IMG/VR virus record: IMGVR_UViG_3300011678_000001
Span: 192,001-256,000 of that record
Strand: one strand, 5' to 3'
DNA length: 64,000 nucleotides
DNA from: a virus
Lineage: Duplodnaviria > Caudoviricetes
Shown piece after piece: positions 1 through 64,000 of this stretch. A model generated the notes under the pieces. The model was not told the origin of the DNA. It made no database searches and was given only the letters and a program-made list of their open reading frames with translations. Numbering within the stretch: position 1 is the first letter of the stretch; every line of letters starts with the position of its first letter. The translations under genes and the position numbers were made by a program.

Positions 1-1120
1 CCTCACGGACCGAGACGTAGCGGTTGTAGATCGCGTGGTCAATGATCTTAAGGTAGGACTTGAGCAAGCCCTTGTGTCGCATGATCGATTCTTCGAACGT
101 GGTGTGCGAGTAGCCCTGCGCGCCCATGTAACGGACTTTGACGTCCGGGTCCATGTGGTACATGATGGCGGTCACCCCGATGTAGACGTTGTAACCTCCG
201 CCGTCGTTCCGTTGCATGACCGGGTAGGCGATGTCATACATCTTGTTCTTGAACGCATCCGAACTGGTCATAGTCGCTGACAACCCAAGGGACTTGGGCA
301 AATGCGTATATAGATCAATGCGGTAGTTGTTGTGGAATTCCTGGTGTAGCTCGTCAGTTACCCGGAACCCGATCCCCAGTTTGGGATAGAAATCGATGGG
401 TTTGATCGGATAAACTTTGGTCGAACCATTGGTCTCCTCGTAATGCTTGATGTAATCGCGCATCGTGGCGGAGGTGACGATGATTACCTTGGCTTCCAGC
501 GTACCTTCAAGTGCCATGGTCTGAAGGGCAATAAGGTCTTTTGACCCACGCACGATCAGGAACTCGCCTCGCTTGAACGTAAAGGTTTCTTCAAGGTCAT
601 TCTTCCAGCGCTCCACATACCCACCTTTGAAGTGAATCATCGTACGCAGGGAGAGCTGGTTCATGCAGTACTGGGCGATAAAGGTCTTTCCTTGCCCAGT
701 CTGGAGGGTCACCATCTTGATGATGGGGTCGTATTTAGGGTTCTCATTATCCAATACGTACTCGATAATTCCCACCTGGATAGGACGAGGCGGGAACATC
801 TTGCGGACATCGAACGTGACCTTGGGGAGGTCTTCAACCTTCACAACGTGGTGCACAATCGGCACCAAGTGTTCAGCATACCCGAAATTCTTAAACAGGT
901 GGTGTTTCAGCGAACTCAATTGATTCCGATGAAAACTGAACTCTCGGCGATTGCGAGTCGCCGCTGCGAAGGTCCGCATCCCTTTCGGAATGAACTTCTT
1001 GCCTTTCTTCTCGAAGCCATACTCGATGAGGGGTTTACAGAACGACAACATGGCTTGCAAGTCGCGCTCTGTAATCACGTCGGATATTTTAATCGCGTGA
1101 CTGTAGACATCAATTTTCAT
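1..1120 (-). CDS. SF2 DExH-box helicase (phiKZ gp75-like), runs off the left edge of the window; missing from the ORF track
   Basis: Manual translation from ATG at 1120 (MKIDVYSHAIK...) gives Walker A LQTGQGKT, Walker B VTDELH and motif III LGLSAT; no stop seen before position 1; lies downstream of the nvRNAP subunits as in phiKZ. Confidence 0.9.
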   Translation of the reverse strand, partial: MKIDVYSHAIKISDVITERDLQAMLSFCKPLIEYGFEKKGKKFIPKGMRTFAAATRNRREFSFHRNQLSSLKHHLFKNFGYAEHLVPIVHHVVKVEDLPKVTFDVRKMFPPRPIQVGIIEYVLDNENPKYDPIIKMVTLQTGQGKTFIAQYCMNQLSLRTMIHFKGGYVERWKNDLEETFTFKRGEFLIVRGSKDLIALQTMALEGTLEAKVIIVTSATMRDYIKHYEETNGSTKVYPIKPIDFYPKLGIGFRVTDELHQEFHNNYRIDLYTHLPKSLGLSATMTSSDAFKNKMYDIAYPVMQRNDGGGYNVYIGVTAIMYHMDPDVKVRYMGAQGYSHTTFEESIMRHKGLLKSYLKIIDHAIYNRYVSVRE

Positions 1121-1233
1121 TGGGATACCCTGCGTCGCGCATATGCTGTTTTACATATGAAACCCTGATAAGATGATAAAAAACTAAGTCCATTGTTGTC
1201 CAAGGACGTCCGAAGACGTCCACGTGGGTGGGG

Positions 1234-1518
1234 TTAATTTGTTGCCGGCCAGTGAACTTTTAAATCAAAGTAAGCCGTGACACGCAATTCTTCTTCAGAC
1301 CTGGTGCTCTGGTCTTTTCGAGACCAGCGTACGGTATTGGTGTCCGGGTCTACCTCAATGTCGAATTTAGGGTTGTCGTTTTCAATCTCGGCACGATCAA
1401 GACGAATACTCAAACCACGCTGCAGTTCCATTCCGCGATTGACGAAGAAGTCGTCTACTCTAAGTCGTCCGCTAAGGCCAGCTTTGCAACTAAGTTTAAC
1501 TTCAGTGACGGTGGGCAT
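1234..1518 (-). CDS. hypothetical protein (94 aa)
   Basis: ORF with GGAGG RBS before MPTVTEVK. Confidence 0.6.
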   Translation of the reverse strand: MPTVTEVKLSCKAGLSGRLRVDDFFVNRGMELQRGLSIRLDRAEIENDNPKFDIEVDPDTNTVRWSRKDQSTRSEEELRVTAYFDLKVHWPATN

Positions 1519-1540
1519 AATACCTCCAAGCAAATAGAAA

Positions 1541-1562
1541 GGAGGGCCGAAGCCCTCCTATG
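1541..1562 (-). terminator. intrinsic terminator hairpin
   Basis: GGAGGGC-CGAA-GCCCTCC stem immediately after the stop of 1564..3708. Confidence 0.7.
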
Positions 1563-1563
1563 G

Positions 1564-3708
1564 TTAGATGATTTCCGGGAACACGAACGGATCGAGCAAT
1601 CCGGCTGGCCGCTTGGTGATCAAGTAGCTGTCCGGGTCTTCGATCATGTCCGGCTGACGCTCGTACGCCAACTGCTGACCGTCGGAACGGTACTGCATCA
1701 GGGTACGGTGCTCTTCGAACTTAGACGGCCGGTCAAAGGCCGGCAGGCAGTAATCGTCCGGGTCGTCGGCAGGGCGCATCAGACTGAGCAGGATCACTTC
1801 CAGGTGAGCGACGTTCACACGCAGCTTGGAGTTGACCAGGTCACTGAAGTCCAGCAGAGCGGCTACCGGGTCATCATACCCCGTCAGCATCTTACCGGAG
1901 AATCCATTGCGTTCTGACTTCTTCGCCGGAGACCGGATGAACGCCTCAACCGCTGCCATGAAGTCCAAGGTGGACGCGTGGCGACGCGGCAGAGAGAACG
2001 CCGGTTGTGCGAAGTCCCAGTGAGCCAGGTCGATACAGAAGTTCCCGTACTCATCGACGGTGTAGCCATGTTCCTGAACGTAGTACAGCATCACACGGGA
2101 AAGCGAAGCCAGACGCGCGCCCTGACTGACAGGAATGAACACCGAGGTGGTCTCTTCCCGCAGGTTGGTGACACGGATCTGTACTTCACGGAACGAGGTA
2201 AAGCGGTGGATGTTCAGCCGCTCGATCGCCGTTTCCTTGTTGATACCGACCAGACCCGATCCGTTCTCCATGTTCTTGTCCTGCGAGGCTGCCAGGATCA
2301 GAACCGGAGACATCTTCTTCAGCCGTGGGTTGAGCTTCAACAGTGAACTGTCCTTGGTCGAGGTGGGCAGTTCTTCACCCAGCAACTCCTCGGTACGGCG
2401 CTGAGCCTGTTGCATGGCGGCCGGATTGCCGGCTTCACTGATGAGGGTATCGGTTTCCTCAGGGTCTGCGGCGCAGATGTCGATGTACGGTAGGTACTCC
2501 TCGGGGATGATGATCTCTTCCACCACGGAGCTACCGTCCAAGTGCTTGACCGACAGAGTCCGCTGGGAACCTTCCCGGCAGAGTTCGGTGGCGCAGACGT
2601 GACCCAGTGAGGTTTCCCGTGGGACCGACCAAGCCAGTTCACCAAAGCACACGTGACACACAGCACCCTCGCCCCGGTGACGGCAGAACATACCTGAACG
2701 CATCTGGATGGTCTTACCCACCAAGTGACGGTCTTCAGCCCGTACCGCTTTGAGCTTGCCATCGTCAGCCAAGTAGATCTTGCCTTCCAGGTGCTGCAGG
2801 ATCACCGAGTCCACCGGAATCGATGCGTACCGATCCGAGCCACAGTCATCCCAGATCAGCTTGTCGACCACGGTCGTGGACAACTGCATCTTCCGGTTGA
2901 AGTACTCGACGATTCGCAGCGGCTTCTTGGTAAACAGCAAAGCTTTCTTCGCCGAGCACGACTCAATCATGATGTCGTGTAGCTTGGTCAGGCCCTCGAA
3001 GTACCCGGTGGTAATCGGCTTACGGAAGATCACCTGGTCAATGTCGGTCAGGTAACCCCGGCAGATCAGGATCTGAAGGAACTGGGCAATCTTGATCTGC
3101 TTACTGCGCAGGCCACGGACGATCGGGTTGTGCAGGATCGCTGGGTCCTTCATCAGGACTTCAGTGGCACGGTCGTACGCGGTGGTGATGCTGAGTTGGT
3201 TCGGGCGCAACGCCTGACGAATCTCCACGATGGGCGGATAGTCGTACAGTTCCAGCAGGTGGAACGCGTTGATCGAAACCTGCCATTCCTCCAGGTTAAT
3301 GCTGAGCTTGTTGTAGATCTCGTTGCCGATGTCCTTGACCACGCGCCAGGCGTCTTCACGGTCATAGCACGCGTCATGGTTGGAATGCTCGACACCTGGG
3401 GTGAAGTAGGTGTAGTGCAAATCCCGCATGATGTTGGAGATGGTCTTGGGTACCGTCTCAGCGCTGGGGAACCCATTGCCGATATGGTGCGAGACATTGA
3501 GCGGGGTGCGCGGAAACTGCCGGTGCAATTCCCAGCAGAACCAGCTCAAGGAGGTCCGACGCGTGGTGGTCTGCAAAACCCCATCGTCAAACTCGATCTC
3601 GAGCTTTTCATCCGGCAGTGGCCATGCTGCCAAGATGTCTTGGTTCATGAAGTTACGAGCAATGATACGGCGCATCGCTTTCTCCGTTGAGTGCGGGTGG
3701 TAAACCAC
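1564..3708 (-). CDS. non-virion RNA polymerase beta'-like C-terminal subunit (phiKZ gp74-like)
   Basis: DDCGS...C-x7-CHVCFG Zn motif and LGHVCATELCREGSQRTLSVKH, matching the RpoC GEPGTQLTMRTFH region; RGYLTD motif. Confidence 0.9.
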   Translation of the reverse strand: MVYHPHSTEKAMRRIIARNFMNQDILAAWPLPDEKLEIEFDDGVLQTTTRRTSLSWFCWELHRQFPRTPLNVSHHIGNGFPSAETVPKTISNIMRDLHYTYFTPGVEHSNHDACYDREDAWRVVKDIGNEIYNKLSINLEEWQVSINAFHLLELYDYPPIVEIRQALRPNQLSITTAYDRATEVLMKDPAILHNPIVRGLRSKQIKIAQFLQILICRGYLTDIDQVIFRKPITTGYFEGLTKLHDIMIESCSAKKALLFTKKPLRIVEYFNRKMQLSTTVVDKLIWDDCGSDRYASIPVDSVILQHLEGKIYLADDGKLKAVRAEDRHLVGKTIQMRSGMFCRHRGEGAVCHVCFGELAWSVPRETSLGHVCATELCREGSQRTLSVKHLDGSSVVEEIIIPEEYLPYIDICAADPEETDTLISEAGNPAAMQQAQRRTEELLGEELPTSTKDSSLLKLNPRLKKMSPVLILAASQDKNMENGSGLVGINKETAIERLNIHRFTSFREVQIRVTNLREETTSVFIPVSQGARLASLSRVMLYYVQEHGYTVDEYGNFCIDLAHWDFAQPAFSLPRRHASTLDFMAAVEAFIRSPAKKSERNGFSGKMLTGYDDPVAALLDFSDLVNSKLRVNVAHLEVILLSLMRPADDPDDYCLPAFDRPSKFEEHRTLMQYRSDGQQLAYERQPDMIEDPDSYLITKRPAGLLDPFVFPEII

Positions 3709-3721
3709 CCGCTATAGGTTG

Positions 3722-5947
3722 CTATTCGTTGGTGAGTTCTTTACCAGAACACTGGAACATGTGACGCATGTACGCCAATGGCCGGTGCCCGCCAACCGGT
3801 ACGACTTTCCGGTCCAGCACTTCCGGAATGTTCGTCGGGGTTGGGTGGGTCAACAGCCGACGCAACACGAACTTGTGCGCAATCGGGTTGTTACTGGCAT
3901 CCTTCTGGTCTGCAATGGCTTCACCACCACAGGTCGCAGCTTCCGAGCGGTACTCGGACTCACCGACACGAATGGACGACTGACGACCGGGAGAGTCGTA
4001 CTTGTCATTGTTGGACAGACGGGCAGTGGTACCAAAGACGTTACACTTCGCGGAGGAAGCGGCCATCCAGGAGTCTTCTGCTGTCTTCTCCAGGTTGATG
4101 TACCACGACGGCGCAATCAGCTGAGGCTCACGCGACACCTTCATGTTGCCATCACGACCCCGGAACCGCACAGGGGTAATGAACGGTGGCCAGCGCTCTT
4201 TGATCTGCCGAATAACGTCCGGCATGTTCACCGGGTTATCGGTTGGCATGTACAGGTACAGTCCGTACATGTGATCCAAAAGCACAGAGGCTACGTGGGT
4301 GTACATGAACTCCGGGTTCTGCTCACGGTACTTCGGGTCAACCAGGTCCTGGTACTGGAACGGCGCCACTACCTTGTAGAACTCCAGCAGCTCATTAAAC
4401 GCTGCTTCTACCAGGTCACGGTTCTCCGGGGTGTAGATGACGTCGTTGACTTCCTCCTCGGTGAGTTGCACGTTCTTATTAAAGCCGAAGGTTTCCTGAA
4501 TGCGTTTGCCCAGGTCCCGACCGGCCGCTGCCACGACCATCTCGATTGGCGACGCCGGGGTTTCCCGGTTCCACCGCGAGTTCGGGTCCACGACGATGTC
4601 AGCGACAACTCCGTTCTCATCGACCGGCATGTCTTCGTCAGGCACCACCTCCACCACAACCGACTTGTTCCCGTCAATGTCGGTGATCTTATAGCCTTTG
4701 TTGGGGACCGACAGGTACTTGAACGTGATCTCCACGCGCCAAGCATCCAGTTTCACCCCACGGTAGACTTTGTCGACCTTACCGCCACCGTCTTCACGCG
4801 CCTTGGTGTTGAACCCCCGATCGGGCTTGATGTAGTCAGGTCCAACCCGGCCGATGGCTTCTTTGACCAGTTGGCTAAACTCTGGCTCCAGACGCAAGGC
4901 CATGTTCCGCATGGACGCCCGCTTACGCAGGTCAACCCAGACGTCCACGATCTTGCGGTACCATTCGGTGTCCGCGTTGTAGTACTTGAGCAGCTGCTCT
5001 TCCATGCCAATGGGCAGCGGCGGAATGTTGATCGAGGTGTTACGCTCAACCTTGATGTCCACCACCTCAGCATCGATGTGCTGCACGAACCGCTTACGAT
5101 CAAAGATGTAGTCGGTCTGTTGCAACGCCTCGACGGTCATGTTCGACACAGCGCTGATCGGATCATACCGACGCAAGGCTACCAGCAAGCCGGTGGAATC
5201 AACCTTGTCGCCCAAATCCGGGAAGATCTTGTACTGGCCTGGAACGGTGGATTGGTTGGTCGGGTAGTACTCGCGCCCGAATTCGAAGACTCGCGTCTCA
5301 AATCCTGTGGGGGCCAGTGCTTTCATGTAGCCTGCCCGGACCTTGACACCGTCTTCAGTCCCTGCCACGTCAGAGGCCATCAACACGTTGGTCTCACGAC
5401 CGTACATGTAGTTGCCCTGTTCATCGATCAAAGGTGAATGCGCCAACTTCACCCCTTTCTTAAACCGCGCTCCCTTTCGCAGTTGATCCATCGCATCTCG
5501 GTTCCGCTTGAACTCCGTACCGAAATGTTGGTGCGTGACTTGGTAGTCCGTGAGCATCAGCACGCCAATCTCTGACGTGTTGTAGTTCTCGTAGATCACC
5601 GCTGTCTGTGGCGAATGTTTGATGCGATTGGCACCAGCGGTGTGGGCGAAGCGTGGAATGATCTCCAGCACCTCCACATCGTCTGGAAACTCAATCGAGA
5701 ACGTGGCTTGCCCGAACGCACGTTCCATCCCTGTCATGATGCGCTTGCGCATCGGTTCCTTAATAACAACCATCTGGGCAAGGTTGCCCGTGAACATGGC
5801 TGCACGTGAGGCCGAGATGTGCCGGATGAACGGATTGAGTCCGTACAACGACATCAGCTCAGGTCGCAGCTCTACGGGGTTATCAAGAGCTGGGCTCTGA
5901 TACCGCTGTTCTAATTGTTCTGCGACAGAAAGGTTAGTGTTAAGCAT
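3722..5947 (-). CDS. non-virion RNA polymerase beta-like C-terminal subunit (phiKZ gp71-73-like), uninterrupted
   Basis: RpoB-like motifs SASRAAM, TEDG, GYKITDIDGNKSVV, DMP..ENG...DIVVDP and RVGESE. Confidence 0.92.
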   Translation of the reverse strand: MLNTNLSVAEQLEQRYQSPALDNPVELRPELMSLYGLNPFIRHISASRAAMFTGNLAQMVVIKEPMRKRIMTGMERAFGQATFSIEFPDDVEVLEIIPRFAHTAGANRIKHSPQTAVIYENYNTSEIGVLMLTDYQVTHQHFGTEFKRNRDAMDQLRKGARFKKGVKLAHSPLIDEQGNYMYGRETNVLMASDVAGTEDGVKVRAGYMKALAPTGFETRVFEFGREYYPTNQSTVPGQYKIFPDLGDKVDSTGLLVALRRYDPISAVSNMTVEALQQTDYIFDRKRFVQHIDAEVVDIKVERNTSINIPPLPIGMEEQLLKYYNADTEWYRKIVDVWVDLRKRASMRNMALRLEPEFSQLVKEAIGRVGPDYIKPDRGFNTKAREDGGGKVDKVYRGVKLDAWRVEITFKYLSVPNKGYKITDIDGNKSVVVEVVPDEDMPVDENGVVADIVVDPNSRWNRETPASPIEMVVAAAGRDLGKRIQETFGFNKNVQLTEEEVNDVIYTPENRDLVEAAFNELLEFYKVVAPFQYQDLVDPKYREQNPEFMYTHVASVLLDHMYGLYLYMPTDNPVNMPDVIRQIKERWPPFITPVRFRGRDGNMKVSREPQLIAPSWYINLEKTAEDSWMAASSAKCNVFGTTARLSNNDKYDSPGRQSSIRVGESEYRSEAATCGGEAIADQKDASNNPIAHKFVLRRLLTHPTPTNIPEVLDRKVVPVGGHRPLAYMRHMFQCSGKELTNE

Positions 5948-5993
5948 CGGTTACTCCCATTATCCTACAGGTGAGCTATTGCTTACCATTTTA

Positions 5994-6020
5994 ATAATGT
6001 ATCGCTGAAGAAAATTCAAA
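5994..6020 (-). promoter_or_regulatory. putative early (virion RNAP) promoter
   Basis: TTTGAA-N13-TACATTAT about 47 nt upstream of the ATG; the motif recurs about ten times and resembles the phiKZ early consensus TATATTAC. Confidence 0.6.
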
Positions 6021-6033
6021 CCAGGAGTTAGGC

Positions 6034-6372
6034 ATGAGTGCTTCGTTAAACAGTCTAATGGTCAACAGTGGCGACACGATCTACCACAGTGCTGACTTCC
6101 TAAACTTTGTGCACACCCACAAGGCCTACCTAAAGGCTAATTCGGTGATCACGGCGCTGGACCCCGGCCTTGTTCACAAGTTCGAATATAACTTCGTCTC
6201 CCTCCTTGTTGAGTTGACGTATCCGATTGAAGACTTGATGTTGCTGATGGTGGTGAATGACATCGAATGCCCTACGCAAATGACACAGGACCTGAGTGAG
6301 ATACGTATCCCTGATCCCAGTGTGGTGCAGCAGTTAAAATCACTGTATCGCCAGATGCCTGGGCGCATCTGA
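6034..6372 (+). CDS. small protein, possibly LysM / T4 gp53-like baseplate wedge
   Basis: AGGAG RBS; LLMVVNDIECP...EIRIPD pattern resembles LysM-type baseplate proteins; opposite strand to its neighbours. Confidence 0.55.
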   Translation: MSASLNSLMVNSGDTIYHSADFLNFVHTHKAYLKANSVITALDPGLVHKFEYNFVSLLVELTYPIEDLMLLMVVNDIECPTQMTQDLSEIRIPDPSVVQQLKSLYRQMPGRI

Positions 6373-6383
6373 GGACAAAGAAA

Positions 6384-6415
6384 GAGGAGAGGGTCACCCC
6401 TCTCCTCCTATGCCG
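6384..6415. terminator. bidirectional terminator with TATGCCG flank
   Basis: GAGGAGAGGG-TCAC-CCCTCTCCTC between convergent genes. Confidence 0.8.
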
Positions 6416-6420
6416 TCTGA

Positions 6421-7737
6421 TCAGAACCCTGAACGACTGCTGCCAGCACCGAAGGTGCGACGAGTCGGGGCCCGATCATCTCGGCGGAAGCTGCTGCTAA
6501 AGCCGCTGTCGCGACCCATGGAGAAGCTCCGTTCACTGCCACGGCCAAAGCTGCTGGCACGGTCATTGCCACGGGTGTCACGACCGAACGAGAAGCTGCG
6601 GTCTTCTTCCCGACGCCCGAATGCACCCCGACGATCATCTTCACGGCGGCCGCCGGTCAGGAAATCATCAAGTGACTTGCCACGCTTCTGCGGTTGAGCA
6701 GTTTCACGGCGAGTCGGGGTCTCACGAGCAGGACGACCGTCGTCTTCCCACGGCAGGTCAACGGCTTCGGCCTTGGAAGATTCACGCACTGGTCGGTCAC
6801 GGTTGACCGGCGCAATACGAGCAGCCACTTTCTCAGTAACATCTTCCTTGGCTTTGGCTTCAGCGACGATGATCGCCCCTTCGTTGCCTTCCTGCGGCGG
6901 AACCAGACGACGCATATCGGCCAACGATTCCATGCCTTCCATCCAGGTCAGGTCGATGGTCAAGGATTCCACCAGGTCTTTACCCAGCAGTTTCTTGTGC
7001 GTCTTGATCACGCCGTTCAGGTGGGTGGCCATGTTGGCGTAGCCCATCATCAGTGCGTGGAAGTACGGCGCGACCATGTTCTTGCTGCCGTAGTCGTAGC
7101 TGGCGCGAGTTGCCTCATCACCCAGCACGATTTCGAACAGGGCACGAACCGAGTTACGCGCTTTCTTCGACGGGTACTTGACGCCCAGCAGGTCCGGTTC
7201 ATCAGCGATGATCGAGTCGAGCACCGGGAACTTGAAGTTCGCCATGCGCAGGACGCCATCAGCCTTGGAGCCTTTACGCAGGCTGATCGAGACCAGGCGC
7301 TTTTCTGGCTCCGGGGCAATGCGCAGAATCACCTTGTTCAGGAAGTCGTAAGTACGCTCGTCCATGTCGGCGAGGTTCTTCAGGTACTTGCCTGAGGCGG
7401 GGTCCAGACGCTTGTGCTCGCTGGGGGTAGCCGCTACGCGCCCCAGTTCGGTGATCAGCGACACCGCTGTGATGGTCAGCTTGTACATGATGGTGTCGCG
7501 CAGCGACTTGATCATGTCGGACTCTGACCGGGTGATGTTCTCAGACAGCGGATGGTACACGATGGTGCCTTCGCCGTTGGAACGCAGGTGCTCGGAGGTA
7601 GGCAATACCACCCGCTTGCCGTTGATGGTAAATGGGCTGGTGCCTTCACCGACAACACGGCTCAGATGACCCTTGCCCGTCTCGTCCACAATGCCAACCG
7701 AGTTCAGCACCCGGATGTTAAACTCATGAAGTTCCAT
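6421..7737 (-). CDS. conserved core protein (phiKZ gp70 position) with R/D/S/FG-rich disordered C-terminus
   Basis: 438-aa ORF with AGGAG RBS between picA and the nvRNAP beta subunit. Confidence 0.75.
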   Translation of the reverse strand: MELHEFNIRVLNSVGIVDETGKGHLSRVVGEGTSPFTINGKRVVLPTSEHLRSNGEGTIVYHPLSENITRSESDMIKSLRDTIMYKLTITAVSLITELGRVAATPSEHKRLDPASGKYLKNLADMDERTYDFLNKVILRIAPEPEKRLVSISLRKGSKADGVLRMANFKFPVLDSIIADEPDLLGVKYPSKKARNSVRALFEIVLGDEATRASYDYGSKNMVAPYFHALMMGYANMATHLNGVIKTHKKLLGKDLVESLTIDLTWMEGMESLADMRRLVPPQEGNEGAIIVAEAKAKEDVTEKVAARIAPVNRDRPVRESSKAEAVDLPWEDDGRPARETPTRRETAQPQKRGKSLDDFLTGGRREDDRRGAFGRREEDRSFSFGRDTRGNDRASSFGRGSERSFSMGRDSGFSSSFRRDDRAPTRRTFGAGSSRSGF

Positions 7738-7746
7738 GACTGCTCC

Positions 7747-9234
7747 TTAGAAGTTGTAACCGCTGCTGTCGGTAATGATAGACGAGTCAAGTGCCGGACG
7801 GCTCCGGGAACCCAACGTATCCACAATGTTGGTCAGCGTCTCACCCATCTTCTCGATGCAATTCCGATCATCGACAACGACAGGTGCTACCAATGAGTCG
7901 CAGAACACAGGGAACGCGAACTCGGCTGGTTCATCGCCTTCAAGCTGGATGTGTACAATCACATCGCCCGAGAGGCTGGCCTTTACCCGCAGGTCGAACA
8001 TGCAGTTCTCCCACGGTAGCATGTCCACGAACAGTTCGGTGATAAGCCGTTGTTCGAAGGCTGCCAAGGCTTGTTGGTTGATGCTCTTGCCCATGAGCGG
8101 GAGGACTTCCGGAATGATGATCACCGGTTCACCCATGTGCGAGTAGTTGTTCGCCTCGAAATGGATGTGGGCCAGGTGGTGGAAGGCCATGTACGTCGGC
8201 AACGCCCGTGCGATCTGAATGGCGGCTACCGTGGTGTTATCACGGCCATTCCAATCGGTGGTGTCACGCGAGTAGTCACGGGACGTTTCAGGGCGCTCGA
8301 AGAACACCTTGACGTCATCCCAGGCAAACTCCGGGTTCATGGCAATCAGTTCACCGTAGGTGATGAAGCCTTGTTCCAGGATGTTGGTGTCACGGGCCAG
8401 ATCAGCGAAGTCTGGGATGCTGGTGAACGAACGCTCACGCACCTGACCACGGGCATCACGCATGATCTGACTGGCATCACGGTCAAACCCATTGCCGTCA
8501 CCGAAGACCTCTCCTTCGTTGGCAGTGTTCAGTGCCTTGAGGGCACGGTGGAAGTAACGGGTGGAGGAATCGTTCCAGCGGTTGGACATCCGCAGGCCCG
8601 GTTGAGTGAAGCTGTTACGCATGTCCATGAAGCGCCCGGTCTCTTTGGCGTTCCGGCTGAACGCAGTCGAGAGCACATCCTTCGGGCTGGACTGGAACAC
8701 ATCTTCCGGCCGCATGGTCATGGTGCCCGGTGACAGGCGATCACGGGTGAAGTCAGGCATGGTCTGCGGACCGATCAGGTGGTTAGACCCAGCGATCTGC
8801 GTACGCCACCCACCCCCAGTGGGGCTGTCCATGTAGCTCTGATTCACCTCGGTGACCGAGTTGAAGTACAGGGCCATGTTCTCGTCCAGTTTCACGCCGC
8901 GCAGGCTGTTGACCGCCCCGACGTGATCGGTATAGCCGGAGATCTCCAGCGTTTGACGAGCGGAACGCGCATCGCGAACCAAGACGGTCATGAGGAACAT
9001 GAACCGCTTCTCGCCCCAGCCGTTGGCAATGATGGCTTTACTGCCGACGTTGGCTTGAGGACGAATGATACGACCGGCCACACGGCTCAGCGCCGCAGGG
9101 GACAGGTCAGAGCCGCCACGCGTGTCGTGGTCGAGCTGGTTGATAAGTTCTCCGGTTGCGTCCGACATAAAAGGACGAAGTTGCATGTCGCGATAGCCGG
9201 AGCGCTCACGAAAGACGATATCAACTAACTGCAT
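7747..9234 (-). CDS. picA: nuclear import factor PicA/Imp1 (phiKZ gp69-like)
   Basis: 495 aa from MQLVDIVFRE (GGGAG RBS), directly after the gp68-like subunit; assigned by synteny and size. Confidence 0.65.
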   Translation of the reverse strand: MQLVDIVFRERSGYRDMQLRPFMSDATGELINQLDHDTRGGSDLSPAALSRVAGRIIRPQANVGSKAIIANGWGEKRFMFLMTVLVRDARSARQTLEISGYTDHVGAVNSLRGVKLDENMALYFNSVTEVNQSYMDSPTGGGWRTQIAGSNHLIGPQTMPDFTRDRLSPGTMTMRPEDVFQSSPKDVLSTAFSRNAKETGRFMDMRNSFTQPGLRMSNRWNDSSTRYFHRALKALNTANEGEVFGDGNGFDRDASQIMRDARGQVRERSFTSIPDFADLARDTNILEQGFITYGELIAMNPEFAWDDVKVFFERPETSRDYSRDTTDWNGRDNTTVAAIQIARALPTYMAFHHLAHIHFEANNYSHMGEPVIIIPEVLPLMGKSINQQALAAFEQRLITELFVDMLPWENCMFDLRVKASLSGDVIVHIQLEGDEPAEFAFPVFCDSLVAPVVVDDRNCIEKMGETLTNIVDTLGSRSRPALDSSIITDSSGYNF

Positions 9235-10786
9235 GGTTGTGACTCCCGATAATGTTGTTGACACGAATGATCATGTCGGCAAGTTGGCGCTTGATGTCCC
9301 CTGAGATGTACATGTGACCTGTTTGGGCCAGCAGGGGGATCTTCTCGATGATGTCGCGCGGGGCGTGTGGTTTCCAAGCACGTCCATTCATCATGTCGAC
9401 CACTTGGTCGATGGCGATGACGGCGACGTTGCTGCGCTTGCCTGGGTCTTGACGCTTGGTTTCCTGTCGGTAGTGTGGATACTGCCGATCCAGGATCTCC
9501 GCCTGTTGTTTGGTGATTTTGTTGCGCGTCTCGCTCGGCATGAAAGCTTCCCCATCTTCATGGAAGAACTCTTCAGCTGAAACAAGGATCGCCAACTCAT
9601 GGTACCCCCAGTGATCCAGAATGGCTTGCGCCACGCCCATCAGACGGAAGTGGGTCAGCTTAAGCAGCAGGTCCCGTGCTTCCGGTGAAATGGTGCGGAT
9701 CACCCAGAACACCAGTGCCTTTTGGAATGGTTCCACCGGCCTGGCTTCTGCTCTTGAGCACACCGAGATGCATTGCTGCACGCGGCCCAAGTCCAACTCC
9801 GGAGCAATCCGGTTGACAATGATCTCAGGCTTCTCTGTGAAGACCTCAATCATCTGCCGGTCACCCTCGGTGATTTCCTGCGTCTGGCTGTAGTCGTCCA
9901 CGACCGATGAGTTGTCTTCATCGTTCTTATCCATCGCCCGATGACGCTTGGGCTGCACGATACCTGTGACACTCTGGAACCTGCCGTCCATCCGCAGATG
10001 GGTGCCGGTCACGTAGTTGAACAGGATACGGGCCAGGCTGTCACGTTCCACCGAGGTGGACAGTGGGCCAATGGAGATCTTACGCACCAAGGCCATGGCC
10101 ATCAGGTGACGCGGGACTTCTTCAGACGACAACCCTGCCATGACCATGGTCATGGAGATTTCCTTGTCGACGCTGGCCTCGATGTATTCGACCATGCGAA
10201 TAAAAGGCGGCCACTTGTCCAACCCAGCCAACTCGATCAGCTTGACTGCTTCGGACTCCTTGTATCCGTTGCCATTGATGCTGGACACGTTCTGGATGTA
10301 CATGCCCCAGATCGGGACCATGAACCGCAGACCCAGTGCCAATGCCACCATGTCCAAGTAATCGGACTTGATGTAGGTCCGGCTCCGGTAGTTGCGGCCA
10401 CGCTCGTTGAATTCCACGAACTTGTCGCTAACGTCCGACGGAATGGTCAGCTGTGCTTTGTCCACATAGCTGCGCAGTTCGTCGTAGGTCACCAAGGCAT
10501 AGAGGGCTTTGACGACTGATTCGATCCGTTCCCGTACCAAGAAGGACGAGCGAATTTCTTCAGACGACAGGTACTCATTAACTTTGCTGTACAGCGCCCA
10601 GAGGTGATCTTGCTTTTCCTCAGGCAGGGTGGCGATAAACTCGTTGGTCTCCTTGAACAGTATTTCGCGGTTAAGAATGGCGGCCGAGTGATAGCTGCCA
10701 GCCGACAACACCATTTCCTGACCTTTATGATCAAGGCGTAGGGTGTTGATCCCCTTCGGGGACAGCTCTTGGACGTGTATCCGCAT
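9221..10786 (-). CDS. nvRNAP sigma-like promoter specificity subunit (phiKZ gp68-like)
   Basis: 521 aa from MRIHVQ (GAGG RBS); helical; syntenic between chmC and picA. Confidence 0.7.
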   Translation of the reverse strand: MRIHVQELSPKGINTLRLDHKGQEMVLSAGSYHSAAILNREILFKETNEFIATLPEEKQDHLWALYSKVNEYLSSEEIRSSFLVRERIESVVKALYALVTYDELRSYVDKAQLTIPSDVSDKFVEFNERGRNYRSRTYIKSDYLDMVALALGLRFMVPIWGMYIQNVSSINGNGYKESEAVKLIELAGLDKWPPFIRMVEYIEASVDKEISMTMVMAGLSSEEVPRHLMAMALVRKISIGPLSTSVERDSLARILFNYVTGTHLRMDGRFQSVTGIVQPKRHRAMDKNDEDNSSVVDDYSQTQEITEGDRQMIEVFTEKPEIIVNRIAPELDLGRVQQCISVCSRAEARPVEPFQKALVFWVIRTISPEARDLLLKLTHFRLMGVAQAILDHWGYHELAILVSAEEFFHEDGEAFMPSETRNKITKQQAEILDRQYPHYRQETKRQDPGKRSNVAVIAIDQVVDMMNGRAWKPHAPRDIIEKIPLLAQTGHMYISGDIKRQLADMIIRVNNIIGSHNHAVS

Positions 10787-10823
10787 TGTGTTGACAACCT
10801 CAGTAGTTACTGGATGCAACTTA

Positions 10824-10850
10824 ATAATGTAGGGCTGAAGAATCGTTCAA
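10824..10850 (-). promoter_or_regulatory. putative early promoter
   Basis: ttaataatgta..gctgaagaa shared with the 5991-6020 element. Confidence 0.6.
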
Positions 10851-10880
10851 TAAAACGATTTTCCCTGGCTAAGGGTATAG

Positions 10881-10911
10881 TCGACACTGGGCCTTTCGGA
10901 CCCAGTGTCGA
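10881..10911 (-). terminator. terminator hairpin
   Basis: TCGACACTGGG...CCCAGTGTCGA stem after the HNH stop. Confidence 0.7.
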
Positions 10912-10925
10912 GGTACTTATGCTGC

Positions 10926-11369
10926 TTATGCAAGTACGGTGGTGAAGATGAATTCACTATCTTCCAGCTGCTTTGTTTTGCCTTTGATGTATGGACTATT
11001 TTCACCCGTCCGGCTTCGACAATAGTCAAGATAACCTGGGTAATTATGGTTTTCCTTATTAGAACCCCATCTCAGATTCTCGTAATGGTTATTACGTGAG
11101 TCCTCATCCTCATGCATCGCTTGCTGGTTCGGACTAGGCAATCCATTAAACGCTTCGCACACCAAACGAGCCACCTTCAGCGTTTTCTTCCCACGGCGCG
11201 GATAGATATATCTATCGCCATCCCATTGACCGATGGTCGGGACACCACCATAATGACGAGTCCCTCCATGGGGCATCGGGGACTCGTATGGAATGGTCAT
11301 TATTCGGCCATGCGAAGAAACCATGAGATCTGGGTTAGACGGCGAGCGTCGCCAGACCTCATCCATCAT
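10926..11369 (-). CDS. free-standing NUMOD4-HNH homing endonuclease
   Basis: EVWR...MVSSHGRI (NUMOD4) plus VARLVCEAF...MHEDEDSRNNHYENLRW (HNH); ATGA overlap with the chmC stop. Confidence 0.88.
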   Translation of the reverse strand: MMDEVWRRSPSNPDLMVSSHGRIMTIPYESPMPHGGTRHYGGVPTIGQWDGDRYIYPRRGKKTLKVARLVCEAFNGLPSPNQQAMHEDEDSRNNHYENLRWGSNKENHNYPGYLDYCRSRTGENSPYIKGKTKQLEDSEFIFTTVLA

Positions 11370-12145
11370 AAAGGCACGTCGTCGTCGAAGTTGAAATCGC
11401 TGCCGCCGGACGGAGCTGCTGAAGAAGTCTGGCCACCGTTTCCACGGTTGTTATTCCAGTTACCGCCGCCTTGCTGGCCGCCATTACCGCCGCCGTAGCC
11501 ACCGCCACCGCCGCCCTGACGGTTACCACCGCCATTCCAACCACCACCGCCACCACCCTGACCGCCTTGACGGTTACGATCCATCCAAGCCGGACGCACG
11601 TAGTTGTCAGCGAGGACTTCAGTGACGTACGAACGCACTGTGTCGACCCAGCCCAAGCAGTACAGACGCGAAGCCACAGAGACCGACATCGGGCCGTTGG
11701 CATCACGGAAGTTGTGGTAGGTCTCGTCCAGGAACGGGAACTCGATCAACGGACGGTTCTTACCGGCGCTGATGCAGATGGAGATGACGCCTTCGGCATT
11801 CTTCTCGATCTTGATGGTGCTCATGATCGACGGGTTCGGATCACGCTTCTTCTCGACGAAGCGGTGGCCCTTGTTGTCCATCATGATGCTGGTCGGCTCT
11901 TTGTGGTTAGCCACAGCCTCGACCGCCCGCAGAAACGCGAAGAACGCACGGTTGTTGAACGCCGCTTCGATCTTACCGTTGTTACGGTCGTTCGGCACTT
12001 TGGTCTTGACGACCAAGCGCGGGTTGTTCTCGTAGTAAGCCGGCCGGAGGGTAGGTTCGCCTTCCATGCCGTCCTGGCGCTTGGCTTTCAATGCCAGCGA
12101 GGGTTCGTCCAGAATCGTGTCGGGACGCTGGGTTGTTTCGCTCAT
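11366..12145 (-). CDS. chmC: nucleus-associated nucleic-acid-binding protein ChmC (phiKZ gp67-like)
   Basis: Folded N-terminal domain plus G/N/Q-rich disordered tail and acidic end DFNFDDDVPL; upstream of the gp68-like gene. Confidence 0.65.
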   Translation of the reverse strand: MSETTQRPDTILDEPSLALKAKRQDGMEGEPTLRPAYYENNPRLVVKTKVPNDRNNGKIEAAFNNRAFFAFLRAVEAVANHKEPTSIMMDNKGHRFVEKKRDPNPSIMSTIKIEKNAEGVISICISAGKNRPLIEFPFLDETYHNFRDANGPMSVSVASRLYCLGWVDTVRSYVTEVLADNYVRPAWMDRNRQGGQGGGGGGWNGGGNRQGGGGGGYGGGNGGQQGGGNWNNNRGNGGQTSSAAPSGGSDFNFDDDVPL

Positions 12146-12221
12146 TTTTGGTCTCTCCAAATACGCGGCTTTTACTCAAATAGATACAGGCCACAGTTTA
12201 TTTTTTACCCACCAAACCGCT

Positions 12222-13091
12222 CTAAGCCTTTGAATAGAGGTTAATCACCAGCTTTTCCAGTTCCGGCTCGTAAGCCTTCTTGACCGAACTGATGATGTAG
12301 TCTTTCGTGGTCAAAGCGTTCCAGCGGTTCTTCTGAGCAATGTCGAGCATCACCCGGCGATACTTGATTGGGAAGGCAGTAAACAAGTTACTGTTATCCC
12401 CAAAGAACTGGATGGTCATACGGTCGAACGGGATGTTACTCAGTTCTTTACCGTTTGAGAGCTTTGTGTGCCACAAGGCTGGGGGTTTAGCCGCACCCGT
12501 ATGCGACTCCAGCAATGTCAGCGAATTGAACTTATAGCGTTGCAGCAAGTCAATGGCGTAACTGCTCATCATCAGAACGCGCCGGTTGTCAGACGCAAGG
12601 TCAATGTCTGTCTCCAGAATCTTGACCGTGGGTGTACGCTCCAGCACGCTCAGTAGCTCGACGATGGTGTTCTCTTCCCGTAGGGCTGCCAGCTTCTGTT
12701 TCTCGGTGCTAGCGGCCTTGAGGATGGCGTAAGGGAACTTCTTTGGCACGCCCCGATAGTTGCAAAGGTATATCTGGGTATTTACCCGACCCGCACTGAA
12801 CCGGTGGACCGCACCTTCAATGATCGTCATCTCATTAATGAGGGCGTAGGCCAAGTCCTCTGGGAAGACATTGTTCATCGCCTCGGCATCAATAGCGCCG
12901 ACCAGGTTACGGATCAGGGTTCTCAGGTTGACGTATAGGACGTCGACTTGGTTGATGATCGGGTTGTTGTTGGGGTTGTCCTCAAGGATGCCGAACGCAC
13001 CCTCAAGGGCCAGACTGCTGCCTATTGAGACGGGTATCTGACCCACCTCCCGGCTGGAGATGGCATCCATAGCCCGCGCGTCTATCGCCAT
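12222..13091 (-). CDS. conserved core protein (phiKZ gp66 position)
   Basis: 289-aa ORF with GGAG RBS; synteny. Confidence 0.65.
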   Translation of the reverse strand: MAIDARAMDAISSREVGQIPVSIGSSLALEGAFGILEDNPNNNPIINQVDVLYVNLRTLIRNLVGAIDAEAMNNVFPEDLAYALINEMTIIEGAVHRFSAGRVNTQIYLCNYRGVPKKFPYAILKAASTEKQKLAALREENTIVELLSVLERTPTVKILETDIDLASDNRRVLMMSSYAIDLLQRYKFNSLTLLESHTGAAKPPALWHTKLSNGKELSNIPFDRMTIQFFGDNSNLFTAFPIKYRRVMLDIAQKNRWNALTTKDYIISSVKKAYEPELEKLVINLYSKA

Positions 13092-13100
13092 GCTGTCTCC

Positions 13101-14291
13101 TTAATTCTCTTTGTACTTCTCCAGCACATTCATGACCATCTGCGCCTCGTGGCTCTGATCATCCGCGAAATGCCGCTTGAGCCGATCAGAAACCAAGTGC
13201 CCGATGTTGGTCGGGGTGATGCTGATGGGTTTGACCTTAGGCATCTCCACGTGCGCCAGATCGACTTTCTCCTGAAGCTTGAGGTCATCCATCTGGGTGG
13301 TGATGCGAAACTGCGGGAACCGCTTACGCAAGTCCTTCAGTCCGTGTTGAACCGCTGTCCCCCGTTTGATCATCAAGCGGAAGCATGAATCGTTCGGTTC
13401 GTTCTCATAGGTCTCGAGGATTTCAAACACCTGGTCAGTGTCCATCTCCCGGCAGTCAAGCGTCTTGTAGAGCCGCGCACCGGGGTTTTCCACGAACCAA
13501 TGGTAGTTGCCTGCTTTGGAGATGCACGCCCTGTAGTGGCCCTTAGCGGCCTCCTCACCGTGACTCAGGCGGTCGAAGGAACCCTGCGCCAGAATCTTAC
13601 CGCCGCGCTCTGTACGGATGTGTACATGACCAATGCCGATGTAGTGGCGGACGATCGACATGTAGAATTCACTGTCGTGGTTCTTGGCCGACTCGATGGG
13701 CAACTGGTAATCAAAGGAGCCGTGCATGCAGCCGATGTCAACCTTGTCCATGCCATGGATGGTCAGCAGCTCCATCACCTGTTGTTGGGTGACGCTGGCA
13801 TCCGCGTTCCATTCATCCGGCACGTACAACACACTGAGCCCGCCCAACTCCTCAATCACCTCAATACTCAAGGTATCGACGTACTTCAGGTTGGCTGGGG
13901 TGCCCAGTGTGTTATTGACGTTGACAAACTGCTTGGACTGGCGCCAGTCATGACTGGGAGTCCCTTCCAACACGCGAACAATGATGTTGCGCTTGGCGCA
14001 GATTCTCAACACCTCGGCGATCCATTCTTGGATCGCATCCACTTCATCTTGCGGCAGGCTCATCAACCGATCAAAGACGTCGCCTGCAAAGAAGAGCACG
14101 TCAAGCTTACCGGTCTCCTCTGTGTCCGGGAACGCCTTTCTCAGGTTACCGATGATGTGGTAGGTGTTGGTCCGAGGGTGGGCCAGGTGAATGTCCGAAA
14201 TAAAAGCAACGAACAGGTCACGCGGCTTAAAGGGGTTCGAAGTCGTCTTCGTCGAAGTCATCAATGGGTTTCCGAGCAGAGGTAGATGCAC
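13101..14291 (-). CDS. sbcD: SbcD/Mre11-like metallophosphoesterase nuclease (start possibly 14261)
   Basis: Motifs ISDIH, AGDVFD, LEGTPSHD, MHG and GHVH. Confidence 0.88.
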   Translation of the reverse strand: MHLPLLGNPLMTSTKTTSNPFKPRDLFVAFISDIHLAHPRTNTYHIIGNLRKAFPDTEETGKLDVLFFAGDVFDRLMSLPQDEVDAIQEWIAEVLRICAKRNIIVRVLEGTPSHDWRQSKQFVNVNNTLGTPANLKYVDTLSIEVIEELGGLSVLYVPDEWNADASVTQQQVMELLTIHGMDKVDIGCMHGSFDYQLPIESAKNHDSEFYMSIVRHYIGIGHVHIRTERGGKILAQGSFDRLSHGEEAAKGHYRACISKAGNYHWFVENPGARLYKTLDCREMDTDQVFEILETYENEPNDSCFRLMIKRGTAVQHGLKDLRKRFPQFRITTQMDDLKLQEKVDLAHVEMPKVKPISITPTNIGHLVSDRLKRHFADDQSHEAQMVMNVLEKYKEN

Positions 14292-14823
14292 CCCCTGCTA
14301 CAGGTGTGCCACCGAGTTCTTTTTCAACCAGCGGCGCATCGGCACCGAACATCAGTTCGAGTGGGATATTGTACCGCTTGTAAATCATGGCCCACATTTT
14401 AGCGTAGACCGTGGAAATGGCATCCGCAGGCGTGTGGTTCAACGCCACCAAGCGCTGGACGTAGTTGTCGATCACAGCGCCGGGGTGGGCCGTGGTGATC
14501 TCGGATTCAAACTGCGCAGCCAACTCAGACACGTCCGTCTCAGGCGAGGCCTGGAGTGTGCGGATGGCCATGGGCGTTGGGGCAATCAGCGGCGGGACCA
14601 CAAAGAGCACTTTGCTGGGATCGTTGTTGTCTACCACATCAATCATGCGGTTGGCATGTCCGGCCACAGCCAGGAAGATGTCCACCGGCTTGTGAGGGGC
14701 GCCTTCCGGTGACGGAATCAGGTGAGGCAGGAGTCGACGGGTGAAGTCCACTTCGCGCAATTTGGCGTTGGATTCACTACTCATCGCCTCCAGATTGGCG
14801 AAGTCTTGATCAGTCAATTGCAT
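14227..14823 (-). CDS. conserved hypothetical protein
   Basis: 198-aa ORF with GGAG RBS and acidic tail. Confidence 0.7.
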   Translation of the reverse strand: MQLTDQDFANLEAMSSESNAKLREVDFTRRLLPHLIPSPEGAPHKPVDIFLAVAGHANRMIDVVDNNDPSKVLFVVPPLIAPTPMAIRTLQASPETDVSELAAQFESEITTAHPGAVIDNYVQRLVALNHTPADAISTVYAKMWAMIYKRYNIPLELMFGADAPLVEKELGGTPVAGGASTSARKPIDDFDEDDFEPL

Positions 14824-14876
14824 GGCGATTCTCCATAAAGAGGGCGGTTGGACCGCCCTCTATGCCGAGTGGCTGC

Positions 14877-15650
14877 TTATTCAGCAGCAGGTTCTACGCC
14901 CGACTCGTCATTCGCGCCAGTGGCAGCGGTGACTTCCATGGCCTTCTTGGAGGTTTCCTGACGGAACTCTTCCAGGGCGACGCTGTCGATCACGTAGTAA
15001 GGACGATCGTTGACGCCGCCGTAGGAGACGACCAGGTCGCCCATGACGTGTTGGATCTTCGCATCACGCATGCCTTCGGAGAGCGCTTCACCGGAGACCC
15101 ACTGCTGGGTTGCCTTGTCCTGCTCTTCGACGATTACGCCGTTGTCGGTGACCGTGACACGAACGGAACCCGGTACGTAGCCTTCGACCACTACCAGCTC
15201 AGGCGCACGCTGCTTGGACGTCTTGGCCTTGTGGGCAATGGCGTTGGCACCGGCGATGAACATGCGCTGGGCAATGGAGTCGACCATGACCGGATCGTTG
15301 AACAGACGCTGCATGTGATCGGCAGTCAGCTCGACGAGGGTACGGTTGACGGCCATCAGGGCGTCGTTGGTGGCCACGAGGGTTTCTTCCAGCTGAGTCA
15401 CGCGCGCCTGCAGGGCTTCGATGCGCTCTTCTTGAGAAGCTTCACGCTCTTCTTCAGAGACTTCCTGCTCGACCGGGCTGATCTCCAGGATTTCTTCACG
15501 GAAGATCGCCATGTTGCGGGTCACTTCGATCTTGTCGCCCACTTGCAGTTCGCTGACCGTGACGGTCTGGCCGTCTTCACGAACGACTTCAGCGTCAGAG
15601 GCCAGGATGACTTCGCCCTGGTTGGTGGTCAGCTTAACGGTGTTGGACAT
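14877..15650 (-). CDS. acidic coiled-coil hypothetical protein with Hint/DUF5666-like N-terminal beta module
   Basis: 257 aa, AGGAG RBS, strongly biased codons. Confidence 0.7.
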   Translation of the reverse strand: MSNTVKLTTNQGEVILASDAEVVREDGQTVTVSELQVGDKIEVTRNMAIFREEILEISPVEQEVSEEEREASQEERIEALQARVTQLEETLVATNDALMAVNRTLVELTADHMQRLFNDPVMVDSIAQRMFIAGANAIAHKAKTSKQRAPELVVVEGYVPGSVRVTVTDNGVIVEEQDKATQQWVSGEALSEGMRDAKIQHVMGDLVVSYGGVNDRPYYVIDSVALEEFRQETSKKAMEVTAATGANDESGVEPAAE

Positions 15651-15659
15651 GATTGCTCC

Positions 15660-16082
15660 TTAGTTGTTGAGGCCGCGTGTAATGAATGGTCGGCCGTCGT
15701 TTTGCAGATCAATGATACTGCGAATCTTTGAGTTGGATGAACTGACGACGTGCTTGAGGTCGATTGACTTGTTCCCGTCTCGTAGGATAGCCGTGATTTG
15801 TAAATCAATACTGGTCTCAGTGGTTGTCGTGGATACGTCGAGCGTAACCTCGTCAAATTGCCGTGCCAGGTAGTCATTAAGGACCCGTCTGACCTCGTCT
15901 TCCAGGGTCATGCGGTTATTGCCATACTGACTGATGATGTTACTCAGGCTGGCAATGCTACCCCGGTAGATGTCTGACTGAGAGCGCTGGGCAATATAGA
16001 AGTTGGCCATGGCTTCGTCAGCTTTGATGGTCAGGTCTGATGCGAACCCGGCGGCGCCGAGGACAGGGATTACACGGGCCAT
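15660..16082 (-). CDS. putative T4 gp25-like baseplate/sheath initiator protein
   Basis: 140 aa; LEDEVRRVLNDYL helix followed by a three-strand pattern; GGAG RBS. Confidence 0.5.
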   Translation of the reverse strand: MARVIPVLGAAGFASDLTIKADEAMANFYIAQRSQSDIYRGSIASLSNIISQYGNNRMTLEDEVRRVLNDYLARQFDEVTLDVSTTTTETSIDLQITAILRDGNKSIDLKHVVSSSNSKIRSIIDLQNDGRPFITRGLNN

Positions 16083-16179
16083 AAACGTCTCCAGGACGAA
16101 AAAAGAAAAGGCTGTAGGGGAAGGTGATGCACATACCCATTAGGGCAGTGCATCACAGTCCTGTCACAGAGACCCGTTA

Positions 16180-16492
16180 TCAGGCCTTACGACGGATGGG
16201 GGTCCTTAAGGCATCCTGCATTGACCACCCATACCGTTTTACCCTATCGAATAGGGTGCTGTAGGGAATGTTATTAAGTCGTGCGATCTGAGCAATAGAC
16301 AGTTTCTCCCCTAAGACAACCACAACTCGTGGTACTGCCTCGTTTAAGGCAATATCCCCTTACCGTGGTTCTCTCTCCGCAGTCACAAACACATTCCCAT
16401 TGCCACTCGCCCTTAGCGTTACGCGTTGGGATTTGCACAGGAACATGTAGCTTACCAAACCGGAGGCCTGATAAGTCTTTTTGAAAGGACAT
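16180..16492 (-). pseudogene. internally deleted, frameshifted homing endonuclease
   Basis: N-terminus DLSGLRFGKL...WECVCDCG...SCGCL, then in a shifted frame GEKLSIAQIARLNNIPYSTLFDRVKRYGWSMQDALRTPIRRKA* (HEG-type HTH); no nuclease core. Confidence 0.75.
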
Positions 16493-16513
16493 ATTGGCCT
16501 CCAGCTGGTTTAC

Positions 16514-17137
16514 TTAAAGTGAATTATTGTCTTCTGAGGACGGATCATCAAGCCCTTCATCGAGGAAGGTGTTGAAGTTCGCCCACATGGAGTCGCGGAT
16601 TGTGGTCTGGTCGTGGAATGCCAGCTCCGTCCGGCCGTCTTCGTCGTAAAGATGGAGGTACTGCACGAAGTGTGCATTGCCTTCGTCGTCGAATTGGGCC
16701 AAGCCGTGCATGACTTGTTGGTAGTCCGGATCGTCGTCACCGAAGCGACCGGGATGGCGGTTAACATAGTTGTCACGCCAGCCGTGCATCATGTCCTTCT
16801 CGAACAGTCGCTTGGCACGCGGGTTCGCCATCAGCCACCGCTGCTGACGTGGACCTGCTTGCTGGAACTGCCCGATACGGGACATTGGCTGGATGTCATC
16901 CTTATCGAACAGGTGTGTTACCTTGCGCTTCAGGGCAGCGATCTTACGCTCAATCCGGTCGAAGTCGAACGAATTGAACCGTTCTATGGCCCGCTGGTAC
17001 AAGTCGGACCCCATCAGTCCGAAGGATCGGGCTGTGTTCTCCATTCGCTCCCTGATAGCCGCACGGTCCTCTGACCGAGGGAGTCCGTTATGCATCACTT
17101 CGAACTCTTGGTCATCAGCGTAAATAGCTATCGCCAT
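16514..17137 (-). CDS. conserved core protein (phiKZ gp59/Imp3 position)
   Basis: 207 aa with AGGAG RBS, directly after the gp55-56.1-like gene. Confidence 0.6.
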   Translation of the reverse strand: MAIAIYADDQEFEVMHNGLPRSEDRAAIRERMENTARSFGLMGSDLYQRAIERFNSFDFDRIERKIAALKRKVTHLFDKDDIQPMSRIGQFQQAGPRQQRWLMANPRAKRLFEKDMMHGWRDNYVNRHPGRFGDDDPDYQQVMHGLAQFDDEGNAHFVQYLHLYDEDGRTELAFHDQTTIRDSMWANFNTFLDEGLDDPSSEDNNSL

Positions 17138-17148
17138 TGTGTACTCCT

Positions 17149-17334
17149 TTATTGCGAAACTTGGTCACCCTCGATAATCCAGTTGGTCGACGTGGCAATA
17201 AACGGCGCCGGCAGGGTCGTGTTGCGCGACACTGTGAACGGCTTGTTGAGGTCCATCACGCCGGTGACCGGATCGAGTCGACTCATGACCTTAGCATTCT
17301 TGTGGTCGAGTGGTAATTCGCCCCAGAGTGCGTC
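17149..17334 (-). CDS. nvRNAP beta'-like N-terminal subunit, exon 2 (gp56.1-like)
   Basis: Translates DALWGELPLDHKNAKVMSRLDP...GDQVSQ*; the first D completes the catalytic NADFDGD. Confidence 0.9.
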   Translation of the reverse strand, partial: DALWGELPLDHKNAKVMSRLDPVTGVMDLNKPFTVSRNTTLPAPFIATSTNWIIEGDQVSQ

Positions 17335-18724
17335 CGTATAATTACACCATTAGCACATTGCCGACTAAAGACTGGACTCTTCAGACGGTAATTTAATCAA
17401 ATCCAAGTCGGCGTAGGCAAACCGAAATGAACCATATTCACTTACACTGCCTAGATCACCATCGCGCTTCAGCCGTACGGTGATGGCTTTCTTACTGAGT
17501 TCATTAACCGCTATGAACTCGCTCGCACTAGGGTAATGTGTGATTTCACCTCTTTTCACTCCGATCACTGCTACAGGCCGCCCAATACCCCATCGAGAGG
17601 CATTTAACAGTGTTTCGTAATCGTAGTGTCTGAACTCCCTGTCTGCGTATGCTACCTGATACCGTCCCCTGAAAAGGGACAACCTAGGAGTTCTGGCGAC
17701 GGCCGACAGATGGCCAGTGAGGACTCCGTGAGCAGTAGCTGCTGCTGTCATCGTTGGGTAGATTGTTATCTCCCCAGTATGGATGTCACGGAGTTTTGTG
17801 GGGCTTTCTGGAATCATCCCTAACCTGTCTCGTTTCGGGATGGTCGTCTTCCTGAGATGAGCCGGCACTGGGTCGTGAGAGCGCTGGTGTTTGAAACTGT
17901 AACCGTTACAGGCGTTACCAGTCACAATCGCCTGCCAAACGTCCTCAGCAGAGCAACCCGCTATATGCCCAGCTGTATCCAAAGATTCAGTGAGGATACT
18001 CTCGGCTTCGTTTGATTTCCAGACAAGTATCATTGGACGCGTTGGCGGCTTGCTCAATGCATGATGGATGTTGTTGAGTTTGACAGTAATCCATTCCAGA
18101 TTTGACTCGTCATTATTAGACTTATCGCTGTCCTTATGGTTGACTGTCAACTGCATGGGGTCTTCTGGTGGTTCTATGAACGCCAGGGCCACCAGGCGAT
18201 GAACTCCGAACGTCACCCATCCTGTTTCAGTAAGGACTGTGGCCGTCGAGTATCCATCGCCGTTTTTGTACTGCTTCCTGAGGTTTCCTGCGGGATCGTA
18301 TATCTCGCCTGTGTTAGACGCGAGAAACCCGCAGGTGTTTGGGATTTCCTTTAACATATCGATCCTCGTACTTCTGTGCTAATGATGTTCGTCGGGGTCG
18401 TTACGCCCGACCGATGTAAATGTCCAGTTTACACCGAACGCTATGGTTTCCCATAACGACTGACTATATCTTCACCTACCTAAATAAGTGCTCCCCGTTT
18501 CGATTTAAAGCTTGCGCTCCCCACTTGGGGCCTACTTCCTTACGGAATAGTCGATGAACCTTACTCGTATCTTGCCATCTCGACAATATGTAGAGTCTTG
18601 GCTGCTGATTGCCCAATCCGCTTGATTTTCAAACATTCACGCTCACCGTTTCCAGTCACGTTGTAGTTCAAGCGGCTCTCAGGGGTTTCCAGCAGTTAAA
18701 GGAGTTTAATGACAGCAAAGGTTT
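17335..18724 (-). mobile_element. group I self-splicing intron (1390 nt) with an HNH ORF
   Basis: 5' exon ends in U and intron ends in G; P1 GACGGU/GCUGUC; P AACUGCUGGAAA, Q AAUCAGCAG, R GUUCAUCGACUA, S AAGAUAUAGUC. Confidence 0.93.
17365..18357 (-). CDS. intron-encoded HNH homing endonuclease
   Basis: VHRLVALAF...VNHKDSDKSNNDESNLEW plus repeated NUMOD1-like C-terminal modules. Confidence 0.9.
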   Translation of the reverse strand: MLKEIPNTCGFLASNTGEIYDPAGNLRKQYKNGDGYSTATVLTETGWVTFGVHRLVALAFIEPPEDPMQLTVNHKDSDKSNNDESNLEWITVKLNNIHHALSKPPTRPMILVWKSNEAESILTESLDTAGHIAGCSAEDVWQAIVTGNACNGYSFKHQRSHDPVPAHLRKTTIPKRDRLGMIPESPTKLRDIHTGEITIYPTMTAAATAHGVLTGHLSAVARTPRLSLFRGRYQVAYADREFRHYDYETLLNASRWGIGRPVAVIGVKRGEITHYPSASEFIAVNELSKKAITVRLKRDGDLGSVSEYGSFRFAYADLDLIKLPSEESSL

Positions 18725-20005
18725 ACCGTCGAAGTCGGCGTTCTTGTCGATGAGGTTCAAGGGAGAGATGGAAATGGTGTTATCCGTCGGGTCGGTCTTG
18801 ACTTCATCGATCTGGTTGTAGCCGATCGAGCCACGGGTCAGGGTCGGGTTACGACCAAACGTCGTGGGAATGGTGCCGCTGGGCGCTTCGGCTAAAAGCT
18901 CCTTGAACAGATCATTCAGATGAGGATGGTACCGCAGGGTGTTCTCGTAAATCAGGGCCTGAATCTCGTTGGGAATGTACCCTTGAGTCAGCAGCTTGTT
19001 TTGCAGGTGCACCTTAAACAACAGGGTGCTCATCGACCATGGAATTTGCATTGCGTCCTGGCGATGGGGTTTCTGGCGCGAGGTGATCACTGCACGGTAA
19101 CCGAAGTGTGGTCGAGTCCCGTAGATCAGCTTACGGGCAATGCCGGGCTTCTTGAAGATTACCTCTGCTTCGAAGGTCCGGTAGTACTCGTTGAAATGCT
19201 GCAGGGCACTGACGACACGGGCTTCCTTTACCGGTTGGGCCAGCTTGGGCTGGTTCTCGGCGGTTTCCCGGTTGTCGATCCCGATCAGGATGTGCGCAGC
19301 GTTAACGGCGGCCACCATCTTCGGGTCAGCGGTGATGCGGTTGTTGGCATTCTCACGGATGAAGCCCAGGCGCGTCGGGAACGGCATGTACTCGGAGAAT
19401 GTCTTGTCGTAGTTCTCTTGCAGAAAGCGCATGATCTTACGACGTCTACGAGCTGAGGCAGAAGGTCCAATCAGACCGGCCTTGAACAGCGCCACCAGGA
19501 TGGCTTCGTAGTTTTCGATGAAGTGGTTGTAACCCCGTGGGATGTCCAACCGCTCAAGTTTGCGCATCTTGTCTGCAGCCAACGTGGTCGGTGCATTATA
19601 ACGCGGGTTGCACAGGTACTCCAGGATGTTGAAGTTGGAGTGCGTCAGGTTCTTGGACAGAATCCGCCACACGGTGATGTTGATAAATGCCTTGATGCCT
19701 TCAGGCACCTTGAGCCACAGCATCGACTCCAGCGGCTTTTCCGTGATGGGCACGACTTGGGACAGACACACCGGGCAACGGATGCCGTAGTTGTCCATGC
19801 CTGTGATGTTATTGCAGTCGCAGGCTGCCGTGTTGTTCAGGGAATCCCCGTCCAAGCTGGCATAAATCAGATTGTTGAGCTTAAGGCGGTCGGCCTCAAG
19901 GTCAATGTTGAAGTCGTTCATCATGATCGCAGGATGCGTCAGATGCCGGAACATGCTATCGTAGTGGACTACCCGCAGGTAAATGCCATTCCGTTCTTTC
20001 ATCAA
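18725..20005 (-). CDS. nvRNAP beta'-like N-terminal subunit, exon 1 (phiKZ gp55-like)
   Basis: Zn ribbon CDC...CPVC, KPGIARK, RAVIT and RNPTL; ends NADFDG at the intron. Confidence 0.92.
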
Positions 20006-20049
20006 CTCTGGCCCTTAAGTATAGTACCGATGAAAAATAAAAGACATAG

Positions 20050-20073
20050 CTCGGGGGAGCAACTGCTCCCCCT
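20050..20073 (-). terminator. terminator after chmA
   Basis: GGGGGAGCA-AC-TGCTCCCCC hairpin followed by U-rich sequence on the minus strand. Confidence 0.7.
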
Positions 20074-20096
20074 TGCTATTTGAGTGCCGCTATCGG

Positions 20097-22019
20097 TTAG
20101 AAGCTCGAGCCGAAGCCGAAGCCGTTACCGATGGAACCACGCAGCGAACGCTGGCCATCACCAACTACACGACGGGACAGCATGCCGTGAGTCAGGTCAC
20201 CACCGACGAAGTCGCGGATGCGAGTGTTGCCACGCGCACGGCGATTGCCGAAGGAGTAATGAGCCGAACGCTGATCGATGTTGATCTTGCAGTCAGCGAT
20301 TGCCAGTGCCAGAGCCTCGATGAACTTCGGGTTGAAGTACGCGAGGTCCACGTAACGGCTGAACTTGACGTTCGAAGCGCCGAGAGCGGTGGTCAGCTGC
20401 TGGAACTGTTCGCTGACACGCACTTCCACGTCCAGATCCTGACGGTCGATCACGCCCTGGTACAGGAGTGCCGATTCGCCCTGATCGTTCGGGTTCTGTG
20501 CCAACCAACGGAGCAGGTCCCAATCACGCAGGTCACGCTCGTTGCCTTTCTCGTCGATCCAGGTACCGGTCAGGTAACGAGCACCGGACATTTCCAGCGG
20601 AGTGTCGACGCCGAGTTCGCGAGCACGACGGGTGAAGTTCCCGTTGGTCAGGCGATCTGCGTAGTCGTACAGGCGGCGGATTGCGTCGCCGTTTGCCGAA
20701 GTGTCGGTAGCTGCGTCAGCGAGCAGGCTGGTGATCCAGCTGTTGTCGCCGCCTTCTTCCAGTTCCACAGCCCAAGCCAGGTTCTCGTCCACGAGGGAGA
20801 AGAAGTACTGACCCCACTTGTGGGTGTCGAGGCTGGCACGTGCGTCGAACACGACCGGCTCGTGATCCTGATCTGGGCCGAGGATGTTCAGCAGACCAGT
20901 GTCACGGGTGTCGATTTCGCCACGAGGTACGTCGCCCGGCAGGAAGGTGTGAGCCCATGCCTGATCCTTGGAGATGACCGAAGCACCACCCAGCGCGAGC
21001 AGCAGCAGTTCCGGCGTGATGCCGTTGGTGCCAGTGTCCATGCGGTTGATGACGAAGGTCGGAGTGAAGTACGGCTCGTTGCGAACGGCAGTACGCGCCC
21101 AACGCTCAGTCTGCTGCGGCGGGGAGTACATCAGGTTGACGTAACCGCCCAAGTTGGCCAGGCCAACGGAGACGTTCTGGTCACCCTTGCGGATCACACC
21201 AGCTACGCTAACAGCGATGTCGCTGCGGCGCGGCAGGCCGTCGGCCGAAACCACGTCACGACCGGACAGGTCAACGTTGATTTCCAGCGTGGACTGCTTG
21301 TTCAGCCACTCGAGGCTGAAGTACAGGTCCGGGTTGAACAGGTCGTTGTAGATCGCAGTCAGTGCGGCCTGTGCGTAGAACACGACAGTACGCGCTTCGG
21401 TGCTTTCCGGCTCGTTGAAGTCGACCTTGCGGTCAACGGTACGCCAGCCAGCGCGAACGATTTCCACGTTGCGGCGGGTCTGCTCGAAGTTCTTCTTGGT
21501 GATCTCGTCAACCAGAGCCAGGTAGCTCTCGGTCACGTAGTCAGAAGCAACGACCGGCAGCTGGAAGCTGCGATGGTTGATGTCGACGTTGCGAACTGGG
21601 GACTCGTCGGTGAGAGTGCCTTCCAGTGCCAGCGCGTGGGTCAGGACCTTAACGGTACCCTGATGCTCGACCGGGTAGGCCAGGATGATGCTGGAGATCG
21701 AGACGTTGTGCTCGGATGCTTCCAGACCGATTACCTGGACCTTGGACAGGTCGATGACGCCGGCGCCGGCGACTTGACGCTCAGGGGAGAACCAGAACTT
21801 GAAGCCTTTAACAGCGGAGACCAGAGCCTCACCGCTGGTACGACGGCTCATCGGCGCGCCCAGCAGGCGGTTGATGTCGAGCAGGCCAGCTACCGGCGTA
21901 GCGTGCTGCTGACGGTCAGCGCGGTCAGCACGAGCTGCAGGGTTGGCGTTCTGAGCCGGATGGTCGTTCTTCGGACCGGTGATCGGATCGTTCTGGGTGT
22001 TTTCGTCTTTAACGGCCAT
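20097..22019 (-). CDS. chmA: chimallin, the phage nuclear shell protein
   Basis: 640 aa, AGGAG RBS, strong codon bias, disordered termini; immediately upstream of the gp55-like nvRNAP subunit as in nucleus-forming phages. Confidence 0.85.
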   Translation of the reverse strand: MAVKDENTQNDPITGPKNDHPAQNANPAARADRADRQQHATPVAGLLDINRLLGAPMSRRTSGEALVSAVKGFKFWFSPERQVAGAGVIDLSKVQVIGLEASEHNVSISSIILAYPVEHQGTVKVLTHALALEGTLTDESPVRNVDINHRSFQLPVVASDYVTESYLALVDEITKKNFEQTRRNVEIVRAGWRTVDRKVDFNEPESTEARTVVFYAQAALTAIYNDLFNPDLYFSLEWLNKQSTLEINVDLSGRDVVSADGLPRRSDIAVSVAGVIRKGDQNVSVGLANLGGYVNLMYSPPQQTERWARTAVRNEPYFTPTFVINRMDTGTNGITPELLLLALGGASVISKDQAWAHTFLPGDVPRGEIDTRDTGLLNILGPDQDHEPVVFDARASLDTHKWGQYFFSLVDENLAWAVELEEGGDNSWITSLLADAATDTSANGDAIRRLYDYADRLTNGNFTRRARELGVDTPLEMSGARYLTGTWIDEKGNERDLRDWDLLRWLAQNPNDQGESALLYQGVIDRQDLDVEVRVSEQFQQLTTALGASNVKFSRYVDLAYFNPKFIEALALAIADCKINIDQRSAHYSFGNRRARGNTRIRDFVGGDLTHGMLSRRVVGDGQRSLRGSIGNGFGFGSSF

Positions 22020-22098
22020 TATGGCTAACTCCTTGGTGTTTTGATGCGTTACTAGGGCCTAGTGAACATCTTGAAGCTTTGTCTCGATATTCACGTTG

Positions 22099-22126
22099 AT
22101 AATGTAGCACCGTGATAATTTCGAAT
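22099..22126 (-). promoter_or_regulatory. putative early promoter of chmA
   Basis: ATTCGAA-N13-TACATTAT. Confidence 0.6.
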
Positions 22127-22354
22127 GGAATTCTTATTCCAAGCCTCATTATCATTCGGCACCGGGGTTTATTTTTACGGTGTGCAGCCAAGAAAAGGAA
22201 ATACCCTCCCTTGAAGACAAGGGATTAACCTTGCCCGGAGCACATGTCCTATACCATATGGTGAAACCAGTTCTTTTTTACGATTCTGTTTCTCTCCCAT
22301 GAACGTAAAGGTTGGCTAATCCTTTGAGACTCTAACTGTCATTGGACCTTCCCC

Positions 22355-23461
22355 ATGTACACACTCTTCAATACCGACGCCAAGATCAAGCAGACAAACG
22401 TCGCGACCTTTGGCTTGGACTACGTTAAGCGGGAGCTGATGGGGGTACAGGTTGACCGCTATAAACAGTACCGGGCAATGAACCCTGGGTACATCAAGAG
22501 CGACCACCTGATCCTCAAGCTTCTGGCTATGATTGACATCCCCTTCACCGGCGACCTTCCTGACTTCTACCTACGGGCTGGCAGTATCGTGGATCGGATC
22601 GCAGGACAGATGGGCTTGGTCACATCAGCTCACCACGGGCGGGTGCGTAACCACAGTCACTTCTACGGCAAGGGCGTCAATGAGATCGTCATCGCTGTAG
22701 CAGACGACACCCTGACCCCGGCTGAGATCTGGTTCGGCTGGAACAAGATGAGCGCGGTGCGGATACTGGCCCACCCTATTAAAGGCTGTGGCATTATCGA
22801 GCTGGACGGCAGCAACGAGTTCAAAGGCCTGCCAGACGGAGCCACTGCAGTCGTTGAAATCAACCTGCCCCTGCTGGCTTGTCAGTACCATCTGTGGCGC
22901 ATGGCGACGTCCATGCTGGCTCCAGAAGGGACTGCGCTGCCGTCGGCTCACTTCGTGTCCCAAGTGGTGATCCCCAACATGCTGCCCAGTCACTTGGATG
23001 TGGCGGTGTTAAATACCCTGCATGCCTTGACAGGTGCGCCGGGCTACGTGCAGGTCAACAGCGACATGCCGTTCTACACCACCGACCTCTATCCCCGACT
23101 GGAGAAAGGCTTGCTGGAGTTGCTGGAGCGTTTTACCAAGGCTACCTTGACGTACAAGGACATTCTGTCGAACACCCCCGTGTTTGGTCAGGACACCTTG
23201 ATGCAGACGGTCAAGATGCCGGACATGGCCTTCACCAACCAAGCCATCTGGGCCTTGACCATTGCGCGGTTGCCGGTGATTGCCCTGTTGCTTAAACTTG
23301 ACTTCCTCAGTCGCAACGTCAAGAACGATTCTGAAAAGAACCGGATACGGCGCAGCTTAAAGGAAGCCGAGAGCGGCAAGTACCTGACCAACCAACTGCC
23401 GAGTAACGTCTCAGCCTGGGTGGCCAAGTACATTCAAGAGAACATCACGCCCTACCTGTGA
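22355..23461 (+). CDS. conserved core protein (phiKZ gp52 position)
   Basis: 368-aa ORF divergent from chmA, followed by a hairpin at 23468-23489. Confidence 0.7.
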   Translation: MYTLFNTDAKIKQTNVATFGLDYVKRELMGVQVDRYKQYRAMNPGYIKSDHLILKLLAMIDIPFTGDLPDFYLRAGSIVDRIAGQMGLVTSAHHGRVRNHSHFYGKGVNEIVIAVADDTLTPAEIWFGWNKMSAVRILAHPIKGCGIIELDGSNEFKGLPDGATAVVEINLPLLACQYHLWRMATSMLAPEGTALPSAHFVSQVVIPNMLPSHLDVAVLNTLHALTGAPGYVQVNSDMPFYTTDLYPRLEKGLLELLERFTKATLTYKDILSNTPVFGQDTLMQTVKMPDMAFTNQAIWALTIARLPVIALLLKLDFLSRNVKNDSEKNRIRRSLKEAESGKYLTNQLPSNVSAWVAKYIQENITPYL

Positions 23462-23490
23462 ACATAGCGAGGAGCCCTAGGGCTCCTCGT

Positions 23491-23775
23491 TTATGCTGTC
23501 TCACCAGATTGGAGCTGGTGCACGTCTTTATTGATCAGCTCTGCGATGGCGCTGGCTAACTCAGGCTCCAAGTCCTTCAGTTGCTCAGCCAGCTCCATGT
23601 ACAGAATCCACCGCTCAGGCCCTAGGTTAGACAACAGCTCTGACACCAGAGCACGGGTCATGGCGACCGTGTGGCTGTGGACAGAGCTGCGCATGAGGGC
23701 CATCATTTCTTCATCCGTGGCAGACCGGGTAATGGACTGTCCACCGCTACTTACCATCACTTTGGGGCGATTCAT
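23491..23775 (-). CDS. hypothetical protein
   Basis: 94-aa ORF with GGAG RBS. Confidence 0.55.
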   Translation of the reverse strand: MNRPKVMVSSGGQSITRSATDEEMMALMRSSVHSHTVAMTRALVSELLSNLGPERWILYMELAEQLKDLEPELASAIAELINKDVHQLQSGETA

Positions 23776-23780
23776 GTCAA

Positions 23781-24188
23781 CTACTCCGGTTCGACTTCAG
23801 GACACAGGTTGGTGGTTCGGATGAGGTCATCGTCAGAAGCCTTGAAACGTGCCCTCACCGCTTCGAGTAACCGAACCAGACGCGGATCGGTCGTCTCTTC
23901 AGCCACTCGTTTAAGCAAGAAGTCAAAGTCCAAGGTGTTGTTCCCATCTATATCGACACGAACCACCTGAGCCCCACGGGTATGGACGTTGATGCAGGGT
24001 TTGATGAACATCGTCGAGCTTGCCGTAAACGCACTGCTGCACGTCACATCCGAAAGGATTGAGGACGACACCAGCCCATCACTGCTCAAGGCATCGGCGA
24101 ACGCCTTTAACCTGTCAAACTCGGAGGGGGCTTTCGCCCGCTCCGGAAACTGGAAGATCTGGCAATCAGGTTTACCAGTCGTATCCAT
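23781..24188 (-). CDS. hypothetical protein (135 aa from MDTTGKP)
   Basis: Start overlaps the DNA polymerase 3' end. Confidence 0.5.
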   Translation of the reverse strand: MDTTGKPDCQIFQFPERAKAPSEFDRLKAFADALSSDGLVSSSILSDVTCSSAFTASSTMFIKPCINVHTRGAQVVRVDIDGNNTLDFDFLLKRVAEETTDPRLVRLLEAVRARFKASDDDLIRTTNLCPEVEPE

Positions 24189-26451
24189 CTTCTTCTTCCT
24201 CTTCGAAGAGCTCATCCTCATCGTCATCCATGGCGCTGTTGGCATCGGTGGCCTCTGGCTGGAGGTTCACTTCGCCGGACGGGGTGTAGATGTCGCTGAT
24301 CAGACGAACGTATTTGCTGTCCACCTGGAAGATCCCAAGGGATTCCAGAATCATGTAAAACGACTCGAGGATTTCATAGGTCAGTCGACGGATGTCGATC
24401 ATCACCATGACTTCTTCCGGCATGCCGTTCCCTGACAGGATCGACAATGGCATGTAGAGTGTCCGAATCTGATCCCGTTCTGTGCGTTCGCAGTACAGAC
24501 GGAACCGCTCGGCAAACTCAGGATCAATGGCATCGATCTGGTTCAGCCAGGTTTGCATGTCGGTTTTGTTGCCCACAGCCATCGGGACCTTAATCACCGT
24601 GTAGGGTGGGCTTTCCACGTTGCCGTACTTGGGAGCGAACACGTCCTGCCACATGGTGTAATGGCGGTAGTTGGTCTTCTCCTTATACGGGTCGTCCTTG
24701 TTCATGTTGGCGTACGATTCCTGAATCTGTGACGACTTCAGGTATTTGTGCTCGCCTTTCTTGATCGAGTTGTAGATTTCCTGCTCGTGCTGCCAGACCT
24801 TCATGTACAGCTCTTCCAAGGAGAACTGGCGGTTCTCATCGGCGCGGGTCATGACTTCTTTCATCAGGGCCTTGGCGGACTTGATAATCGAGGGCGGAAC
24901 CGTTGAGGATCGCAGGGCCACGCCCTTGATCTCCATGTCGTATTCCTTATACACGTTACCTTCACGAGCCGACATGAACGCGTAGTAGTGCTTGGCGCGG
25001 CTGGTCAGGGTGAACACCGGGAAGGCGTACTCGTTCTTCATGGTCAGGCGATGCAGGTCTTCCTGGATCACCCCCATGTTGGCCGACAGCTTAGCCAGAA
25101 CGTGGACGATACACTGACAGGCAATGTAGGTCGTGGTGTACCAGATACCGTCGCCTTCTTTGGTGCGGGTGGCGTCATTGGTGTACCAAGTCACCCAGTC
25201 TTGCGTGGTGAAAATGGTCGAGTCCGTATCTGAGGCCAGTACCACACGCCGCAGGATGCCTTTAATGTTGGCCACGGTTGGGCACAGCTGTACTGGGGTC
25301 AGGAACACCCGAATAAAGGTGAAGTACTCCTGCATTACATTCTGGATGTTGATCGCCGTGACGGCTACCTTACGCAGCACATCGAAGCGGCCCTTCTCCT
25401 TCAGGGAGTCAAAGTTCTCACCAAGGGTCTCCTCAGCGTTCAGGTACGTCGCCAGCACCTTGGTGTCATCATCGATCGCCTTACCGGTTAGAAAGCCGTA
25501 GGGATCGTCCATGGAGGTCTGATCGGCACTGGGGTCGTACTTGATGATCTTGTCCATCATGCCCCGGACGAAACCGTCGTTATACTGGGCAATGTGGTAG
25601 AGGTCACCGGTGTACATCACGATGGCACGCTCAAGCGGCGTCAGGCGGACAATAAAGTCCACGATCTGCTGGAAGCGCCCTTCGTTACGCCAGTACAGGT
25701 CTGTGCTGCGGCGGATACATTCGGCGGTCTGTTCCACGGAAGGGTAAACGAAACCGCAGGTCTGCATGGCCTGCTCGAACTCTTCATGCGGCTGACTGGT
25801 GATCAGCGCCAGCATGTTACTGAGCGCAATGGTCGGGGACCAGTAATGCCGGGAGCCTGCCAAGAGCTTCTCATTGTTGGCGTTACCGTAGCCGGTGGCC
25901 GAACGGCACATGGAGGTCAGGGAACTGTGACCGGATTTGACGTAGAGGATGTTGCCGGAGAAGCCGTGCATCCCGGACAGGGAGTTGATCGCGATCTTCT
26001 TGGCGTTCTGTTCGGCGTCCTTGATCTTCTCGAGGACTTCGTCGCCTGCAACCTTGGCGTAGAACATTTCGTTCTTGGCTTTCTTACGGCCGGCAATGCC
26101 CGTTTCAACGAACTTGGCCGAAGGCGACTTGAGGACCTTAGGGTTCTCGTAGCAGACCATCGACGGCGACAGGATACGGTTGGTATCGGTCACGGTACGG
26201 ATGTAGGTCAGCATGGTCATTTCATCACGGACCCGGTTACCTGGGCTCTCTTGCTTGAGCACCAGCATGTTCGGATCACGCAGTGGAAACTTGCCCCCAC
26301 GAGAGAGGGTCTTCTTAAGGAACGTCAGGCACTTGTCCTGCGGTTGGCCGGTCATCCGGTGCAGGAACAGGGTATTCTGGTCGAAATATCCCTTCAGCAG
26401 GTCGAGGTCCCGCTTGTACTCGGCCTTCTGCAATACGAATGGATTTTCCAT
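24172..26451 (-). CDS. family B DNA polymerase, polymerase-domain subunit (phiKZ gp50-like)
   Basis: QNAKKIAINSLSG (region III), ASDTDST (region I), KHYY and IKGV; no exonuclease domain recognised. Confidence 0.9.
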   Translation of the reverse strand: MENPFVLQKAEYKRDLDLLKGYFDQNTLFLHRMTGQPQDKCLTFLKKTLSRGGKFPLRDPNMLVLKQESPGNRVRDEMTMLTYIRTVTDTNRILSPSMVCYENPKVLKSPSAKFVETGIAGRKKAKNEMFYAKVAGDEVLEKIKDAEQNAKKIAINSLSGMHGFSGNILYVKSGHSSLTSMCRSATGYGNANNEKLLAGSRHYWSPTIALSNMLALITSQPHEEFEQAMQTCGFVYPSVEQTAECIRRSTDLYWRNEGRFQQIVDFIVRLTPLERAIVMYTGDLYHIAQYNDGFVRGMMDKIIKYDPSADQTSMDDPYGFLTGKAIDDDTKVLATYLNAEETLGENFDSLKEKGRFDVLRKVAVTAINIQNVMQEYFTFIRVFLTPVQLCPTVANIKGILRRVVLASDTDSTIFTTQDWVTWYTNDATRTKEGDGIWYTTTYIACQCIVHVLAKLSANMGVIQEDLHRLTMKNEYAFPVFTLTSRAKHYYAFMSAREGNVYKEYDMEIKGVALRSSTVPPSIIKSAKALMKEVMTRADENRQFSLEELYMKVWQHEQEIYNSIKKGEHKYLKSSQIQESYANMNKDDPYKEKTNYRHYTMWQDVFAPKYGNVESPPYTVIKVPMAVGNKTDMQTWLNQIDAIDPEFAERFRLYCERTERDQIRTLYMPLSILSGNGMPEEVMVMIDIRRLTYEILESFYMILESLGIFQVDSKYVRLISDIYTPSGEVNLQPEATDANSAMDDDEDELFEEEEEDGYDW

Positions 26452-26531
26452 GGCTCAATGACCCTTGTTGAAGCAAAAAGAAATAAAGTCGGGGTAGCTC
26501 ATATAAGAGCTACCCTTCGTTTTTATTGACG

Positions 26532-27074
26532 TTACGCGTAGTACCCAAGCGAGTAGACTTGGCTGTCCTGCTCGCGGAATCCTTCGAAGTTGGTCAGGCA
26601 AAACCAGTCATCTTTGTTCAGGTTATTCTTCAGAATCTCCAGAAGTTGATGGTAGCCGTTGGGTTTCTTCGTGGAATTGATGAAGTTCACCAGCTCCTCT
26701 AGGAAATCACAGGCTACAGCTTCGCCGAACAGCTCGTGGGCCTCGTCCATCATGTGTTCAGTCAGGGCGAAGTCCTTGATGTCCTCATGCAGCATGACAT
26801 CCACGATGTAGTACGGCGAGCCCAGCAGGTGCATCGCTTCACGATCGTCCTCAGGCAGACGGTGCTTGCTAATGATCCGGTTCATGGCATCAACAAAGCG
26901 ACCGTAGGCCTCAAACCACTCTGCATCAAAGGCGAAGATGAAGTGCTGGTCATCCTCCTCATTACGCGTTAGCCGGTATGTCCAAGGAGCCAGTCGTCTA
27001 GTACTCGATCTTGAAGTCGGAAATGCCATTTTGGAGTAGTGCCTGTTTGACCAGATTCTCGGTGGAATCTGCAA
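26532..27074 (-). CDS. hypothetical protein (true start uncertain, probably shorter)
   Basis: ORF track; acidic helical body. Confidence 0.55.
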   Translation of the reverse strand: MQIPPRIWSNRHYSKMAFPTSRSSTRRLAPWTYRLTRNEEDDQHFIFAFDAEWFEAYGRFVDAMNRIISKHRLPEDDREAMHLLGSPYYIVDVMLHEDIKDFALTEHMMDEAHELFGEAVACDFLEELVNFINSTKKPNGYHQLLEILKNNLNKDDWFCLTNFEGFREQDSQVYSLGYYA

Positions 27075-27387
27075 TGTTGTTTATGGTGATCACAAGCTTA
27101 CGGTCGGTGATCACTTCGATGGTGTCGTTCTTGATCCACGGAATCCCGAGGACTTCGACATCACCGTTGCCGTAGCGCAGCTTGACGTAGTTATACGCAC
27201 TCGCTGACTGGGGCAGGTCGGTCAGGAAGTTCTTGACCTGAGCATGCTTGGCCCGGACATCCCCGAGCAGCATCGCCGTGTCGAGGTCGAGCACCGCCAC
27301 GACCGTCACGTTCTGACGGTTAGCACCCAAGACTGCGGGGGCGGCTGTGTCGAACTTGACGGTGGAGCCGATGAAATTACTGATCAT
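26998..27387 (-). CDS. conserved small beta-rich protein (phiKZ gp49 position)
   Basis: 129 aa; synteny. Confidence 0.65.
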   Translation of the reverse strand: MISNFIGSTVKFDTAAPAVLGANRQNVTVVAVLDLDTAMLLGDVRAKHAQVKNFLTDLPQSASAYNYVKLRYGNGDVEVLGIPWIKNDTIEVITDRKLVITINNIADSTENLVKQALLQNGISDFKIEY

Positions 27388-27689
27388 GAGGAGTGGCCTT
27401 CTTCAAAGGTTAAAATGTACGTCCCATCGGTATCTACCACGTCCACGTCTATCCAGACTCGGTCGGCCAGACTGCTTAGGAAGCGGTCACGGCGCAAACG
27501 AGCCAACCAGTCTGGATCATGCAGGAACTCCTCCGTTAGCACATGGAAGAATGCACGCATGATCAGAGCTCGGACGCACTGGCGTACCGTGGCTGGGAGT
27601 TCCCCGATACAAGGGGTGTCTGGATCGAGGGCGTAATATACCTCAGGGAGCAGGTCTGCGATTGCGTCTGAAGTATTGATGACGATCAT
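27384..27689 (-). CDS. hypothetical protein, paralog array member
   Basis: 101 aa; ATGA-coupled to the next gene. Confidence 0.6.
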   Translation of the reverse strand: MIVINTSDAIADLLPEVYYALDPDTPCIGELPATVRQCVRALIMRAFFHVLTEEFLHDPDWLARLRRDRFLSSLADRVWIDVDVVDTDGTYILTFEEGHSS

Positions 27690-27698
27690 GTTGATCTC

Positions 27699-28037
27699 TT
27701 AGCGGATCGAGGTCAGAACCAAGGCCCGGTCTTGTTCACTGTAAGCGGCATGCGTGACGCTGCGCCTGTCTAGCCCCTGTGTGGACCGGTCGATGGTACA
27801 ATAGAGGTTAATCATAGCATTGCGTAATGCGATGAAATCCTCGGCGGTCTCTTTAACCTCCGGGGGGAAGAGCTGTGCAACAAATTCATCAACGAAGAGT
27901 TCACCTCGACGACACCAGTCGCCGTACAGACAGTAAATCTCATCGATGTCGTATTGGTGTTCCATCACTTGGGACAGATCACCGAGGAAGGCGGCATGGA
28001 GCGCCTCCCCGTCTAGCAAAATGATTCGTTCAGCCAT
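27699..28037 (-). CDS. hypothetical protein, paralog array member
   Basis: 112 aa, acidic. Confidence 0.65.
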   Translation of the reverse strand: MAERIILLDGEALHAAFLGDLSQVMEHQYDIDEIYCLYGDWCRRGELFVDEFVAQLFPPEVKETAEDFIALRNAMINLYCTIDRSTQGLDRRSVTHAAYSEQDRALVLTSIR

Positions 28038-28431
28038 CAGAAATTCTCACTAACACACTGTTGTCAACCGGATCATAACTGACCAGTTCAGTGATTAATG
28101 AGTCCACATCACGGTATCTGCTCAGTTGTCCGGCGAGGTCTTTAAAAAGGTCGATCGCCAAGTCGTAAGCTTCATCCACTTCGACCATTAGGCGAACCAT
28201 TGACGCGTGACCACATCTGTGCCTGTCCATCCAATAACTGAGCACTTCACCATACTCTGCCGCGAGGTTGTTTTTAATCACCCCACGCAGTGAGCACGGT
28301 ATGACTGCCAAAAGCAGTTCAGGTTTTACGGTTGATAACCAGTCGTTTTCGGCTTTTAGGCACAGGGTGAGCGGGAGTTGTACCGGCTCCCAAGGCCAAT
28401 GGGACGATTTCGACGCAGGCAGTATTATCAT
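28030..28431 (-). CDS. hypothetical protein, paralog array member
   Basis: 133 aa; start uncertain. Confidence 0.55.
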   Translation of the reverse strand: MIILPASKSSHWPWEPVQLPLTLCLKAENDWLSTVKPELLLAVIPCSLRGVIKNNLAAEYGEVLSYWMDRHRCGHASMVRLMVEVDEAYDLAIDLFKDLAGQLSRYRDVDSLITELVSYDPVDNSVLVRISDG

Positions 28432-28846
28432 CTTCGTTCACCTCTAAGAGTCGGACAGATTCGCTTTGGTTAACGAGGCGTTCTGTCTGAGCCAGGAGGT
28501 CATCGGTAAGGTCACACAGGATCTTACGAATAAAAAGGCTTTCGACATCGCTCAAACGTCCGTCTGTCATAATCTGGGCAGGAAACCGGTCTTCGCGTTT
28601 GGCCAGCAGGGAGTCAGACAAGTGAGCAAACAACTGATCCAGACTCATGCCGGTGGCCTGCATCACGTTATACACGTTCAGCAAGAACTCGCCATTGGTT
28701 TCCAAGGTGATGATCGCGCGGATTTCGGGAGGCGGCAATGACGACGTCTTCATCTGCTTCGCTGTAGCGGACAGCAAGGAGGACGTAGGGCTGTTGAGTG
28801 CGCGTCGCCTGCGTGGCACGACTAGCCCCGTCGTAATCTTTTTCAT
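28319..28846 (-). CDS. hypothetical protein, paralog array member
   Basis: ORF overlaps both neighbours; start uncertain. Confidence 0.5.
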   Translation of the reverse strand: MKKITTGLVVPRRRRALNSPTSSLLSATAKQMKTSSLPPPEIRAIITLETNGEFLLNVYNVMQATGMSLDQLFAHLSDSLLAKREDRFPAQIMTDGRLSDVESLFIRKILCDLTDDLLAQTERLVNQSESVRLLEVNEDDNTACVEIVPLALGAGTTPAHPVPKSRKRLVINRKT

Positions 28847-29102
28847 AGTAGCGCCTTAAATTGGTAAAGACGTCGTGAAACGTCGATTGAATATCGTCAA
28901 GCCACCACCGGATTTCTTCTTCTTCCTCCGGATGGTTCTCTAATAGGTCCTCTATATAAAACGCCTCATCGAATACAAAATACGCGATGGCGGCATAGAG
29001 CATGGCAGAGGCGCCAATACACCCGGCCAATGAATCACCGAGCATATTGAACGCCTGCCTATACGGTAAGGTCAAAGCGATTGAGCTGATTCCAGTCGAC
29101 AA
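28668..29102 (-). CDS. hypothetical protein, paralog array member
   Basis: 144 aa with GGAGG RBS. Confidence 0.6.
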   Translation of the reverse strand: MSTGISSIALTLPYRQAFNMLGDSLAGCIGASAMLYAAIAYFVFDEAFYIEDLLENHPEEEEEIRWWLDDIQSTFHDVFTNLRRYYEKDYDGASRATQATRTQQPYVLLAVRYSEADEDVVIAASRNPRDHHLGNQWRVLAERV

Positions 29103-29544
29103 CTTTTCTCACCTCCAAAACCACTAGGCCATCACAGTACTCTACCGCACGACAGGCCATGTCGAAGTTTTCCAACAGGCCACGGAATGCGGTTTTGAGG
29201 GCGCGCGAGACTTCATGTACATCTGACAGGTGCATCATCCGACGTTCGGGGGATGTCCTTTCAAGCCAACTGCGTCCTGCGGGTGTGGCCAATATTTCCA
29301 TTGACGTGAGCCCACAATTGATCATCTCAATCATGGGGATCATGATCCCAATTTTCCCAAGCTTTCGATAAAAACGCTTAAACACATCATGGCCCATGGG
29401 AGACTCGACCATCACGTACTTGACCATACCGGGACCGGTATTGATCGTGCAGCGTGCAATCTTGTACGGCTCATAAGCTTGAGGATAGCTCTTCGATGGC
29501 TCGGCGTAAACGTTCGGGATAGTAATCACCTTGCGTCCGCGCAT
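29059..29544 (-). CDS. hypothetical protein, paralog array member
   Basis: 161 aa; start uncertain. Confidence 0.5.
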   Translation of the reverse strand: MRGRKVITIPNVYAEPSKSYPQAYEPYKIARCTINTGPGMVKYVMVESPMGHDVFKRFYRKLGKIGIMIPMIEMINCGLTSMEILATPAGRSWLERTSPERRMMHLSDVHEVSRALKTAFRGLLENFDMACRAVEYCDGLVVLEVRKVVDWNQLNRFDLTV

Positions 29545-29908
29545 GCTGATACTCTTCCTTAATTCGACCTACAGGGTCTGGCTGACCCACCCGTCTGGGT
29601 GTGACTACGATGGCTTCACTGTTTGGGTCGTATTGTAGTTCCGCCACCTCGATCCGAGGGTCGACGAAGCGATCAACCAACCCTAGGAAACCTGCAATGA
29701 TAATGTCGAACGGCGAGTAGTCATCCAGGCGTCCGCCGAACAACTCAATCACCACACCAATCAGGTCATCGCCCTGCGACTGGTTATAGCTTTCCACTAA
29801 CGCCTGAACCGTGTCAGGCACTTCTCGTGGGAAGTCAAGGGCATTGTGCGCATCCATGAGCGCCGTGATGGTGTTTTCCAACTCAGAGGTTGACACGAGG
29901 TATTGCAT
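29471..29908 (-). CDS. hypothetical protein, paralog array member
   Basis: 145 aa with AGGAGG RBS. Confidence 0.65.
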   Translation of the reverse strand: MQYLVSTSELENTITALMDAHNALDFPREVPDTVQALVESYNQSQGDDLIGVVIELFGGRLDDYSPFDIIIAGFLGLVDRFVDPRIEVAELQYDPNSEAIVVTPRRVGQPDPVGRIKEEYQHARTQGDYYPERLRRAIEELSSSL

Positions 29909-29922
29909 CAGAGCCTCCTACG

Positions 29923-30540
29923 TTAGTAGCGTTTGAGGGCGTCAGCGTAGATCTGCTTGACCATGTCCCGCGTGGGTTCATGAGAGATGCCTTTGAAGGT
30001 CTCAGCCAGGACACGTTGAATGTACTGTTCGTAGACCTCCAGGTCACCTTCCTCAAACGGCTGCACAGGTGGCTTTGGCGGCGTCAGTTGGCGCAATTGC
30101 AGCAAGGCATCGCTGTAACGCTCGGCCAGGATGTCCCCTTCGATGTTGATCAGCAGGTCTTCGGAGTGCTCCGGCAGCTGGAACGTCACCGAACGGCGAT
30201 CCAAGTGTTTGCTCACCGCTTCAACCAACGGATCGAAGAAGAGCACCAGATTCAGGTAGAAGTCATCGACCTCAATGGCCAGGTCATCTACCGCGGTTTC
30301 AGCCATGGTCTTGATGGGGTAGCCTAACGCATCCAGCAACACCAACACCGGGTCTGGCTTCTTGCGCACATGGCGCATGGAGGACAGGATGTATGCCTGA
30401 GCAAACTCACCGGCAGCTTTGGCCAGCGTCTTGGTGCGCTGTGGGCCCTGATCCGCGACGAAATGACCGCGTGGCCAGATAGCCAGCGATCCGTCGAGGT
30501 ATGAAATCAAATCTGATAATGGTATCCGGATTAACTGCAC
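29923..30540 (-). CDS. hypothetical protein, paralog array member
   Basis: 205 aa with AGGAG RBS and GTG start. Confidence 0.65.
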   Translation of the reverse strand: MQLIRIPLSDLISYLDGSLAIWPRGHFVADQGPQRTKTLAKAAGEFAQAYILSSMRHVRKKPDPVLVLLDALGYPIKTMAETAVDDLAIEVDDFYLNLVLFFDPLVEAVSKHLDRRSVTFQLPEHSEDLLINIEGDILAERYSDALLQLRQLTPPKPPVQPFEEGDLEVYEQYIQRVLAETFKGISHEPTRDMVKQIYADALKRY

Positions 30541-30550
30541 GTGCTCACTC

Positions 30551-30889
30551 CTAATTAAGTGACGTGATCTTGATAATGACTAAGACGTCAGTCGTCATCT
30601 CGATAGCCAGCACGTATTCCCGTAAATGAGAAAGAGTGTGCTCATCAAGTTGGCAGACGAAATTCAGCTCATACCGCTTCTGTAGACGGCGAATCAACTC
30701 GTACTGTCTCTCCAATGAAGCACAGTGTGGCGCCCTCGGAATCAGTGTGAGTCTCCCCACGCTGACCAAATCCGATTCGATCACATACTGCCATGCAAGA
30801 GGCGATAGGTCGTTATCCCTGTCTAGGGTACTGGTAAGAGAAGAAACGTCGAAGATGAAGCCTATAGGGCCTTTAAAATCGATATTCAT
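30551..30889 (-). CDS. hypothetical protein, first gene of the array
   Basis: 112 aa with GGGGGAG RBS. Confidence 0.6.
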   Translation of the reverse strand: MNIDFKGPIGFIFDVSSLTSTLDRDNDLSPLAWQYVIESDLVSVGRLTLIPRAPHCASLERQYELIRRLQKRYELNFVCQLDEHTLSHLREYVLAIEMTTDVLVIIKITSLN

Positions 30890-30991
30890 GGCTCCCCCTA
30901 CACAATACGGCCTTGCGGTATCTTTTTACCCGGTTACAGGCGTAAAAAATAAAGCCAGGAGACGAGGTGATCGTCTCCTTTATGCCGTCGC

Positions 30992-31198
30992 TTAACTGAA
31001 GCTGGGGAAGCCATCATCGCCGGCCGGATTGATCTTATTCAAAGCGGGACCGTGCTTGTTATAATCGTAGCTCTCCTCTGGAAATTCATGGTGCCAATCG
31101 CCTGTGACGCAGCGATGACACTTATAACCCGGTGAGGTTTGCGGGGTGCTGTGAATCGAGTCGCAATTCGAGCAGCATTCACATTCAAATACATGCAT
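30992..31198 (-). CDS. small Cys-rich (Zn-binding) protein, 68 aa
   Basis: MHVFECECCSNCD...CHRC...WH; AAGGA RBS; terminator at 30958-30987. Confidence 0.7.
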   Translation of the reverse strand: MHVFECECCSNCDSIHSTPQTSPGYKCHRCVTGDWHHEFPEESYDYNKHGPALNKINPAGDDGFPSFS

Positions 31199-31209
31199 TT
31201 GTTTGTTCC

Positions 31210-31947
31210 TTAAAGGTAATTCCAATCCGGTCTGTTTTCAGACTTAAGACGGTAAGCTATTGTTGATTCACCTAGTCCAAGTATTTTAGCCGCAGTAGCT
31301 ATACTCGGGTAGGACACACCTTCAATTACAATTGCCTTTTGGCACGTTTCTAACTGTCTGGCTCTTGCCGTAGGTGTGAAATGAACTTCGCGGCGGGCAT
31401 TTGCCTCATTCATCTTCTGGCGCGTCTCGGGACTGATTCCTCCATTGCGGTGCCATGCTTCTGACATCTTCCGACGAGTTTCTTCGGAGGCAGGGCCTTG
31501 AGCAGCACGTGCCTTTGCCATATTGGCAATCACCTGTTCTCTAGGGCGGGCAAAGTTCATCTGCCTAACACGTTCGACATTTTGAGGCTGTAGAGCAAAC
31601 CTGCGAGACGCCTCTATTAAATGGTGCCGGTATTCTTCAGGCATGCCGCCTGCCCACACGCCTGTAGACCCTGTCCCTATATTAGCAAACAATGGGTCGC
31701 CTGCGTGGAAATCGAGCAGTGATTGCTCGTGACGACGTGCTGAATCTAATGTCGAATATTCTACATACTCGATCTGGATGTTGTGCCAGCCGGAGTAAGA
31801 CCGTTGAAAAATATGGTTATCGTGGACTCCCCTATTTAACTTCGATCTATGGCTGCTAAGTCTGGCACTAAGATTACCTGTACTTCCGACATAGAACATT
31901 CCCGTCACTACGTCAGTTAAGACGTACGCAGCAGGAATGCTACGCAC
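31210..31947 (-). CDS. free-standing GIY-YIG homing endonuclease 1
   Basis: AAYVL..FYVGST..RLSSH..E..N core, NUMOD3 (SEETRRKMSEA) and C-terminal HTH; GGAG RBS, GTG start. Confidence 0.88.
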   Translation of the reverse strand: MRSIPAAYVLTDVVTGMFYVGSTGNLSARLSSHRSKLNRGVHDNHIFQRSYSGWHNIQIEYVEYSTLDSARRHEQSLLDFHAGDPLFANIGTGSTGVWAGGMPEEYRHHLIEASRRFALQPQNVERVRQMNFARPREQVIANMAKARAAQGPASEETRRKMSEAWHRNGGISPETRQKMNEANARREVHFTPTARARQLETCQKAIVIEGVSYPSIATAAKILGLGESTIAYRLKSENRPDWNYL

Positions 31948-32040
31948 CGTTTACTCCAAAAATCGAACACATATTAAGTTACTCCAAGAGGAAGGGATTG
32001 CTGGTCACATGGGTAATATGTGACCAGCGTAAAGTGGAAG

Positions 32041-32685
32041 TTACTCGCTAACCGGGACGGGTTCGGGACTTGTCTCTGCTCTCGAAGGCCACCGGCGCGG
32101 GCGGAATAGCGGTTTCATCTTGAGGTTGGGCAGCCCCAGCATGCTGACCGGCTCGATGACGATCGGTGCCCAGGCTTGATTGAACTGTTCCTCGGGCGTA
32201 TCAGCAACGCTCATCCAAGGAATGACCTTTACCGTGCCTTCATTGTTGAGGATGTGCAGCTCCCCACGATTGTGGTTACGGATGAGGATGGCTTCTTGGA
32301 AATTCGGGACTTCCAAGGCCTCGATGGGCTCGACGGGCATGGCGCGAAGCACACGCAGACGGTTGGACAAGGAAGTCAGTTCGTTGTCCAGGATGTAGCC
32401 CTTACGGAAGACCTTCGCAGGCTTCATGAGGACATTCGTGCGTCCCATTTCCCGAAGGAGGGCAGTTCGACGAACACCCATGCCGCCAGGCAGACGACAC
32501 TCGCCGCCAGTGGTTTCATCATACACCGTGAGGTGGTCGACACCTCCGCGCTTTGCAAAACGGAGCAGCTTGTCACGGAACGCCATCTTGGCGGGCGTAC
32601 CCAAGACAAACCAGCGCGTGTTCTGGTAGTTGGCATTGGTGAGCAGTTGACGGCGGTAGTTTTCAATGTTCTCGGCGTAGCTCAT
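32041..32685 (-). CDS. hypothetical protein, tandem paralog A
   Basis: Shares M(S/A)YAEN, IRN...GELH...GTVKVIPW and PLFR.PR-like motifs with 32722..33345. Confidence 0.7.
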   Translation of the reverse strand: MSYAENIENYRRQLLTNANYQNTRWFVLGTPAKMAFRDKLLRFAKRGGVDHLTVYDETTGGECRLPGGMGVRRTALLREMGRTNVLMKPAKVFRKGYILDNELTSLSNRLRVLRAMPVEPIEALEVPNFQEAILIRNHNRGELHILNNEGTVKVIPWMSVADTPEEQFNQAWAPIVIEPVSMLGLPNLKMKPLFRPRRWPSRAETSPEPVPVSE

Positions 32686-32721
32686 GGTGGAACTCCTTTA
32701 AACAAATCGACTGTTGGCGTG

Positions 32722-33345
32722 TTACGGGGTTGTAACAGGTCTACGGTTCATGCGGGGTTGACGGAAGAGCGGCCTGAATATGAACGAGGGAGTGAAAAAT
32801 CGCCCGAAGGTGTCGCACTGAAGGTTATTCCAGGCTTCGTAGAAGACTGTGTCCGTGAGGCCTTCACGCATCACCCAAGGAATGACCTTCACCGTACCTG
32901 TGCGATCACGAACATGCAGCTCACCCTGCTTGCCATTACGGATAACCACCAGTGACTCGATGTGGTCGACCTGTATGAGCTCAAACGGCACCACCGGCAC
33001 GATCCCTTCAATGTTCATGCGTCGGTGTAGGCCGATCAGATAGGCAGGGTGGTTCACGATCCGCCGTGACACCTTGGGAGCTTTACGGCCAATCGATGTG
33101 GAACCGGTTTTGCGCATCATTTCCTTGCGCTTCTTGCCGGCCCACCCTATCTTCAGGTCCTCTTCAGTGACCTTGTCAATCGCACTCAAAAACACGTTAA
33201 CGCCAGACTGATCAGCATAACGGCGCAGTTTGGCAGTGAGTGCCTCATAGCTGGGTTTGCGGTACCCTCCATACATTAACGTCTGACGCTGCTGGCAACG
33301 AGACAGCTGAAACAGAGTGCGTTTAACATTCTCGGCGTAGGCCAT
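32722..33345 (-). CDS. hypothetical protein, tandem paralog B
   Basis: See paralog A; GAGGAG RBS. Confidence 0.7.
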   Translation of the reverse strand: MAYAENVKRTLFQLSRCQQRQTLMYGGYRKPSYEALTAKLRRYADQSGVNVFLSAIDKVTEEDLKIGWAGKKRKEMMRKTGSTSIGRKAPKVSRRIVNHPAYLIGLHRRMNIEGIVPVVPFELIQVDHIESLVVIRNGKQGELHVRDRTGTVKVIPWVMREGLTDTVFYEAWNNLQCDTFGRFFTPSFIFRPLFRQPRMNRRPVTTP

Positions 33346-33355
33346 GTATCACTCC

Positions 33356-34060
33356 TCAGATCAGCAGGTTAGTCTGCAAGCCATCGTCATCGGACTTGTC
33401 AAAGTCCTGAAGCTCTTTGGCCAGCTTCTGTGCCGCTTCCAGTGTCTTGGTTTCACGGAACTCGACTTGCAGGTCACGCCAGGAGGTGTATTCCTGTTGG
33501 AACTCGAGGTTCTCGTGCTTGCCGTATTCGAGCTTGAGGTTGTTCAGTTGCACGTCGTAGTCGGCGTCTTCAGTGGCGAAGATGATCGACTGATCGGACT
33601 TGGGTTCTACGATCCGCACCACACCCACCCGCGGAGGCAATACTTCGAAGGCAGGGTCGGTGACTTCCAACCACCAGTCCGGCACTGGGAACTCATCGGT
33701 GAACTCGTAGCGGGAAACGTTCTCATCCATGACGACCATCTCGATCGCTTCTGGCCAGAAGGTCAGCAGTTCCTCACTGGATTCGACGTAGGCCATCAAC
33801 TGCGCATGGGTATCGGCCATTTCAGTCAGCCAATACGGGTGCATGAAGGGCCAGGCAATCGGGCGGACATCCTGAGTATAGTCCGGGTCATTGAGGTAAC
33901 GCTCAGCGACTGGCAGCTTGAAAGTGATGAGCAGCAGGCGTGCGCCACCGGGTACATTGACGTAGTGGGTTTGGCCGGTCTTCTGCACAGGCTGCATGAC
34001 GTACATGGGCTTACCATCGGCATCATAGATGGTGTTGGCGGGATCGTTACGACGGTTCAT
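33356..34060 (-). CDS. two-domain protein with an inactive GIY-YIG-like C-terminal domain
   Basis: KLEYGKHENLEFQQEYTSWRDLQVEF..TLEAA aligns with GIY-YIG 1. Confidence 0.65.
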   Translation of the reverse strand: MNRRNDPANTIYDADGKPMYVMQPVQKTGQTHYVNVPGGARLLLITFKLPVAERYLNDPDYTQDVRPIAWPFMHPYWLTEMADTHAQLMAYVESSEELLTFWPEAIEMVVMDENVSRYEFTDEFPVPDWWLEVTDPAFEVLPPRVGVVRIVEPKSDQSIIFATEDADYDVQLNNLKLEYGKHENLEFQQEYTSWRDLQVEFRETKTLEAAQKLAKELQDFDKSDDDGLQTNLLI

Positions 34061-34089
34061 GGTGTGGCTCCTTCTGGGTGAGAATTAGG

Positions 34090-34509
34090 TTAAATATACG
34101 TGTCGAGGTAGTCTGTCAGCTGGTCCACCGTGTGAACAGGCCGATGCAGGCGGTTGTCACGGTCGGTCAGGTGAATAGCGATCTTGTGGGTGTCGGCTGC
34201 TTTGACCAACTTGTTCCACAACACGCTGTCACGGCTTTGTTCGTGAGGCTTGTGGTGTTCGCTGCTGTCATAGACGACGTACGTCTGATCGTCGCGGTCC
34301 ATGAACCCGGCTGAGTAAAAGATGGTGCCGTCATGGTCGTGCTGATACAACTGGACGACTACGTAAGAATCGCCCAAGAGAGAACGGACCTTCTGGAACG
34401 GCACAATCAAATTGTGCAATGCCTGATCGGTGGACTCGGCAATCTTTTTCGCGAGCGCCTCGATTCCTTCGGGGGTTTTCACTGACTCGATTAAAGTGGT
34501 GATTGTCAT
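34090..34509 (-). CDS. hypothetical protein
   Basis: 139 aa with GGAGG RBS. Confidence 0.65.
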   Translation of the reverse strand: MTITTLIESVKTPEGIEALAKKIAESTDQALHNLIVPFQKVRSLLGDSYVVVQLYQHDHDGTIFYSAGFMDRDDQTYVVYDSSEHHKPHEQSRDSVLWNKLVKAADTHKIAIHLTDRDNRLHRPVHTVDQLTDYLDTYI

Positions 34510-34559
34510 CCTTGCCTCCCGGCATAAGGACAGCGGGATTGCTCCCGCTGTCGATCGGC

Positions 34560-35552
34560 TTAGAAGATCAGACCGGTGTCCGATGCTTCATCGTTGTCGC
34601 CTGCAAAGGTCACGGCGCTGGCGCGGGTCTTGCGCTGCATTTCCATTTCCTTCTTCAGACTTTCCAGCTCGGTGCGGATCTCGGAGAACGAGGTGTTCTC
34701 GATACCGAAGAACAGGCTGGTGTTCGATTGCGCCACGGCTGGCATGAAGCCATCGCAGCTGTACGGCACGAAGATGCTCGGCTGAAGGTCGTCTTGATCG
34801 CGCTTGAGGTAGGCAGCCGAGATCGGGTCCTTCATGTTGGACTCAAAGCCCTTGATGGTGTCGTACACGTGGATGCGCGACAGTTGGGCCGGGACGTCCG
34901 TGGACTTGTTGAAGAACACGAAGCTCTTGATGTCTGCAGTATCGAGACCGTGGTTACGGCGGCTGCACAGCATCGCCAAGGAGGCGATCATCAGGTGGGC
35001 TTCTTTGTCGATGGCCGAGCGCGGCACATCCGGACGGTTCATGCCGAACTGAATGACGACCGGCTTGTCGACCGCACGACTGATGGCATCGAGGGTCTTC
35101 ATGGTGCCGATGGTGTTTTCAGCGGTCTTGATCGACTCGTACGAGCCGGTCACAACACCAACGGTCACATGGCCGTCTTCGAGCAGCTGCTTCATGATCA
35201 GCGGCCCAGCCACCGAACCCGTACCGCCGGAGGCGGTGAAGATTACGATGTTCAGGTCAGCAGGCTTGAACTTTCGCAGGATGTCCGGCACCGCTTTGGC
35301 AATGGTCTTGTCATTGCTGTTGCGGATCTTGCCCGAGCCATCGAGGTCGGTGAAGAGCCAGGTGTTCTCGACCAGGCGATCATCGAGGTTGGAATCGGAG
35401 GTGTCGATGCAGGCCAGTTGGAAGTTGGCGATGTCGGCACTGTGGCCCTCGTGGAAGCTGAGGTATTCCTTACCGAGGTTGATTCCCCCACCCCCGCACG
35501 CATACACCCTGATAGTACCCACGGGCCGAGTGCTTAGTCCTGTTGTTGTCAT
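34560..35552 (-). CDS. phuZ: phage tubulin PhuZ
   Basis: ACGGGGIN, IDTS, DGSGK, SGGTGS tubulin signature, LDTAD T7 loop and acidic tail ending GLIF. Confidence 0.95.
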   Translation of the reverse strand: MTTTGLSTRPVGTIRVYACGGGGINLGKEYLSFHEGHSADIANFQLACIDTSDSNLDDRLVENTWLFTDLDGSGKIRNSNDKTIAKAVPDILRKFKPADLNIVIFTASGGTGSVAGPLIMKQLLEDGHVTVGVVTGSYESIKTAENTIGTMKTLDAISRAVDKPVVIQFGMNRPDVPRSAIDKEAHLMIASLAMLCSRRNHGLDTADIKSFVFFNKSTDVPAQLSRIHVYDTIKGFESNMKDPISAAYLKRDQDDLQPSIFVPYSCDGFMPAVAQSNTSLFFGIENTSFSEIRTELESLKKEMEMQRKTRASAVTFAGDNDEASDTGLIF

Positions 35553-35584
35553 GTGTATCTCCTCACTATGGTAGTTACTGCTGA

Positions 35585-36283
35585 TTATTTAGATCGATTA
35601 ATTCGACCGTGTAAGGTGGAGGTTGGAATGCCCAGAATCCTAGAAGCGTCAACTAGGCTCGGGTAACACACTCCTTCGTAAACTATTTCTTTCTTTCGAC
35701 TTTCCGCCTGGCGGAGCTTAAGGTCTGGATCGTCAATGTACTTTTGCCGAAGTCCCTCTGAGACAGATCGTTTGGTTTCAACTGATCGCTGCCGCCCAAC
35801 GTGTTTAGCTCTGAACTCCGGATCTTTCCACAATTCCTTAGAGCGCTCTGACTGTACCTGCCTGGCTGCTTCGTCGGAAAACTGGCGACGAGTAGCCTCG
35901 CTCAGCTTCCTCTTGGCCTCTTCAGGGACCGGGACACCTAATCCTGTTCGACGGGCATCGGTAGCTACGTTAAACAGTCTGCCTTGACTATGGCCGGCGT
36001 CCAGCAAATGCTGTTCAATGTCAAGCGCTTCTTCTTTACTTTCGGCTTTAATGAAACCCAGGTCGAAACGAGGATCGTCATCATAAGCCTTTTGTAAATT
36101 TGGGTTCCGGTGAGTCCCGTCTTTCAAACGGTTCTTGTGCTGATTAATGCGGGTATATAGATTATGCGTGCTGCCGACATATGCCCTGCCTGTCTTTTGG
36201 TGAGTCAGGACATAAGCCGCTGGAAATGAATGTTCTTTCCTTGTCGGTTTGCCCCTCAGAGAAGCAAGAACTATGTCGTTCAT
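35585..36283 (-). CDS. free-standing GIY-YIG homing endonuclease 2
   Basis: AAYVL..YVGST..RINQH..E..FN core, NUMOD3-like repeats and C-terminal HTH. Confidence 0.88.
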   Translation of the reverse strand: MNDIVLASLRGKPTRKEHSFPAAYVLTHQKTGRAYVGSTHNLYTRINQHKNRLKDGTHRNPNLQKAYDDDPRFDLGFIKAESKEEALDIEQHLLDAGHSQGRLFNVATDARRTGLGVPVPEEAKRKLSEATRRQFSDEAARQVQSERSKELWKDPEFRAKHVGRQRSVETKRSVSEGLRQKYIDDPDLKLRQAESRKKEIVYEGVCYPSLVDASRILGIPTSTLHGRINRSK

Positions 36284-36286
36284 CGC

Positions 36287-36361
36287 TTACACCCCTGTAT
36301 TGTCCCCGCACGCAAAAATCCTGATAGTGCCTACGGGGCGAGTGGAGAGACCAGTACTCAT
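36287..36361 (-). pseudogene. orphaned 5' fragment of phuZ (24-aa mini-ORF)
   Basis: MSTGLSTRPVGTIRIFACGDNTGV* versus PhuZ MTTTGLSTRPVGTIRVYACGGGG; has its own GAAGGA RBS. Confidence 0.9.
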
Positions 36362-36424
36362 GGAGGATGTTCCTTCTTTGGGTTGCTTGGGTTGTGTTGG
36401 TTTAGAACGGGTATTGACGCAAGG

Positions 36425-36452
36425 ATAATGTATCATTACATCGGATTCGATT
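36425..36452 (-). promoter_or_regulatory. putative early promoter of the phuZ unit
   Basis: AATCGAA-N13-TACATTAT. Confidence 0.6.
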
Positions 36453-36586
36453 AGGTTCGTGGAAAATCTAAAGGGGTTAGAGCAGGGCTACGGTCAGATC
36501 GTATGTATGAGGTCGGTATAACGACTTAATGAATTGTCTGCCCCGCCTACAAGTTTCATATTAACCATCCATTAGGAGAATTCATA

Positions 36587-37414
36587 ATGGTAGATTTAGT
36601 GACCGTGGCTCTTGACCGCGTTAAATTCGAGGTGCCCTCGGAGGTGCTGCGCTATACATTCTCTCCGACCCGTTACGATCCCTCCAAGGAAGGGTTGATC
36701 CGTGACTTCAGTACCGGTATCAGCAATGACACCGTGATCCGGCGTCAGGTCGTAGAAGCCCGCGTGCTGGTGGACATCAACCTCTGCACCGGTGTGGAGG
36801 TGTTCATTCCACTGGTCAATGTGCAAGCTGATCGCATTGACAACTGGACGTACGTCTACCGTATCCCGAAAGAACTGACCCAAGGTCGCAGCATTACCGA
36901 AGTGTACGGCTTGGCTTACGGCATGGGCAATACGCTGGGCAATGTGGGAGTGATCTCAGAAGACCGTTCGATGGTGTTGGAAGCCGCGGCCGGGTTGCTG
37001 CAATCCAATTCGGCGTGGACTCAGGTCCAGACGGCGTACTGCACACTCGTGGCGGACAATACGGTCATGGTCACTAACATGAACCGTGTACCGGGCATTG
37101 CCTTCTTGCGCTGCATGGTCAGTCATGAACCGAACCTTGCCAACATCTCAAACATCTACGCCGATGTCTTCAGCGAATTGGTGATCCTGGCCACCAAAGC
37201 GTTCATCTACAACCGAACCATTATCCAGCTGGATGAGGGTGCGATTCGAGGTGGTGCGTCGCTCGGGCGGATTCGTGAGATCGTTGACTCCTACGCTGAT
37301 TCTAACCAGATGTACAAAGAGCATCTGCGGGACCGTTGGCGGAAAGCAGGCACTATGGCGAACAAAGAACAGAACCGTCGCCTTATGCGCTATACTGTTG
37401 GGTCACGCAGGTGA
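36587..37414 (+). CDS. conserved putative virion protein
   Basis: 275 aa with AGGAG RBS and upstream TATG motifs; function not established. Confidence 0.6.
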   Translation: MVDLVTVALDRVKFEVPSEVLRYTFSPTRYDPSKEGLIRDFSTGISNDTVIRRQVVEARVLVDINLCTGVEVFIPLVNVQADRIDNWTYVYRIPKELTQGRSITEVYGLAYGMGNTLGNVGVISEDRSMVLEAAAGLLQSNSAWTQVQTAYCTLVADNTVMVTNMNRVPGIAFLRCMVSHEPNLANISNIYADVFSELVILATKAFIYNRTIIQLDEGAIRGGASLGRIREIVDSYADSNQMYKEHLRDRWRKAGTMANKEQNRRLMRYTVGSRR

Positions 37415-37472
37415 CAAAAGAAAAATGAACTAGGAGGAGAGGGGAGTCTCTCCCCTCTCTATGCCGCCTCAC

Positions 37473-38213
37473 TTATCTTTCTTCATGATTTTTCTGTCGT
37501 CTGAACCTACTAACAAGAGTATAGTAGTTAATACCTGTTTGAGCGGCGGCTTCCTTGATGCTGGAGTAATGGACCCCATCTATGGTTACTGGTCTGGATA
37601 AGGCAGCAGCCATTTTGGCTTTATGTGCCGGATCGTCCATCATCTTCTTCGCTCTAGCTGCCTGGGCTGATTTTAGATCTGGATCGTTCATGACTACTTT
37701 CATTTTCTCTGAAAGCCTTGCTCGAAAAACAGGGTCTACATTCTTGACTTTAGCCTGCTCTAATAAAACCTTACGGACCTCTTCCGATACAGTCTTACCT
37801 GCCATGGAGCGTCTTGCATCGGTTGCAATATTGAAAAGATCATTGCAAACGTGCCCTTCATCCAGCAATTGCTGTTCCAAGTCAAGGGCTTTCTCTTTGC
37901 TATCGGTGAGAATGGCCGACAGATCAAAACGAGCATTGTTATTGTAGGCTTCTTGCAAGGGTCGGTTATCGTGAGTGCCTGCTTTGAGTCGAGACTTATG
38001 TAGACACACTCGATTATAAAGATTCACCGTGCTACCTACATAACGCTTCCCAGTCGAAGGGTGAGACAGTACGTATGCAGCAGGGACTGCATGATCCTTT
38101 AAACTGAGGGAGGTAATTGGAGAGGCGACCGCCGGTGGCTGTCTGGACTGATCATTCTCGATCATTGCGGTATCTCCGTAGGATGTAACGGTATCATTCA
38201 GATTATGAGTCAT
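37473..38213 (-). CDS. free-standing GIY-YIG homing endonuclease 3 (start probably about 38165)
   Basis: AAYVL..YVGST..RVCLH..E..FN core and C-terminal HTH; bracketed by terminators. Confidence 0.88.
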   Translation of the reverse strand: MTHNLNDTVTSYGDTAMIENDQSRQPPAVASPITSLSLKDHAVPAAYVLSHPSTGKRYVGSTVNLYNRVCLHKSRLKAGTHDNRPLQEAYNNNARFDLSAILTDSKEKALDLEQQLLDEGHVCNDLFNIATDARRSMAGKTVSEEVRKVLLEQAKVKNVDPVFRARLSEKMKVVMNDPDLKSAQAARAKKMMDDPAHKAKMAAALSRPVTIDGVHYSSIKEAAAQTGINYYTLVSRFRRQKNHEER

Positions 38214-38291
38214 TTGCGTATTTCTTTACAAGGGTTGAGAAAAAAGAAAGGACAGAGGGGAGCCCTTCGGCTCCCCTTTATGCCGACAGAC

Positions 38292-38627
38292 TTAACCAAT
38301 TGCGGGTTCCTTATCTTTACCGATGATGCAGATTATGCCCACGACAGCGCACAGTAACGCAACGATTAAGACAGCCCAATGACGGTCATGCCAAATCATC
38401 AGAGCGCCCAATATCGTCAACAAGGTCCAGTTAATGACCGCGATGTAGTTGTAGCTAAACACCGTGTATTTAATGGCCCAGCGGATCAATGCCGCGTACG
38501 CTTTAAATTCCATTCGATACGCACTGCGCATGACCACATACCACCCGATCAACATGACGATGCAGTAGGTAACAAACGCCAACGTGATAAAATCCGCCCA
38601 ATATGCTAAGTCAATCATGACAGGCAT
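38292..38627 (-). CDS. small multi-pass membrane protein
   Basis: 111 aa with about three hydrophobic segments. Confidence 0.6.
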   Translation of the reverse strand: MPVMIDLAYWADFITLAFVTYCIVMLIGWYVVMRSAYRMEFKAYAALIRWAIKYTVFSYNYIAVINWTLLTILGALMIWHDRHWAVLIVALLCAVVGIICIIGKDKEPAIG

Positions 38628-38686
38628 CCTTGCTAAGTTAATGAGAGGACAGTCCCGAAGGACTGTCCCGTTAAGCTGACACTCGA

Positions 38687-38824
38687 TCAGACTGCCGCAG
38701 CAGTCTTCTTGGTGACCTTGATCGAGAACTTGGTGCTGGTGAATTCCGACTCGATGTCGTAGTTCTTCAGCACGTAGTCAGTCAGTGCGCAGCCGACAAC
38801 AACACCGGCAAATGCTTTCCACAT
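38687..38824 (-). CDS. 45-aa peptide with N-terminal hydrophobic helix (not in ORF track)
   Basis: MWKAFAGVVVGCALTDYVLKNY...TAAAV*; AAGGAG RBS; hairpin at 38648-38668 follows. Confidence 0.7.
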   Translation of the reverse strand: MWKAFAGVVVGCALTDYVLKNYDIESEFTSTKFSIKVTKKTAAAV

Positions 38825-38835
38825 GATGCTACTCC

Positions 38836-38979
38836 TTACGTTGGTTGAGGGGCTTCTTCGGAGGAAGAAGGTTCGGGTTGAGCTTCAGGCTGCTTGGCTT
38901 CAGCAGCTTGTAGCTTCTTCTGGTGGGCATTGACACCGATGATGACGCCAATAGCCACGCCAATGAGGAACGATTTCAT
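38836..38979 (-). CDS. 47-aa single-pass membrane peptide (not in ORF track)
   Basis: MKSFLIGVAIGVIIGVNAHQKKL...PQPT*; CAGGAG RBS; GxxxGxxxG. Confidence 0.72.
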   Translation of the reverse strand: MKSFLIGVAIGVIIGVNAHQKKLQAAEAKQPEAQPEPSSSEEAPQPT

Positions 38980-39015
38980 AACGCTGTTACTCCTGTTACA
39001 GGTGGATGCAGCGGG

Positions 39016-39390
39016 TTAGGCTGCTTTGAGAAACGGCTCAGACACAGCGCGGGTGATGTACGCCACGCTGGCTGCACCTTCAGGACCCATGGCTTCCAGG
39101 GTCTCTTTCAGGCCCGCAATGACTTCAGCCGCTTGGGCGTCATCTTCCATTTCCGGATAGATCACGCCGTTACGGATAATCGAATCTTTGAAGAACAGCG
39201 CAGGGTTGTTCTTGAACTGCTCAACGACCATGTTCACGAATTCGCCTTCAACCAGCGATTCGTTTTCATAGGGCTTCATGACATCCAGCACCTTCTCTAC
39301 CCGAGTCAACAGAATCGGAGCGAAGGTGAACGGAGCCATGGTTTCGGTGAACAGAGTCTGCAGGTGGGCTTTAGCGATGGACAGTTCCAT
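39016..39390 (-). CDS. acidic helical early protein
   Basis: 124 aa with AAGGAG RBS; first gene after the repeated promoter. Confidence 0.7.
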   Translation of the reverse strand: MELSIAKAHLQTLFTETMAPFTFAPILLTRVEKVLDVMKPYENESLVEGEFVNMVVEQFKNNPALFFKDSIIRNGVIYPEMEDDAQAAEVIAGLKETLEAMGPEGAASVAYITRAVSEPFLKAA

Positions 39391-39424
39391 GGTGTTCTCC
39401 TTAAGAACGGGGGTATGATAGGAG

Positions 39425-39480
39425 GATCATTCTTCCTATTCACTGTTACTATGTATTGTCAAAAATATTTCGAATCGAAT
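39425..39480 (-). repeat. early promoter/leader repeat, copy 1
   Basis: 34-nt exact match (gatcattcttcctattcactgttactatgtattg) plus aaaaatatt..cgaatcgaat shared with 61254-61309. Confidence 0.9.
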
Positions 39481-39528
39481 CGACACGGCATAAGGGGAGG
39501 GCACGTGCCCTCCCCAGTATGTTGACGG

Positions 39529-40035
39529 TTAGTCTTTGTTGAACCATTCCACGCCGGTGTAGTACCCGCGGAACAGGTCACGCTTAGCACTGACCATGCA
39601 GCGCACGTTACCGTGCAGCTTGTTCTCGAACACCGAGCACATGTCCTTGAAGGTCATGAGGGTCGAGCCGATGTAACGGATGTCGTGACCGATATCACGC
39701 GCAGCAGGCTCTGCCATGGTTGGGGTGATTTCACACAGGCGCTCGTAGGCCTGGATGTCGTCGATGAACAACTTGAGCAGGTCCTCTTGGGTCATGCGCA
39801 GGGTGCGGTCGTATTCGCGGCTGACTTCTTTCAGGGTCTGGGTCACGAACTTGTCGCCCCAACTGTCCCGGATGAAGACCATCAGTTTCGGATACGCCTT
39901 GTCCACCTGCTCCGCTTGGCGGCTGACCAAGAAGGACAGCGGGATGTATGCCAGGGCTTCTTTGGCCCACGCATGCTTGGTCGAAACCAAGTTAACGTAA
40001 CGTACATACTCACGGATCGCTTTATTCAGGCTCAT
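39529..40035 (-). CDS. hypothetical protein
   Basis: 168 aa with typical codon bias. Confidence 0.65.
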   Translation of the reverse strand: MSLNKAIREYVRYVNLVSTKHAWAKEALAYIPLSFLVSRQAEQVDKAYPKLMVFIRDSWGDKFVTQTLKEVSREYDRTLRMTQEDLLKLFIDDIQAYERLCEITPTMAEPAARDIGHDIRYIGSTLMTFKDMCSVFENKLHGNVRCMVSAKRDLFRGYYTGVEWFNKD

Positions 40036-40139
40036 GCTGCTTGTTCTCTAGGTTAAGTGTGGTCGCCCGAAAGGATGATAGGGCAATGTCAAACCATTGT
40101 CCCCTAACGGTAAATAAAACCACACTGACCTATCACTGT

Positions 40140-40553
40140 TCAACGGAACTCATGGTCCCCATCGACCCTGGGATTCACCCCAATGGCCGTCAGGTGTTCA
40201 CGCAGTTCGATGAGACGCTCTTCAATGCTGACTTTGACCTTACCCTCGTTGATCACAAGGACCGGGATGCCTTCGGCCGCGTTCTCAGGTTTGCCCTTGT
40301 AGTAGAACAGTACCTGTGGTTGGGGACCACGCGTTACCTCGTTATCCGGAACGATCCCGTTGTTTGAGGCATTCTGTTCCTGAGAGACCTGAGCCCCCAA
40401 GGGAAGGACTTGGGCTGCGTAGCCGAGTTCTGCGATGCGTCCTGCGGTCAGGGTGACGTTCTCATCCCAGTCTTGGACCAGTAGCCCTACGATGGGGGCT
40501 TTAGGTTCACCGATAGGGGAGAGGATGTCTTCAAGCGATGCAAAGTAATTCAT
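40140..40553 (-). CDS. hypothetical protein (137 aa from MNYFASL)
   Basis: CAGGAA RBS-like sequence. Confidence 0.55.
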   Translation of the reverse strand: MNYFASLEDILSPIGEPKAPIVGLLVQDWDENVTLTAGRIAELGYAAQVLPLGAQVSQEQNASNNGIVPDNEVTRGPQPQVLFYYKGKPENAAEGIPVLVINEGKVKVSIEERLIELREHLTAIGVNPRVDGDHEFR

Positions 40554-40697
40554 GGGAGGTATTTCCTGAGCCAAATAGAGAATCGGCAACCTAAGGTGGT
40601 GTGCTTGCCTGTCTGGGTAATGTCCCACAATGGTCACAGTACAGACGGACAGGAGGAGGGATTGGCAGCTTGGGTGGTTGGGGCTTGATCACGGGAG

Positions 40698-41378
40698 TCA
40701 CCATTTGGTAAAACGGTTGTTAGTACGAGGTTTGTACGGAATGCGCCGATCACTGCCCAGCGTCACCGTATTGACTTCTGCGTAATCAATCACACCAGGA
40801 GACGGGTAGACCATCAAGTGAGGGACATTGGATGCGTAACGACGACGCCCTGCCTCGAAATCGTCCCGCTGACTGGCTCGGATGTAAGCTGAGCGGGTCT
40901 TGCCTTGGTTGAGCTGGATCTGCTTCTTGAACTCAGACCATTCCCGACCCAACTCGCCCCACTTACGCTGAAGGGTATCAATCTCCTTCAGGTATTTCAT
41001 CAGGAGCACCGGATCATCATCCACCCAATTGTGTTCTTCAGCAAACTTGTCCAAGAAAGCGGTCTTACGCTCACTCTCCACCACCCGATACAACAGATCT
41101 CGCTGCAGACTGTCTACATCTACGATGTACTCATAGAGCTTATTGCCCTTGAACCAGACAGCGTGGTCTTGACCGTAAAGGTTCGGGAGGATGTCAGCAG
41201 GGATGGGATCAAAGAAGAATGAGATGTGATCGACGTAAGGTCCTTCGAGTCCAAGTCTTCTCGCCGATTCTTCAGCCCGCTTGATCTCAGCCACATCGGC
41301 TTTGCCTGATTTACGCCGTGTCTGTAGATTAGGGTAGAAGTCTGGTGCGTAGTGGTAAAGTTTCAATGAAGGGTTCAT
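40698..41378 (-). CDS. hypothetical protein, possible ADP-ribosyltransferase-like fold
   Basis: 226 aa; LYHY near the N-terminus, HISFFFDP and LYEY. Confidence 0.6.
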   Translation of the reverse strand: MNPSLKLYHYAPDFYPNLQTRRKSGKADVAEIKRAEESARRLGLEGPYVDHISFFFDPIPADILPNLYGQDHAVWFKGNKLYEYIVDVDSLQRDLLYRVVESERKTAFLDKFAEEHNWVDDDPVLLMKYLKEIDTLQRKWGELGREWSEFKKQIQLNQGKTRSAYIRASQRDDFEAGRRRYASNVPHLMVYPSPGVIDYAEVNTVTLGSDRRIPYKPRTNNRFTKW

Positions 41379-41798
41379 GGATAGACCTTAGGGATAAAGG
41401 ATCGTGCTATAGGATTCCGGTCTAGCAGCATAAACACCAGCCTCGGGCTGGCCTAAATGTTTTTTAGTACGGAATTCTTGGTATGGTGTGATATGTCAAT
41501 TCACCCCTTAGTATAGTGAGGCTTCGCCTCACAGGGTATGCTCGTGTTGTGCGTCTCTCCTCCGGTCATTCTTCCCTCCAGACAGCCACCCAAACACGGC
41601 AGGTCTATCCCATCCTATCCTTTCTTCCCTCACTCCCCCAGATTAATTCCTCACTTCGTTCGTCATTAATCTTGCCCCCTCGCTCCCTTCTTTCCTTTCC
41701 TTCCCAGAGCGGCGACAAGACTGTGCATACTATACAGATCGAGGTTACAAAAAATAAACAAGGCTACCTACCCCGAAGGGCGGTAGCCAATTATGCCG

Positions 41799-42248
41799 TT
41801 AGTTCACCAGGCCGGAACAGCGCCATTCGAACTGTCCCATGACCCGCTTAGCGTCCTCGCCGTAGTTACGCGACAGGGGTGCGTAGACGCTCATGTCCAG
41901 CTCTTCATCGAGCAGTTCGCCGTAGATGGTTCCCTTCTGAACAAAGATCCGGTACTTGAGACCTGCCTTGACCAACTGGTCGTAGATGTCATTACGCACC
42001 ACTTCCATCTGCTTGAAGAACTCTTCAGCGGTGAACGAGTGGAACAGCTCACGGTCATAGCCAAACAGCATCGCCGAGCAATGCCGGACGGCAGTGACGA
42101 TGTGTTCACGCAAGCGGCTGTCCAGTTCTTCCGGGACTTGGTCCACGTACTGGTTACGCTCAAGGGTCAGATCACGCAGGGTGTTGATGCACAGCGCGGT
42201 GGTGGGCTCATTGACGGATATGGACACGGTACTGCTCTCCTGAAACAA
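41799..42248 (-). CDS. hypothetical protein
   Basis: 149 aa; start uncertain. Confidence 0.6.
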   Translation of the reverse strand: MFQESSTVSISVNEPTTALCINTLRDLTLERNQYVDQVPEELDSRLREHIVTAVRHCSAMLFGYDRELFHSFTAEEFFKQMEVVRNDIYDQLVKAGLKYRIFVQKGTIYGELLDEELDMSVYAPLSRNYGEDAKRVMGQFEWRCSGLVN

Positions 42249-42328
42249 AAAAAGATCCTCATCCGACCGGCCTTAACGGCAAGGGGAAGCCATGGCCGGG
42301 TTAGGGGCATGGATGAGGATCAAAGCGG

Positions 42329-42952
42329 TTAGCTAGGTGTGTCACCCAGCTGGAAGGTGATGTAGAAGGTCGCCGCTTGCGGTGCTACCGACTCAGGCTT
42401 GTTATCATCTTCTTTCAGCAGACCGAAGCCGACATTGTTGATGATGTCCAGAGCGCGCTTGTTGCGAATATCCTTCATAGAGATGACTTCACTAAAGCCT
42501 TTACGAATCTTGCTCGCATTCAGCCCTAGGGTCAGCAGCTTAGTGCCCCGGTCGTAGTAGACCTCGACACCGAACTTCTCCATGACGTCAAACTTCTGGG
42601 TCAGCTCTTGCGTGTCGAACGCCTCGCGCAGTTCAGCGTAGATCAGCTCGTAGGCTGGATGGACCTTGGCTTTCTCACGCCATTCGGCCTGAGTGATGCA
42701 GCCAGTTGTTTCATCGAGCAGGCAGTTCAACCGGCTGGTCAAGGTGCCTTTGACTTCCCGGATTTCCGGCAGGCCCTGACCCACACGGGTCACACGCACG
42801 GCACTCAGGCCTTGCTTGATGAGATGGGATTCTTCCTCTTGGAAGATGACTTCATCCAGACGGCTGAGATCGATGTCCTGTGCCCACTGATCACTGTGGT
42901 CGGCCAGGAACTGGTTGATCGGATGGACTGCAATTGAATTGGTAGTGTGCAT
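42329..42952 (-). CDS. hypothetical early protein
   Basis: 207 aa, AGGAG RBS, early promoter motif at 43003-43033. Confidence 0.7.
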   Translation of the reverse strand: MHTTNSIAVHPINQFLADHSDQWAQDIDLSRLDEVIFQEEESHLIKQGLSAVRVTRVGQGLPEIREVKGTLTSRLNCLLDETTGCITQAEWREKAKVHPAYELIYAELREAFDTQELTQKFDVMEKFGVEVYYDRGTKLLTLGLNASKIRKGFSEVISMKDIRNKRALDIINNVGFGLLKEDDNKPESVAPQAATFYITFQLGDTPS

Positions 42953-43099
42953 AGTGACTCTCCTAAGTAAAGTCTAGGTTACAGGTGGGTGTTATCAACT
43001 CTATCATGTATCGTTGAAATGTTTTTCAATCGACAAACGACTCACCAACCACGTATCGCTATGATACTTCCGTCACGACCGTCTTAACAGGATACCCCC

Positions 43100-44359
43100 A
43101 TGTCAGGCACAACCCCGACAGTGAAGTCTCTGTTCGATGAGGCTTGTAGCCACATCGTCATTGACCGTAACTTCATTCGCCGCCTGCAGACCTATCGCCA
43201 GAACTTTGCCAACAAGAACGATGACCATGTAGCGTTCTTCGGCGGTCACCTGATGGGTGTGCAAGACGTACGCTTTACCAAGAGTGACCGGATCGAATGG
43301 TTCACCACCGTTTTGGACTTTGACGACGTCAGTCTGCAAAACGACCTGCTCCAGCTCAAGACACTGGTCCCTGATCCGAAGAAGGTGCGCTACGTTTCCA
43401 CCGACGTAATGAACCTCTCCTGCTTGTGGTTGGTGCATGCCATCTACAACGCGAAGCTGACAGACACTGAGAAGCACTCGGCAATGATCGATGCACTTCT
43501 GGTGCTGCAATATAAATTTATCACTTCCATTTTATCTTACTGGTTTCCAAGCCGGGCCGATGAAGCGGTAGCGGTAGCCACTTATGCTCGCCTGCCGAAG
43601 AAGTACAAGCTTAAGGAATTGGGTAGTTGGGGTGCCTTACTCCAATATCGGGCTGAAGCTTCGATCGACAAGCGGTCTCCCCATGCCTTGAACAAGACCT
43701 TCCAGAACTTTGATGACGATTACGACATCATCTACATGGTCAACGACATCCAAGGCCGGATCAAAGGCTACCTGAAGAACATCCGGGACGAGTTCGAGAT
43801 TGTCCGTCGTGACCCAACCGCGCTGATCCGCACCAACTCCAACACCACGGTCAACATGGACGGCGAAATTGTCGTCAAGACCAAGAAGAACCAGTACACC
43901 GTGTACCGGCGCTACTTGGATGACGTGATGACGGACCGCAACAGTTTCATCGTCAAGGAGCTGACCGAGATCGTCGCAGGCTGCATGCCCAAGCTGCCCT
44001 ACCACAACATGGTCGAGTGCTTGGAGTACATGGCCAAGCATTCATCCAAGCTCAAGGGCGATCCAAACGTGATCAAACTGGCTGACCTGACGCTTGAGCA
44101 TCTGTTCGACTTCATTGCGAGCAACCGCAACAGCATCAACGTCAAAGACTTGCCCACCCTCTTGACCAAGCTGCGTAACCTCTACACCGCGTCTCGTGCT
44201 AACAACGACCTTCTGTTGCAAATGCGCGATACCGGCTTTGAAGTGGTCCGCAAAGCAGTCAAAACCAAAAACGCTGCACTGGTTGCCTCGATCCGCACCG
44301 GTGCCATCCTTTACTTGGTGCTGCGTACAGTCACCATGAACCATTACAGGAAAGACTAA
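43100..44359 (+). CDS. conserved putative virion/core protein
   Basis: 419-aa helical ORF near the terminase. Confidence 0.7.
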   Translation: MSGTTPTVKSLFDEACSHIVIDRNFIRRLQTYRQNFANKNDDHVAFFGGHLMGVQDVRFTKSDRIEWFTTVLDFDDVSLQNDLLQLKTLVPDPKKVRYVSTDVMNLSCLWLVHAIYNAKLTDTEKHSAMIDALLVLQYKFITSILSYWFPSRADEAVAVATYARLPKKYKLKELGSWGALLQYRAEASIDKRSPHALNKTFQNFDDDYDIIYMVNDIQGRIKGYLKNIRDEFEIVRRDPTALIRTNSNTTVNMDGEIVVKTKKNQYTVYRRYLDDVMTDRNSFIVKELTEIVAGCMPKLPYHNMVECLEYMAKHSSKLKGDPNVIKLADLTLEHLFDFIASNRNSINVKDLPTLLTKLRNLYTASRANNDLLLQMRDTGFEVVRKAVKTKNAALVASIRTGAILYLVLRTVTMNHYRKD

Positions 44360-45171
44360 TGTCCCGCCCTCGCACTCGCGTCATTGATGAAGACGATAAA
44401 GACATCTCAGGCTTGAACGACATCTACACCCCGTACCGCCTGACTCGCGGAGCATGGAATGAAGACGAAGGCCGAGGTTGGTACACCCCTCGGGCGCTGA
44501 TGAACCATGAGTACCGTCGGATGATCCCGCCTTATCAGGCCCGTGAACACGGCTGGCTGACCATCGCGGGCAAACCCCTGGGTGCAGGGTTGTTCGATTT
44601 CCTGGACATGGAATTGGTGGCGTACAAGACCCTCAAGGCGACGGCGTTCGAGTGCGGCCACCGTCAGTTGGATTGGGCATTGGGTTTTGCAGACCTGTCC
44701 CCGGCAGAGCAAGCTGATGCATTGGACACCCGTCCTGTAAGCGCTGCAGAGCTCCTCAGAGACACGCAGATGAAACTCCTAGGGTTGGTGCAGGATATGT
44801 CCTTCGTCGAGCCTAAGAGCCGTCATGGGACCTTCTACCCGGTGATTAAGTTCCCCGTCAATCCTGATCCGCTGGTTGAAACCAAGCCGTTCCTCGTTGA
44901 CGCGGATAAAGCCATGGAGTTGATCAAGCGAGCCAACGCCTTCGATGCCTTGGCAGATGCCGTTGAGCGTGAGTTCGATGGCATTGAAGTGAAGATGAAG
45001 AAGCTGGCACTCCTGCACAAAGTGGCCTTAAGGCCGTACTTGCACAAGACCAAGTACCTGCACCCTGAACTGCTCAATGATGCCAACATCCAGTTGGCCG
45101 GTGGCGTGTTCTACAGGGCACGGGCACTGGCGGACTTCCTGCGCAAGATGGTCTACATCAACGTCATGTAA
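44359..45171 (+). CDS. hypothetical protein
   Basis: 270 aa; TAATG coupling to the previous gene. Confidence 0.7.
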   Translation: MSRPRTRVIDEDDKDISGLNDIYTPYRLTRGAWNEDEGRGWYTPRALMNHEYRRMIPPYQAREHGWLTIAGKPLGAGLFDFLDMELVAYKTLKATAFECGHRQLDWALGFADLSPAEQADALDTRPVSAAELLRDTQMKLLGLVQDMSFVEPKSRHGTFYPVIKFPVNPDPLVETKPFLVDADKAMELIKRANAFDALADAVEREFDGIEVKMKKLALLHKVALRPYLHKTKYLHPELLNDANIQLAGGVFYRARALADFLRKMVYINVM

Positions 45172-45176
45172 GACAA

Positions 45177-45211
45177 CATAGAGGGAGGGCCGAAGCCCTC
45201 CCCTTATGCCG
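45177..45211. terminator. bidirectional terminator
   Basis: CATA-GAGGGAGGGC-CGAA-GCCCTCCCCT-TATGCCG between convergent genes. Confidence 0.8.
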
Positions 45212-45213
45212 TT

Positions 45214-47436
45214 TCACCGAATCATGAAGTTACTGCTGTTACTGCGGAAGGTGGTACGACGACGCTCGGCCATACCCAGGTTCAGCGGACGATCCAACTC
45301 CAGTTCACGGCCAGGCCCTGCGTTGCGACTGATGATAGCTCGCTTCTCACGGTTGGTTTCCTTGATCTGGTCAATCGAGCCAATCGGCTCCATGTCAAAC
45401 TCGTCACTGGCCTGTGCCATCAGCACATCAAGCTTATGTTGAATCTTGATGCGTTCGTACGTGTTCTTCTCCGTGTTCAGGCGTTCCATCAGTTCCCCGA
45501 CTTGATCCCGAATGCGTTGCTGCTGGTCGTACTTGCGCTGTTCATCCCACGAGAGCTTGTGTTCGGCTTCATAGACCCGCCGCTTCACTTCACTCAAGGT
45601 AATGCCGTAGTGCTCCAAGTTCTTACCGTAGGTGAGGAACCAGTGACACAACAGCCAACTGATGACATGGTCATCGTGTCCGGAGGCATCATGGTCGATC
45701 CGATTGTTCCGCTCTACCAAGCGAGACAATTCACCTTGAAGCTTAGCGTCACGCACCAGACTGCCTGACTTCTTCGCCGCTTCTTGCAACACAGGCCCGT
45801 AGAGGATCTCCCGCAGTGAGGCGTTGGTGGGGAAGCCGAAGAACTTACGGTACGACCGATAATGGTCCCGGTCACCGACGTATTCCTGGAAGCGTTTACG
45901 GTCATGGGCCGATTCATCTTTGGTGTCGACCAGGGTCGAGTAGATGCGTCTGGCCGGGTCGATCTTGTAGGTCGGCAAGGTCAGGAGCATTGTATCCAGA
46001 ATCCCGATCCAGGTGGATTTCGATTCCGGCACCAAGGTGAGTTTCGGGAACCTGACAATCATCTTGATCAGCCACATGGCAAAGGCCGTGAGGTTGGTGT
46101 CGTTAATGGTCCAGGCCCCGACGACTTCCAAAGTACTGGTGTCCACAATCACACCGGTGATGTTGTCTCGTCCCACCGCGTTCGAGGTATCCATCCCCAT
46201 GATCACTTCACGGCCCGGCAAGCCTGCCTTGACTTCAGCTTCAGGTACGTACCAGCGCACCGAATAATGGTCGACCTTATCGATCTCCAAATACGTCGGT
46301 TTGGTGACACTGGCATGAATCTTACGCAACGTGTCTTTGGTCAATGGGTTTCGGGCGTTACCCGAGGTCCATTCGTTCATGTAGTCTCGACGGACCCCAT
46401 CACCCGTTTGACGGGATTCGGCGATCTTGGTTCTGAGCCATTCGTCGGTCTTACCCAACTGCTTGTGGTTGAACGTACCGTTGATCAGGATTGCTTCTTT
46501 GTTGCGACACTGCTTACGCACGACTTCGTAGAGTTCTTTGTTGTCGGTGCAATCATAGAAGTGATCGTTCCACTCTGCCCCGCCGGTCATCATGTCGTAC
46601 GCGTACGCGCCTTCAGGGGTGTCCAGTTCGCCTGCGGTTGTGGTGAAGATGTTACCGTAGGGTAGACCGTTGCGTGCCGCTTCTTCACGCGCCGCACCAC
46701 CACCTGCGAGCATAACACCGAGGGAGATGTGTACGTTCTTCAAGAAGGCGATTTCGTCCGTATGCGAGTGTGAGGTGGTCAGACCACGACCCAGGTTACG
46801 GGCAGCTTCTTCGTCTTTCTGCGGGATGTACACCACCATCCGGTTACCTTGGGAGTAGTTGGTGAACTCCTTCTGGTTGTCGGTGTCTTTCTTGGTGACG
46901 TTCACGAGGTACTTAGGTAACAAGCCCCGCAGTTTCTTCAGACGGGCGATGTGTTCTTTAAACAAGTCGCCTTTGGTGAACAGGTTGGAACGCGAGTTAC
47001 GTGCACCGAAGACCTGATACCACACGGAGATACCGTCGGAGTTCAGGGACTTACCGGTCTGACGAATCTGGACCAGGAAGTAGTCGATGTGATTCAGGAA
47101 GCTCCACCAGAGTGAGATGTTACCCCGGTTAGCCTGTAGCTGCATGGGTGTATCACCGGCAGCCGGAGGCACACGCATGACTTCACGAATAAAGTACCAC
47201 GGGTTAAACGTGCACTCAATCTTGATCTTGAGCTTCATTTCGTCCGACAGCATAGGGTCGAACGGATCGACACCTTGCAGGTCTGGCTGCATCAGTGCCA
47301 ACGGGAACAGGTGGTTCTGAATTCCCATGTGTTTAAGCAGGGCTGAGAATTCCAGGAACGAGGTGTTGTTTGTCTTGGTGTCCCAGATCGCAGTGGGGTA
47401 ATTATCCCAATCCTGCATGAATAGGATCGTTTGCAT
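45214..47436 (-). CDS. terL: terminase large subunit
   Basis: NPWYFIRE, RQTGKS (Walker A), HTDEIAF (Walker B), FTTT, GMDTS and HDDHVISW nuclease motifs; GGAGG RBS. Confidence 0.93.
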   Translation of the reverse strand: MQTILFMQDWDNYPTAIWDTKTNNTSFLEFSALLKHMGIQNHLFPLALMQPDLQGVDPFDPMLSDEMKLKIKIECTFNPWYFIREVMRVPPAAGDTPMQLQANRGNISLWWSFLNHIDYFLVQIRQTGKSLNSDGISVWYQVFGARNSRSNLFTKGDLFKEHIARLKKLRGLLPKYLVNVTKKDTDNQKEFTNYSQGNRMVVYIPQKDEEAARNLGRGLTTSHSHTDEIAFLKNVHISLGVMLAGGGAAREEAARNGLPYGNIFTTTAGELDTPEGAYAYDMMTGGAEWNDHFYDCTDNKELYEVVRKQCRNKEAILINGTFNHKQLGKTDEWLRTKIAESRQTGDGVRRDYMNEWTSGNARNPLTKDTLRKIHASVTKPTYLEIDKVDHYSVRWYVPEAEVKAGLPGREVIMGMDTSNAVGRDNITGVIVDTSTLEVVGAWTINDTNLTAFAMWLIKMIVRFPKLTLVPESKSTWIGILDTMLLTLPTYKIDPARRIYSTLVDTKDESAHDRKRFQEYVGDRDHYRSYRKFFGFPTNASLREILYGPVLQEAAKKSGSLVRDAKLQGELSRLVERNNRIDHDASGHDDHVISWLLCHWFLTYGKNLEHYGITLSEVKRRVYEAEHKLSWDEQRKYDQQQRIRDQVGELMERLNTEKNTYERIKIQHKLDVLMAQASDEFDMEPIGSIDQIKETNREKRAIISRNAGPGRELELDRPLNLGMAERRRTTFRSNSSNFMIR

Positions 47437-47496
47437 GATGCCTCCAAATACCCAGGCCCGCCGAGGATTGCTCCTCGACAGACCCAAGTACGTTTA

Positions 47497-49173
47497 TCAG
47501 TTACTCTGCTCGACAGCCAGACCCGTCACACCCAGTTGAAGCTGAGCGTTCGCGGTTTCGCGAATCCACCTTAGGTAGATGGTCTCGCCAATATTCACGT
47601 CGTTGAGGATCGGGAACTCTTGCTTCCATTGGGAAATGGCAAACATGTATTCACGGGTCTTCGTGTGAATGATGAAGTGCGTCGGCTCAGGAGCCTGGAC
47701 TTCACTGGTGTCATCGAACAGATGGTTGAGGGGATAGTACAGCTTGTTCAGCCAATCGCCCACGTCTACAGCACCGACCTGCAAGTTCAGGTACGACAGG
47801 TTGGTGTTGACGAGGCGGTTCTTAGCTGCAACACCTGCACCGAAGAACTTGGCTTGGGCTGGGTCAACTTTGACCTGCCACTTGTCGCCTGACTCGGTAC
47901 CGGCTTTGTTGAGCGAAATCTCGCTGGCTTGGGTGAAGCGGTGTGCACTGAAGACCGGATCGACGTTGCTGAGCAATAGACCGAACTTCAAACGCTGACG
48001 GGACACGAAGTCCGAACCGTCAAAGGCCACTTCATTGTCTGGGATCTCCACCACACTGCGCGGTACACGGTAGTACACATCGCGGTCGATATTGAACAGC
48101 CAGAAATCCAGATCATAGCGACCCGCTGGAGTGTTCCAGGTCGGGAAGGCGTACAGACGCACACTATAAGCGTTGTCAGCCGCCACAGCCTTGATCGTGA
48201 AGGCTTCGGTGATGTAGCCGTTTTCGGTGATCCCGTGCTCCAACGAATACTCGTCTTCACTCAACCGGTAGGACAGGGTGAGCTTGTGCGGATGTGATTG
48301 GATCGTTGGGGAATACCAACGCAGGCCGTGCAACGCCATCTTGCCTGTACCGTCAAGGACGATCGGCACTTCCATTTCTTCACCGGTGTTATACCGCACC
48401 ACACCGACCATGGACACCGTTCGAACATCGATGTTGATCGGTACAATCAACTGACTTGGATCGGCATCGGACACGTACGGGCTCTTGATGCGGATCGAGC
48501 GGATCTGCTTGCGACCCGCCGCTGTCCGGCGCACCAAGGTGGTGTTTTGGATCAGCATAGACGAATGACTGAGCTTGTGACCAGCAGCGCTGTACAGCAC
48601 CACGGTGACCACTTCCCCGTCGTTGAGCTTGCGGTTGGTGTTACCCGCTTTCGGTGCCCAGATGGCGAAGTTGTTGATGTTGTCAGTGCCGACGTGTTCG
48701 AGCGGGATATTCTCACCGATGAACTCACCGGACGGACTGTAGTACGCACTGAGCACGATACCGTTGTCAGTCAGGTCAGTACCCAAGAACACCTTGTAAT
48801 GATCGGCATCCGACCGGTACAGGTGCAGACGGCCATCGATTTCCATCGAGTACGGCATCTGGCGGGTGTCAATGTTGACGCGCCAGGTTTCGCTCTGCAT
48901 GCCGGTGCTAACACCTAGCAGCTGATCGATCACGACATTGTTCTGCGTCACCGCAGGCAAGGTCCATGGGATGTACTGGCACAGGCCAGTGGTGATGTCG
49001 ATGGTGGTAACCAGGTACCAGCCCGAAGTCAGATCCAGAATCAGATCATTGACGTTGGGGCAGTGCAGACCCGTACCGGCTTTACCGGTAAAGATTTCTG
49101 TCATGTTCCAGATTTTCCACCCGCGGTCCAGATTAACAATACCAATCTGGGGAGTATCAGAAACTGTACTCAT
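47497..49173 (-). CDS. virion structural protein (phiKZ gp26-like)
   Basis: 558 aa, beta-rich, syntenic with the terminase. Confidence 0.7.
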   Translation of the reverse strand: MSTVSDTPQIGIVNLDRGWKIWNMTEIFTGKAGTGLHCPNVNDLILDLTSGWYLVTTIDITTGLCQYIPWTLPAVTQNNVVIDQLLGVSTGMQSETWRVNIDTRQMPYSMEIDGRLHLYRSDADHYKVFLGTDLTDNGIVLSAYYSPSGEFIGENIPLEHVGTDNINNFAIWAPKAGNTNRKLNDGEVVTVVLYSAAGHKLSHSSMLIQNTTLVRRTAAGRKQIRSIRIKSPYVSDADPSQLIVPINIDVRTVSMVGVVRYNTGEEMEVPIVLDGTGKMALHGLRWYSPTIQSHPHKLTLSYRLSEDEYSLEHGITENGYITEAFTIKAVAADNAYSVRLYAFPTWNTPAGRYDLDFWLFNIDRDVYYRVPRSVVEIPDNEVAFDGSDFVSRQRLKFGLLLSNVDPVFSAHRFTQASEISLNKAGTESGDKWQVKVDPAQAKFFGAGVAAKNRLVNTNLSYLNLQVGAVDVGDWLNKLYYPLNHLFDDTSEVQAPEPTHFIIHTKTREYMFAISQWKQEFPILNDVNIGETIYLRWIRETANAQLQLGVTGLAVEQSN

Positions 49174-49216
49174 CTATTCAATCACGGGGGCTGTTACCCC
49201 CGTGCTCCTAAGACAA

Positions 49217-51796
49217 TTAAATGGGCAGGTGATCGATGACGATCGAGTGCGTGATGTCGATCTTGTCATTGAGCATGACGCGAATGACACGGGCGATGAA
49301 GTTGTACTGGTACACGGTCAAGGCGTACGGGGTGTTGCGCTCATGGGCATCAATGGTCACGTAGCGCTCATCGAAGTCCATCATGGTCGGCTCGTAGTCG
49401 AGCAACCACAGGTAAGGCTCACACCATTTCCGCACATCCTGATCGCTGTAGTACTGTTGCAACGGCGTCTGGTCGAAGAACCCATTGATCACATCGTGCA
49501 TGATCTTGCTCACGAAGGGGCTGCACAACGCATGACGCCTTGGGATCAGGCTGACTTCTTGCGCTGGGATCTCACCCAGGCGTTCGGTCATGTAGTCCTC
49601 GATCTGCAGGTCCGTGGCTTCAGCCCGATTACGCATGGAGTACGCATCTTCATACGTCACCCCACGCAAGGGGATCAGCGGCTCAGTGACCTGATAGGGT
49701 GCACCGTTACGCACGTTGGCCAACAGGACCTCAGGACGGTTTTCCGCCCAGTCCATTTCTTCCCGGCAGTACAGACGACCATCGGCAATGACCCGCACGA
49801 CTTTGTCATCACGCAGGTTCCAACGGTTGTTACGGCTGAGCAGCCCGTTCTCAACAAACCCGTACTCGGCTTCCTTCACCCGGCTCATGTCCGGATTACA
49901 GAACCCGGTGGCACGGATCGTGACCGTGTTGTGAGTCCCCGCCTGGTTACGCCATTGCTTGTTGAAGATGCAGACTTCCTTATCGACCATGACCCAGTCC
50001 AGCTTCTCGATCAACGGATGACCGTTCAGCCACACTTCAAGCAACCCACTTGGGATTTCAACCAAGCCGTTATACGCCACGCCATCGATGCGCAGTTCCT
50101 TAACGTTCAGACTGAACCGAAGCAGTTTGTCTGCGTAGTCGAGTTCCAAGTTGTAGGTCAGGAATGTGTCATCGAGCTTGATGGCGGTGTAGTACTCAGC
50201 CGGGTTGACCTTCCACATCACTGTCCCATCGACCAGGTCGTAGTAGGTGTCGTTATCGGTCACATCCATCCAATCACCTGTCGGTTTCCCGGCAAAGATG
50301 GGAGTAACGTAACACCGGAACGTCAGGCCTTCTGCTGGGGTGTGGTTATGAGCGTATACGGTGGAGAGCACGTCCCCGCCACGGCCACAAATGGCTTCGA
50401 CATACCGGCACTCAGCTGAACGAGGCACGTACCATTGCGCGTTCTGATTCAGGTGCCATCCAAGTAACACGCCTTGTGCGCTGTACTCGTAAACGGTACT
50501 CATGGCCCGAAGACCAAACGGTAATTCCACCCACGCCTTACTGCCCGCAACCTTTTGAGGGGTGTCAGCCAGAATGCGCGTGATTGAGTTATACCCGTAA
50601 GCGGCCTCAACCATCTCACGAGTGATGGTGCCTGCTTTAGCTCGCATCAAGGCGGTGTACATGGATTTCTCCAAGGCCTCAATACGCCAGACATCCACCA
50701 CAGCTTCAGACCCCATGATCGCAGCCAGGAAGTCTTTGTCATCATCGAACTTATACAGCTCTTTGATGTGCTGGGCTTCGTCTAACAGGTCCTTGTCCAT
50801 GCCCGAGCGACGCTGAACCAATTGCAGGGTCAGTTGGTTGTTCACTGCCCAGTTTGGATTGAGCGAGCAGAACCGGTCGATGTAGCTGGTCGGAACTGAG
50901 TAGTCTTGGTGAGTGACCATCCGGACGGAGTCTTCCAGGTTCTTGTGGAAGTACACGCCCTTTTGAACGAAGGGGGTGCGCTTGAACATCAGGAAGATGT
51001 CTTGATCATCGCGGTAACGCAACGTCAAGTCACCGGTGCGCGGTGGATGGAGCAGGTACTTCTGCTTGGTGTCCAGTTCAGATAGGAACACCGGCAGGTC
51101 AGCGACCGCAAACTCAACCACCCGTTCAACCGAGCTGTCACGGACCAGTTCGACCCGATCACCCCGCACCACCGTAGCGGTAGTGATGTCATTGACACGC
51201 CAGCCATTGACGTAGCAGAACACGTACCCCGAGCGCGCTTGCATTTGCCGCAACAGGAATGTCAGGGCATTGATCTGCGAGGTATTGGCCGGAAGACTAT
51301 AGTGGTACTCGATGCCTTCGTGAACGTCGTGCTGTTCAATCCGGTTGAAGAACTCGTTGCTGTAGAAACGGAAGTACACATCCTCTTCACCGAACAAACC
51401 AATGCTCGGGATATTCTCAACAGCCACCACAAGGTTGCTGTCTTCGGTCATGAGGAAGTAGACCGATTGCCGTGGAATCATCAAGCCGCGATCGCTATAG
51501 ATGTCGATCAGCATGCTGCTGTTGACCATCTGACTGCTCGCGCTGGTCCAGACGTTCTTTTTCAGTTCAAGGCCCAGGTTCACCTGAGCGATGTTACCGA
51601 ACTGAAACACGTGGTACCGCGTCCCCGGTGCGGGGAGGTTGTACGTGCTCCAAAGGACAGGGATGCTTCCACGAGCCCCGACTTTAGGGCTGATGCGTGC
51701 AGGCCGCAGGATGTGTTGCCGGTCTTGTTCCGGTGCACACCACACATGCTCGTACGCATGGTTGATCAAGAAATCATCGGAGTTCATGAAATCCAC
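49217..51796 (-). CDS. virion structural protein (phiKZ gp27-like)
   Basis: 859 aa with VWCAPEQDRQ N-terminus; synteny. Confidence 0.7.
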   Translation of the reverse strand: MDFMNSDDFLINHAYEHVWCAPEQDRQHILRPARISPKVGARGSIPVLWSTYNLPAPGTRYHVFQFGNIAQVNLGLELKKNVWTSASSQMVNSSMLIDIYSDRGLMIPRQSVYFLMTEDSNLVVAVENIPSIGLFGEEDVYFRFYSNEFFNRIEQHDVHEGIEYHYSLPANTSQINALTFLLRQMQARSGYVFCYVNGWRVNDITTATVVRGDRVELVRDSSVERVVEFAVADLPVFLSELDTKQKYLLHPPRTGDLTLRYRDDQDIFLMFKRTPFVQKGVYFHKNLEDSVRMVTHQDYSVPTSYIDRFCSLNPNWAVNNQLTLQLVQRRSGMDKDLLDEAQHIKELYKFDDDKDFLAAIMGSEAVVDVWRIEALEKSMYTALMRAKAGTITREMVEAAYGYNSITRILADTPQKVAGSKAWVELPFGLRAMSTVYEYSAQGVLLGWHLNQNAQWYVPRSAECRYVEAICGRGGDVLSTVYAHNHTPAEGLTFRCYVTPIFAGKPTGDWMDVTDNDTYYDLVDGTVMWKVNPAEYYTAIKLDDTFLTYNLELDYADKLLRFSLNVKELRIDGVAYNGLVEIPSGLLEVWLNGHPLIEKLDWVMVDKEVCIFNKQWRNQAGTHNTVTIRATGFCNPDMSRVKEAEYGFVENGLLSRNNRWNLRDDKVVRVIADGRLYCREEMDWAENRPEVLLANVRNGAPYQVTEPLIPLRGVTYEDAYSMRNRAEATDLQIEDYMTERLGEIPAQEVSLIPRRHALCSPFVSKIMHDVINGFFDQTPLQQYYSDQDVRKWCEPYLWLLDYEPTMMDFDERYVTIDAHERNTPYALTVYQYNFIARVIRVMLNDKIDITHSIVIDHLPI

Positions 51797-51803
51797 CTAT
51801 TGA

Positions 51804-52742
51804 TTAACGGGTCTTGCCCTTGGCCATGCCCGCCAGCACTTCCATGGAGCGAACGAATTCATCCGCTGCACGGCCAGCACTCAGGCGTTCGACCAGTTTG
51901 CCCAGATGGGTCTTGCGCCACACCTTGGCGTTGCAGGCTGCTTCAACCAGGGCGAGGTAGGCAGGCGGGTATTCCAACGACACAGCTGAAATTTCCTGTG
52001 CACCGTAGCCGAACCACGAACGCCCCAAGGTCATGACCAAGAAGCCCACGTTGATCTGGGACACACGGGTGTTGTGAACGAAATACGCCTGTACCGCTTT
52101 GACGTAATCGTCGAGCAGGGTCATGTACGGCACTTGTCCAACGATGCCTTCAATCAACGGCAACGGGTGGCGAGTCCAGCGCTGAATCAGCTTGACTGCC
52201 TTGGCTTTACCACTTTCAGACATGCAGTCCTGGGCATCATTGAACTGATGGAAGTAGTAGACACCCGTAATGATTTGAAGCTCTCTTGACACTTCAAGGT
52301 CAAGACCGAGTTTGCTGGCGATCGAATGACTCACCCACGAGATGTAAACCTGAGCCGCCAGATCACCGGTGCGCAGGAAATCTTCCCGCAGCGAAGGCTC
52401 TTTGATCCAGAGGGCTGTCAGTTCGCCAATGCGATTGAAGAAATCTGCCTGCATCTGGTTGACGACGACAAAGCCTGCATCCGAACGGTTCTCACGGCGC
52501 ATGAACGATCGTCCGTCCATGAACACCGCACCGTCTTCATTCAGTCGACGGTCTGCGTATTCGCACGAAGTGATCGGCATCACAAACGGCGGGACCTTTT
52601 CGGCCAGAGGTGTGACCAGTAGCACCGACGCTGTGTCGGCGACCAATCCACCCATGGCTTTCGCGATGGCCAACTCGCTGACGATGGCTGCAACCGTTTT
52701 ATGTTGCCGCAACACGGTGGAATTCCAGGGACTGACAATCAT
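51804..52742 (-). CDS. conserved protein (phiKZ gp28-like)
   Basis: 312 aa from MIVSPWNS (GAGG RBS), divergent from the sheath gene. Confidence 0.65.
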   Translation of the reverse strand: MIVSPWNSTVLRQHKTVAAIVSELAIAKAMGGLVADTASVLLVTPLAEKVPPFVMPITSCEYADRRLNEDGAVFMDGRSFMRRENRSDAGFVVVNQMQADFFNRIGELTALWIKEPSLREDFLRTGDLAAQVYISWVSHSIASKLGLDLEVSRELQIITGVYYFHQFNDAQDCMSESGKAKAVKLIQRWTRHPLPLIEGIVGQVPYMTLLDDYVKAVQAYFVHNTRVSQINVGFLVMTLGRSWFGYGAQEISAVSLEYPPAYLALVEAACNAKVWRKTHLGKLVERLSAGRAADEFVRSMEVLAGMAKGKTR

Positions 52743-52908
52743 TTTCTGCAACCTCTTCCTGTGCATCTGGTAAAAAAATACAAAATAGTATGTGGTGGTG
52801 GTATCGAACACATCGAGTACCGAATCCTACGTGTTAAATGTAGGCAAGGGCCATACCATTCGTAACTTCACGCGCGAAGTTGATTCATTTCCCATGGGAG
52901 ACATTATA

Positions 52909-54963
52909 ATGTCGTCTGTATCAATGGCTTCGTCTTTGCCGAGAACGGAAGTTCTTGGTTTTAAAGATGTGAGCGGCCAAGGCCAACCGCTGGAGATCGT
53001 CAACCTGCCGATCTTCCTGCCGTTCTGCCCGCTGTACACGTCTTGGGGTCCGTCGGACACTGCCAACCTGGTCAGTGGCGATGGCTTCAGCACCATTTAT
53101 GGCGCTGATAACTTCTACGCCGGTTCCAAGTTCCTGAGCCACCAGGCTGCCATGCTTGAGAAAGTCATGCAGGTCGGTGCTATGGCGCTTGTGCGTCGTA
53201 TGAAGCCTGCAGGTGCCAAAGTGGCCACCCTGCGCGTCTGGGCTGATGTTGTCGCTGACAAGATCGACCAGTACGAGCGTAACGTCGACGGTAGCTACAA
53301 GCGCACCAACGGCGAACTGGTTCCGACCGGTGAACAGGTTGATGGTTTCCGCGTCCGCTTCAGCGTTGATGAGCCAGGTGATGGCGCCATCCGTCAAGGT
53401 AGCCCGACCACCGGCACCATGACGTCCAGCACTGGCGAGCCGTCGACCATGTACCCACTCATCGACATGGAAGCTCGCTTCTTCGGTGAGAAAGGTTCGA
53501 ACTTCGGTATCCGTCTGGTTGCCCCGAACACCAACTCCAGCACTCCGGCAAACGCCGAGCTGGTAGAAAGTCAGGGTGCGTTCCTGTATCGTCTCTCTAT
53601 TCTGGAGCGTGCGAACAAGAACTCCACTGGCGAAGTGCTGATGAACATGAACGGTGAGCCGTTCGTTGAGTTCAGCCTGAAAACCGGTGTGGTCGATTCG
53701 AAGACCAACATCAACTACTCCTACGACAAGCGCATCCTCAAGGCGTTCGAGGACAACGATCCGGAAGTGTTCACCGGTTACGGCCCTCTGAAGTCGTTCC
53801 ACGTGTACAGCGCTCACCTGAAGACCGTTCTCGATATGCTGCTGAGCACCGAGGCAGACTACGGTCTGATCTCTGCTGACGCCACGCCTGAGCATTCGAT
53901 CAACCTCTTCGGCGCTGCCGACATCAACGGCGTACCGTACTACTCGATCAAGGTCGAAGGTCCGTCTGCTGGTGGTGTGCTCTTCGGTGATTCGGCCACT
54001 CACTGGCTGCTCGGTGGTTCTGACGGTGACGTCAGCCCTGAGGCGTACGACGCTGCCGTACAAGGCGAACTGAACGTATTCGGCGAGGGCGAGATCCCTT
54101 ACGCTGACCGCGCCAGCTTCCCGATGTCCGCGTTCATCGACACCGGCTTCACCCTGGAAACCAAGCGTCTGATGTCCAACATCATGCGCGTGCGTCCAGA
54201 CGCCTGGGTCCTGGCTTCCACGCAGGACGTGCTCGAGCCGCTGAACACGCCGGAAGAAGATTCCAGCATCGGCGCTACGCTGCGTAATGCCCTGGCTCTG
54301 GTTCCTGAGTCTGAGTTCTACAACACCGGCGCTTGCCGTGCAGTCGTCATGAAGCACGCTGGCGAGTACCTCGATTCCCAGTACGACGGCATCCTGCCGT
54401 TCTCCGTGGACTTCGCGGTCAAGGTTGCTGCCTACATGGGTGGCGAGAAGATGCGTACCGGTTATGCGCCGGACAACGGTTACTACCGTGTTGTGGCTCG
54501 CTTCATCAACCACAATGCCAAGTTCCGTCACGTCAAGCCGCGTAACACCGATTGGCAAGCGGGTATCAGCTCGGCTGAACCGTTCGACCATCGTGGTTCG
54601 GTGTTCTTCCCCGGCATCCAAACCGTCTATCACGACAACACGTCGGTCCTCAACTCCTTCTTCCCGATGGCGATCTGCTGCCACCTCAACCGCCTCGGCG
54701 AGTTGGCATGGCGCATGTTCACTGGCGACAGCCGCTTGACTGCTGGCGAGTACGCTGTGAACGTCGACCGCTTCCTGGAAGGTCAGGTGAAGGATCGTTA
54801 CGATGGTCGTGCTGACATCACCCCGCGTTCCTACTACACCGCTGCTGACACTCAGCGCGGCTACAGCTGGCACACGGACATCGAAGGCTTGTTCGACGGC
54901 ATGAAGACGGTCGGTGTATTGACTGTTGTTGCTGGTCGTCGTCCTGGTCAGGAGACTGAATAA
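52909..54963 (+). CDS. contractile tail sheath protein (phiKZ gp29-like)
   Basis: 684 aa from MSSVSM (GGGAG RBS); GFKDVS, WGP, LLGGSDG and DTGF motifs; strong codon bias. Confidence 0.85.
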   Translation: MSSVSMASSLPRTEVLGFKDVSGQGQPLEIVNLPIFLPFCPLYTSWGPSDTANLVSGDGFSTIYGADNFYAGSKFLSHQAAMLEKVMQVGAMALVRRMKPAGAKVATLRVWADVVADKIDQYERNVDGSYKRTNGELVPTGEQVDGFRVRFSVDEPGDGAIRQGSPTTGTMTSSTGEPSTMYPLIDMEARFFGEKGSNFGIRLVAPNTNSSTPANAELVESQGAFLYRLSILERANKNSTGEVLMNMNGEPFVEFSLKTGVVDSKTNINYSYDKRILKAFEDNDPEVFTGYGPLKSFHVYSAHLKTVLDMLLSTEADYGLISADATPEHSINLFGAADINGVPYYSIKVEGPSAGGVLFGDSATHWLLGGSDGDVSPEAYDAAVQGELNVFGEGEIPYADRASFPMSAFIDTGFTLETKRLMSNIMRVRPDAWVLASTQDVLEPLNTPEEDSSIGATLRNALALVPESEFYNTGACRAVVMKHAGEYLDSQYDGILPFSVDFAVKVAAYMGGEKMRTGYAPDNGYYRVVARFINHNAKFRHVKPRNTDWQAGISSAEPFDHRGSVFFPGIQTVYHDNTSVLNSFFPMAICCHLNRLGELAWRMFTGDSRLTAGEYAVNVDRFLEGQVKDRYDGRADITPRSYYTAADTQRGYSWHTDIEGLFDGMKTVGVLTVVAGRRPGQETE

Positions 54964-55829
54964 TGGGCGTCCGTCATCGCGACACTCTCCTGGGCCAAGG
55001 CCTGGGATACGGTGAGTTCAACAACTCGCCGATGGTAAACCTGGCAGTTGGTGGGCAGAACGCCTACCAGTCTGACCTGCGTTACTTCCATGCCAACACC
55101 GACTACGTCCGTCGTAACCTGGTCATCAAGGTGTTGCAGGCTCCTCGTGGGTTCCAGCTGCTGGATAATCCGGACAGCTACTACAAGGCCCTCAAAGGCA
55201 TTGTGGAAATGCACGCACAGACCTGGGACGGCTTCAACCGTACCCTGCAGGTCAACAGTGTCGAGGCTCCGATCTCCGGTGCTGGTGAAGTGCAGCACAC
55301 CCCGAGCAACGTGACGCGCACGCGTTCCGATCCTTCGATGTCCATCCGTGAAAAGTACGGTCGTCCGGTTCAGCGGTTCTTCGAATCCTGGATCACCGAG
55401 CTGATCATGGACCCGGACTCGAAGGTCCCAGGTATCGCCACGCGCGTCAACGCGCCGACCGACCTGCTGCCGGACATGTACTCTATGTCCATCATCGCGT
55501 TCGAGCCGGACCCGACCTTCACCAAGGTCAACGCGGCTTGGCTGATGACCAACATGTACCCCACCACTGCTGGCGACTTCACTGGTCGTCGCGACAAGAC
55601 TGCAGACGGCGAAGAGCTGATGCTGTCGATCCCGTGGACAGGCATGCAGCAAGTGGGTATCGCGGTAGACCGCTTCGCTCAGCAGCTGTTGGACGCCATG
55701 CCGAAGACGGGCACCAGCCCGAACCTGAAGCCTGCGTTCATGACTGCCGTGGAAGAAGACGTCAAGAAGCACAACGTCGGCTTCACTGAGCAGGTTGCGG
55801 AGTTCAACCGTACTTTCATCAAGCTCTAA
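54963..55829 (+). CDS. tail tube protein (phiKZ gp30-like)
   Basis: 288 aa coupled to the sheath gene; EPDPT..AWL.TNMYP motif. Confidence 0.82.
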   Translation: MGVRHRDTLLGQGLGYGEFNNSPMVNLAVGGQNAYQSDLRYFHANTDYVRRNLVIKVLQAPRGFQLLDNPDSYYKALKGIVEMHAQTWDGFNRTLQVNSVEAPISGAGEVQHTPSNVTRTRSDPSMSIREKYGRPVQRFFESWITELIMDPDSKVPGIATRVNAPTDLLPDMYSMSIIAFEPDPTFTKVNAAWLMTNMYPTTAGDFTGRRDKTADGEELMLSIPWTGMQQVGIAVDRFAQQLLDAMPKTGTSPNLKPAFMTAVEEDVKKHNVGFTEQVAEFNRTFIKL

Positions 55830-55856
55830 GCCTGACGAAAGAAAAAAAGAACAGCT

Positions 55857-55889
55857 AGGAGGGAGCCCACTGGGCTCCCTCCTATGCCG
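55857..55889. terminator. bidirectional terminator
   Basis: AGGAGGGAGCCCA-C-TGGGCTCCCTCCT followed by ATGCCG. Confidence 0.8.
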
Positions 55890-55893
55890 TCAG

Positions 55894-57771
55894 TTAGTAT
55901 TTCAGGACAATCGGACGCAATGCATTACCTGGAACCCGGAGGCTCGCCGAATCAGGACTCAGCTTAGTTTCACGTCCAAGTCGACAAGTATCTGCCAGTC
56001 GGACGATAAACATCTCGGCGTAGTCATCATAGTCAGTGATGATGTACGTGCCCTGCATCCCTTCGACTTTCACGAATTGGTTCATCTGCGGAATCCATGA
56101 CTGGCATCCTGCATCTGCTTCTTCATGTTCACGACGTATGTCCTGCGCTGAGGTCATTTCACGCACACCTGCCCCGAAAGGTCGATGGGCGTTACGACCG
56201 CCCTTGAACTTCCGGCCGAGATCAGCAAACCCAAATTGCTTACGCTTCGACTCACCAATAACACGAATGTCCATGGTGACTTCCGCGGGGGCGTGGGTGA
56301 TTTTCTCGGAGGAAACAGCCTTTAGGCAGCGGTTTTTATAGCAGTAGAAGAATGCATGATTCTTATGCACCACTTGCACTGCTACGGTATCGTCATGACT
56401 GGCTTCATGTACCGATACCACCGCACTGTCGAGGATACCCTCATAATGCAGCTCATCGAACAATTCCGACCAGAACCAGCCCTTATCCATGTTTTTCAAA
56501 CGGGTCATGCGGTCGATATCATCGACACCCAGTTCAACCTCGAGCCAACGGTTACCCCGTAGCTCGACCTCGGTGTTGAGGTTTTCCACCTTGCTACCGC
56601 GTGCATCCTGAGGGGGTGTGGGTACAACTTCCTCCTTGTTCTCTTCCTGCCAGATCAGGTCGAACACCGCCAGGTCTTCTTCGATCTTGTCGCGCTCCAT
56701 GGGAAGGAAGCGATTGACATCGAACCAGTAGTAGGTGCTCCCGCTGTGGTCGTTCAGCCGCATATACAGCTGGACCCCAGCTTGCGTGCAACCCAGGGTT
56801 ACCCTTACCATGGCCTTATTGTCACGGGCTATGAGGACGTCCTGAATCGCACTCCAGACCCCACCATTGTACATGGACAGGACCGCATCCAGCTCCTCTT
56901 CGCTATCGCAGAAGAGTTTGACCTTATTGCCGGTGTTCAGCGCCTTCTCGACACTGTAGCGCTTTTCAAACACCTCCTTATCCTTGGCATTTTTAGCACC
57001 CAGCGCATTGCCAACAGTCCCCTTGGAATCAAGCATACGCTTAGCCAGATCAGCGCGTGGTGGTTCAGGGACCTCTTTCTTGAGACTGCGGGTGATGCGA
57101 GCGACCATGTGCCCAGCGCCGTTGACCCGTGGGTCGTCGGTTTCAACAATCGCCTCATCAACCACGGTCAGGAATACAATGGCCTTAGGGTCATCTGATT
57201 CAGGCACCAGCTCGATCCACTTGTGGTTACGGAACCCGACCATGGCACGGAAGAAGGCCACCTCGCCAAAGGTCACCGGCTGATTGTTGCGGTCGCTGTA
57301 GCCTGCTTGTTTATCAAGGGCGTTGATGAAATCCACGATGATCCCAGTTTTAGGGATTTCGCGGATACTTTCGGTTTTGACATGAACTTGCATGTTGACA
57401 TCCTTTTCAGTAGAAGTAGGTTTAATTACTTTGGCACGCGGATCGGTTCGGCGTACTTTCATAATGGTTCTGTAGTTGTAGTTATCTTCAGGTACATAGG
57501 CCTCAAGATAAACCGTGCCATGGGTATCTGCACCATGGGTCAGGAAGATGGCTTCGTCATCCGCGTTCAGTATGACCACGTGGCGCTGCCGACGATAACC
57601 TTCGACCAATCTGAACTCTTCAACCGGACCAAAGCGCTTGGCCTTGGCGTCGACGCCAATGTAGCCCAGTTGCTGACCGATCAGGTTGAGGATCTTACGG
57701 TATTCGCCATGTTTGGGCAGGGCTTCTGGGTTTTCATAGATGTTCATGACGATGGGGAGTTGCGTTTTCAT
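55894..57771 (-). CDS. multi-domain early protein with internal repeats
   Basis: 625 aa, CAGGAG RBS, early promoter motif at 57808-57837. Confidence 0.7.
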   Translation of the reverse strand: MKTQLPIVMNIYENPEALPKHGEYRKILNLIGQQLGYIGVDAKAKRFGPVEEFRLVEGYRRQRHVVILNADDEAIFLTHGADTHGTVYLEAYVPEDNYNYRTIMKVRRTDPRAKVIKPTSTEKDVNMQVHVKTESIREIPKTGIIVDFINALDKQAGYSDRNNQPVTFGEVAFFRAMVGFRNHKWIELVPESDDPKAIVFLTVVDEAIVETDDPRVNGAGHMVARITRSLKKEVPEPPRADLAKRMLDSKGTVGNALGAKNAKDKEVFEKRYSVEKALNTGNKVKLFCDSEEELDAVLSMYNGGVWSAIQDVLIARDNKAMVRVTLGCTQAGVQLYMRLNDHSGSTYYWFDVNRFLPMERDKIEEDLAVFDLIWQEENKEEVVPTPPQDARGSKVENLNTEVELRGNRWLEVELGVDDIDRMTRLKNMDKGWFWSELFDELHYEGILDSAVVSVHEASHDDTVAVQVVHKNHAFFYCYKNRCLKAVSSEKITHAPAEVTMDIRVIGESKRKQFGFADLGRKFKGGRNAHRPFGAGVREMTSAQDIRREHEEADAGCQSWIPQMNQFVKVEGMQGTYIITDYDDYAEMFIVRLADTCRLGRETKLSPDSASLRVPGNALRPIVLKY

Positions 57772-57889
57772 GTTGTCACTCCTGATGGTGATAGGTTATT
57801 CAGATGTATCATGTATGGTTGAAATAAAGTCGAGTCGGACAAAAAAGAAATAAGGACAGGAGCCCGAAGGCTCCTGTCTATGCCGCCTG

Positions 57890-58249
57890 TCAACCCCGAC
57901 TGTACTGGGTGTCGACGTGCCCTAATGTGATCCAGCCCTTGTTGCTTTGGATCATCAGGTGGTTGGTGCGAAAGCCTCGCTTGACAATACGACGGTATGG
58001 CGTGTAGGTCGGTTCACGATCCCCGTCACGCCAAAGGTCCACTTCAAATCCCGGTGTGCTGACTAAATCAATCACCGCCTGTAAGCTCGCTATATGCGCC
58101 ATAACGCGTGGATCAAGATAATGCGAGGCGATGTATGGCGGAACACTTAAGTCGTCCTCTACGGCCCTTACAGCGGCTTCTAACGCTACATGGTTATAGG
58201 TAGCATCGGGGTCGAGGTCAACAGGGATGTAATCCTCTAACACGTCCAT
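57890..58249 (-). CDS. hypothetical protein
   Basis: 119 aa followed by a terminator at 57855-57885. Confidence 0.6.
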   Translation of the reverse strand: MDVLEDYIPVDLDPDATYNHVALEAAVRAVEDDLSVPPYIASHYLDPRVMAHIASLQAVIDLVSTPGFEVDLWRDGDREPTYTPYRRIVKRGFRTNHLMIQSNKGWITLGHVDTQYSRG

Positions 58250-58264
58250 GGCAAGGCTGTCTCA

Positions 58265-58753
58265 TCAAGTGCACTCGATCACCGTAAAGCGTGACCGACG
58301 GCGTGCGTATTCTTCTTGAGCCTCGTGCAAACGACGCTGCTCTTCTTTGAGTTCTTCATCCATCATGTCAATTCGGGCCAGGGCATCAATCACGGTGCCA
58401 AGGTCCTCCAATGAACTGAAGACGGCTTCAGGGTTTTCTTCATTCATCCGGACACTCAAGCAGGGCTCTTTGATCCCAATGTCCAGGATGAAGTAATCCA
58501 GTTCGCCTTCTACATCCCAGAAGCTTACCCGGATGCAGTAGTCAAACCCTTCGAGGGTGCTGCGCGAGAACGCAAGGCGTGTATCCTCATCGATCAACTC
58601 ATCGCCCATGAACTGATTGGACTCATCAAAGATCGGGATACGGTCTTGATGACGCCATTCGTGCCCATGATCGGCAGCGTGGGCTACCTTGTCTTCAATC
58701 GCACCGAACGCTGCCACCAGTGCAGCCTCTATGATAGACAACTTCATACCCAC
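58265..58753 (-). CDS. acidic hypothetical protein
   Basis: 162 aa. Confidence 0.6.
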   Translation of the reverse strand: MGMKLSIIEAALVAAFGAIEDKVAHAADHGHEWRHQDRIPIFDESNQFMGDELIDEDTRLAFSRSTLEGFDYCIRVSFWDVEGELDYFILDIGIKEPCLSVRMNEENPEAVFSSLEDLGTVIDALARIDMMDEELKEEQRRLHEAQEEYARRRSRFTVIECT

Positions 58754-58794
58754 CTCTCAAAGCCTCCGCCCGAAGACGGAGGCATGCGTCAGAA

Positions 58795-59442
58795 TCAGCT
58801 ACGGATTTCGCGGATCACCGTAAACTGCCGGCGCTTAACCGGAGCAGCTTTAGGCGAGCGCTTCGACCCTTCACTGACCGTGTTCTTGACCGCCTTGGGT
58901 TCGGCCTTCTTCGGCTGAGCTTTGGGCTGAATCTTGGCTTCCGGTTGGATACCAGCGGAATGTGCCACGGCAGCGAGTGTCATACGTTTAGGCCGATTCT
59001 CACGCGGAGTATGAATGCGCTCACTGAAATAGAAGCCCATGCCACAGTTCTTGAACTGCACGAGGTAGGCTTTCTGAGTGGTGTCGAACGCTGCAGTGAT
59101 GCCATACTCTTCGAGTAGGTCAGTCTTGCCGCCTTTAACCGCGTCCATCAGCAAGGGCTTGCTCTCGCGCACAATGGCGTCGATGCGATCTTGTAGGGAC
59201 TGGGCCAGTGCAGCGCCGTAGAAGAAGTTGTCCTTACCCTTGGCATTCGGGTTGGGGGACATGCCGTCTTTGGCCCGCTGGCGAATGTCAGCCATGTGCA
59301 GGATGTCGTCGGTCATGATCAAGCGGAAGTAGAACCCGCCTTTGAGCAGTGCCTCGGCAATCGCCTGAAGCTCGTTACGCAGGATGACTTGTTCCTGACT
59401 GAGTTCCAGGCAAGTGTTGGCTGGATCGACGAAAGCGTTCAT
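58795..59442 (-). CDS. hypothetical protein with basic C-terminal tail
   Basis: 215 aa from MNAFVDP (CAGGAG RBS). Confidence 0.65.
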   Translation of the reverse strand: MNAFVDPANTCLELSQEQVILRNELQAIAEALLKGGFYFRLIMTDDILHMADIRQRAKDGMSPNPNAKGKDNFFYGAALAQSLQDRIDAIVRESKPLLMDAVKGGKTDLLEEYGITAAFDTTQKAYLVQFKNCGMGFYFSERIHTPRENRPKRMTLAAVAHSAGIQPEAKIQPKAQPKKAEPKAVKNTVSEGSKRSPKAAPVKRRQFTVIREIRS

Positions 59443-59592
59443 GTGGTGCTCCTGTTGTCTATGCTTGAGTGTAAGGCATGTGTTGGCCATGCTTCACAGA
59501 ATGTTCGGGACCAGTTCTATATTCCTGGCTTAGAAAAAAGAAACGACATAACAACCAGTCACCGAAGTGACTGGCTGCGTGGCCGCAATTGC

Positions 59593-60057
59593 TTACTTGT
59601 CGAAAGCTGCAGCGAAGGTGTCGTTCACGTGGGTGATTACACGCTTCAGATCGCCACGCTTAGCAGCAGCGCCGCTGTCGAGCTTGACGGAGACATTGCC
59701 GTACTTGGCACGCTCTTCGGTGGCGCCCGGTGCACGGACCATGACCTTGCGATCAACCGAGGCACGGATGGTGTTGTTACCGAAGTCCAGGGACACGGAG
59801 GTACGTTCCAGATCAGGCTTGTCTTGCATGCGCTGACGGGTGGAGTTACCCAGGCCCAGGGCTACCGCACTGGCAAATACGGCTTCGGTGTTCTGAACGC
59901 GCTTGATCAGATCAAGGTCCAGACCTTCTTCGAGGTTGTCCTTCACGAAGGTTTCCGGCAGGACCGCAGCACCATCGTCGTCGTAAGACAGGCTGTCTTC
60001 AACGATTTTGCCCAGGTTCTTGATCTCATCGGATACTTTGTTCAGTACTTCGGACAT
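59593..60057 (-). CDS. hypothetical early protein
   Basis: 154 aa, GGAG RBS, strong codon bias, TACATTAC at 60157-60164. Confidence 0.7.
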   Translation of the reverse strand: MSEVLNKVSDEIKNLGKIVEDSLSYDDDGAAVLPETFVKDNLEEGLDLDLIKRVQNTEAVFASAVALGLGNSTRQRMQDKPDLERTSVSLDFGNNTIRASVDRKVMVRAPGATEERAKYGNVSVKLDSGAAAKRGDLKRVITHVNDTFAAAFDK

Positions 60058-60236
60058 CGCTATTACTCCATTTAATTTTCGTTGGTCAACACGTGTTAAC
60101 GCACATCAGTGGCGGCTGAAGTTTTTATTTACAATCAGCTTCCGATATACACAAGGGTAATGTAGCCCCACAAAAAGCTTGAATCGAATCAAATCAACAA
60201 AAGAAAAAGGACCCGAAGGCCCCTTTTCTTCCAGCC

Positions 60237-60488
60237 TTAGCTGGCAGTAGCTTCGGCCTCAGGCGCCGACTCAGTCTTATCGACAGGAGCGGTTTCAGCT
60301 TCCTTGAGGGCGTCTGCTGCATCCTTGCTCTGCTGGGCCTTCTTGGCCTTGCAGCGCTTACGCAGGTAGATGCCACCACCGGCGACCGCAACAGTCGCCA
60401 CGGCGATGCCAGCGGCTGCTACAGGGTTAGCGCGAGCTGCGCCGACAACAACAACGACAGTACCTTTGATCGCTTCGAGAATTGCCAT
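60237..60488 (-). CDS. 83-aa membrane protein
   Basis: MAILEAIKG...AAAGIAVATVAVAGGGIYLRKR; GGAG RBS. Confidence 0.7.
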   Translation of the reverse strand: MAILEAIKGTVVVVVGAARANPVAAAGIAVATVAVAGGGIYLRKRCKAKKAQQSKDAADALKEAETAPVDKTESAPEAEATAS

Positions 60489-60516
60489 GGTGTTTCTCCA
60501 AAATCTATAATGAGGT

Positions 60517-60660
60517 TTATTGAGTGATGATGCGGGTAGCGCCGCGCAGGGCGGCTTTCTTGCGTTTATCATGCTTGTCACCGATGTAACCGATCACAAG
60601 CAACAGTACCATGAACCCGGCTATAACCGCCAGGTCCATCATGGGGTTATGGTCGGCCAT
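60517..60660 (-). CDS. 47-aa single-pass membrane peptide (not in ORF track)
   Basis: MADHNPMMDLAVIAGFMVLLLVIGYIGDKHDKRKK...TQ*; AAGGAG RBS. Confidence 0.7.
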   Translation of the reverse strand: MADHNPMMDLAVIAGFMVLLLVIGYIGDKHDKRKKAALRGATRIITQ

Positions 60661-60662
60661 GT

Positions 60663-60794
60663 TTATTCTCCTTTCTCTTTCATCTTGTTGCGCAGGATTT
60701 CATTTTCCCGGCGCAGTTCATTGCGTTCGTCGTTACGGCTCTTCAACCACCAGCCCAGGCCGACACCGACAGATACAAGAATTAGCTTTTCCAT
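60663..60794 (-). CDS. 43-aa membrane-anchored coiled-coil peptide (not in ORF track)
   Basis: MEKLILVSVGVGLGWWLKSRNDERNELRRENEILRNKMKEKGE*; AAGGAG RBS. Confidence 0.7.
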   Translation of the reverse strand: MEKLILVSVGVGLGWWLKSRNDERNELRRENEILRNKMKEKGE

Positions 60795-60830
60795 GAGTAG
60801 TCTCCTTAAGACTGAGGTGAATCAGAGGGA

Positions 60831-61217
60831 TTAACGGTAGAACGATTTGGTCTCGTTCGCCACTTCAGCGACGAGCAATACAGGAAGCACTACGAAGAAC
60901 TCCATGAGAGCGCCCTCGGCTTTGATAGCGTCGATTGCTTGCAGGAACTCATCGTCTGTACAGGGTAGCAGTACGCCGTTCTCTATGCGGCCTGTGAAGG
61001 CCTTAGGCGTGAAGTAGCTGAGGATGTGGTCAGCAGTATCCAGGTCTTCCTGAATCAGCTGACTTTCATCGAAACGGCTTTCTTCTTTGAGGCGCTCGGC
61101 AATGGCATTCATCTGAGCCAAGGCTTCTTTACTGAACACCACATACTCGCCCAGCTCACGGTTGGTGAACAGGTTGGCTACTTTGGCTTTCAGGGTATCA
61201 CGAGTAATTGCAGACAC
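60831..61217 (-). CDS. acidic early protein
   Basis: 128 aa, CAGGAG RBS, GTG start; first gene after the repeated promoter. Confidence 0.68.
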   Translation of the reverse strand: MSAITRDTLKAKVANLFTNRELGEYVVFSKEALAQMNAIAERLKEESRFDESQLIQEDLDTADHILSYFTPKAFTGRIENGVLLPCTDDEFLQAIDAIKAEGALMEFFVVLPVLLVAEVANETKSFYR

Positions 61218-61253
61218 AGTTGTTCTCCTGGAACATAAGGGTTAAAACAGGAA

Positions 61254-61309
61254 GATCATTCTTCCTATTCACTGTTACTATGTATTGCTGAAAAATATTC
61301 GAATCGAAT
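61254..61309 (-). repeat. early promoter/leader repeat, copy 2
   Basis: Near-identical to 39425-39480. Confidence 0.9.
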
Positions 61310-61386
61310 TTATTTCCAGGCAAGCCAGCATAAACCCCCTGCCCTCAGCACGAAGCCGGGGACAGGGGGTTTATGACAGGTGTTGC

Positions 61387-62682
61387 TTACTTGGCAGCCT
61401 TATCAGCAGCGCGCTTGATCGCGACGTTCAGTTCGCGAATGATCGACGCCATGACAGTGAAGCCAGTGTTGTAGCAGGACCAGCCCAGACGATCCATTTC
61501 AGAGATCAGACGGACAGCAACAGCAGCTTCGGAGCTACCGGTGACCTTGGCCTTCAGTTCAGCAACCAGCTTCTTGTGCTCGGCCCACTTCTTCGGCGAC
61601 TGAGCGCGCTTGTCGCGGGTCTTGGCAGCAGCGGAAGCTACCTTGCTTGCGCCTTCGATCAGGTCATCGATCTTCACCTGCTGCTTCTTCAGCGCGCCGT
61701 AAGTGAAGTAGATGAGGCCCGACTGGTCAGCGAACAGCAGTTCAGCGATCAGGCCCTTGTGGGCTTTACGCCAGCTGACGTCCAGCTTGGCAGCGTTGGC
61801 CCAATCGCCCATGGCTTCAGCGCCCTTCACTTTGAAGGTGGAAGCTTGGAACTTGCGGTTGCCCATAACAGCGCGAGCAGCGAAGTTACGAACGACTTCA
61901 GCGCCGACGTTCTTCAGACCCTTGATCTGCTCGAGCGCTTTCTTGGCGGCGTCGGCATCTTTCCAGTCAACCTTGACAGCGATGTCGGTCGCTTTCTTGG
62001 CAGTGGCCATGGCCTGGTCGCCGTACGCGAGCAGCTCGTCCATCGCCTTACCGGTGCTGGCAGCAGCGACCGAAGGGGAAGTCATCTTGCCGTCAACGAT
62101 GAACGCCTGAACGACGCCAGTAAAGTAGGCAGCGCTACCATGGCGGGTTTCGACGTCTTTGCCAGCGTGTTGCTTCATGGCCGCGATGTTGGCTTCCAGT
62201 TCAGGAATCTCGCGGTTCATCATGCCGAGCTTGTCCCACAGGTCGGACAGGGAGTAGCTTTCCATGGTGACGTTCAGTGCCGACTCGAGGCTGGCGCTGG
62301 TGTTCAGCAGGTGTTGACGCACTTCAGCAGCACGCTGAGCTGGGTCCATCGAGGACTCCATGCCAGTAGTCTGCATGACGACGCCGTAACGACCAGTCAC
62401 AGCGTTGGCCAATGCAACGGCAGCATCGAGCTGCTCGTGGCTGACTTCTTGACCTTCAGCGATCTGAGCAGCGGCGCTGGTCAGGGTCTCGACGTCGCCT
62501 TCGACTTCAAGGCGGTCTTCGACGTAGCTTTCAGGGGTCAGCTCGTTGCTGTCGACAGCGGCTTCGTACAGCTCTTCCTGCATCTCGGCATCGGTTTGCT
62601 CGAGAGGAGTAGGCTCGGAAGGCTCACCATTCAGCGAGGCCATGGAAACGGAAAGAGCTTGTTGCAGAATCGGGTTTTTCAT
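61387..62682 (-). CDS. internal head (ejection-type) protein with acidic propeptide
   Basis: Acidic N-terminus with GME/SLE motifs (S/A/G-x-E prohead protease sites) and a basic Ala-rich mature part. Confidence 0.65.
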   Translation of the reverse strand: MKNPILQQALSVSMASLNGEPSEPTPLEQTDAEMQEELYEAAVDSNELTPESYVEDRLEVEGDVETLTSAAAQIAEGQEVSHEQLDAAVALANAVTGRYGVVMQTTGMESSMDPAQRAAEVRQHLLNTSASLESALNVTMESYSLSDLWDKLGMMNREIPELEANIAAMKQHAGKDVETRHGSAAYFTGVVQAFIVDGKMTSPSVAAASTGKAMDELLAYGDQAMATAKKATDIAVKVDWKDADAAKKALEQIKGLKNVGAEVVRNFAARAVMGNRKFQASTFKVKGAEAMGDWANAAKLDVSWRKAHKGLIAELLFADQSGLIYFTYGALKKQQVKIDDLIEGASKVASAAAKTRDKRAQSPKKWAEHKKLVAELKAKVTGSSEAAVAVRLISEMDRLGWSCYNTGFTVMASIIRELNVAIKRAADKAAK

Positions 62683-63989
62683 TTGGAAGGGTCCTTGACA
62701 GTTTTCTTGAGCACATCATTAGCGATAAGCGTGATGTTACGGTACACATACGAAGCATGGTCCTCCATCATAGTGGCGATGGACTTCCCAAGGAACATGT
62801 ATTGCGACACGCTCCGACGCGCCGCCCGATGCAGAGAACGAAGCTCCCTGACACGAATGGCATTTTCTTGCTCAGTCTTTTCGGTGTTGACGCGGTTGTA
62901 TGCATCGTCCATGTCGCTAGACATCCGAGTGATCCGCTCACCCATGGCCGCTGCCATTTGAGCAAACTTCACCACCTGGTTGTTCAGCGCAATGGTGTCG
63001 TCCAGCATACTAATGAATGCTGAAACGTCGGTTTCTCCGCCACCGGCTTTAACTTGATTGACCACCTGTTTCTGGGCAGCCACCACGTTAATGCCAGCCA
63101 CACCTCTAACAGACTTTACCGGTCCGCCAATGGAGAAGCCGTGTATCTTTTTCGTGGCCAACTGTGTCACCAGATTGTTCGCATCAGCTTCCTTGGTCGT
63201 GAACTTCCAAAGGGATTTGCTGACCCGATACTGAGGGTAACCACGTTTATCGAGGTAAATCATACGATTACCTAACAAATGAAACTTTGTCAGGTTATTG
63301 AACTCAGTGCGGTCCAGCAAGGCCTCGTCAAACTGATCGATGGCGTCGCGGATGTCACTTTCAGAATCGCTGTTGCAGGCCTCACGGAAACGCTTGCTGA
63401 GGCTGGTGGACAACTCGAACAGATGCTTGTAGTGCACTTCGCACGCCTTGATAAACTCAAGGTCTTCATCGATTGCGGTGTCCAGTCCCTTGACCGGTTT
63501 GTTGTCGCGGGTCAGGAAGTTATACGACGAAATCGAGTCCAACAGCACAGGCTTGGCCTCAATGGCCTCTTTGTGTTTGGTGATCTCGTTGCGAATGGCG
63601 ACCAAGTCTTTCCCGAAGGTTTTCATCAAGGTAGCCATCGTGCCAAAGGTGCGCTTCAAGGATCGGATCAGGTCCGATTCCATTGAAGGGCGGTGCAGCA
63701 TTTCCATGGCAACGCGCAGTTCCTGTACCAGCGCTTCCCCAGTCTGGGCATTGCCGGTGATCATGTCACGATGAGATGCTCGCCATTCCCGATACGTCTG
63801 TTCAGCTTCCAGAATATCGACAACTGACCCGTCGGCCATGGTGATCTGCTCAACGCAGGCTTCCAAGGTCATGCGACTGGCATCAATGTCGGCCATTTCC
63901 GAAATCACGGGAAGTGCCGGAGCCAGAGAGGTCTCTGACTCCAAGCGCTCGACAGCATCCACCAACGCAGTGTTGATGGGGTCTTGCAT
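62679..63989 (-). CDS. internal head protein with acidic propeptide
   Basis: AME and SMES motifs; GGAGG RBS; architecture similar to 61387..62682. Confidence 0.62.
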   Translation of the reverse strand: MQDPINTALVDAVERLESETSLAPALPVISEMADIDASRMTLEACVEQITMADGSVVDILEAEQTYREWRASHRDMITGNAQTGEALVQELRVAMEMLHRPSMESDLIRSLKRTFGTMATLMKTFGKDLVAIRNEITKHKEAIEAKPVLLDSISSYNFLTRDNKPVKGLDTAIDEDLEFIKACEVHYKHLFELSTSLSKRFREACNSDSESDIRDAIDQFDEALLDRTEFNNLTKFHLLGNRMIYLDKRGYPQYRVSKSLWKFTTKEADANNLVTQLATKKIHGFSIGGPVKSVRGVAGINVVAAQKQVVNQVKAGGGETDVSAFISMLDDTIALNNQVVKFAQMAAAMGERITRMSSDMDDAYNRVNTEKTEQENAIRVRELRSLHRAARRSVSQYMFLGKSIATMMEDHASYVYRNITLIANDVLKKTVKDPSK

Positions 63990-64000
63990 TTACCACCTCC

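Follow-up and report, generated by a model that had tools for sequence, protein, structure and literature searches.

How can a homing endonuclease gene (HEG) lie inside the end of a conserved gene, with no intron to remove it, and leave that gene intact? The question is raised by the window (the whole stretch of 64,000 nt analysed here), which belongs to the 269,790-bp genome of a chimallivirus-like, nucleus-forming jumbo phage. The closest isolate is Pseudomonas phage pPa_SNUABM_DT01 (DT01). The two share their gene order save for five insertions with one HEG in each, and DT01 has none of these (0/5 of HEG1 to HEG5). Among close relatives (labelled L with a number below) the elements are sporadic, being intact, decayed or missing. 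The HEGs are intron-less, free-standing and lodged in the terminal ~6-20 codons, 5' or 3', of conserved phage genes that are essential-looking. The count of five free-standing HEGs given in the first-pass annotation requires correction, as HEG3 is borne by an intron, only a remnant of HEG2 is left and there is a sixth HEG, at 37473-38213. Its assignment to two nuclease families holds: HEG1, HEG2 and HEG3 are HNH enzymes, and HEG4 and HEG5 are GIY-YIG enzymes.

Each such HEG is flanked by a diverged direct repeat of the terminus of the invaded gene. One copy is still on the gene body and in use, and the other is an orphan stub on the old promoter or downstream region. The invaded genes are intact because each HEG brings a substitute copy of the gene end. 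Sequence comparison makes it probable (roughly 70%) that each HEG came with the adjoining terminus of its donor, probably via one-sided DSB repair, and then spread by ordinary homing. The phuZ region is the clearest case; its features, by position in the window, are as follows.

36420-36454, minus strand: promoter-like motif of phuZ, upstream of the stub; it aligns with the sequence immediately 5' of phuZ in DT01 and HEG-less relatives
36287-36361, minus strand: phuZ 5' stub, a 24-codon mini-ORF, nearer to HEG-less relatives than the copy in use
35585-36283, minus strand: HEG5, a free-standing GIY-YIG gene (Pfam GIY-YIG, 2.4e-9; phrog_314)
35484-35584, minus strand: imported leader and RBS with the substitute phuZ 5' terminus (nt 1-69 in use), delimited by the mismatch boundary and by CAI
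34560-35552, minus strand: phuZ, tubulin-like, intact, 330 aa, 55.8% amino acid identity to DT01 PhuZ (itself annotated by its match to phiKZ PhuZ)

The stub consists of phuZ nt 1-58, five foreign codons and a stop, and the ATG of HEG5 follows 3 nt on. Stub and terminus in use form a direct repeat of 52 nt that is 79% identical (36304-36355 and 35492-35543). Compared with L002, a HEG-less relative that is 98% identical, the window has 26 mismatches in nt 1-69 (26/69) and 7 in nt 70-993 (7/924; Fisher p=1.5e-26). The order stub, HEG, phuZ recurs in a second lineage, L007, which has a 72.5% identical (amino acid) homolog of HEG5 at the same site and a HEG-less sister, L006. Between L007 and L006 there are 27 mismatches in phuZ nt 1-69 and 36 over the following 1,221 nt (Fisher p=2.5e-20). 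The stubs of the window and L007 break off at the identical nucleotide, and in both a stop codon comes next, then 3 nt, then the ATG of the HEG. L008 has a decayed remnant, the HEG C-terminus and the cassette leader only; HEG5 is not found in L002-L006, L009, L010 or DT01. The first-pass annotation had called this scar clear, and the stub ORF, the repeat, the mismatch boundary and the second lineage bear it out; support for the scar is very strong.

It had also been predicted that HEG-less relatives would match the stub better than the terminus in use. Comparisons over 48 nt agree with this: for the window, stub and terminus in use share 43 and 38, 41 and 38, and 39 and 33 nt, respectively, with three HEG-less relatives, and between the L006 and L007 copies the identities are 45/48 for the stub and 29/48 for the terminus in use. 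When the whole window was scanned with the phuZ 5' end of a relative, the stub scored best (41), the end in use scored 31, and the background maximum was 13. Identity between the window and L002 is only ~76% in the stub and promoter and 97-98% in the flanks; therefore the stub moved with the block and is not necessarily the old end of this lineage. The phuZ termini in use in HEG-bearing genomes do not form a common cluster, and no donor with HEG and phuZ but no stub was found.

The 3' end of a second gene, in the gp59 position, has a similar arrangement.

16514-17137, minus strand: conserved gene of 207 aa (phrog_3254), the last ~8 codons of which (16517-16540) are the substitute terminus
16183-16492, minus strand: HEG2, a decayed HNH gene homologous to a 214-aa HNH gene (phrog_374) at the same site in L013 and L014
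16164-16184, minus strand: stub, a relic of the former 3' end of the 207-aa gene (PDNGSL*), matching the ends in L016/L017 and L012

The homolog of HEG2 in L013 and L014 is full-length (214 aa). In the window an N-terminal Cys-rich ORF remains (16274-16492, minus strand), the HTH part is frameshifted (to ~16183) and the nuclease core is deleted. The stub directly follows HEG2 and continues into intergenic DNA resembling what follows the gene in HEG-less relatives. In a whole-window scan the stub ranked second among ~12,800 windows, and the end in use was outside the six best. The substitute end is common to the HEG-bearing genomes (the window, L013 and L014), and the stub, not the end in use, resembles the ends in HEG-less L012, L016 and L017, as had been predicted. 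Differences between HEG-bearing and HEG-less genomes are concentrated in the last 60 nt of the gene (p=0.0008 and 0.003), where those between HEG-bearing genomes are not enriched. This scar, which includes the old end PDNGSL* after HEG2, is thus confirmed as claimed; it is short but supported. For phuZ and the 207-aa gene, the HEG and the terminus in use were gained as one sharp-edged block, and the stub is the allele of HEG-less sisters. The proposed mobile unit of HEG plus replacement terminus is supported in this respect, the two having been gained jointly with the sharp boundaries seen at phuZ.

Could the repeats be incidental, with local tandem duplications, or sequences that merely resemble an RBS or terminator, arising first and HEGs landing between the copies later? 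Judged within the genome alone, the short and diverged repeats around HEG1, HEG2 and HEG4 do not exceed background, and the terminator hairpins that flank HEG7 and HEG8 could be generic. But no HEG-less relative has both repeat copies at any site, two diverged lineages share the junction nucleotide at phuZ, and the divergence boundaries are sharp. We regard incidental repeats as very improbable.

The third case is at a 5' end.

30992-31198, minus strand: Cys-rich gene in use, 68 aa, homologous to PA10_00133 of DT01 and found in every relative
31210-31947, minus strand: HEG4, a free-standing GIY-YIG gene, I-TevI-like, with a GTG start (Pfam GIY-YIG and I-TevI_DNA-bd)
31940-31972, minus strand: stub mini-ORF with the opening ~5-6 codons of the Cys-rich gene in its ancestral form, overlapping the start of HEG4

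HEG4 was found at this site in none of the relatives examined. Homology to the region 5' of the gene in HEG-less L003 and L005 covers both the stub and the hairpin upstream of it. The stub is therefore real, though short, but HEG-less relatives carry either terminus type, and the claimed polarity does not follow: either copy may be the foreign one.

The fourth proposed scar, at the 3' end of ChmC, fared differently.

11366-12160, minus strand: ChmC homolog that has a linker rich in Gly and Asn and ends in an acidic tip (tblastn matches to PhiPA3 gp061 and phiKZ gp67; phrog_3284)
10926-11369, minus strand: HEG1, a free-standing HNH gene (Pfam HNH_3) whose ATG overlaps the ChmC stop

HEG1 is also present in L012 and is absent from L011 and L013-L017. 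The proposed stub is the last 11 codons of HEG1 (10926-10961). This tail reaches past the end of HEG1 homologs in other phages and resembles the ChmC tail weakly, an equal score being obtained for 156 of 2319 random ORF ends. It differs between L012 and the window at eight synonymous and no non-synonymous positions, and so is a selected part of HEG1 and not a decaying stub. The ChmC end in use is identical to DT01 at 38 of 40 nt, and the HEG1 tail is not. Thus it is the end in use that matches HEG-less relatives, and a ChmC stub is not established, the copy in use being native-looking and the similarity of the tail not significant. Of the four claimed scars, those at phuZ, the 207-aa gene and the Cys-rich gene are backed by HEG-less relatives and that at ChmC is not.

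Atypical codons had been reported for three of the ends in use. CAI is significantly low in phuZ nt 1-69 (0.31, against 0.81 in the remainder of the gene) and in the final 8 codons of the 207-aa gene (0.37, 1.5th percentile); the Cys-rich gene end is marginal, and the ChmC end has no atypical codons. The codon usage of the substitute ends resembles that of the HEGs. As CAI is low in the phuZ stub as well (0.39), the effect is partly positional.

These codons bear on a further reading, in which nuclease and terminus are adapted to one another: synonymous recoding would destroy the recognition site, so that the HEG-bearing phage is immune while phuZ, ChmC and other genes of co-infecting relatives are cut. 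The recoding is dense and mostly synonymous (16 shared phuZ codons differ at 10 nt but only 2 amino acids), the recoded tract of phuZ is the duplicated tract, and all three HEG-associated phuZ ends have a Ser codon AGY where most HEG-less genomes have TCN. An intron-encoded HNH endonuclease of the chimallivirus PhiPA3, targeting an RNA polymerase gene, is reported to be active against phiKZ in co-infection (Birkholz et al. 2024, as cited in PMC12908238). However, AGY also occurs in HEG-less L004, the surroundings of the junction are nearly alike in the phuZ alleles in use and in HEG-less genomes, and the first ~60 nt of phuZ are synonymously hypervariable even among HEG-less genomes. The low CAI of the stub, the death of HEG2 and the ChmC case do not fit either. 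On these sequence patterns an adapted immunity unit is less likely than not.

HEG3 lies in an intron.

17335-18724, minus strand: group I intron of 1,390 nt carrying HEG3 (Rfam RF00028, 77.8 bits)
17365-18357, minus strand: HEG3, an HNH gene (HNH_3) inside this intron

The intron splits the gene for the beta' subunit of the non-virion RNA polymerase (nvRNAP; exons 18725-20005 and 17149-17334) within its NADFDGD motif (NADFDG|D). It is a clean 1,390-nt insertion relative to L013, which lacks the intron; exon 1 ends in T and the intron in G, and presence of the intron varies among relatives. HEG3 with its group I intron, interrupting an RNAP subunit gene, is the same kind of element as that cited for PhiPA3; the PhiPA3 element relies on splicing, unlike the four terminus-linked HEGs.

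With HEG3 in a bona fide group I intron of the same region, the other four might lie in unrecognised self-splicing introns or similar elements, the stubs being genuine terminal exons; an intact frame would result here too if the phuZ stub were joined to the gene body where the repeat ends. The general description of the system as intron-free fails for HEG3, but near the other four HEGs no Rfam intron match was detected at E<=5. Moreover, the copies in use have their own RBS and start or stop and are constrained at the protein level, the stubs terminate in stop codons, and a redundant terminus would be pointless under splicing. Hidden introns are accordingly a near-negligible prospect.

In the preferred reading, acquisition with a donor terminus, the nuclease would cut a HEG-less genome close to the gene end. 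One broken end would recombine homologously inside the gene with a diverged donor, in which the HEG stands beside its own complete gene; the other, having no homology with the donor, would be joined illegitimately. The terminal codons of the recipient would remain as the stub, and the junction would approximate the cut site, in phuZ about nt 58-69, in the Gly-rich nucleotide-binding loop. The composite could afterwards spread through ordinary two-sided homing. At 5' ends the HEG would inherit the host promoter and RBS and be translationally coupled to the stub mini-ORF (stop 3 nt before the HEG5 ATG; overlap with the HEG4 GTG), and the invaded gene would be re-started from the RBS and start codon of the cassette. 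The substitute end may render the resident gene uncleavable, and recombination between the repeat copies would offer a precise exit route.

One-sided, illegitimate DSB repair, demonstrated for T4 intron homing, has been proposed to bring mobile elements to ectopic sites (PMC2988022). The model, with homology on one side and a microhomology junction on the other, predicts exactly such a scar; it is an experimental intron model, and natural products with retained stubs are not described there. Fungal mitochondrial mORFs that carry a foreign gene C-terminus (Allomyces macrogynus atp6; Glomus sp. atp6, atp9, cox2 and nad3; PMC3630166) are also intron-less endonuclease genes (LAGLIDADG or GIY-YIG) near gene ends. 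In these too the inserted terminus is used and the native one persists (downstream in fungi); it is the native copy that is closer to relatives lacking the mORF, and most of the differences are synonymous. The fungal elements occur in organelles and always affect the C-terminus, replacing about 50-280 nt, whereas those described here are in a phage, have tracts of 17-70 nt and include HNH enzymes. Two of the present cases are 5', where the HEG takes the host promoter and RBS via the stub mini-ORF and brings in a fresh RBS and start codon. No description of HEGs that replace a terminus was found for phages in the literature; the arrangement is known from fungal mitochondria.

The free-standing seg and mob endonucleases of T4-like phages (SegF, SegG and MobE; PMC2988022, PMC2790892) are likewise GIY-YIG and HNH genes without introns, sporadic among relatives. 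They spread through DSB repair, in which flanking markers are co-converted, and require a resident target allele that resists cleavage, but they are intergenic and cut at a distance. Target-terminus duplication is not mentioned in the T4 homing review (PMC2988022), where "duplicat" has 0 occurrences. Gene-splitting HEGs (mobE in Aeh1 nrdA, mobA with T4 genes 39/60, and a seg gene in gene 43 of Aeromonas phage 25; PMC2988022) also enter coding sequence without an intron while gene function is kept. They break the gene into two parts, the products of which reassemble; in the present cases duplication of the terminus keeps the gene whole.

The sixth HEG has related flanks.

37419-38327, minus strand: HEG6 (37473-38213; Pfam GIY-YIG) with its flanks, which form collinear repeat blocks

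HEG6 is present in L002 and absent in L003, L004 and L009. Its flanks (38238-38327 and 37419-37489) are a diverged duplicate of the 3' end of the upstream gene with its stop and terminator, and their repeat score is exceeded by 0.8% of other ORFs. The duplication is thus not limited to coding termini.

The window spans bases 192001-256000 of a 269,790-bp genome, has a G+C content of about 55%, and carries most of its genes on the minus strand. It is collinear with Pseudomonas phage pPa_SNUABM_DT01 (DT01), the nearest isolate, at a nucleotide identity of roughly 65-77%. Chimallivirus hallmarks in it are the non-virion RNA polymerase (nvRNAP) subunits and the first three genes listed below. Each insertion relative to DT01 holds one endonuclease gene, and these homing endonuclease genes (HEGs) complete the list.

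20097-22019, chimallin homolog
34560-35552, minus strand, PhuZ
11366-12160, ChmC, homolog of PhiPA3 gp061 and phiKZ gp67
10926-11369, HEG1, HNH_3
16183-16492, HEG2, remnant of a phrog_374 HNH gene, with the nuclease core deleted and the C-terminal HTH frameshifted
17365-18357, HEG3, HNH_3
31210-31947, HEG4, GIY-YIG with an I-TevI-type DNA-binding domain
35585-36283, minus strand, HEG5, GIY-YIG
37473-38213, HEG6, GIY-YIG, just beyond the range covered by the first-pass annotation

HEG1, HEG4, HEG5 and HEG6 have Pfam nuclease domain matches above the cut-off. At the HEG2 site, contigs L013 and L014 encode a full-length 214-aa form (phrog_374 HNH match of 9.5e-67 in L013). Every HEG except HEG3 has a start and a stop codon of its own that lie outside the host reading frame, and an Rfam scan of 10000-38700 at E<=5 found no family besides the intron that houses HEG3. 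The relatives used for comparison are about ten IMG/VR contigs whose PhuZ proteins are 72-98% identical; together with the window they provide, for every element, genomes with and without it. HEG5 is present in the window and L007, with a remnant in L008; HEG1 is present in the window and L012, and HEG6 in the window and L002. The HEG2 site is occupied in the window, L013 and L014. In each case the remaining relatives and DT01 have no HEG at the site. These elements come, decay and go among close relatives.

At three sites, the 5' end of phuZ, the 3' end of a 207-aa gene and the 5' end of a Cys-rich gene, a copy of the gene end lies on each side of the HEG. One, joined to the gene body, is in use; the other is an orphaned stub. 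At phuZ and the 207-aa gene, the HEG and the in-use terminus were gained as one sharp-edged block, and the stub keeps the local allele. The first-pass annotation, whose observation is largely real, had proposed such a splice-free mobile block at these sites and at ChmC; the comparisons support the proposal at phuZ and at the 207-aa gene, make it plausible at the Cys-rich gene, and give it no support at ChmC.

The minus strand at phuZ reads, in order, a promoter-like motif common to the window and DT01, the stub mini-ORF, 3 nt, the HEG5 ATG, HEG5, a new RBS, and complete phuZ.

36361-36287, minus strand, phuZ stub mini-ORF of 24 codons: phuZ nt 1-58, then five unrelated codons and a stop

Stub and in-use copy share a direct repeat of 52 nt at 79% identity. 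A whole-window scan with a relative's phuZ start gives a score of 41 at the stub, 31 at the in-use copy and at most 13 anywhere else. Between the window and L002, which lacks HEG5, phuZ differs at 26/69 positions in nt 1-69 and at 7/924 in the remainder (p=1.5e-26). L007 has the same layout, with an HEG that is 72.5% identical, the same junction nucleotide, and the same stop, 3 nt and ATG. Compared with L006, a sister that lacks the HEG, the stub of L007 agrees at 45/48 nt and the L007 in-use copy at 29/48, and the phuZ differences between these two are likewise concentrated at nt 1-69. The window stub matches HEG-less L004, L003 and L002 at 43, 41 and 39 of 48 nt, and the in-use copy matches them at 38, 38 and 33. 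HEG-less relatives thus match the stub better than the in-use end in two lineages, as had been predicted. In L008 the C-terminal part of the HEG and the cassette leader remain, which is a decay stage of the element.

At three of the sites the in-use end had also been described as atypical in its codons. For phuZ the codon adaptation index (CAI) is indeed 0.31 at nt 1-69 and 0.81 in the remainder of the gene, with 0.47 for HEG5, but the stub is low as well (0.39), so part of this effect is positional. The promoter and stub of the window are only about 76% identical to L002, and the flanks are 97-98% identical. This makes it likely that promoter, stub, HEG and new end arrived together from a donor in which the composite already existed. 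In a cassette clade test the phuZ ends that accompany HEGs do not group together, and an IMG/VR search for more HEG5 relatives or a stub-less donor returned the contig of L007 alone. We infer from the intact frames, the presence of an own RBS and start, and protein-level conservation that inserted termini are expressed as part of their genes.

The region upstream of phuZ is a double hot spot, because an unrelated HNH gene of phrog_374, the HEG2 family, is also inserted there, between the divergent upstream gene and the phuZ promoter (L002, 3148-3921; L008, ~590-1370). Decayed remnants of it are found in L003 (~3790-3900) and L010 (~3690-3800). On the other side of phuZ, the near-identity of the window and L002 (97%) stops about 70 nt past the phuZ stop, at window ~34489, and the next gene (34090-34509) shows only partial homology between the two, marking another mosaic boundary.

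The second site involves the 3' end of a gene beside HEG2.

16514-17137, 207-aa gene
16184-16164, stub of the 207-aa gene, PDNGSL and a stop codon, after HEG2

The homology of this gene to DT01 ends nine codons ahead of the stop, and the last 27 nt match at 12/27. The stub, which matches DT01 at 15/21, leads without a break into conserved intergenic sequence. The substitute end is common to the HEG-bearing window, L013 and L014, and HEG-less L012, L016 and L017 carry the stub-type end; here too it is the stub, not the in-use end, that matches the HEG-less relatives. Differences between genomes with and without the HEG are concentrated in the last 60 nt of the gene (p=0.0008 and 0.003), and a comparison of two HEG-bearing genomes gave no such enrichment there (p=0.84). 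The last eight codons have a CAI of 0.37 and a GC3 of 0.25. Because the stub is short, repeat statistics alone would not carry the case, which leans on the location of the stub and on the comparison with relatives.

The third site is the 5' end of the Cys-rich gene.

30992-31198, Cys-rich gene
31972-31940, stub mini-ORF of the Cys-rich gene, just upstream of HEG4 and overlapping its GTG start

The stub opens with the same five residues as the gene start in L005 and DT01. It is regarded as real because the hairpin on its 5' side is also found ahead of the gene in HEG-less relatives. The start in use is like that of HEG-less L003 and L004, so either copy could be the foreign one. HEG4 itself is found in the window only; it is absent from DT01, and no relative with it occurs among the contigs examined.

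Other genes in this neighborhood also merit description. A conserved 234-aa gene (33356-34060) is present in DT01 and all relatives; its C-terminal domain aligns with the HEG4 GIY-YIG domain, looks degenerate, and may be a domesticated nuclease domain. Tandem paralogs at 32041-32685 and 32722-33345 (214 and 207 aa) are represented by a single copy in most relatives and by none in L007, L008 and DT01.

The ChmC 3' end had been proposed as a fourth scar, and this case is not supported. The HEG1 ATG overlaps the ChmC stop codon, and the supposed stub is the last 11 codons of HEG1, which extend past the point where HEG1 homologs from other phages terminate and past the matched part of the PHROG profile. 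The similarity of the HEG1 and ChmC tails is not significant at the protein level (6.7% of random ORF ends score equally), a whole-window DNA scan did not recover the HEG1 tail, and the in-use end of ChmC is identical to DT01 at 38/40 nt. Differences in the ChmC end between L012, with the HEG, and L013, without it, are confined to the last four codons. The HEG1 tail is a selected part of HEG1, since the window and L012 differ there by eight synonymous and zero amino-acid changes. The ChmC homolog itself has (11366-11480) a linker rich in Gly and Asn, and its C-terminal tip is acidic and aromatic and resembles the tip of bacterial SSB. This tip is nearly invariant among the relatives, also at the DNA level.

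Flanking repeats are found at further HEGs.

38254-38327 and 37438-37489, collinear repeat blocks flanking HEG6: end of the upstream gene, stop and terminator hairpin
genome 187607-188257 and 190800-191507, two more GIY-YIG genes just upstream of the window, each bracketed by similar hairpin or T-rich sequences

The HEG6 block occurs once in HEG-less relatives. In an intragenomic test against 251 other ORFs, which cannot detect repeats as short as those of HEG1, HEG2 and HEG4, flanks equally alike occur in 0.8% of ORFs for HEG6 and 0.4% for HEG5, both significant. The hairpin repeats of the two genes upstream of the window are similar but weaker and are suggestive in this test; they could be generic. 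The scar is common, and at HEG6 it extends beyond coding termini, but not every HEG has it: the HNH gene that precedes the phuZ promoter in L002 shows no flanking repeat. A GIY-YIG gene of the phiKZ-like Pseudomonas phage SL2 (contig L025, 2465-3618) also has no flanking repeat. It adjoins a short ORF that, judged by eye, is like the C-terminal part of thymidylate synthase, and the locus may be a td-type intron or split gene, unlike the window cases.

The arrangement probably arose when the nuclease cut a naive genome close to the gene end. The junctions would then mark the cut, which at phuZ would fall at about nt 58-69, in a Gly-rich loop. A loop of this type is the kind of conserved sequence such enzymes usually target. 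The break end with homology would recombine with a diverged donor having the HEG beside a complete gene, and the other end, without homology, would be joined illegitimately. Such one-sided repair has been demonstrated for T4 intron homing and proposed as a route to new sites (PMC2988022). The composite would then spread via ordinary homing, and recombination between the repeats would allow precise loss of the HEG. In the 5' cases the layout of host promoter and RBS, stub mini-ORF, stop and HEG start suggests that the HEG is translationally coupled to the stub.

Terminus replacement might instead be a selected strategy of chimallivirus HEGs and not a repair scar, combining self-immunity, promoter capture and attack on relatives. 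This reading is tentative, and we would give it about three chances in ten. The recoded gene end would disarm the element's own target; at phuZ the recoded tract is the duplicated tract, but the junction sequence itself is almost unchanged. The host promoter and RBS would be taken over via the stub mini-ORF, and phuZ, the ChmC region and other conserved genes of co-infecting relatives would become targets. If so, the element would act as a nuclease-and-immunity pair in competition within a shared cell or phage nucleus. Both the immunity of the substitute end and the use against co-infecting phages are hypotheses.

The closest known parallel comes from fungal mitochondria, whose mORFs are endonuclease ORFs lodged close to the 3' end of atp6, atp9, cox2 or nad3; the inserted C-terminus is used, and the native one is left downstream and is closer to mORF-less relatives (PMC3630166). 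By the same comparison, the orphan is closer than the in-use copy to element-less relatives at phuZ and the 207-aa gene, but not at ChmC. The logic is the same, but the phage cases differ in host, tract length (17-70 nt) and enzyme families, and they include 5'-end versions that take over a promoter and RBS while providing a new start. Descriptions of free-standing HEGs in T4-like phages place them between genes or have them divide a gene into two functional pieces (PMC2988022), and a recent review of nucleus-forming phages treats only an intron-borne endonuclease (PMC12908238). The keyword matches within a study of HEG-bounded exchange in ICP1-like phages include no terminus duplication, and no description of one in phages was found in a search of mainly open-access literature.

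A spare gene end is a third route of HEGs into phage coding sequence, beside self-splicing introns or inteins and genes in pieces, and what is new in the 5' cases is that the element also captures the expression signals of the host gene. The natural allele pairs with and without HEGs, with phuZ boundaries resolved to the base pair, provide material for cleavage mapping, marker-exclusion crosses and questions of nuclear entry. Terminus replacement accounts for the hypervariable, mosaic extremities of some core chimallivirus genes, which matters for phylogeny, annotation and primer design.

The intron route is represented in the same window by HEG3. The first-pass annotation had counted five free-standing HEGs in its range, and HEG3 has to be removed from that number, as it lies inside a group I intron. 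Rfam places the intron at 18440-18734 (RF00028, 77.8 bits; gathering score 50). Alignment with intron-less L013 shows it as a single, cleanly bounded insertion of 1,390 nt (18724-17335) that interrupts the polymerase subunit within its catalytic motif, NADFDG|D; here T closes exon 1 and G closes the intron. The joined exons encode 488 aa, compared with 487 aa in DT01. The element thus has the features of a group I intron: a ribozyme core, a conserved coding site, intron-less relatives and U/G splice ends. Introns recur at NADFDG|D in the nvRNAP beta' gene, which makes this site a hot spot. It is empty in L013, L014, L016 and DT01, holds the same intron and HEG as the window in L017, has insertions with a different HNH gene in L011 and L012, and has two tandem HEG-less group I introns in L015. 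The intron core (18633-18719) matches unannotated DNA of Enterococcus phages over about 70-86 nt and the RNA polymerase beta gene region of Shewanella phage FishSpeaker, both at 84-86% identity, which suggests that related introns are present in very distant phages.

Follow-up and report, generated by a model that had tools for sequence, protein, structure and literature searches.

A probable mobile cassette that supplies the phage tubulin gene phuZ with a foreign start

Why should a phage tubulin gene have two heads, one on either side of a nuclease gene? The usual view is that a homing endonuclease can reside within essential or conserved coding sequence only with the help of an intron or intein, and otherwise sits intergenically. 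The question is raised by an uncultured jumbo phage known from a metagenomic assembly record (IMG/VR IMGVR_UViG_3300011678_000001), of which a stretch of 64,000 nucleotides (positions 192,001 to 256,000), hereafter the window, was analyzed. The locus runs on the minus strand, in the order promoter-like motif, stub ORF, GIY-YIG gene, new ribosome binding site (RBS) and full-length phuZ. An earlier reading made from the sequence alone (the sequence-only reading) had described a stub, a GIY-YIG gene 3 nt further on, an RBS and a full phuZ, and all of these are present. The features are, in window coordinates:

36403..36436, minus strand: conserved promoter-like block upstream of phuZ, with core motif GATACATTATC at 36434-36424
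36362..36402, minus strand: native phuZ 5' leader, now serving the stub ORF, with RBS GAAGGA at 36376-36371
36361-36287, minus strand: stub ORF of 24 aa, with stop TAA at 36289-36287
36304..36361, minus strand: native phuZ head, codons 1-19 plus one base, the homologous part of the stub, ending in GCGTGCGGGG
36287..36303, minus strand: apparently cassette-borne stub tail, 4.7 codons plus stop TAA, with GGGGTG at 36295-36290
35585..36283, minus strand: predicted free-standing GIY-YIG homing endonuclease gene (HEG), 232 aa, with a Pfam GIY-YIG match
35553..35584, minus strand: spacer with a new RBS for the working phuZ, GAGGAG at 35564-35559
35484..35552, minus strand: apparently foreign replacement head of phuZ, codons 1-23, with the junction equivalent at 35492/35491
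34560..35552, minus strand: working phuZ, a phage tubulin of 330 aa, with Pfam and structure matches

The cassette as delimited here measures 812 nt (36303-35492) and follows the first base of phuZ codon 20. The working phuZ ORF is uninterrupted, and the upstream piece holds only 19 native codons. Within the stub tail, GGGGTG forms a Shine-Dalgarno-like site for the nuclease gene, and the stub stop TAA is followed by GCG and then by the nuclease ATG, a gap of 3 nt. The leader is similar to that of an HEG-free allele (L004), and the spacer with GAGGAG has no counterpart in HEG-free alleles.

The product of the target gene combines a tubulin/FtsZ GTPase domain with the C-terminal domain of phage TubZ (Pfam Tubulin, PF00091, and TubZ_C_2, PF22334) and is homologous to phiKZ gp039, with an E-value of 2.4e-35 against the phiKZ PhuZ structure 3ZBP. 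A megablast of the locus against GenBank phages gave no match. The nearest cultured relative is Pseudomonas phage DT01, whose PhuZ is 56% identical and which does not have this nuclease gene. In DT01, phuZ is preceded by a 250-aa gene that shows no relationship to the 257-aa gene found before phuZ in the HEG-free relative L002. Upstream of the stub, the promoter-like block is 97% identical to the block before the phuZ of L002. The genome contains 17 copies of TACATTAT (15 on the minus strand), compared to an expectation of about 5. The motif is kept upstream of phuZ in all relatives; in two of them, L007 and L008, it lies upstream of the nuclease gene or nuclease remnant that precedes phuZ. 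The element had been called an early promoter; conservation and the 17 copies sustain a promoter-like motif, and the designation is restricted here to that. A scan for sigma-70 promoters and terminators performed no better than on shuffled sequence. The block at 36403..36436 may act as a promoter.

The 232-aa ORF matches Pfam GIY-YIG (PF01541) with an E-value of 2.4e-9. A PDB search with this single sequence returned spurious matches only; with a family profile, the catalytic domain of I-TevI (1MK0) was matched at an E-value of 1.7e-5. Residues Y24, Y35, R45, H49, H58, E90 and N105 are invariant in eight family members. As the catalytic residues are invariant and the family profile matches I-TevI, the nuclease is probably active. 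Its C-terminus gives matches below threshold to the Pfam family I-TevI_DNA-bd (E 0.009 for the window copy and 0.003 for L007), and matches, also below threshold, to NUMOD3 (E 0.09) and to the DNA-binding module of I-TevI in the PDB (1I3J; E 0.34). The gene is free-standing, i.e., not in an intron or intein, and a stop codon parts the stub from the nuclease ORF. The GC content at third codon positions (GC3) is 0.47 in the nuclease gene versus 0.81 in the phuZ body. The best identity in a tblastn search against GenBank phages was 32.5%, so no close homologue, and hence no ready experimental system, is available among the phages searched. The closest homologues of the nuclease are the proteins P0001 (91%) and P0002 (79%). 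A search of viral contigs with the nuclease protein and a search with the junction DNA pattern re-found only L007, and one metagenome scan yielded L008 again, together with one distant tubulin.

How similar are the two heads? The codon table confirms that 15 of 17 aligned residues are identical between stub and working copy and that 7 of the first 12 shared codons differ synonymously. The similarity stops, as had been noted, at GCGTGCGGGG, inside the T1 glycine loop. The last base of this shared 10-mer is 36304 in the stub and 35492 in the working copy; the 10-mer lies within the loop ACGGGG, which aligns with the glycine loop of phiKZ PhuZ. A local alignment of the upstream against the downstream flank scores 86, compared to a maximum of 47 in 30 shuffles; the duplication of the head is not a chance resemblance. 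The genome's other four GIY-YIG paralogues were checked as well, and no such repeat flanks any of them.

The codon usage of the two heads does not fit the contrast that the sequence-only reading drew between core-like codons in the stub and foreign ones in the working head. Codon adaptation amounts to 0.46 for the stub and 0.38-0.43 for the working head, against 0.83 for the phuZ body; therefore, both heads are equally atypical. With its value of 0.83, phuZ is at the top of 154 long ORFs. Of the claimed recoded start, the replacement start holds. The word recoded does not; since HEG-free alleles show similar synonymous variants, the head is better described as a foreign natural allele. A glycine loop with rare codons (GGG GGT GGA GGN) is found in the HEG-free L002, L003, L004 and L009 as well as in the cassette-borne heads, and the preferred codons GGC and GGT make up the loop in L005, L006, L010 and DT01. 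In all three lineages the working head has its own Shine-Dalgarno site and ATG, and its protein sequence is conserved at differing codons; this pattern indicates that the working head is translated.

Relatives of the phage present the site in three states: two occupied (including the window), one decayed and eight empty. The two occupied genomes and the decayed one, the only such genomes found, are all metagenomic assemblies. At the empty sites (DT01, or L001, L002-L006, L009 and L010), one phuZ head directly follows the promoter motif. A second copy of the phuZ head is present in none of these eight HEG-free relatives within the fetched flanks of up to approximately 5 kb on each side. The second occupied lineage, L007, shows a stub (4157-4228), the sequence TAA-GCA-ATG, a gene for a 255-aa GIY-YIG protein (4232-4999) and phuZ from 4992. 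Its junction follows the same TGCGGGG, at the same nucleotide as in the window. The stub tail of L007 lacks 3 nt relative to the window copy, which preserves the frame, and has the same TAA-GCN-ATG ending. In the decayed site of L008, only the last ~34 nuclease codons remain upstream of phuZ, and this remnant matches the C-terminus of the intact 236-aa protein P0002.

The origin of each head can be judged from the closest HEG-free alleles. Between the window and L002, the phuZ body is 99% identical and the working head 67%; mismatches are dense through 35484 and fall to about 1% thereafter. Between L007 and L006, the corresponding values are 97% for the body and 61% for the working head, compared to 96% for the stub, which differs from L006 in its last 10 nt only. 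The stub DNA of the window is 80-89% identical to the HEG-free L002, L003 and L004, and 78% to the working head. The foreign tract extends past the junction by 8 nt in the window and by 11 nt in L007. These comparisons support a native-like stub and a working head of foreign origin relative to the backbone in each of the two occupied genomes. Over its first ~480 nt, the nuclease gene is ~92% identical between the window and L007, whereas their phuZ bodies are 76% and their flanks 60-76% identical. The nuclease gene, being far more similar than the backbones, must therefore have moved after the lineages diverged, and the identities mark the transfer of the cassette between lineages as recent.

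Four other explanations were weighed against these data. The nuclease gene could be part of a self-splicing intron, with the stub as exon 1 spliced to the phuZ body and the second head as an untranslated relic. Joining the stub at 36304 to 35491 indeed gives an in-frame phuZ, and the same phage does possess a real group I intron elsewhere in the window. That intron (Intron_gpI at 18440-18734, 77.8 bits) served as positive control for the Rfam intron models, which yielded no match at E<=1 in the region of interest, in L007 or in L008. Moreover, the nuclease ATG follows the homologous part of the stub at a distance of only 20 nt, and the ~95 nt from the nuclease stop to the junction are mostly coding, so a ribozyme core would not fit. 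Predicted folding does not exceed that of shuffled sequence (z-scores of -0.05 and -0.51); as far as sequence allows, no intron is detectable. A relic would also hardly keep a Shine-Dalgarno site, an ATG and its protein in three lineages despite many synonymous changes, and we regard splicing as extremely unlikely. An assembly artefact that joined HEG-plus and HEG-minus reads of one metagenome would be conceivable for a metagenomic record. Its probability is practically negligible: the same layout is present in L007, an independent assembly from another sample, and a difference at 22% of positions rules out that the two heads stem from collapsed or duplicated reads.

In a single genome, the same end product would be expected if a local tandem duplication of the phuZ 5' end came first and the nuclease gene landed between the copies later, without bringing a head. 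A local duplicate should, however, resemble its own backbone, while the working heads of two lineages are 61-67% identical at bodies of 97-99%. The junction lies at the same nucleotide in both lineages, and a duplication without the HEG, which the sequence-only reading had regarded as evidence against insertion, was seen in none of the HEG-free relatives examined. This order of events is accordingly rated very unlikely. Somewhat more can be said for an occupied layout that was ancestral to the clade, the HEG-free alleles having arisen by deletion between the heads, i.e., by loss and not by invasion. The heads are direct repeats that are able to recombine, L008 illustrates that loss happens, and the HEG-free L002, L003, L004 and L009 share the rare-codon glycine loop with the cassette-borne heads. 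Nonetheless, L006 cannot be derived from an L007-like genome by recombination between the repeats, as its head matches the stub and the 11 nt past the junction are not of the L007 cassette type. The greater similarity of the nuclease gene than of the backbones likewise speaks for movement after divergence. Ancestral occupancy as the full account is thus quite unlikely, and invasion in some lineages and loss in others can both be true.

The insertion of the HEG into phuZ, with a replacement start and its own RBS, as the sequence-only reading had proposed, is supported by the empty sites, by L007 and by the foreign heads. What the comparison shows is an insertion that is present or absent, at the same nucleotide in two diverged backbones, together with a foreign working head and a native stub. 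We consider it highly probable that the whole is best explained by a mobile cassette that carries a foreign phuZ start, homes, confers self-immunity and uses the stub as a leader. From 5' to 3', the cassette would consist of a short tail with an in-frame stop, an I-TevI-like GIY-YIG gene, an RBS and foreign phuZ codons 1-20. Its insertion point would lie inside the DNA coding for the T1 glycine loop, and the native first 19 codons would be stranded behind their own promoter and leader as a dead-end ORF of 24 codons. PhuZ would be made from the cassette-borne start, so that neither RNA nor protein splicing is needed.

We infer cut site, self-immunity, co-transcription and translational coupling from the layout. 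The nuclease would cut HEG-free phuZ near the junction, and repair would copy the cassette, with the stub and promoter as left and the phuZ body as right homology arm. An occupied genome would be immune because it keeps the two halves of the site apart, the upstream half in the stub alone and the downstream half solely behind the diverged head. Close to the junction (within 15 nt), only 2-3 bases distinguish the working copy from some HEG-free alleles (e.g., L003); immunity would hence have to rest on these bases or on codons 4-12, which are more diverged. The divergence of ~22% between the heads may block recombination that would remove the nuclease gene. The nuclease gene and phuZ may be co-transcribed from the phuZ promoter, and ribosomes that end the stub 3 nt before the nuclease ATG may help to start its translation. 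Such coupling is plausible and fits the TAA-GCN-ATG in both lineages. Descent from a single ancestral cassette, as an alternative to maintenance by selection, could account for the in-frame stop that both lineages have ahead of the nuclease ATG.

The nearest parallels are the mobile endonuclease ORFs (mORFs) of fungal mitochondria and the MobA element of T4. The mORFs form gene hybrids in atp6, atp9, cox2 and nad3 of Glomus (PMC3630166) and, as cited there, in atp6 of Allomyces macrogynus (Paquin, Laforest and Lang 1994). In the fungal elements as in the phuZ cassette, an endonuclease ORF moves with a foreign terminal segment of its target gene that is in phase with the core, and the displaced native segment lies adjacent and has a much greater similarity to the sister allele than the inserted copy has. 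The displaced segments of the fungal genes are 91-98% and the inserted copies 64-81% identical to the sister allele (PMC3630166), compared to 96% for the stub and 61% for the working head of L007. The fungal elements reside in an organelle and replace the 3' (C-terminal) end, so no new start signals are needed, whereas the phuZ cassette resides in a phage genome and replaces the 5' end and must bring an RBS and a start codon. Only in the phuZ cassette does the displaced native piece keep promoter and start and become, as it seems, a translated leader for the nuclease gene. The phuZ cassette works like an mORF element and is not a member of the mORF group.

Among phages, the MobA element of T4-like phages (mobA plus the gene 60 bypass cassette in a topoisomerase gene; 10.1101/2022.08.31.505936; PMC2988022) is likewise an intron-less homing-endonuclease element inside conserved coding sequence; it exchanges the target-site region for a homologous one, gives the downstream gene part a new start, and is known in occupied, empty and decayed states among relatives. 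Yet MobA is an HNH enzyme and not GIY-YIG, it deletes 55-75 native nt where the phuZ cassette strands the native piece, and it leaves two functional polypeptides and a 50-nt translational bypass, in contrast to a dead stub of 19 codons and a continuous working ORF. The Seg proteins of T-even phages, free-standing GIY-YIG enzymes with 'intronless homing', and the intron-encoded I-TevI (PMC2988022) share with the phuZ nuclease a GIY-YIG catalytic domain with conserved residues and mobility between related phages with co-conversion of short flanking tracts; the phuZ nuclease may have a C-terminal helix-turn-helix as well. Seg genes are intergenic and cut a neighbouring gene, and I-TevI is in a self-splicing intron; the phuZ nuclease gene, in contrast, lies inside coding sequence with an intron-like geometry and without splicing. 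PhiPA3, a PhuZ-encoding jumbo phage, also possesses a homing endonuclease that targets a conserved gene of related phages, but there it is intron-borne, in an RNA polymerase gene (PMC12908238). That review makes no mention of an endonuclease in phuZ. The literature searched, with incomplete coverage, yielded no report of an endonuclease in phuZ or of a duplicated gene 5' end beside a phage endonuclease gene, nor was a description of 5'-end-replacing cassettes found for phages.

The phuZ locus points to a different phage solution to residence within a conserved gene, namely a cut within the gene combined with a spare gene head that has its own start signals. The series of evidence is unusually clean: the site is known in the empty, the occupied and the decayed state, and each occupied genome can be set against a sister allele. 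More tentatively, 5'-end-replacing cassettes may be a general non-splicing route for homing endonucleases inside coding sequences, which would include the roles of the stub, the codon scars and the protection in L008. If so, the stub would be at once the left homology arm, half of a split recognition site that gives self-immunity, and a translated leader that places the nuclease under the promoter and RBS of a strongly expressed target gene. Repeated invasion and loss would then have left the unusual first 20 codons of phuZ as scars in all relatives, the HEG-free ones with a rare-codon loop among them, and the L008 remnant, which would bind DNA only, could shield the site from related nucleases. 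In genome annotation, a stub ORF that repeats the beginning of the next-but-one gene can betray a hidden homing site. Phylogenies and recombination analyses are affected as well, since the opening codons of such genes can be of foreign origin. As the two nuclease variants are alike in their catalytic halves and differ in their DNA-binding tails, they form a natural pair for studying the retargeting of I-TevI-like enzymes. Finally, phuZ would be added to the genes that are fought over by competing jumbo phages.

On the minus strand of the window, phuZ, the phage tubulin gene, lies behind a GIY-YIG homing endonuclease gene and a short ORF that repeats the phuZ head (the stub). The viral record that contains the window measures 269,790 bp, and the locus is composed as follows.

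Features of the phuZ locus (window coordinates)
36436-36403, minus: promoter-like block with core GATACATTATC
Between promoter-like block and stub, minus: leader with the site GAAGGA
36361-36287, minus: stub, a 24-codon ORF repeating the PhuZ head
36283-35585, minus: GIY-YIG ORF of 232 codons, starting three bases after the stub
Between nuclease ORF and phuZ, minus: spacer of 32 nt with GAGGAG
35552-34560, minus: phuZ, an ORF of 330 codons

The identity of PhuZ follows from Pfam Tubulin and phage TubZ C-terminal domain matches and from the phiKZ gp039 structure 3ZBP (E 2.4e-35). The duplication of the phuZ head around the nuclease gene, as proposed in the sequence-only reading, is real: 15 of 17 aligned residues are identical, seven of the first 12 common codons differ synonymously, and the repeat scores 86 versus at most 47 in shuffled sequences. 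The likeness is lost beyond GCGTGCGGGG, whose last base is 36304 for the stub and 35492 for the working copy (the start of full-length phuZ). Alignment with phiKZ PhuZ confirms that this junction falls inside the glycine loop, here the ACGGGG loop. Such a repeat is found beside one of the five GIY-YIG genes of the genome, the phuZ-associated one. The four further paralogues (genome 187589-188290, 190791-191522, 223210-223947 and 229473-230213, the last two being window 31210-31947 and 37473-38213) show no flanking gene-head duplication; three of the five genes are located within 7 kb of each other.

The locus was compared with nine loci retrieved by a PhuZ search of viral contigs and with Pseudomonas phage DT01 (L001), the nearest cultured relative in GenBank (56% identity in PhuZ). 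Eight of these loci (L001-L006, L009 and L010) have a single phuZ head immediately after the same promoter motif; they lack a homologue of this nuclease gene beside phuZ, and no second head occurs within the fetched flanks. A duplication without the nuclease gene, which would count against the proposed insertion, was not found in these eight empty loci. L007, on the contrary, repeats the window layout: a native-type stub ending in TGCGGGG is followed by a tail, TAA-GCA-ATG and a GIY-YIG gene of 255 codons, and the stop codon of this gene overlaps the ATG of a complete phuZ. The tail is 3 nt shorter than that of the window, so the frame is kept. In L008, only the last ~34 nuclease codons remain upstream of phuZ, and as they match the C-terminus of P0002 (an intact 236-aa homologue from another sample), we regard this locus as a decayed copy. 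A deletion between AAAGAG (native leader) and AAAGAA (nuclease gene) seems to have removed the stub and ~195 nuclease codons. What is left is a 54-codon ORF (L008:1477-1641, plus strand), a new start fused to the ~34 codons that comprise the helix-turn-helix; speculatively, this remnant, reduced to DNA binding, might protect the site against related nucleases.

Both occupied genomes have a near-identical empty sister, which reveals the native head. Over 900 nt of the phuZ body, identity between the window and L002 is 99%; the working head of the window is 67% identical to the L002 head, and its stub is 80% identical to L002 and 89% to L004. Likewise, L007 and L006 share 97% identity in the phuZ body, and the L006 head is 61% identical to the working head of L007 and 96% to its stub. 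Mismatches to the sister are densely spaced between the working ATG and a point 8 nt beyond the junction in the window and 11 nt beyond it in L007, and then fall to a 1-3% background; the L007 stub carries one scattered mismatch and three within its last 10 nt. Based on these identities and position-by-position mismatches, the inserted unit spans from just before the stub junction to just after the equivalent junction in the working copy, and it carried the working head along. The two backbones, 24% divergent, received it at exactly the same nucleotide. Over its first ~480 nt, the nuclease gene shows about 92% identity between the window and L007, far more than the flanks do, which dates its movement to after the split of the backbones. 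The empty relatives, the shared insertion site and the foreign working head thus support the claim that the endonuclease inserted into phuZ and brought its own start.

An intron around the nuclease gene was considered as an alternative and rejected. No Rfam match at E<=1 was obtained at phuZ in the window, L007 or L008, while the same search recovered a group I intron (RF00028) at window 18440-18734 on the minus strand as a positive control (77.8 bits, E 2.9e-19). Non-coding sequence is limited to 20 nt upstream of the nuclease ATG and 32 nt downstream of the stop, and both junction regions fold no better than shuffled sequences (z-scores of -0.05 and -0.51). Moreover, the working head comes with a Shine-Dalgarno site and an ATG of its own, and its protein sequence is kept in three lineages despite many synonymous differences, which at the sequence level marks it as translated. 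Insertion rather than an intron therefore remains the preferred reading, with no intron detectable by Rfam or folding. The stub does not use the core-like codons attributed to it earlier, as its codon adaptation is 0.46, compared to 0.38-0.43 for the working head and 0.83 for the phuZ body (the top of 154 long ORFs). The first ~20 phuZ codons (window 35493-35552) are atypical and poorly adapted in every allele of L001-L010, occupied or empty. Because empty alleles also show the Ile/Val and Phe/Tyr differences, together with most synonymous variants, a foreign natural allele fits better than a recoded start. A rare-codon glycine loop (GGG GGT GGA GGN) is common to the HEG-free L002, L003, L004 and L009 and to the cassette-borne heads, with GGC and GGT codons in L005, L006, L010 and DT01. 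Atypical heads and rare-codon loops may be traces left by cassettes that once occupied the sites and were then lost.

A profile built from eight members of the GIY-YIG family matches the I-TevI catalytic domain (E 1.7e-5), and the residues equivalent to the I-TevI catalytic set are invariant among these members. The C-terminal 40 residues show a below-threshold likeness to the I-TevI helix-turn-helix. Between the window and L007, the catalytic half is ~92% identical while the C-terminal part (window 35585-35790 versus L007:4720-4999) is unrelated at the DNA level, which suggests that the DNA-binding module has been exchanged within the family.

With the content and site of the cassette, its presence or absence among relatives, its foreign head and the lack of a detectable intron in place, the steps of cleavage, repair, immunity, co-transcription and coupling are inferred from established homing biology (PMC2988022). 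The nuclease would cut empty phuZ alleles near the junction, which fits the short converted tracts on both sides. Repair would then copy the cassette, with the stub and promoter region as left arm and the phuZ body as right arm. An occupied genome would escape cutting, as its site is split by the insertion into an upstream and a downstream half and its working head has diverged. Because of this divergence, the heads share no identical run longer than about 10 nt, so that excision of the nuclease gene by recombination between the repeats should also be limited. The whole genome contains 17 copies of the motif TACATTAT, 15 of them on the minus strand (e.g., window 36424-36434; genome 188308, 198000, 214105), and T-rich sequence often precedes them. 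The motif is probably a promoter element of the phage, and another GIY-YIG gene (genome 188290) has a copy immediately in front of it. No copy is present between the nuclease gene and phuZ, and therefore both are probably co-transcribed from the phuZ promoter. In both lineages the stub stops 3 nt before the nuclease ATG, a spacing that fits termination-reinitiation coupling, although both nuclease genes also have a Shine-Dalgarno-like site of their own. Cleavage specificity, self-immunity and stub-mediated coupling are predictions.

Among described mechanisms, the mORF element of fungal mitochondria comes closest; its endonuclease ORF brings in a foreign C-terminal segment of the gene and leaves the native segment stranded (PMC3630166). 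The phuZ cassette is the 5' mirror image of this element and, unlike mORF, replaces the 5' end and thus needs new start signals. The MobA element of T4-like phages similarly combines homologous replacement of the target region with a new downstream start, for gene 60, but there the native segment is deleted, the gene is split into two working subunits and translational bypass is needed (bioRxiv 10.1101/2022.08.31.505936). A review of T4 mobile elements gives only gene-splitting insertions (PMC2988022), and a recent review of nucleus-forming jumbo phages gives only intron-borne endonucleases, none in phuZ (PMC12908238). The comparison of relatives documents the locus as a clear case of 5'-end replacement in a target gene by an intron-less homing cassette.

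Two relatives, L002 (4148-4921, plus strand) and L008 (587-1366, plus strand), carry between the DUF7484 gene and the phuZ promoter a gene that is absent from the window; the two genes are related to each other and encode 257 and 259 aa, respectively. With a Cys-rich N-terminus and a weak helix-turn-helix match, they may represent another type of mobile endonuclease, in which case the intergenic spot upstream of the phuZ promoter would be a hot spot.
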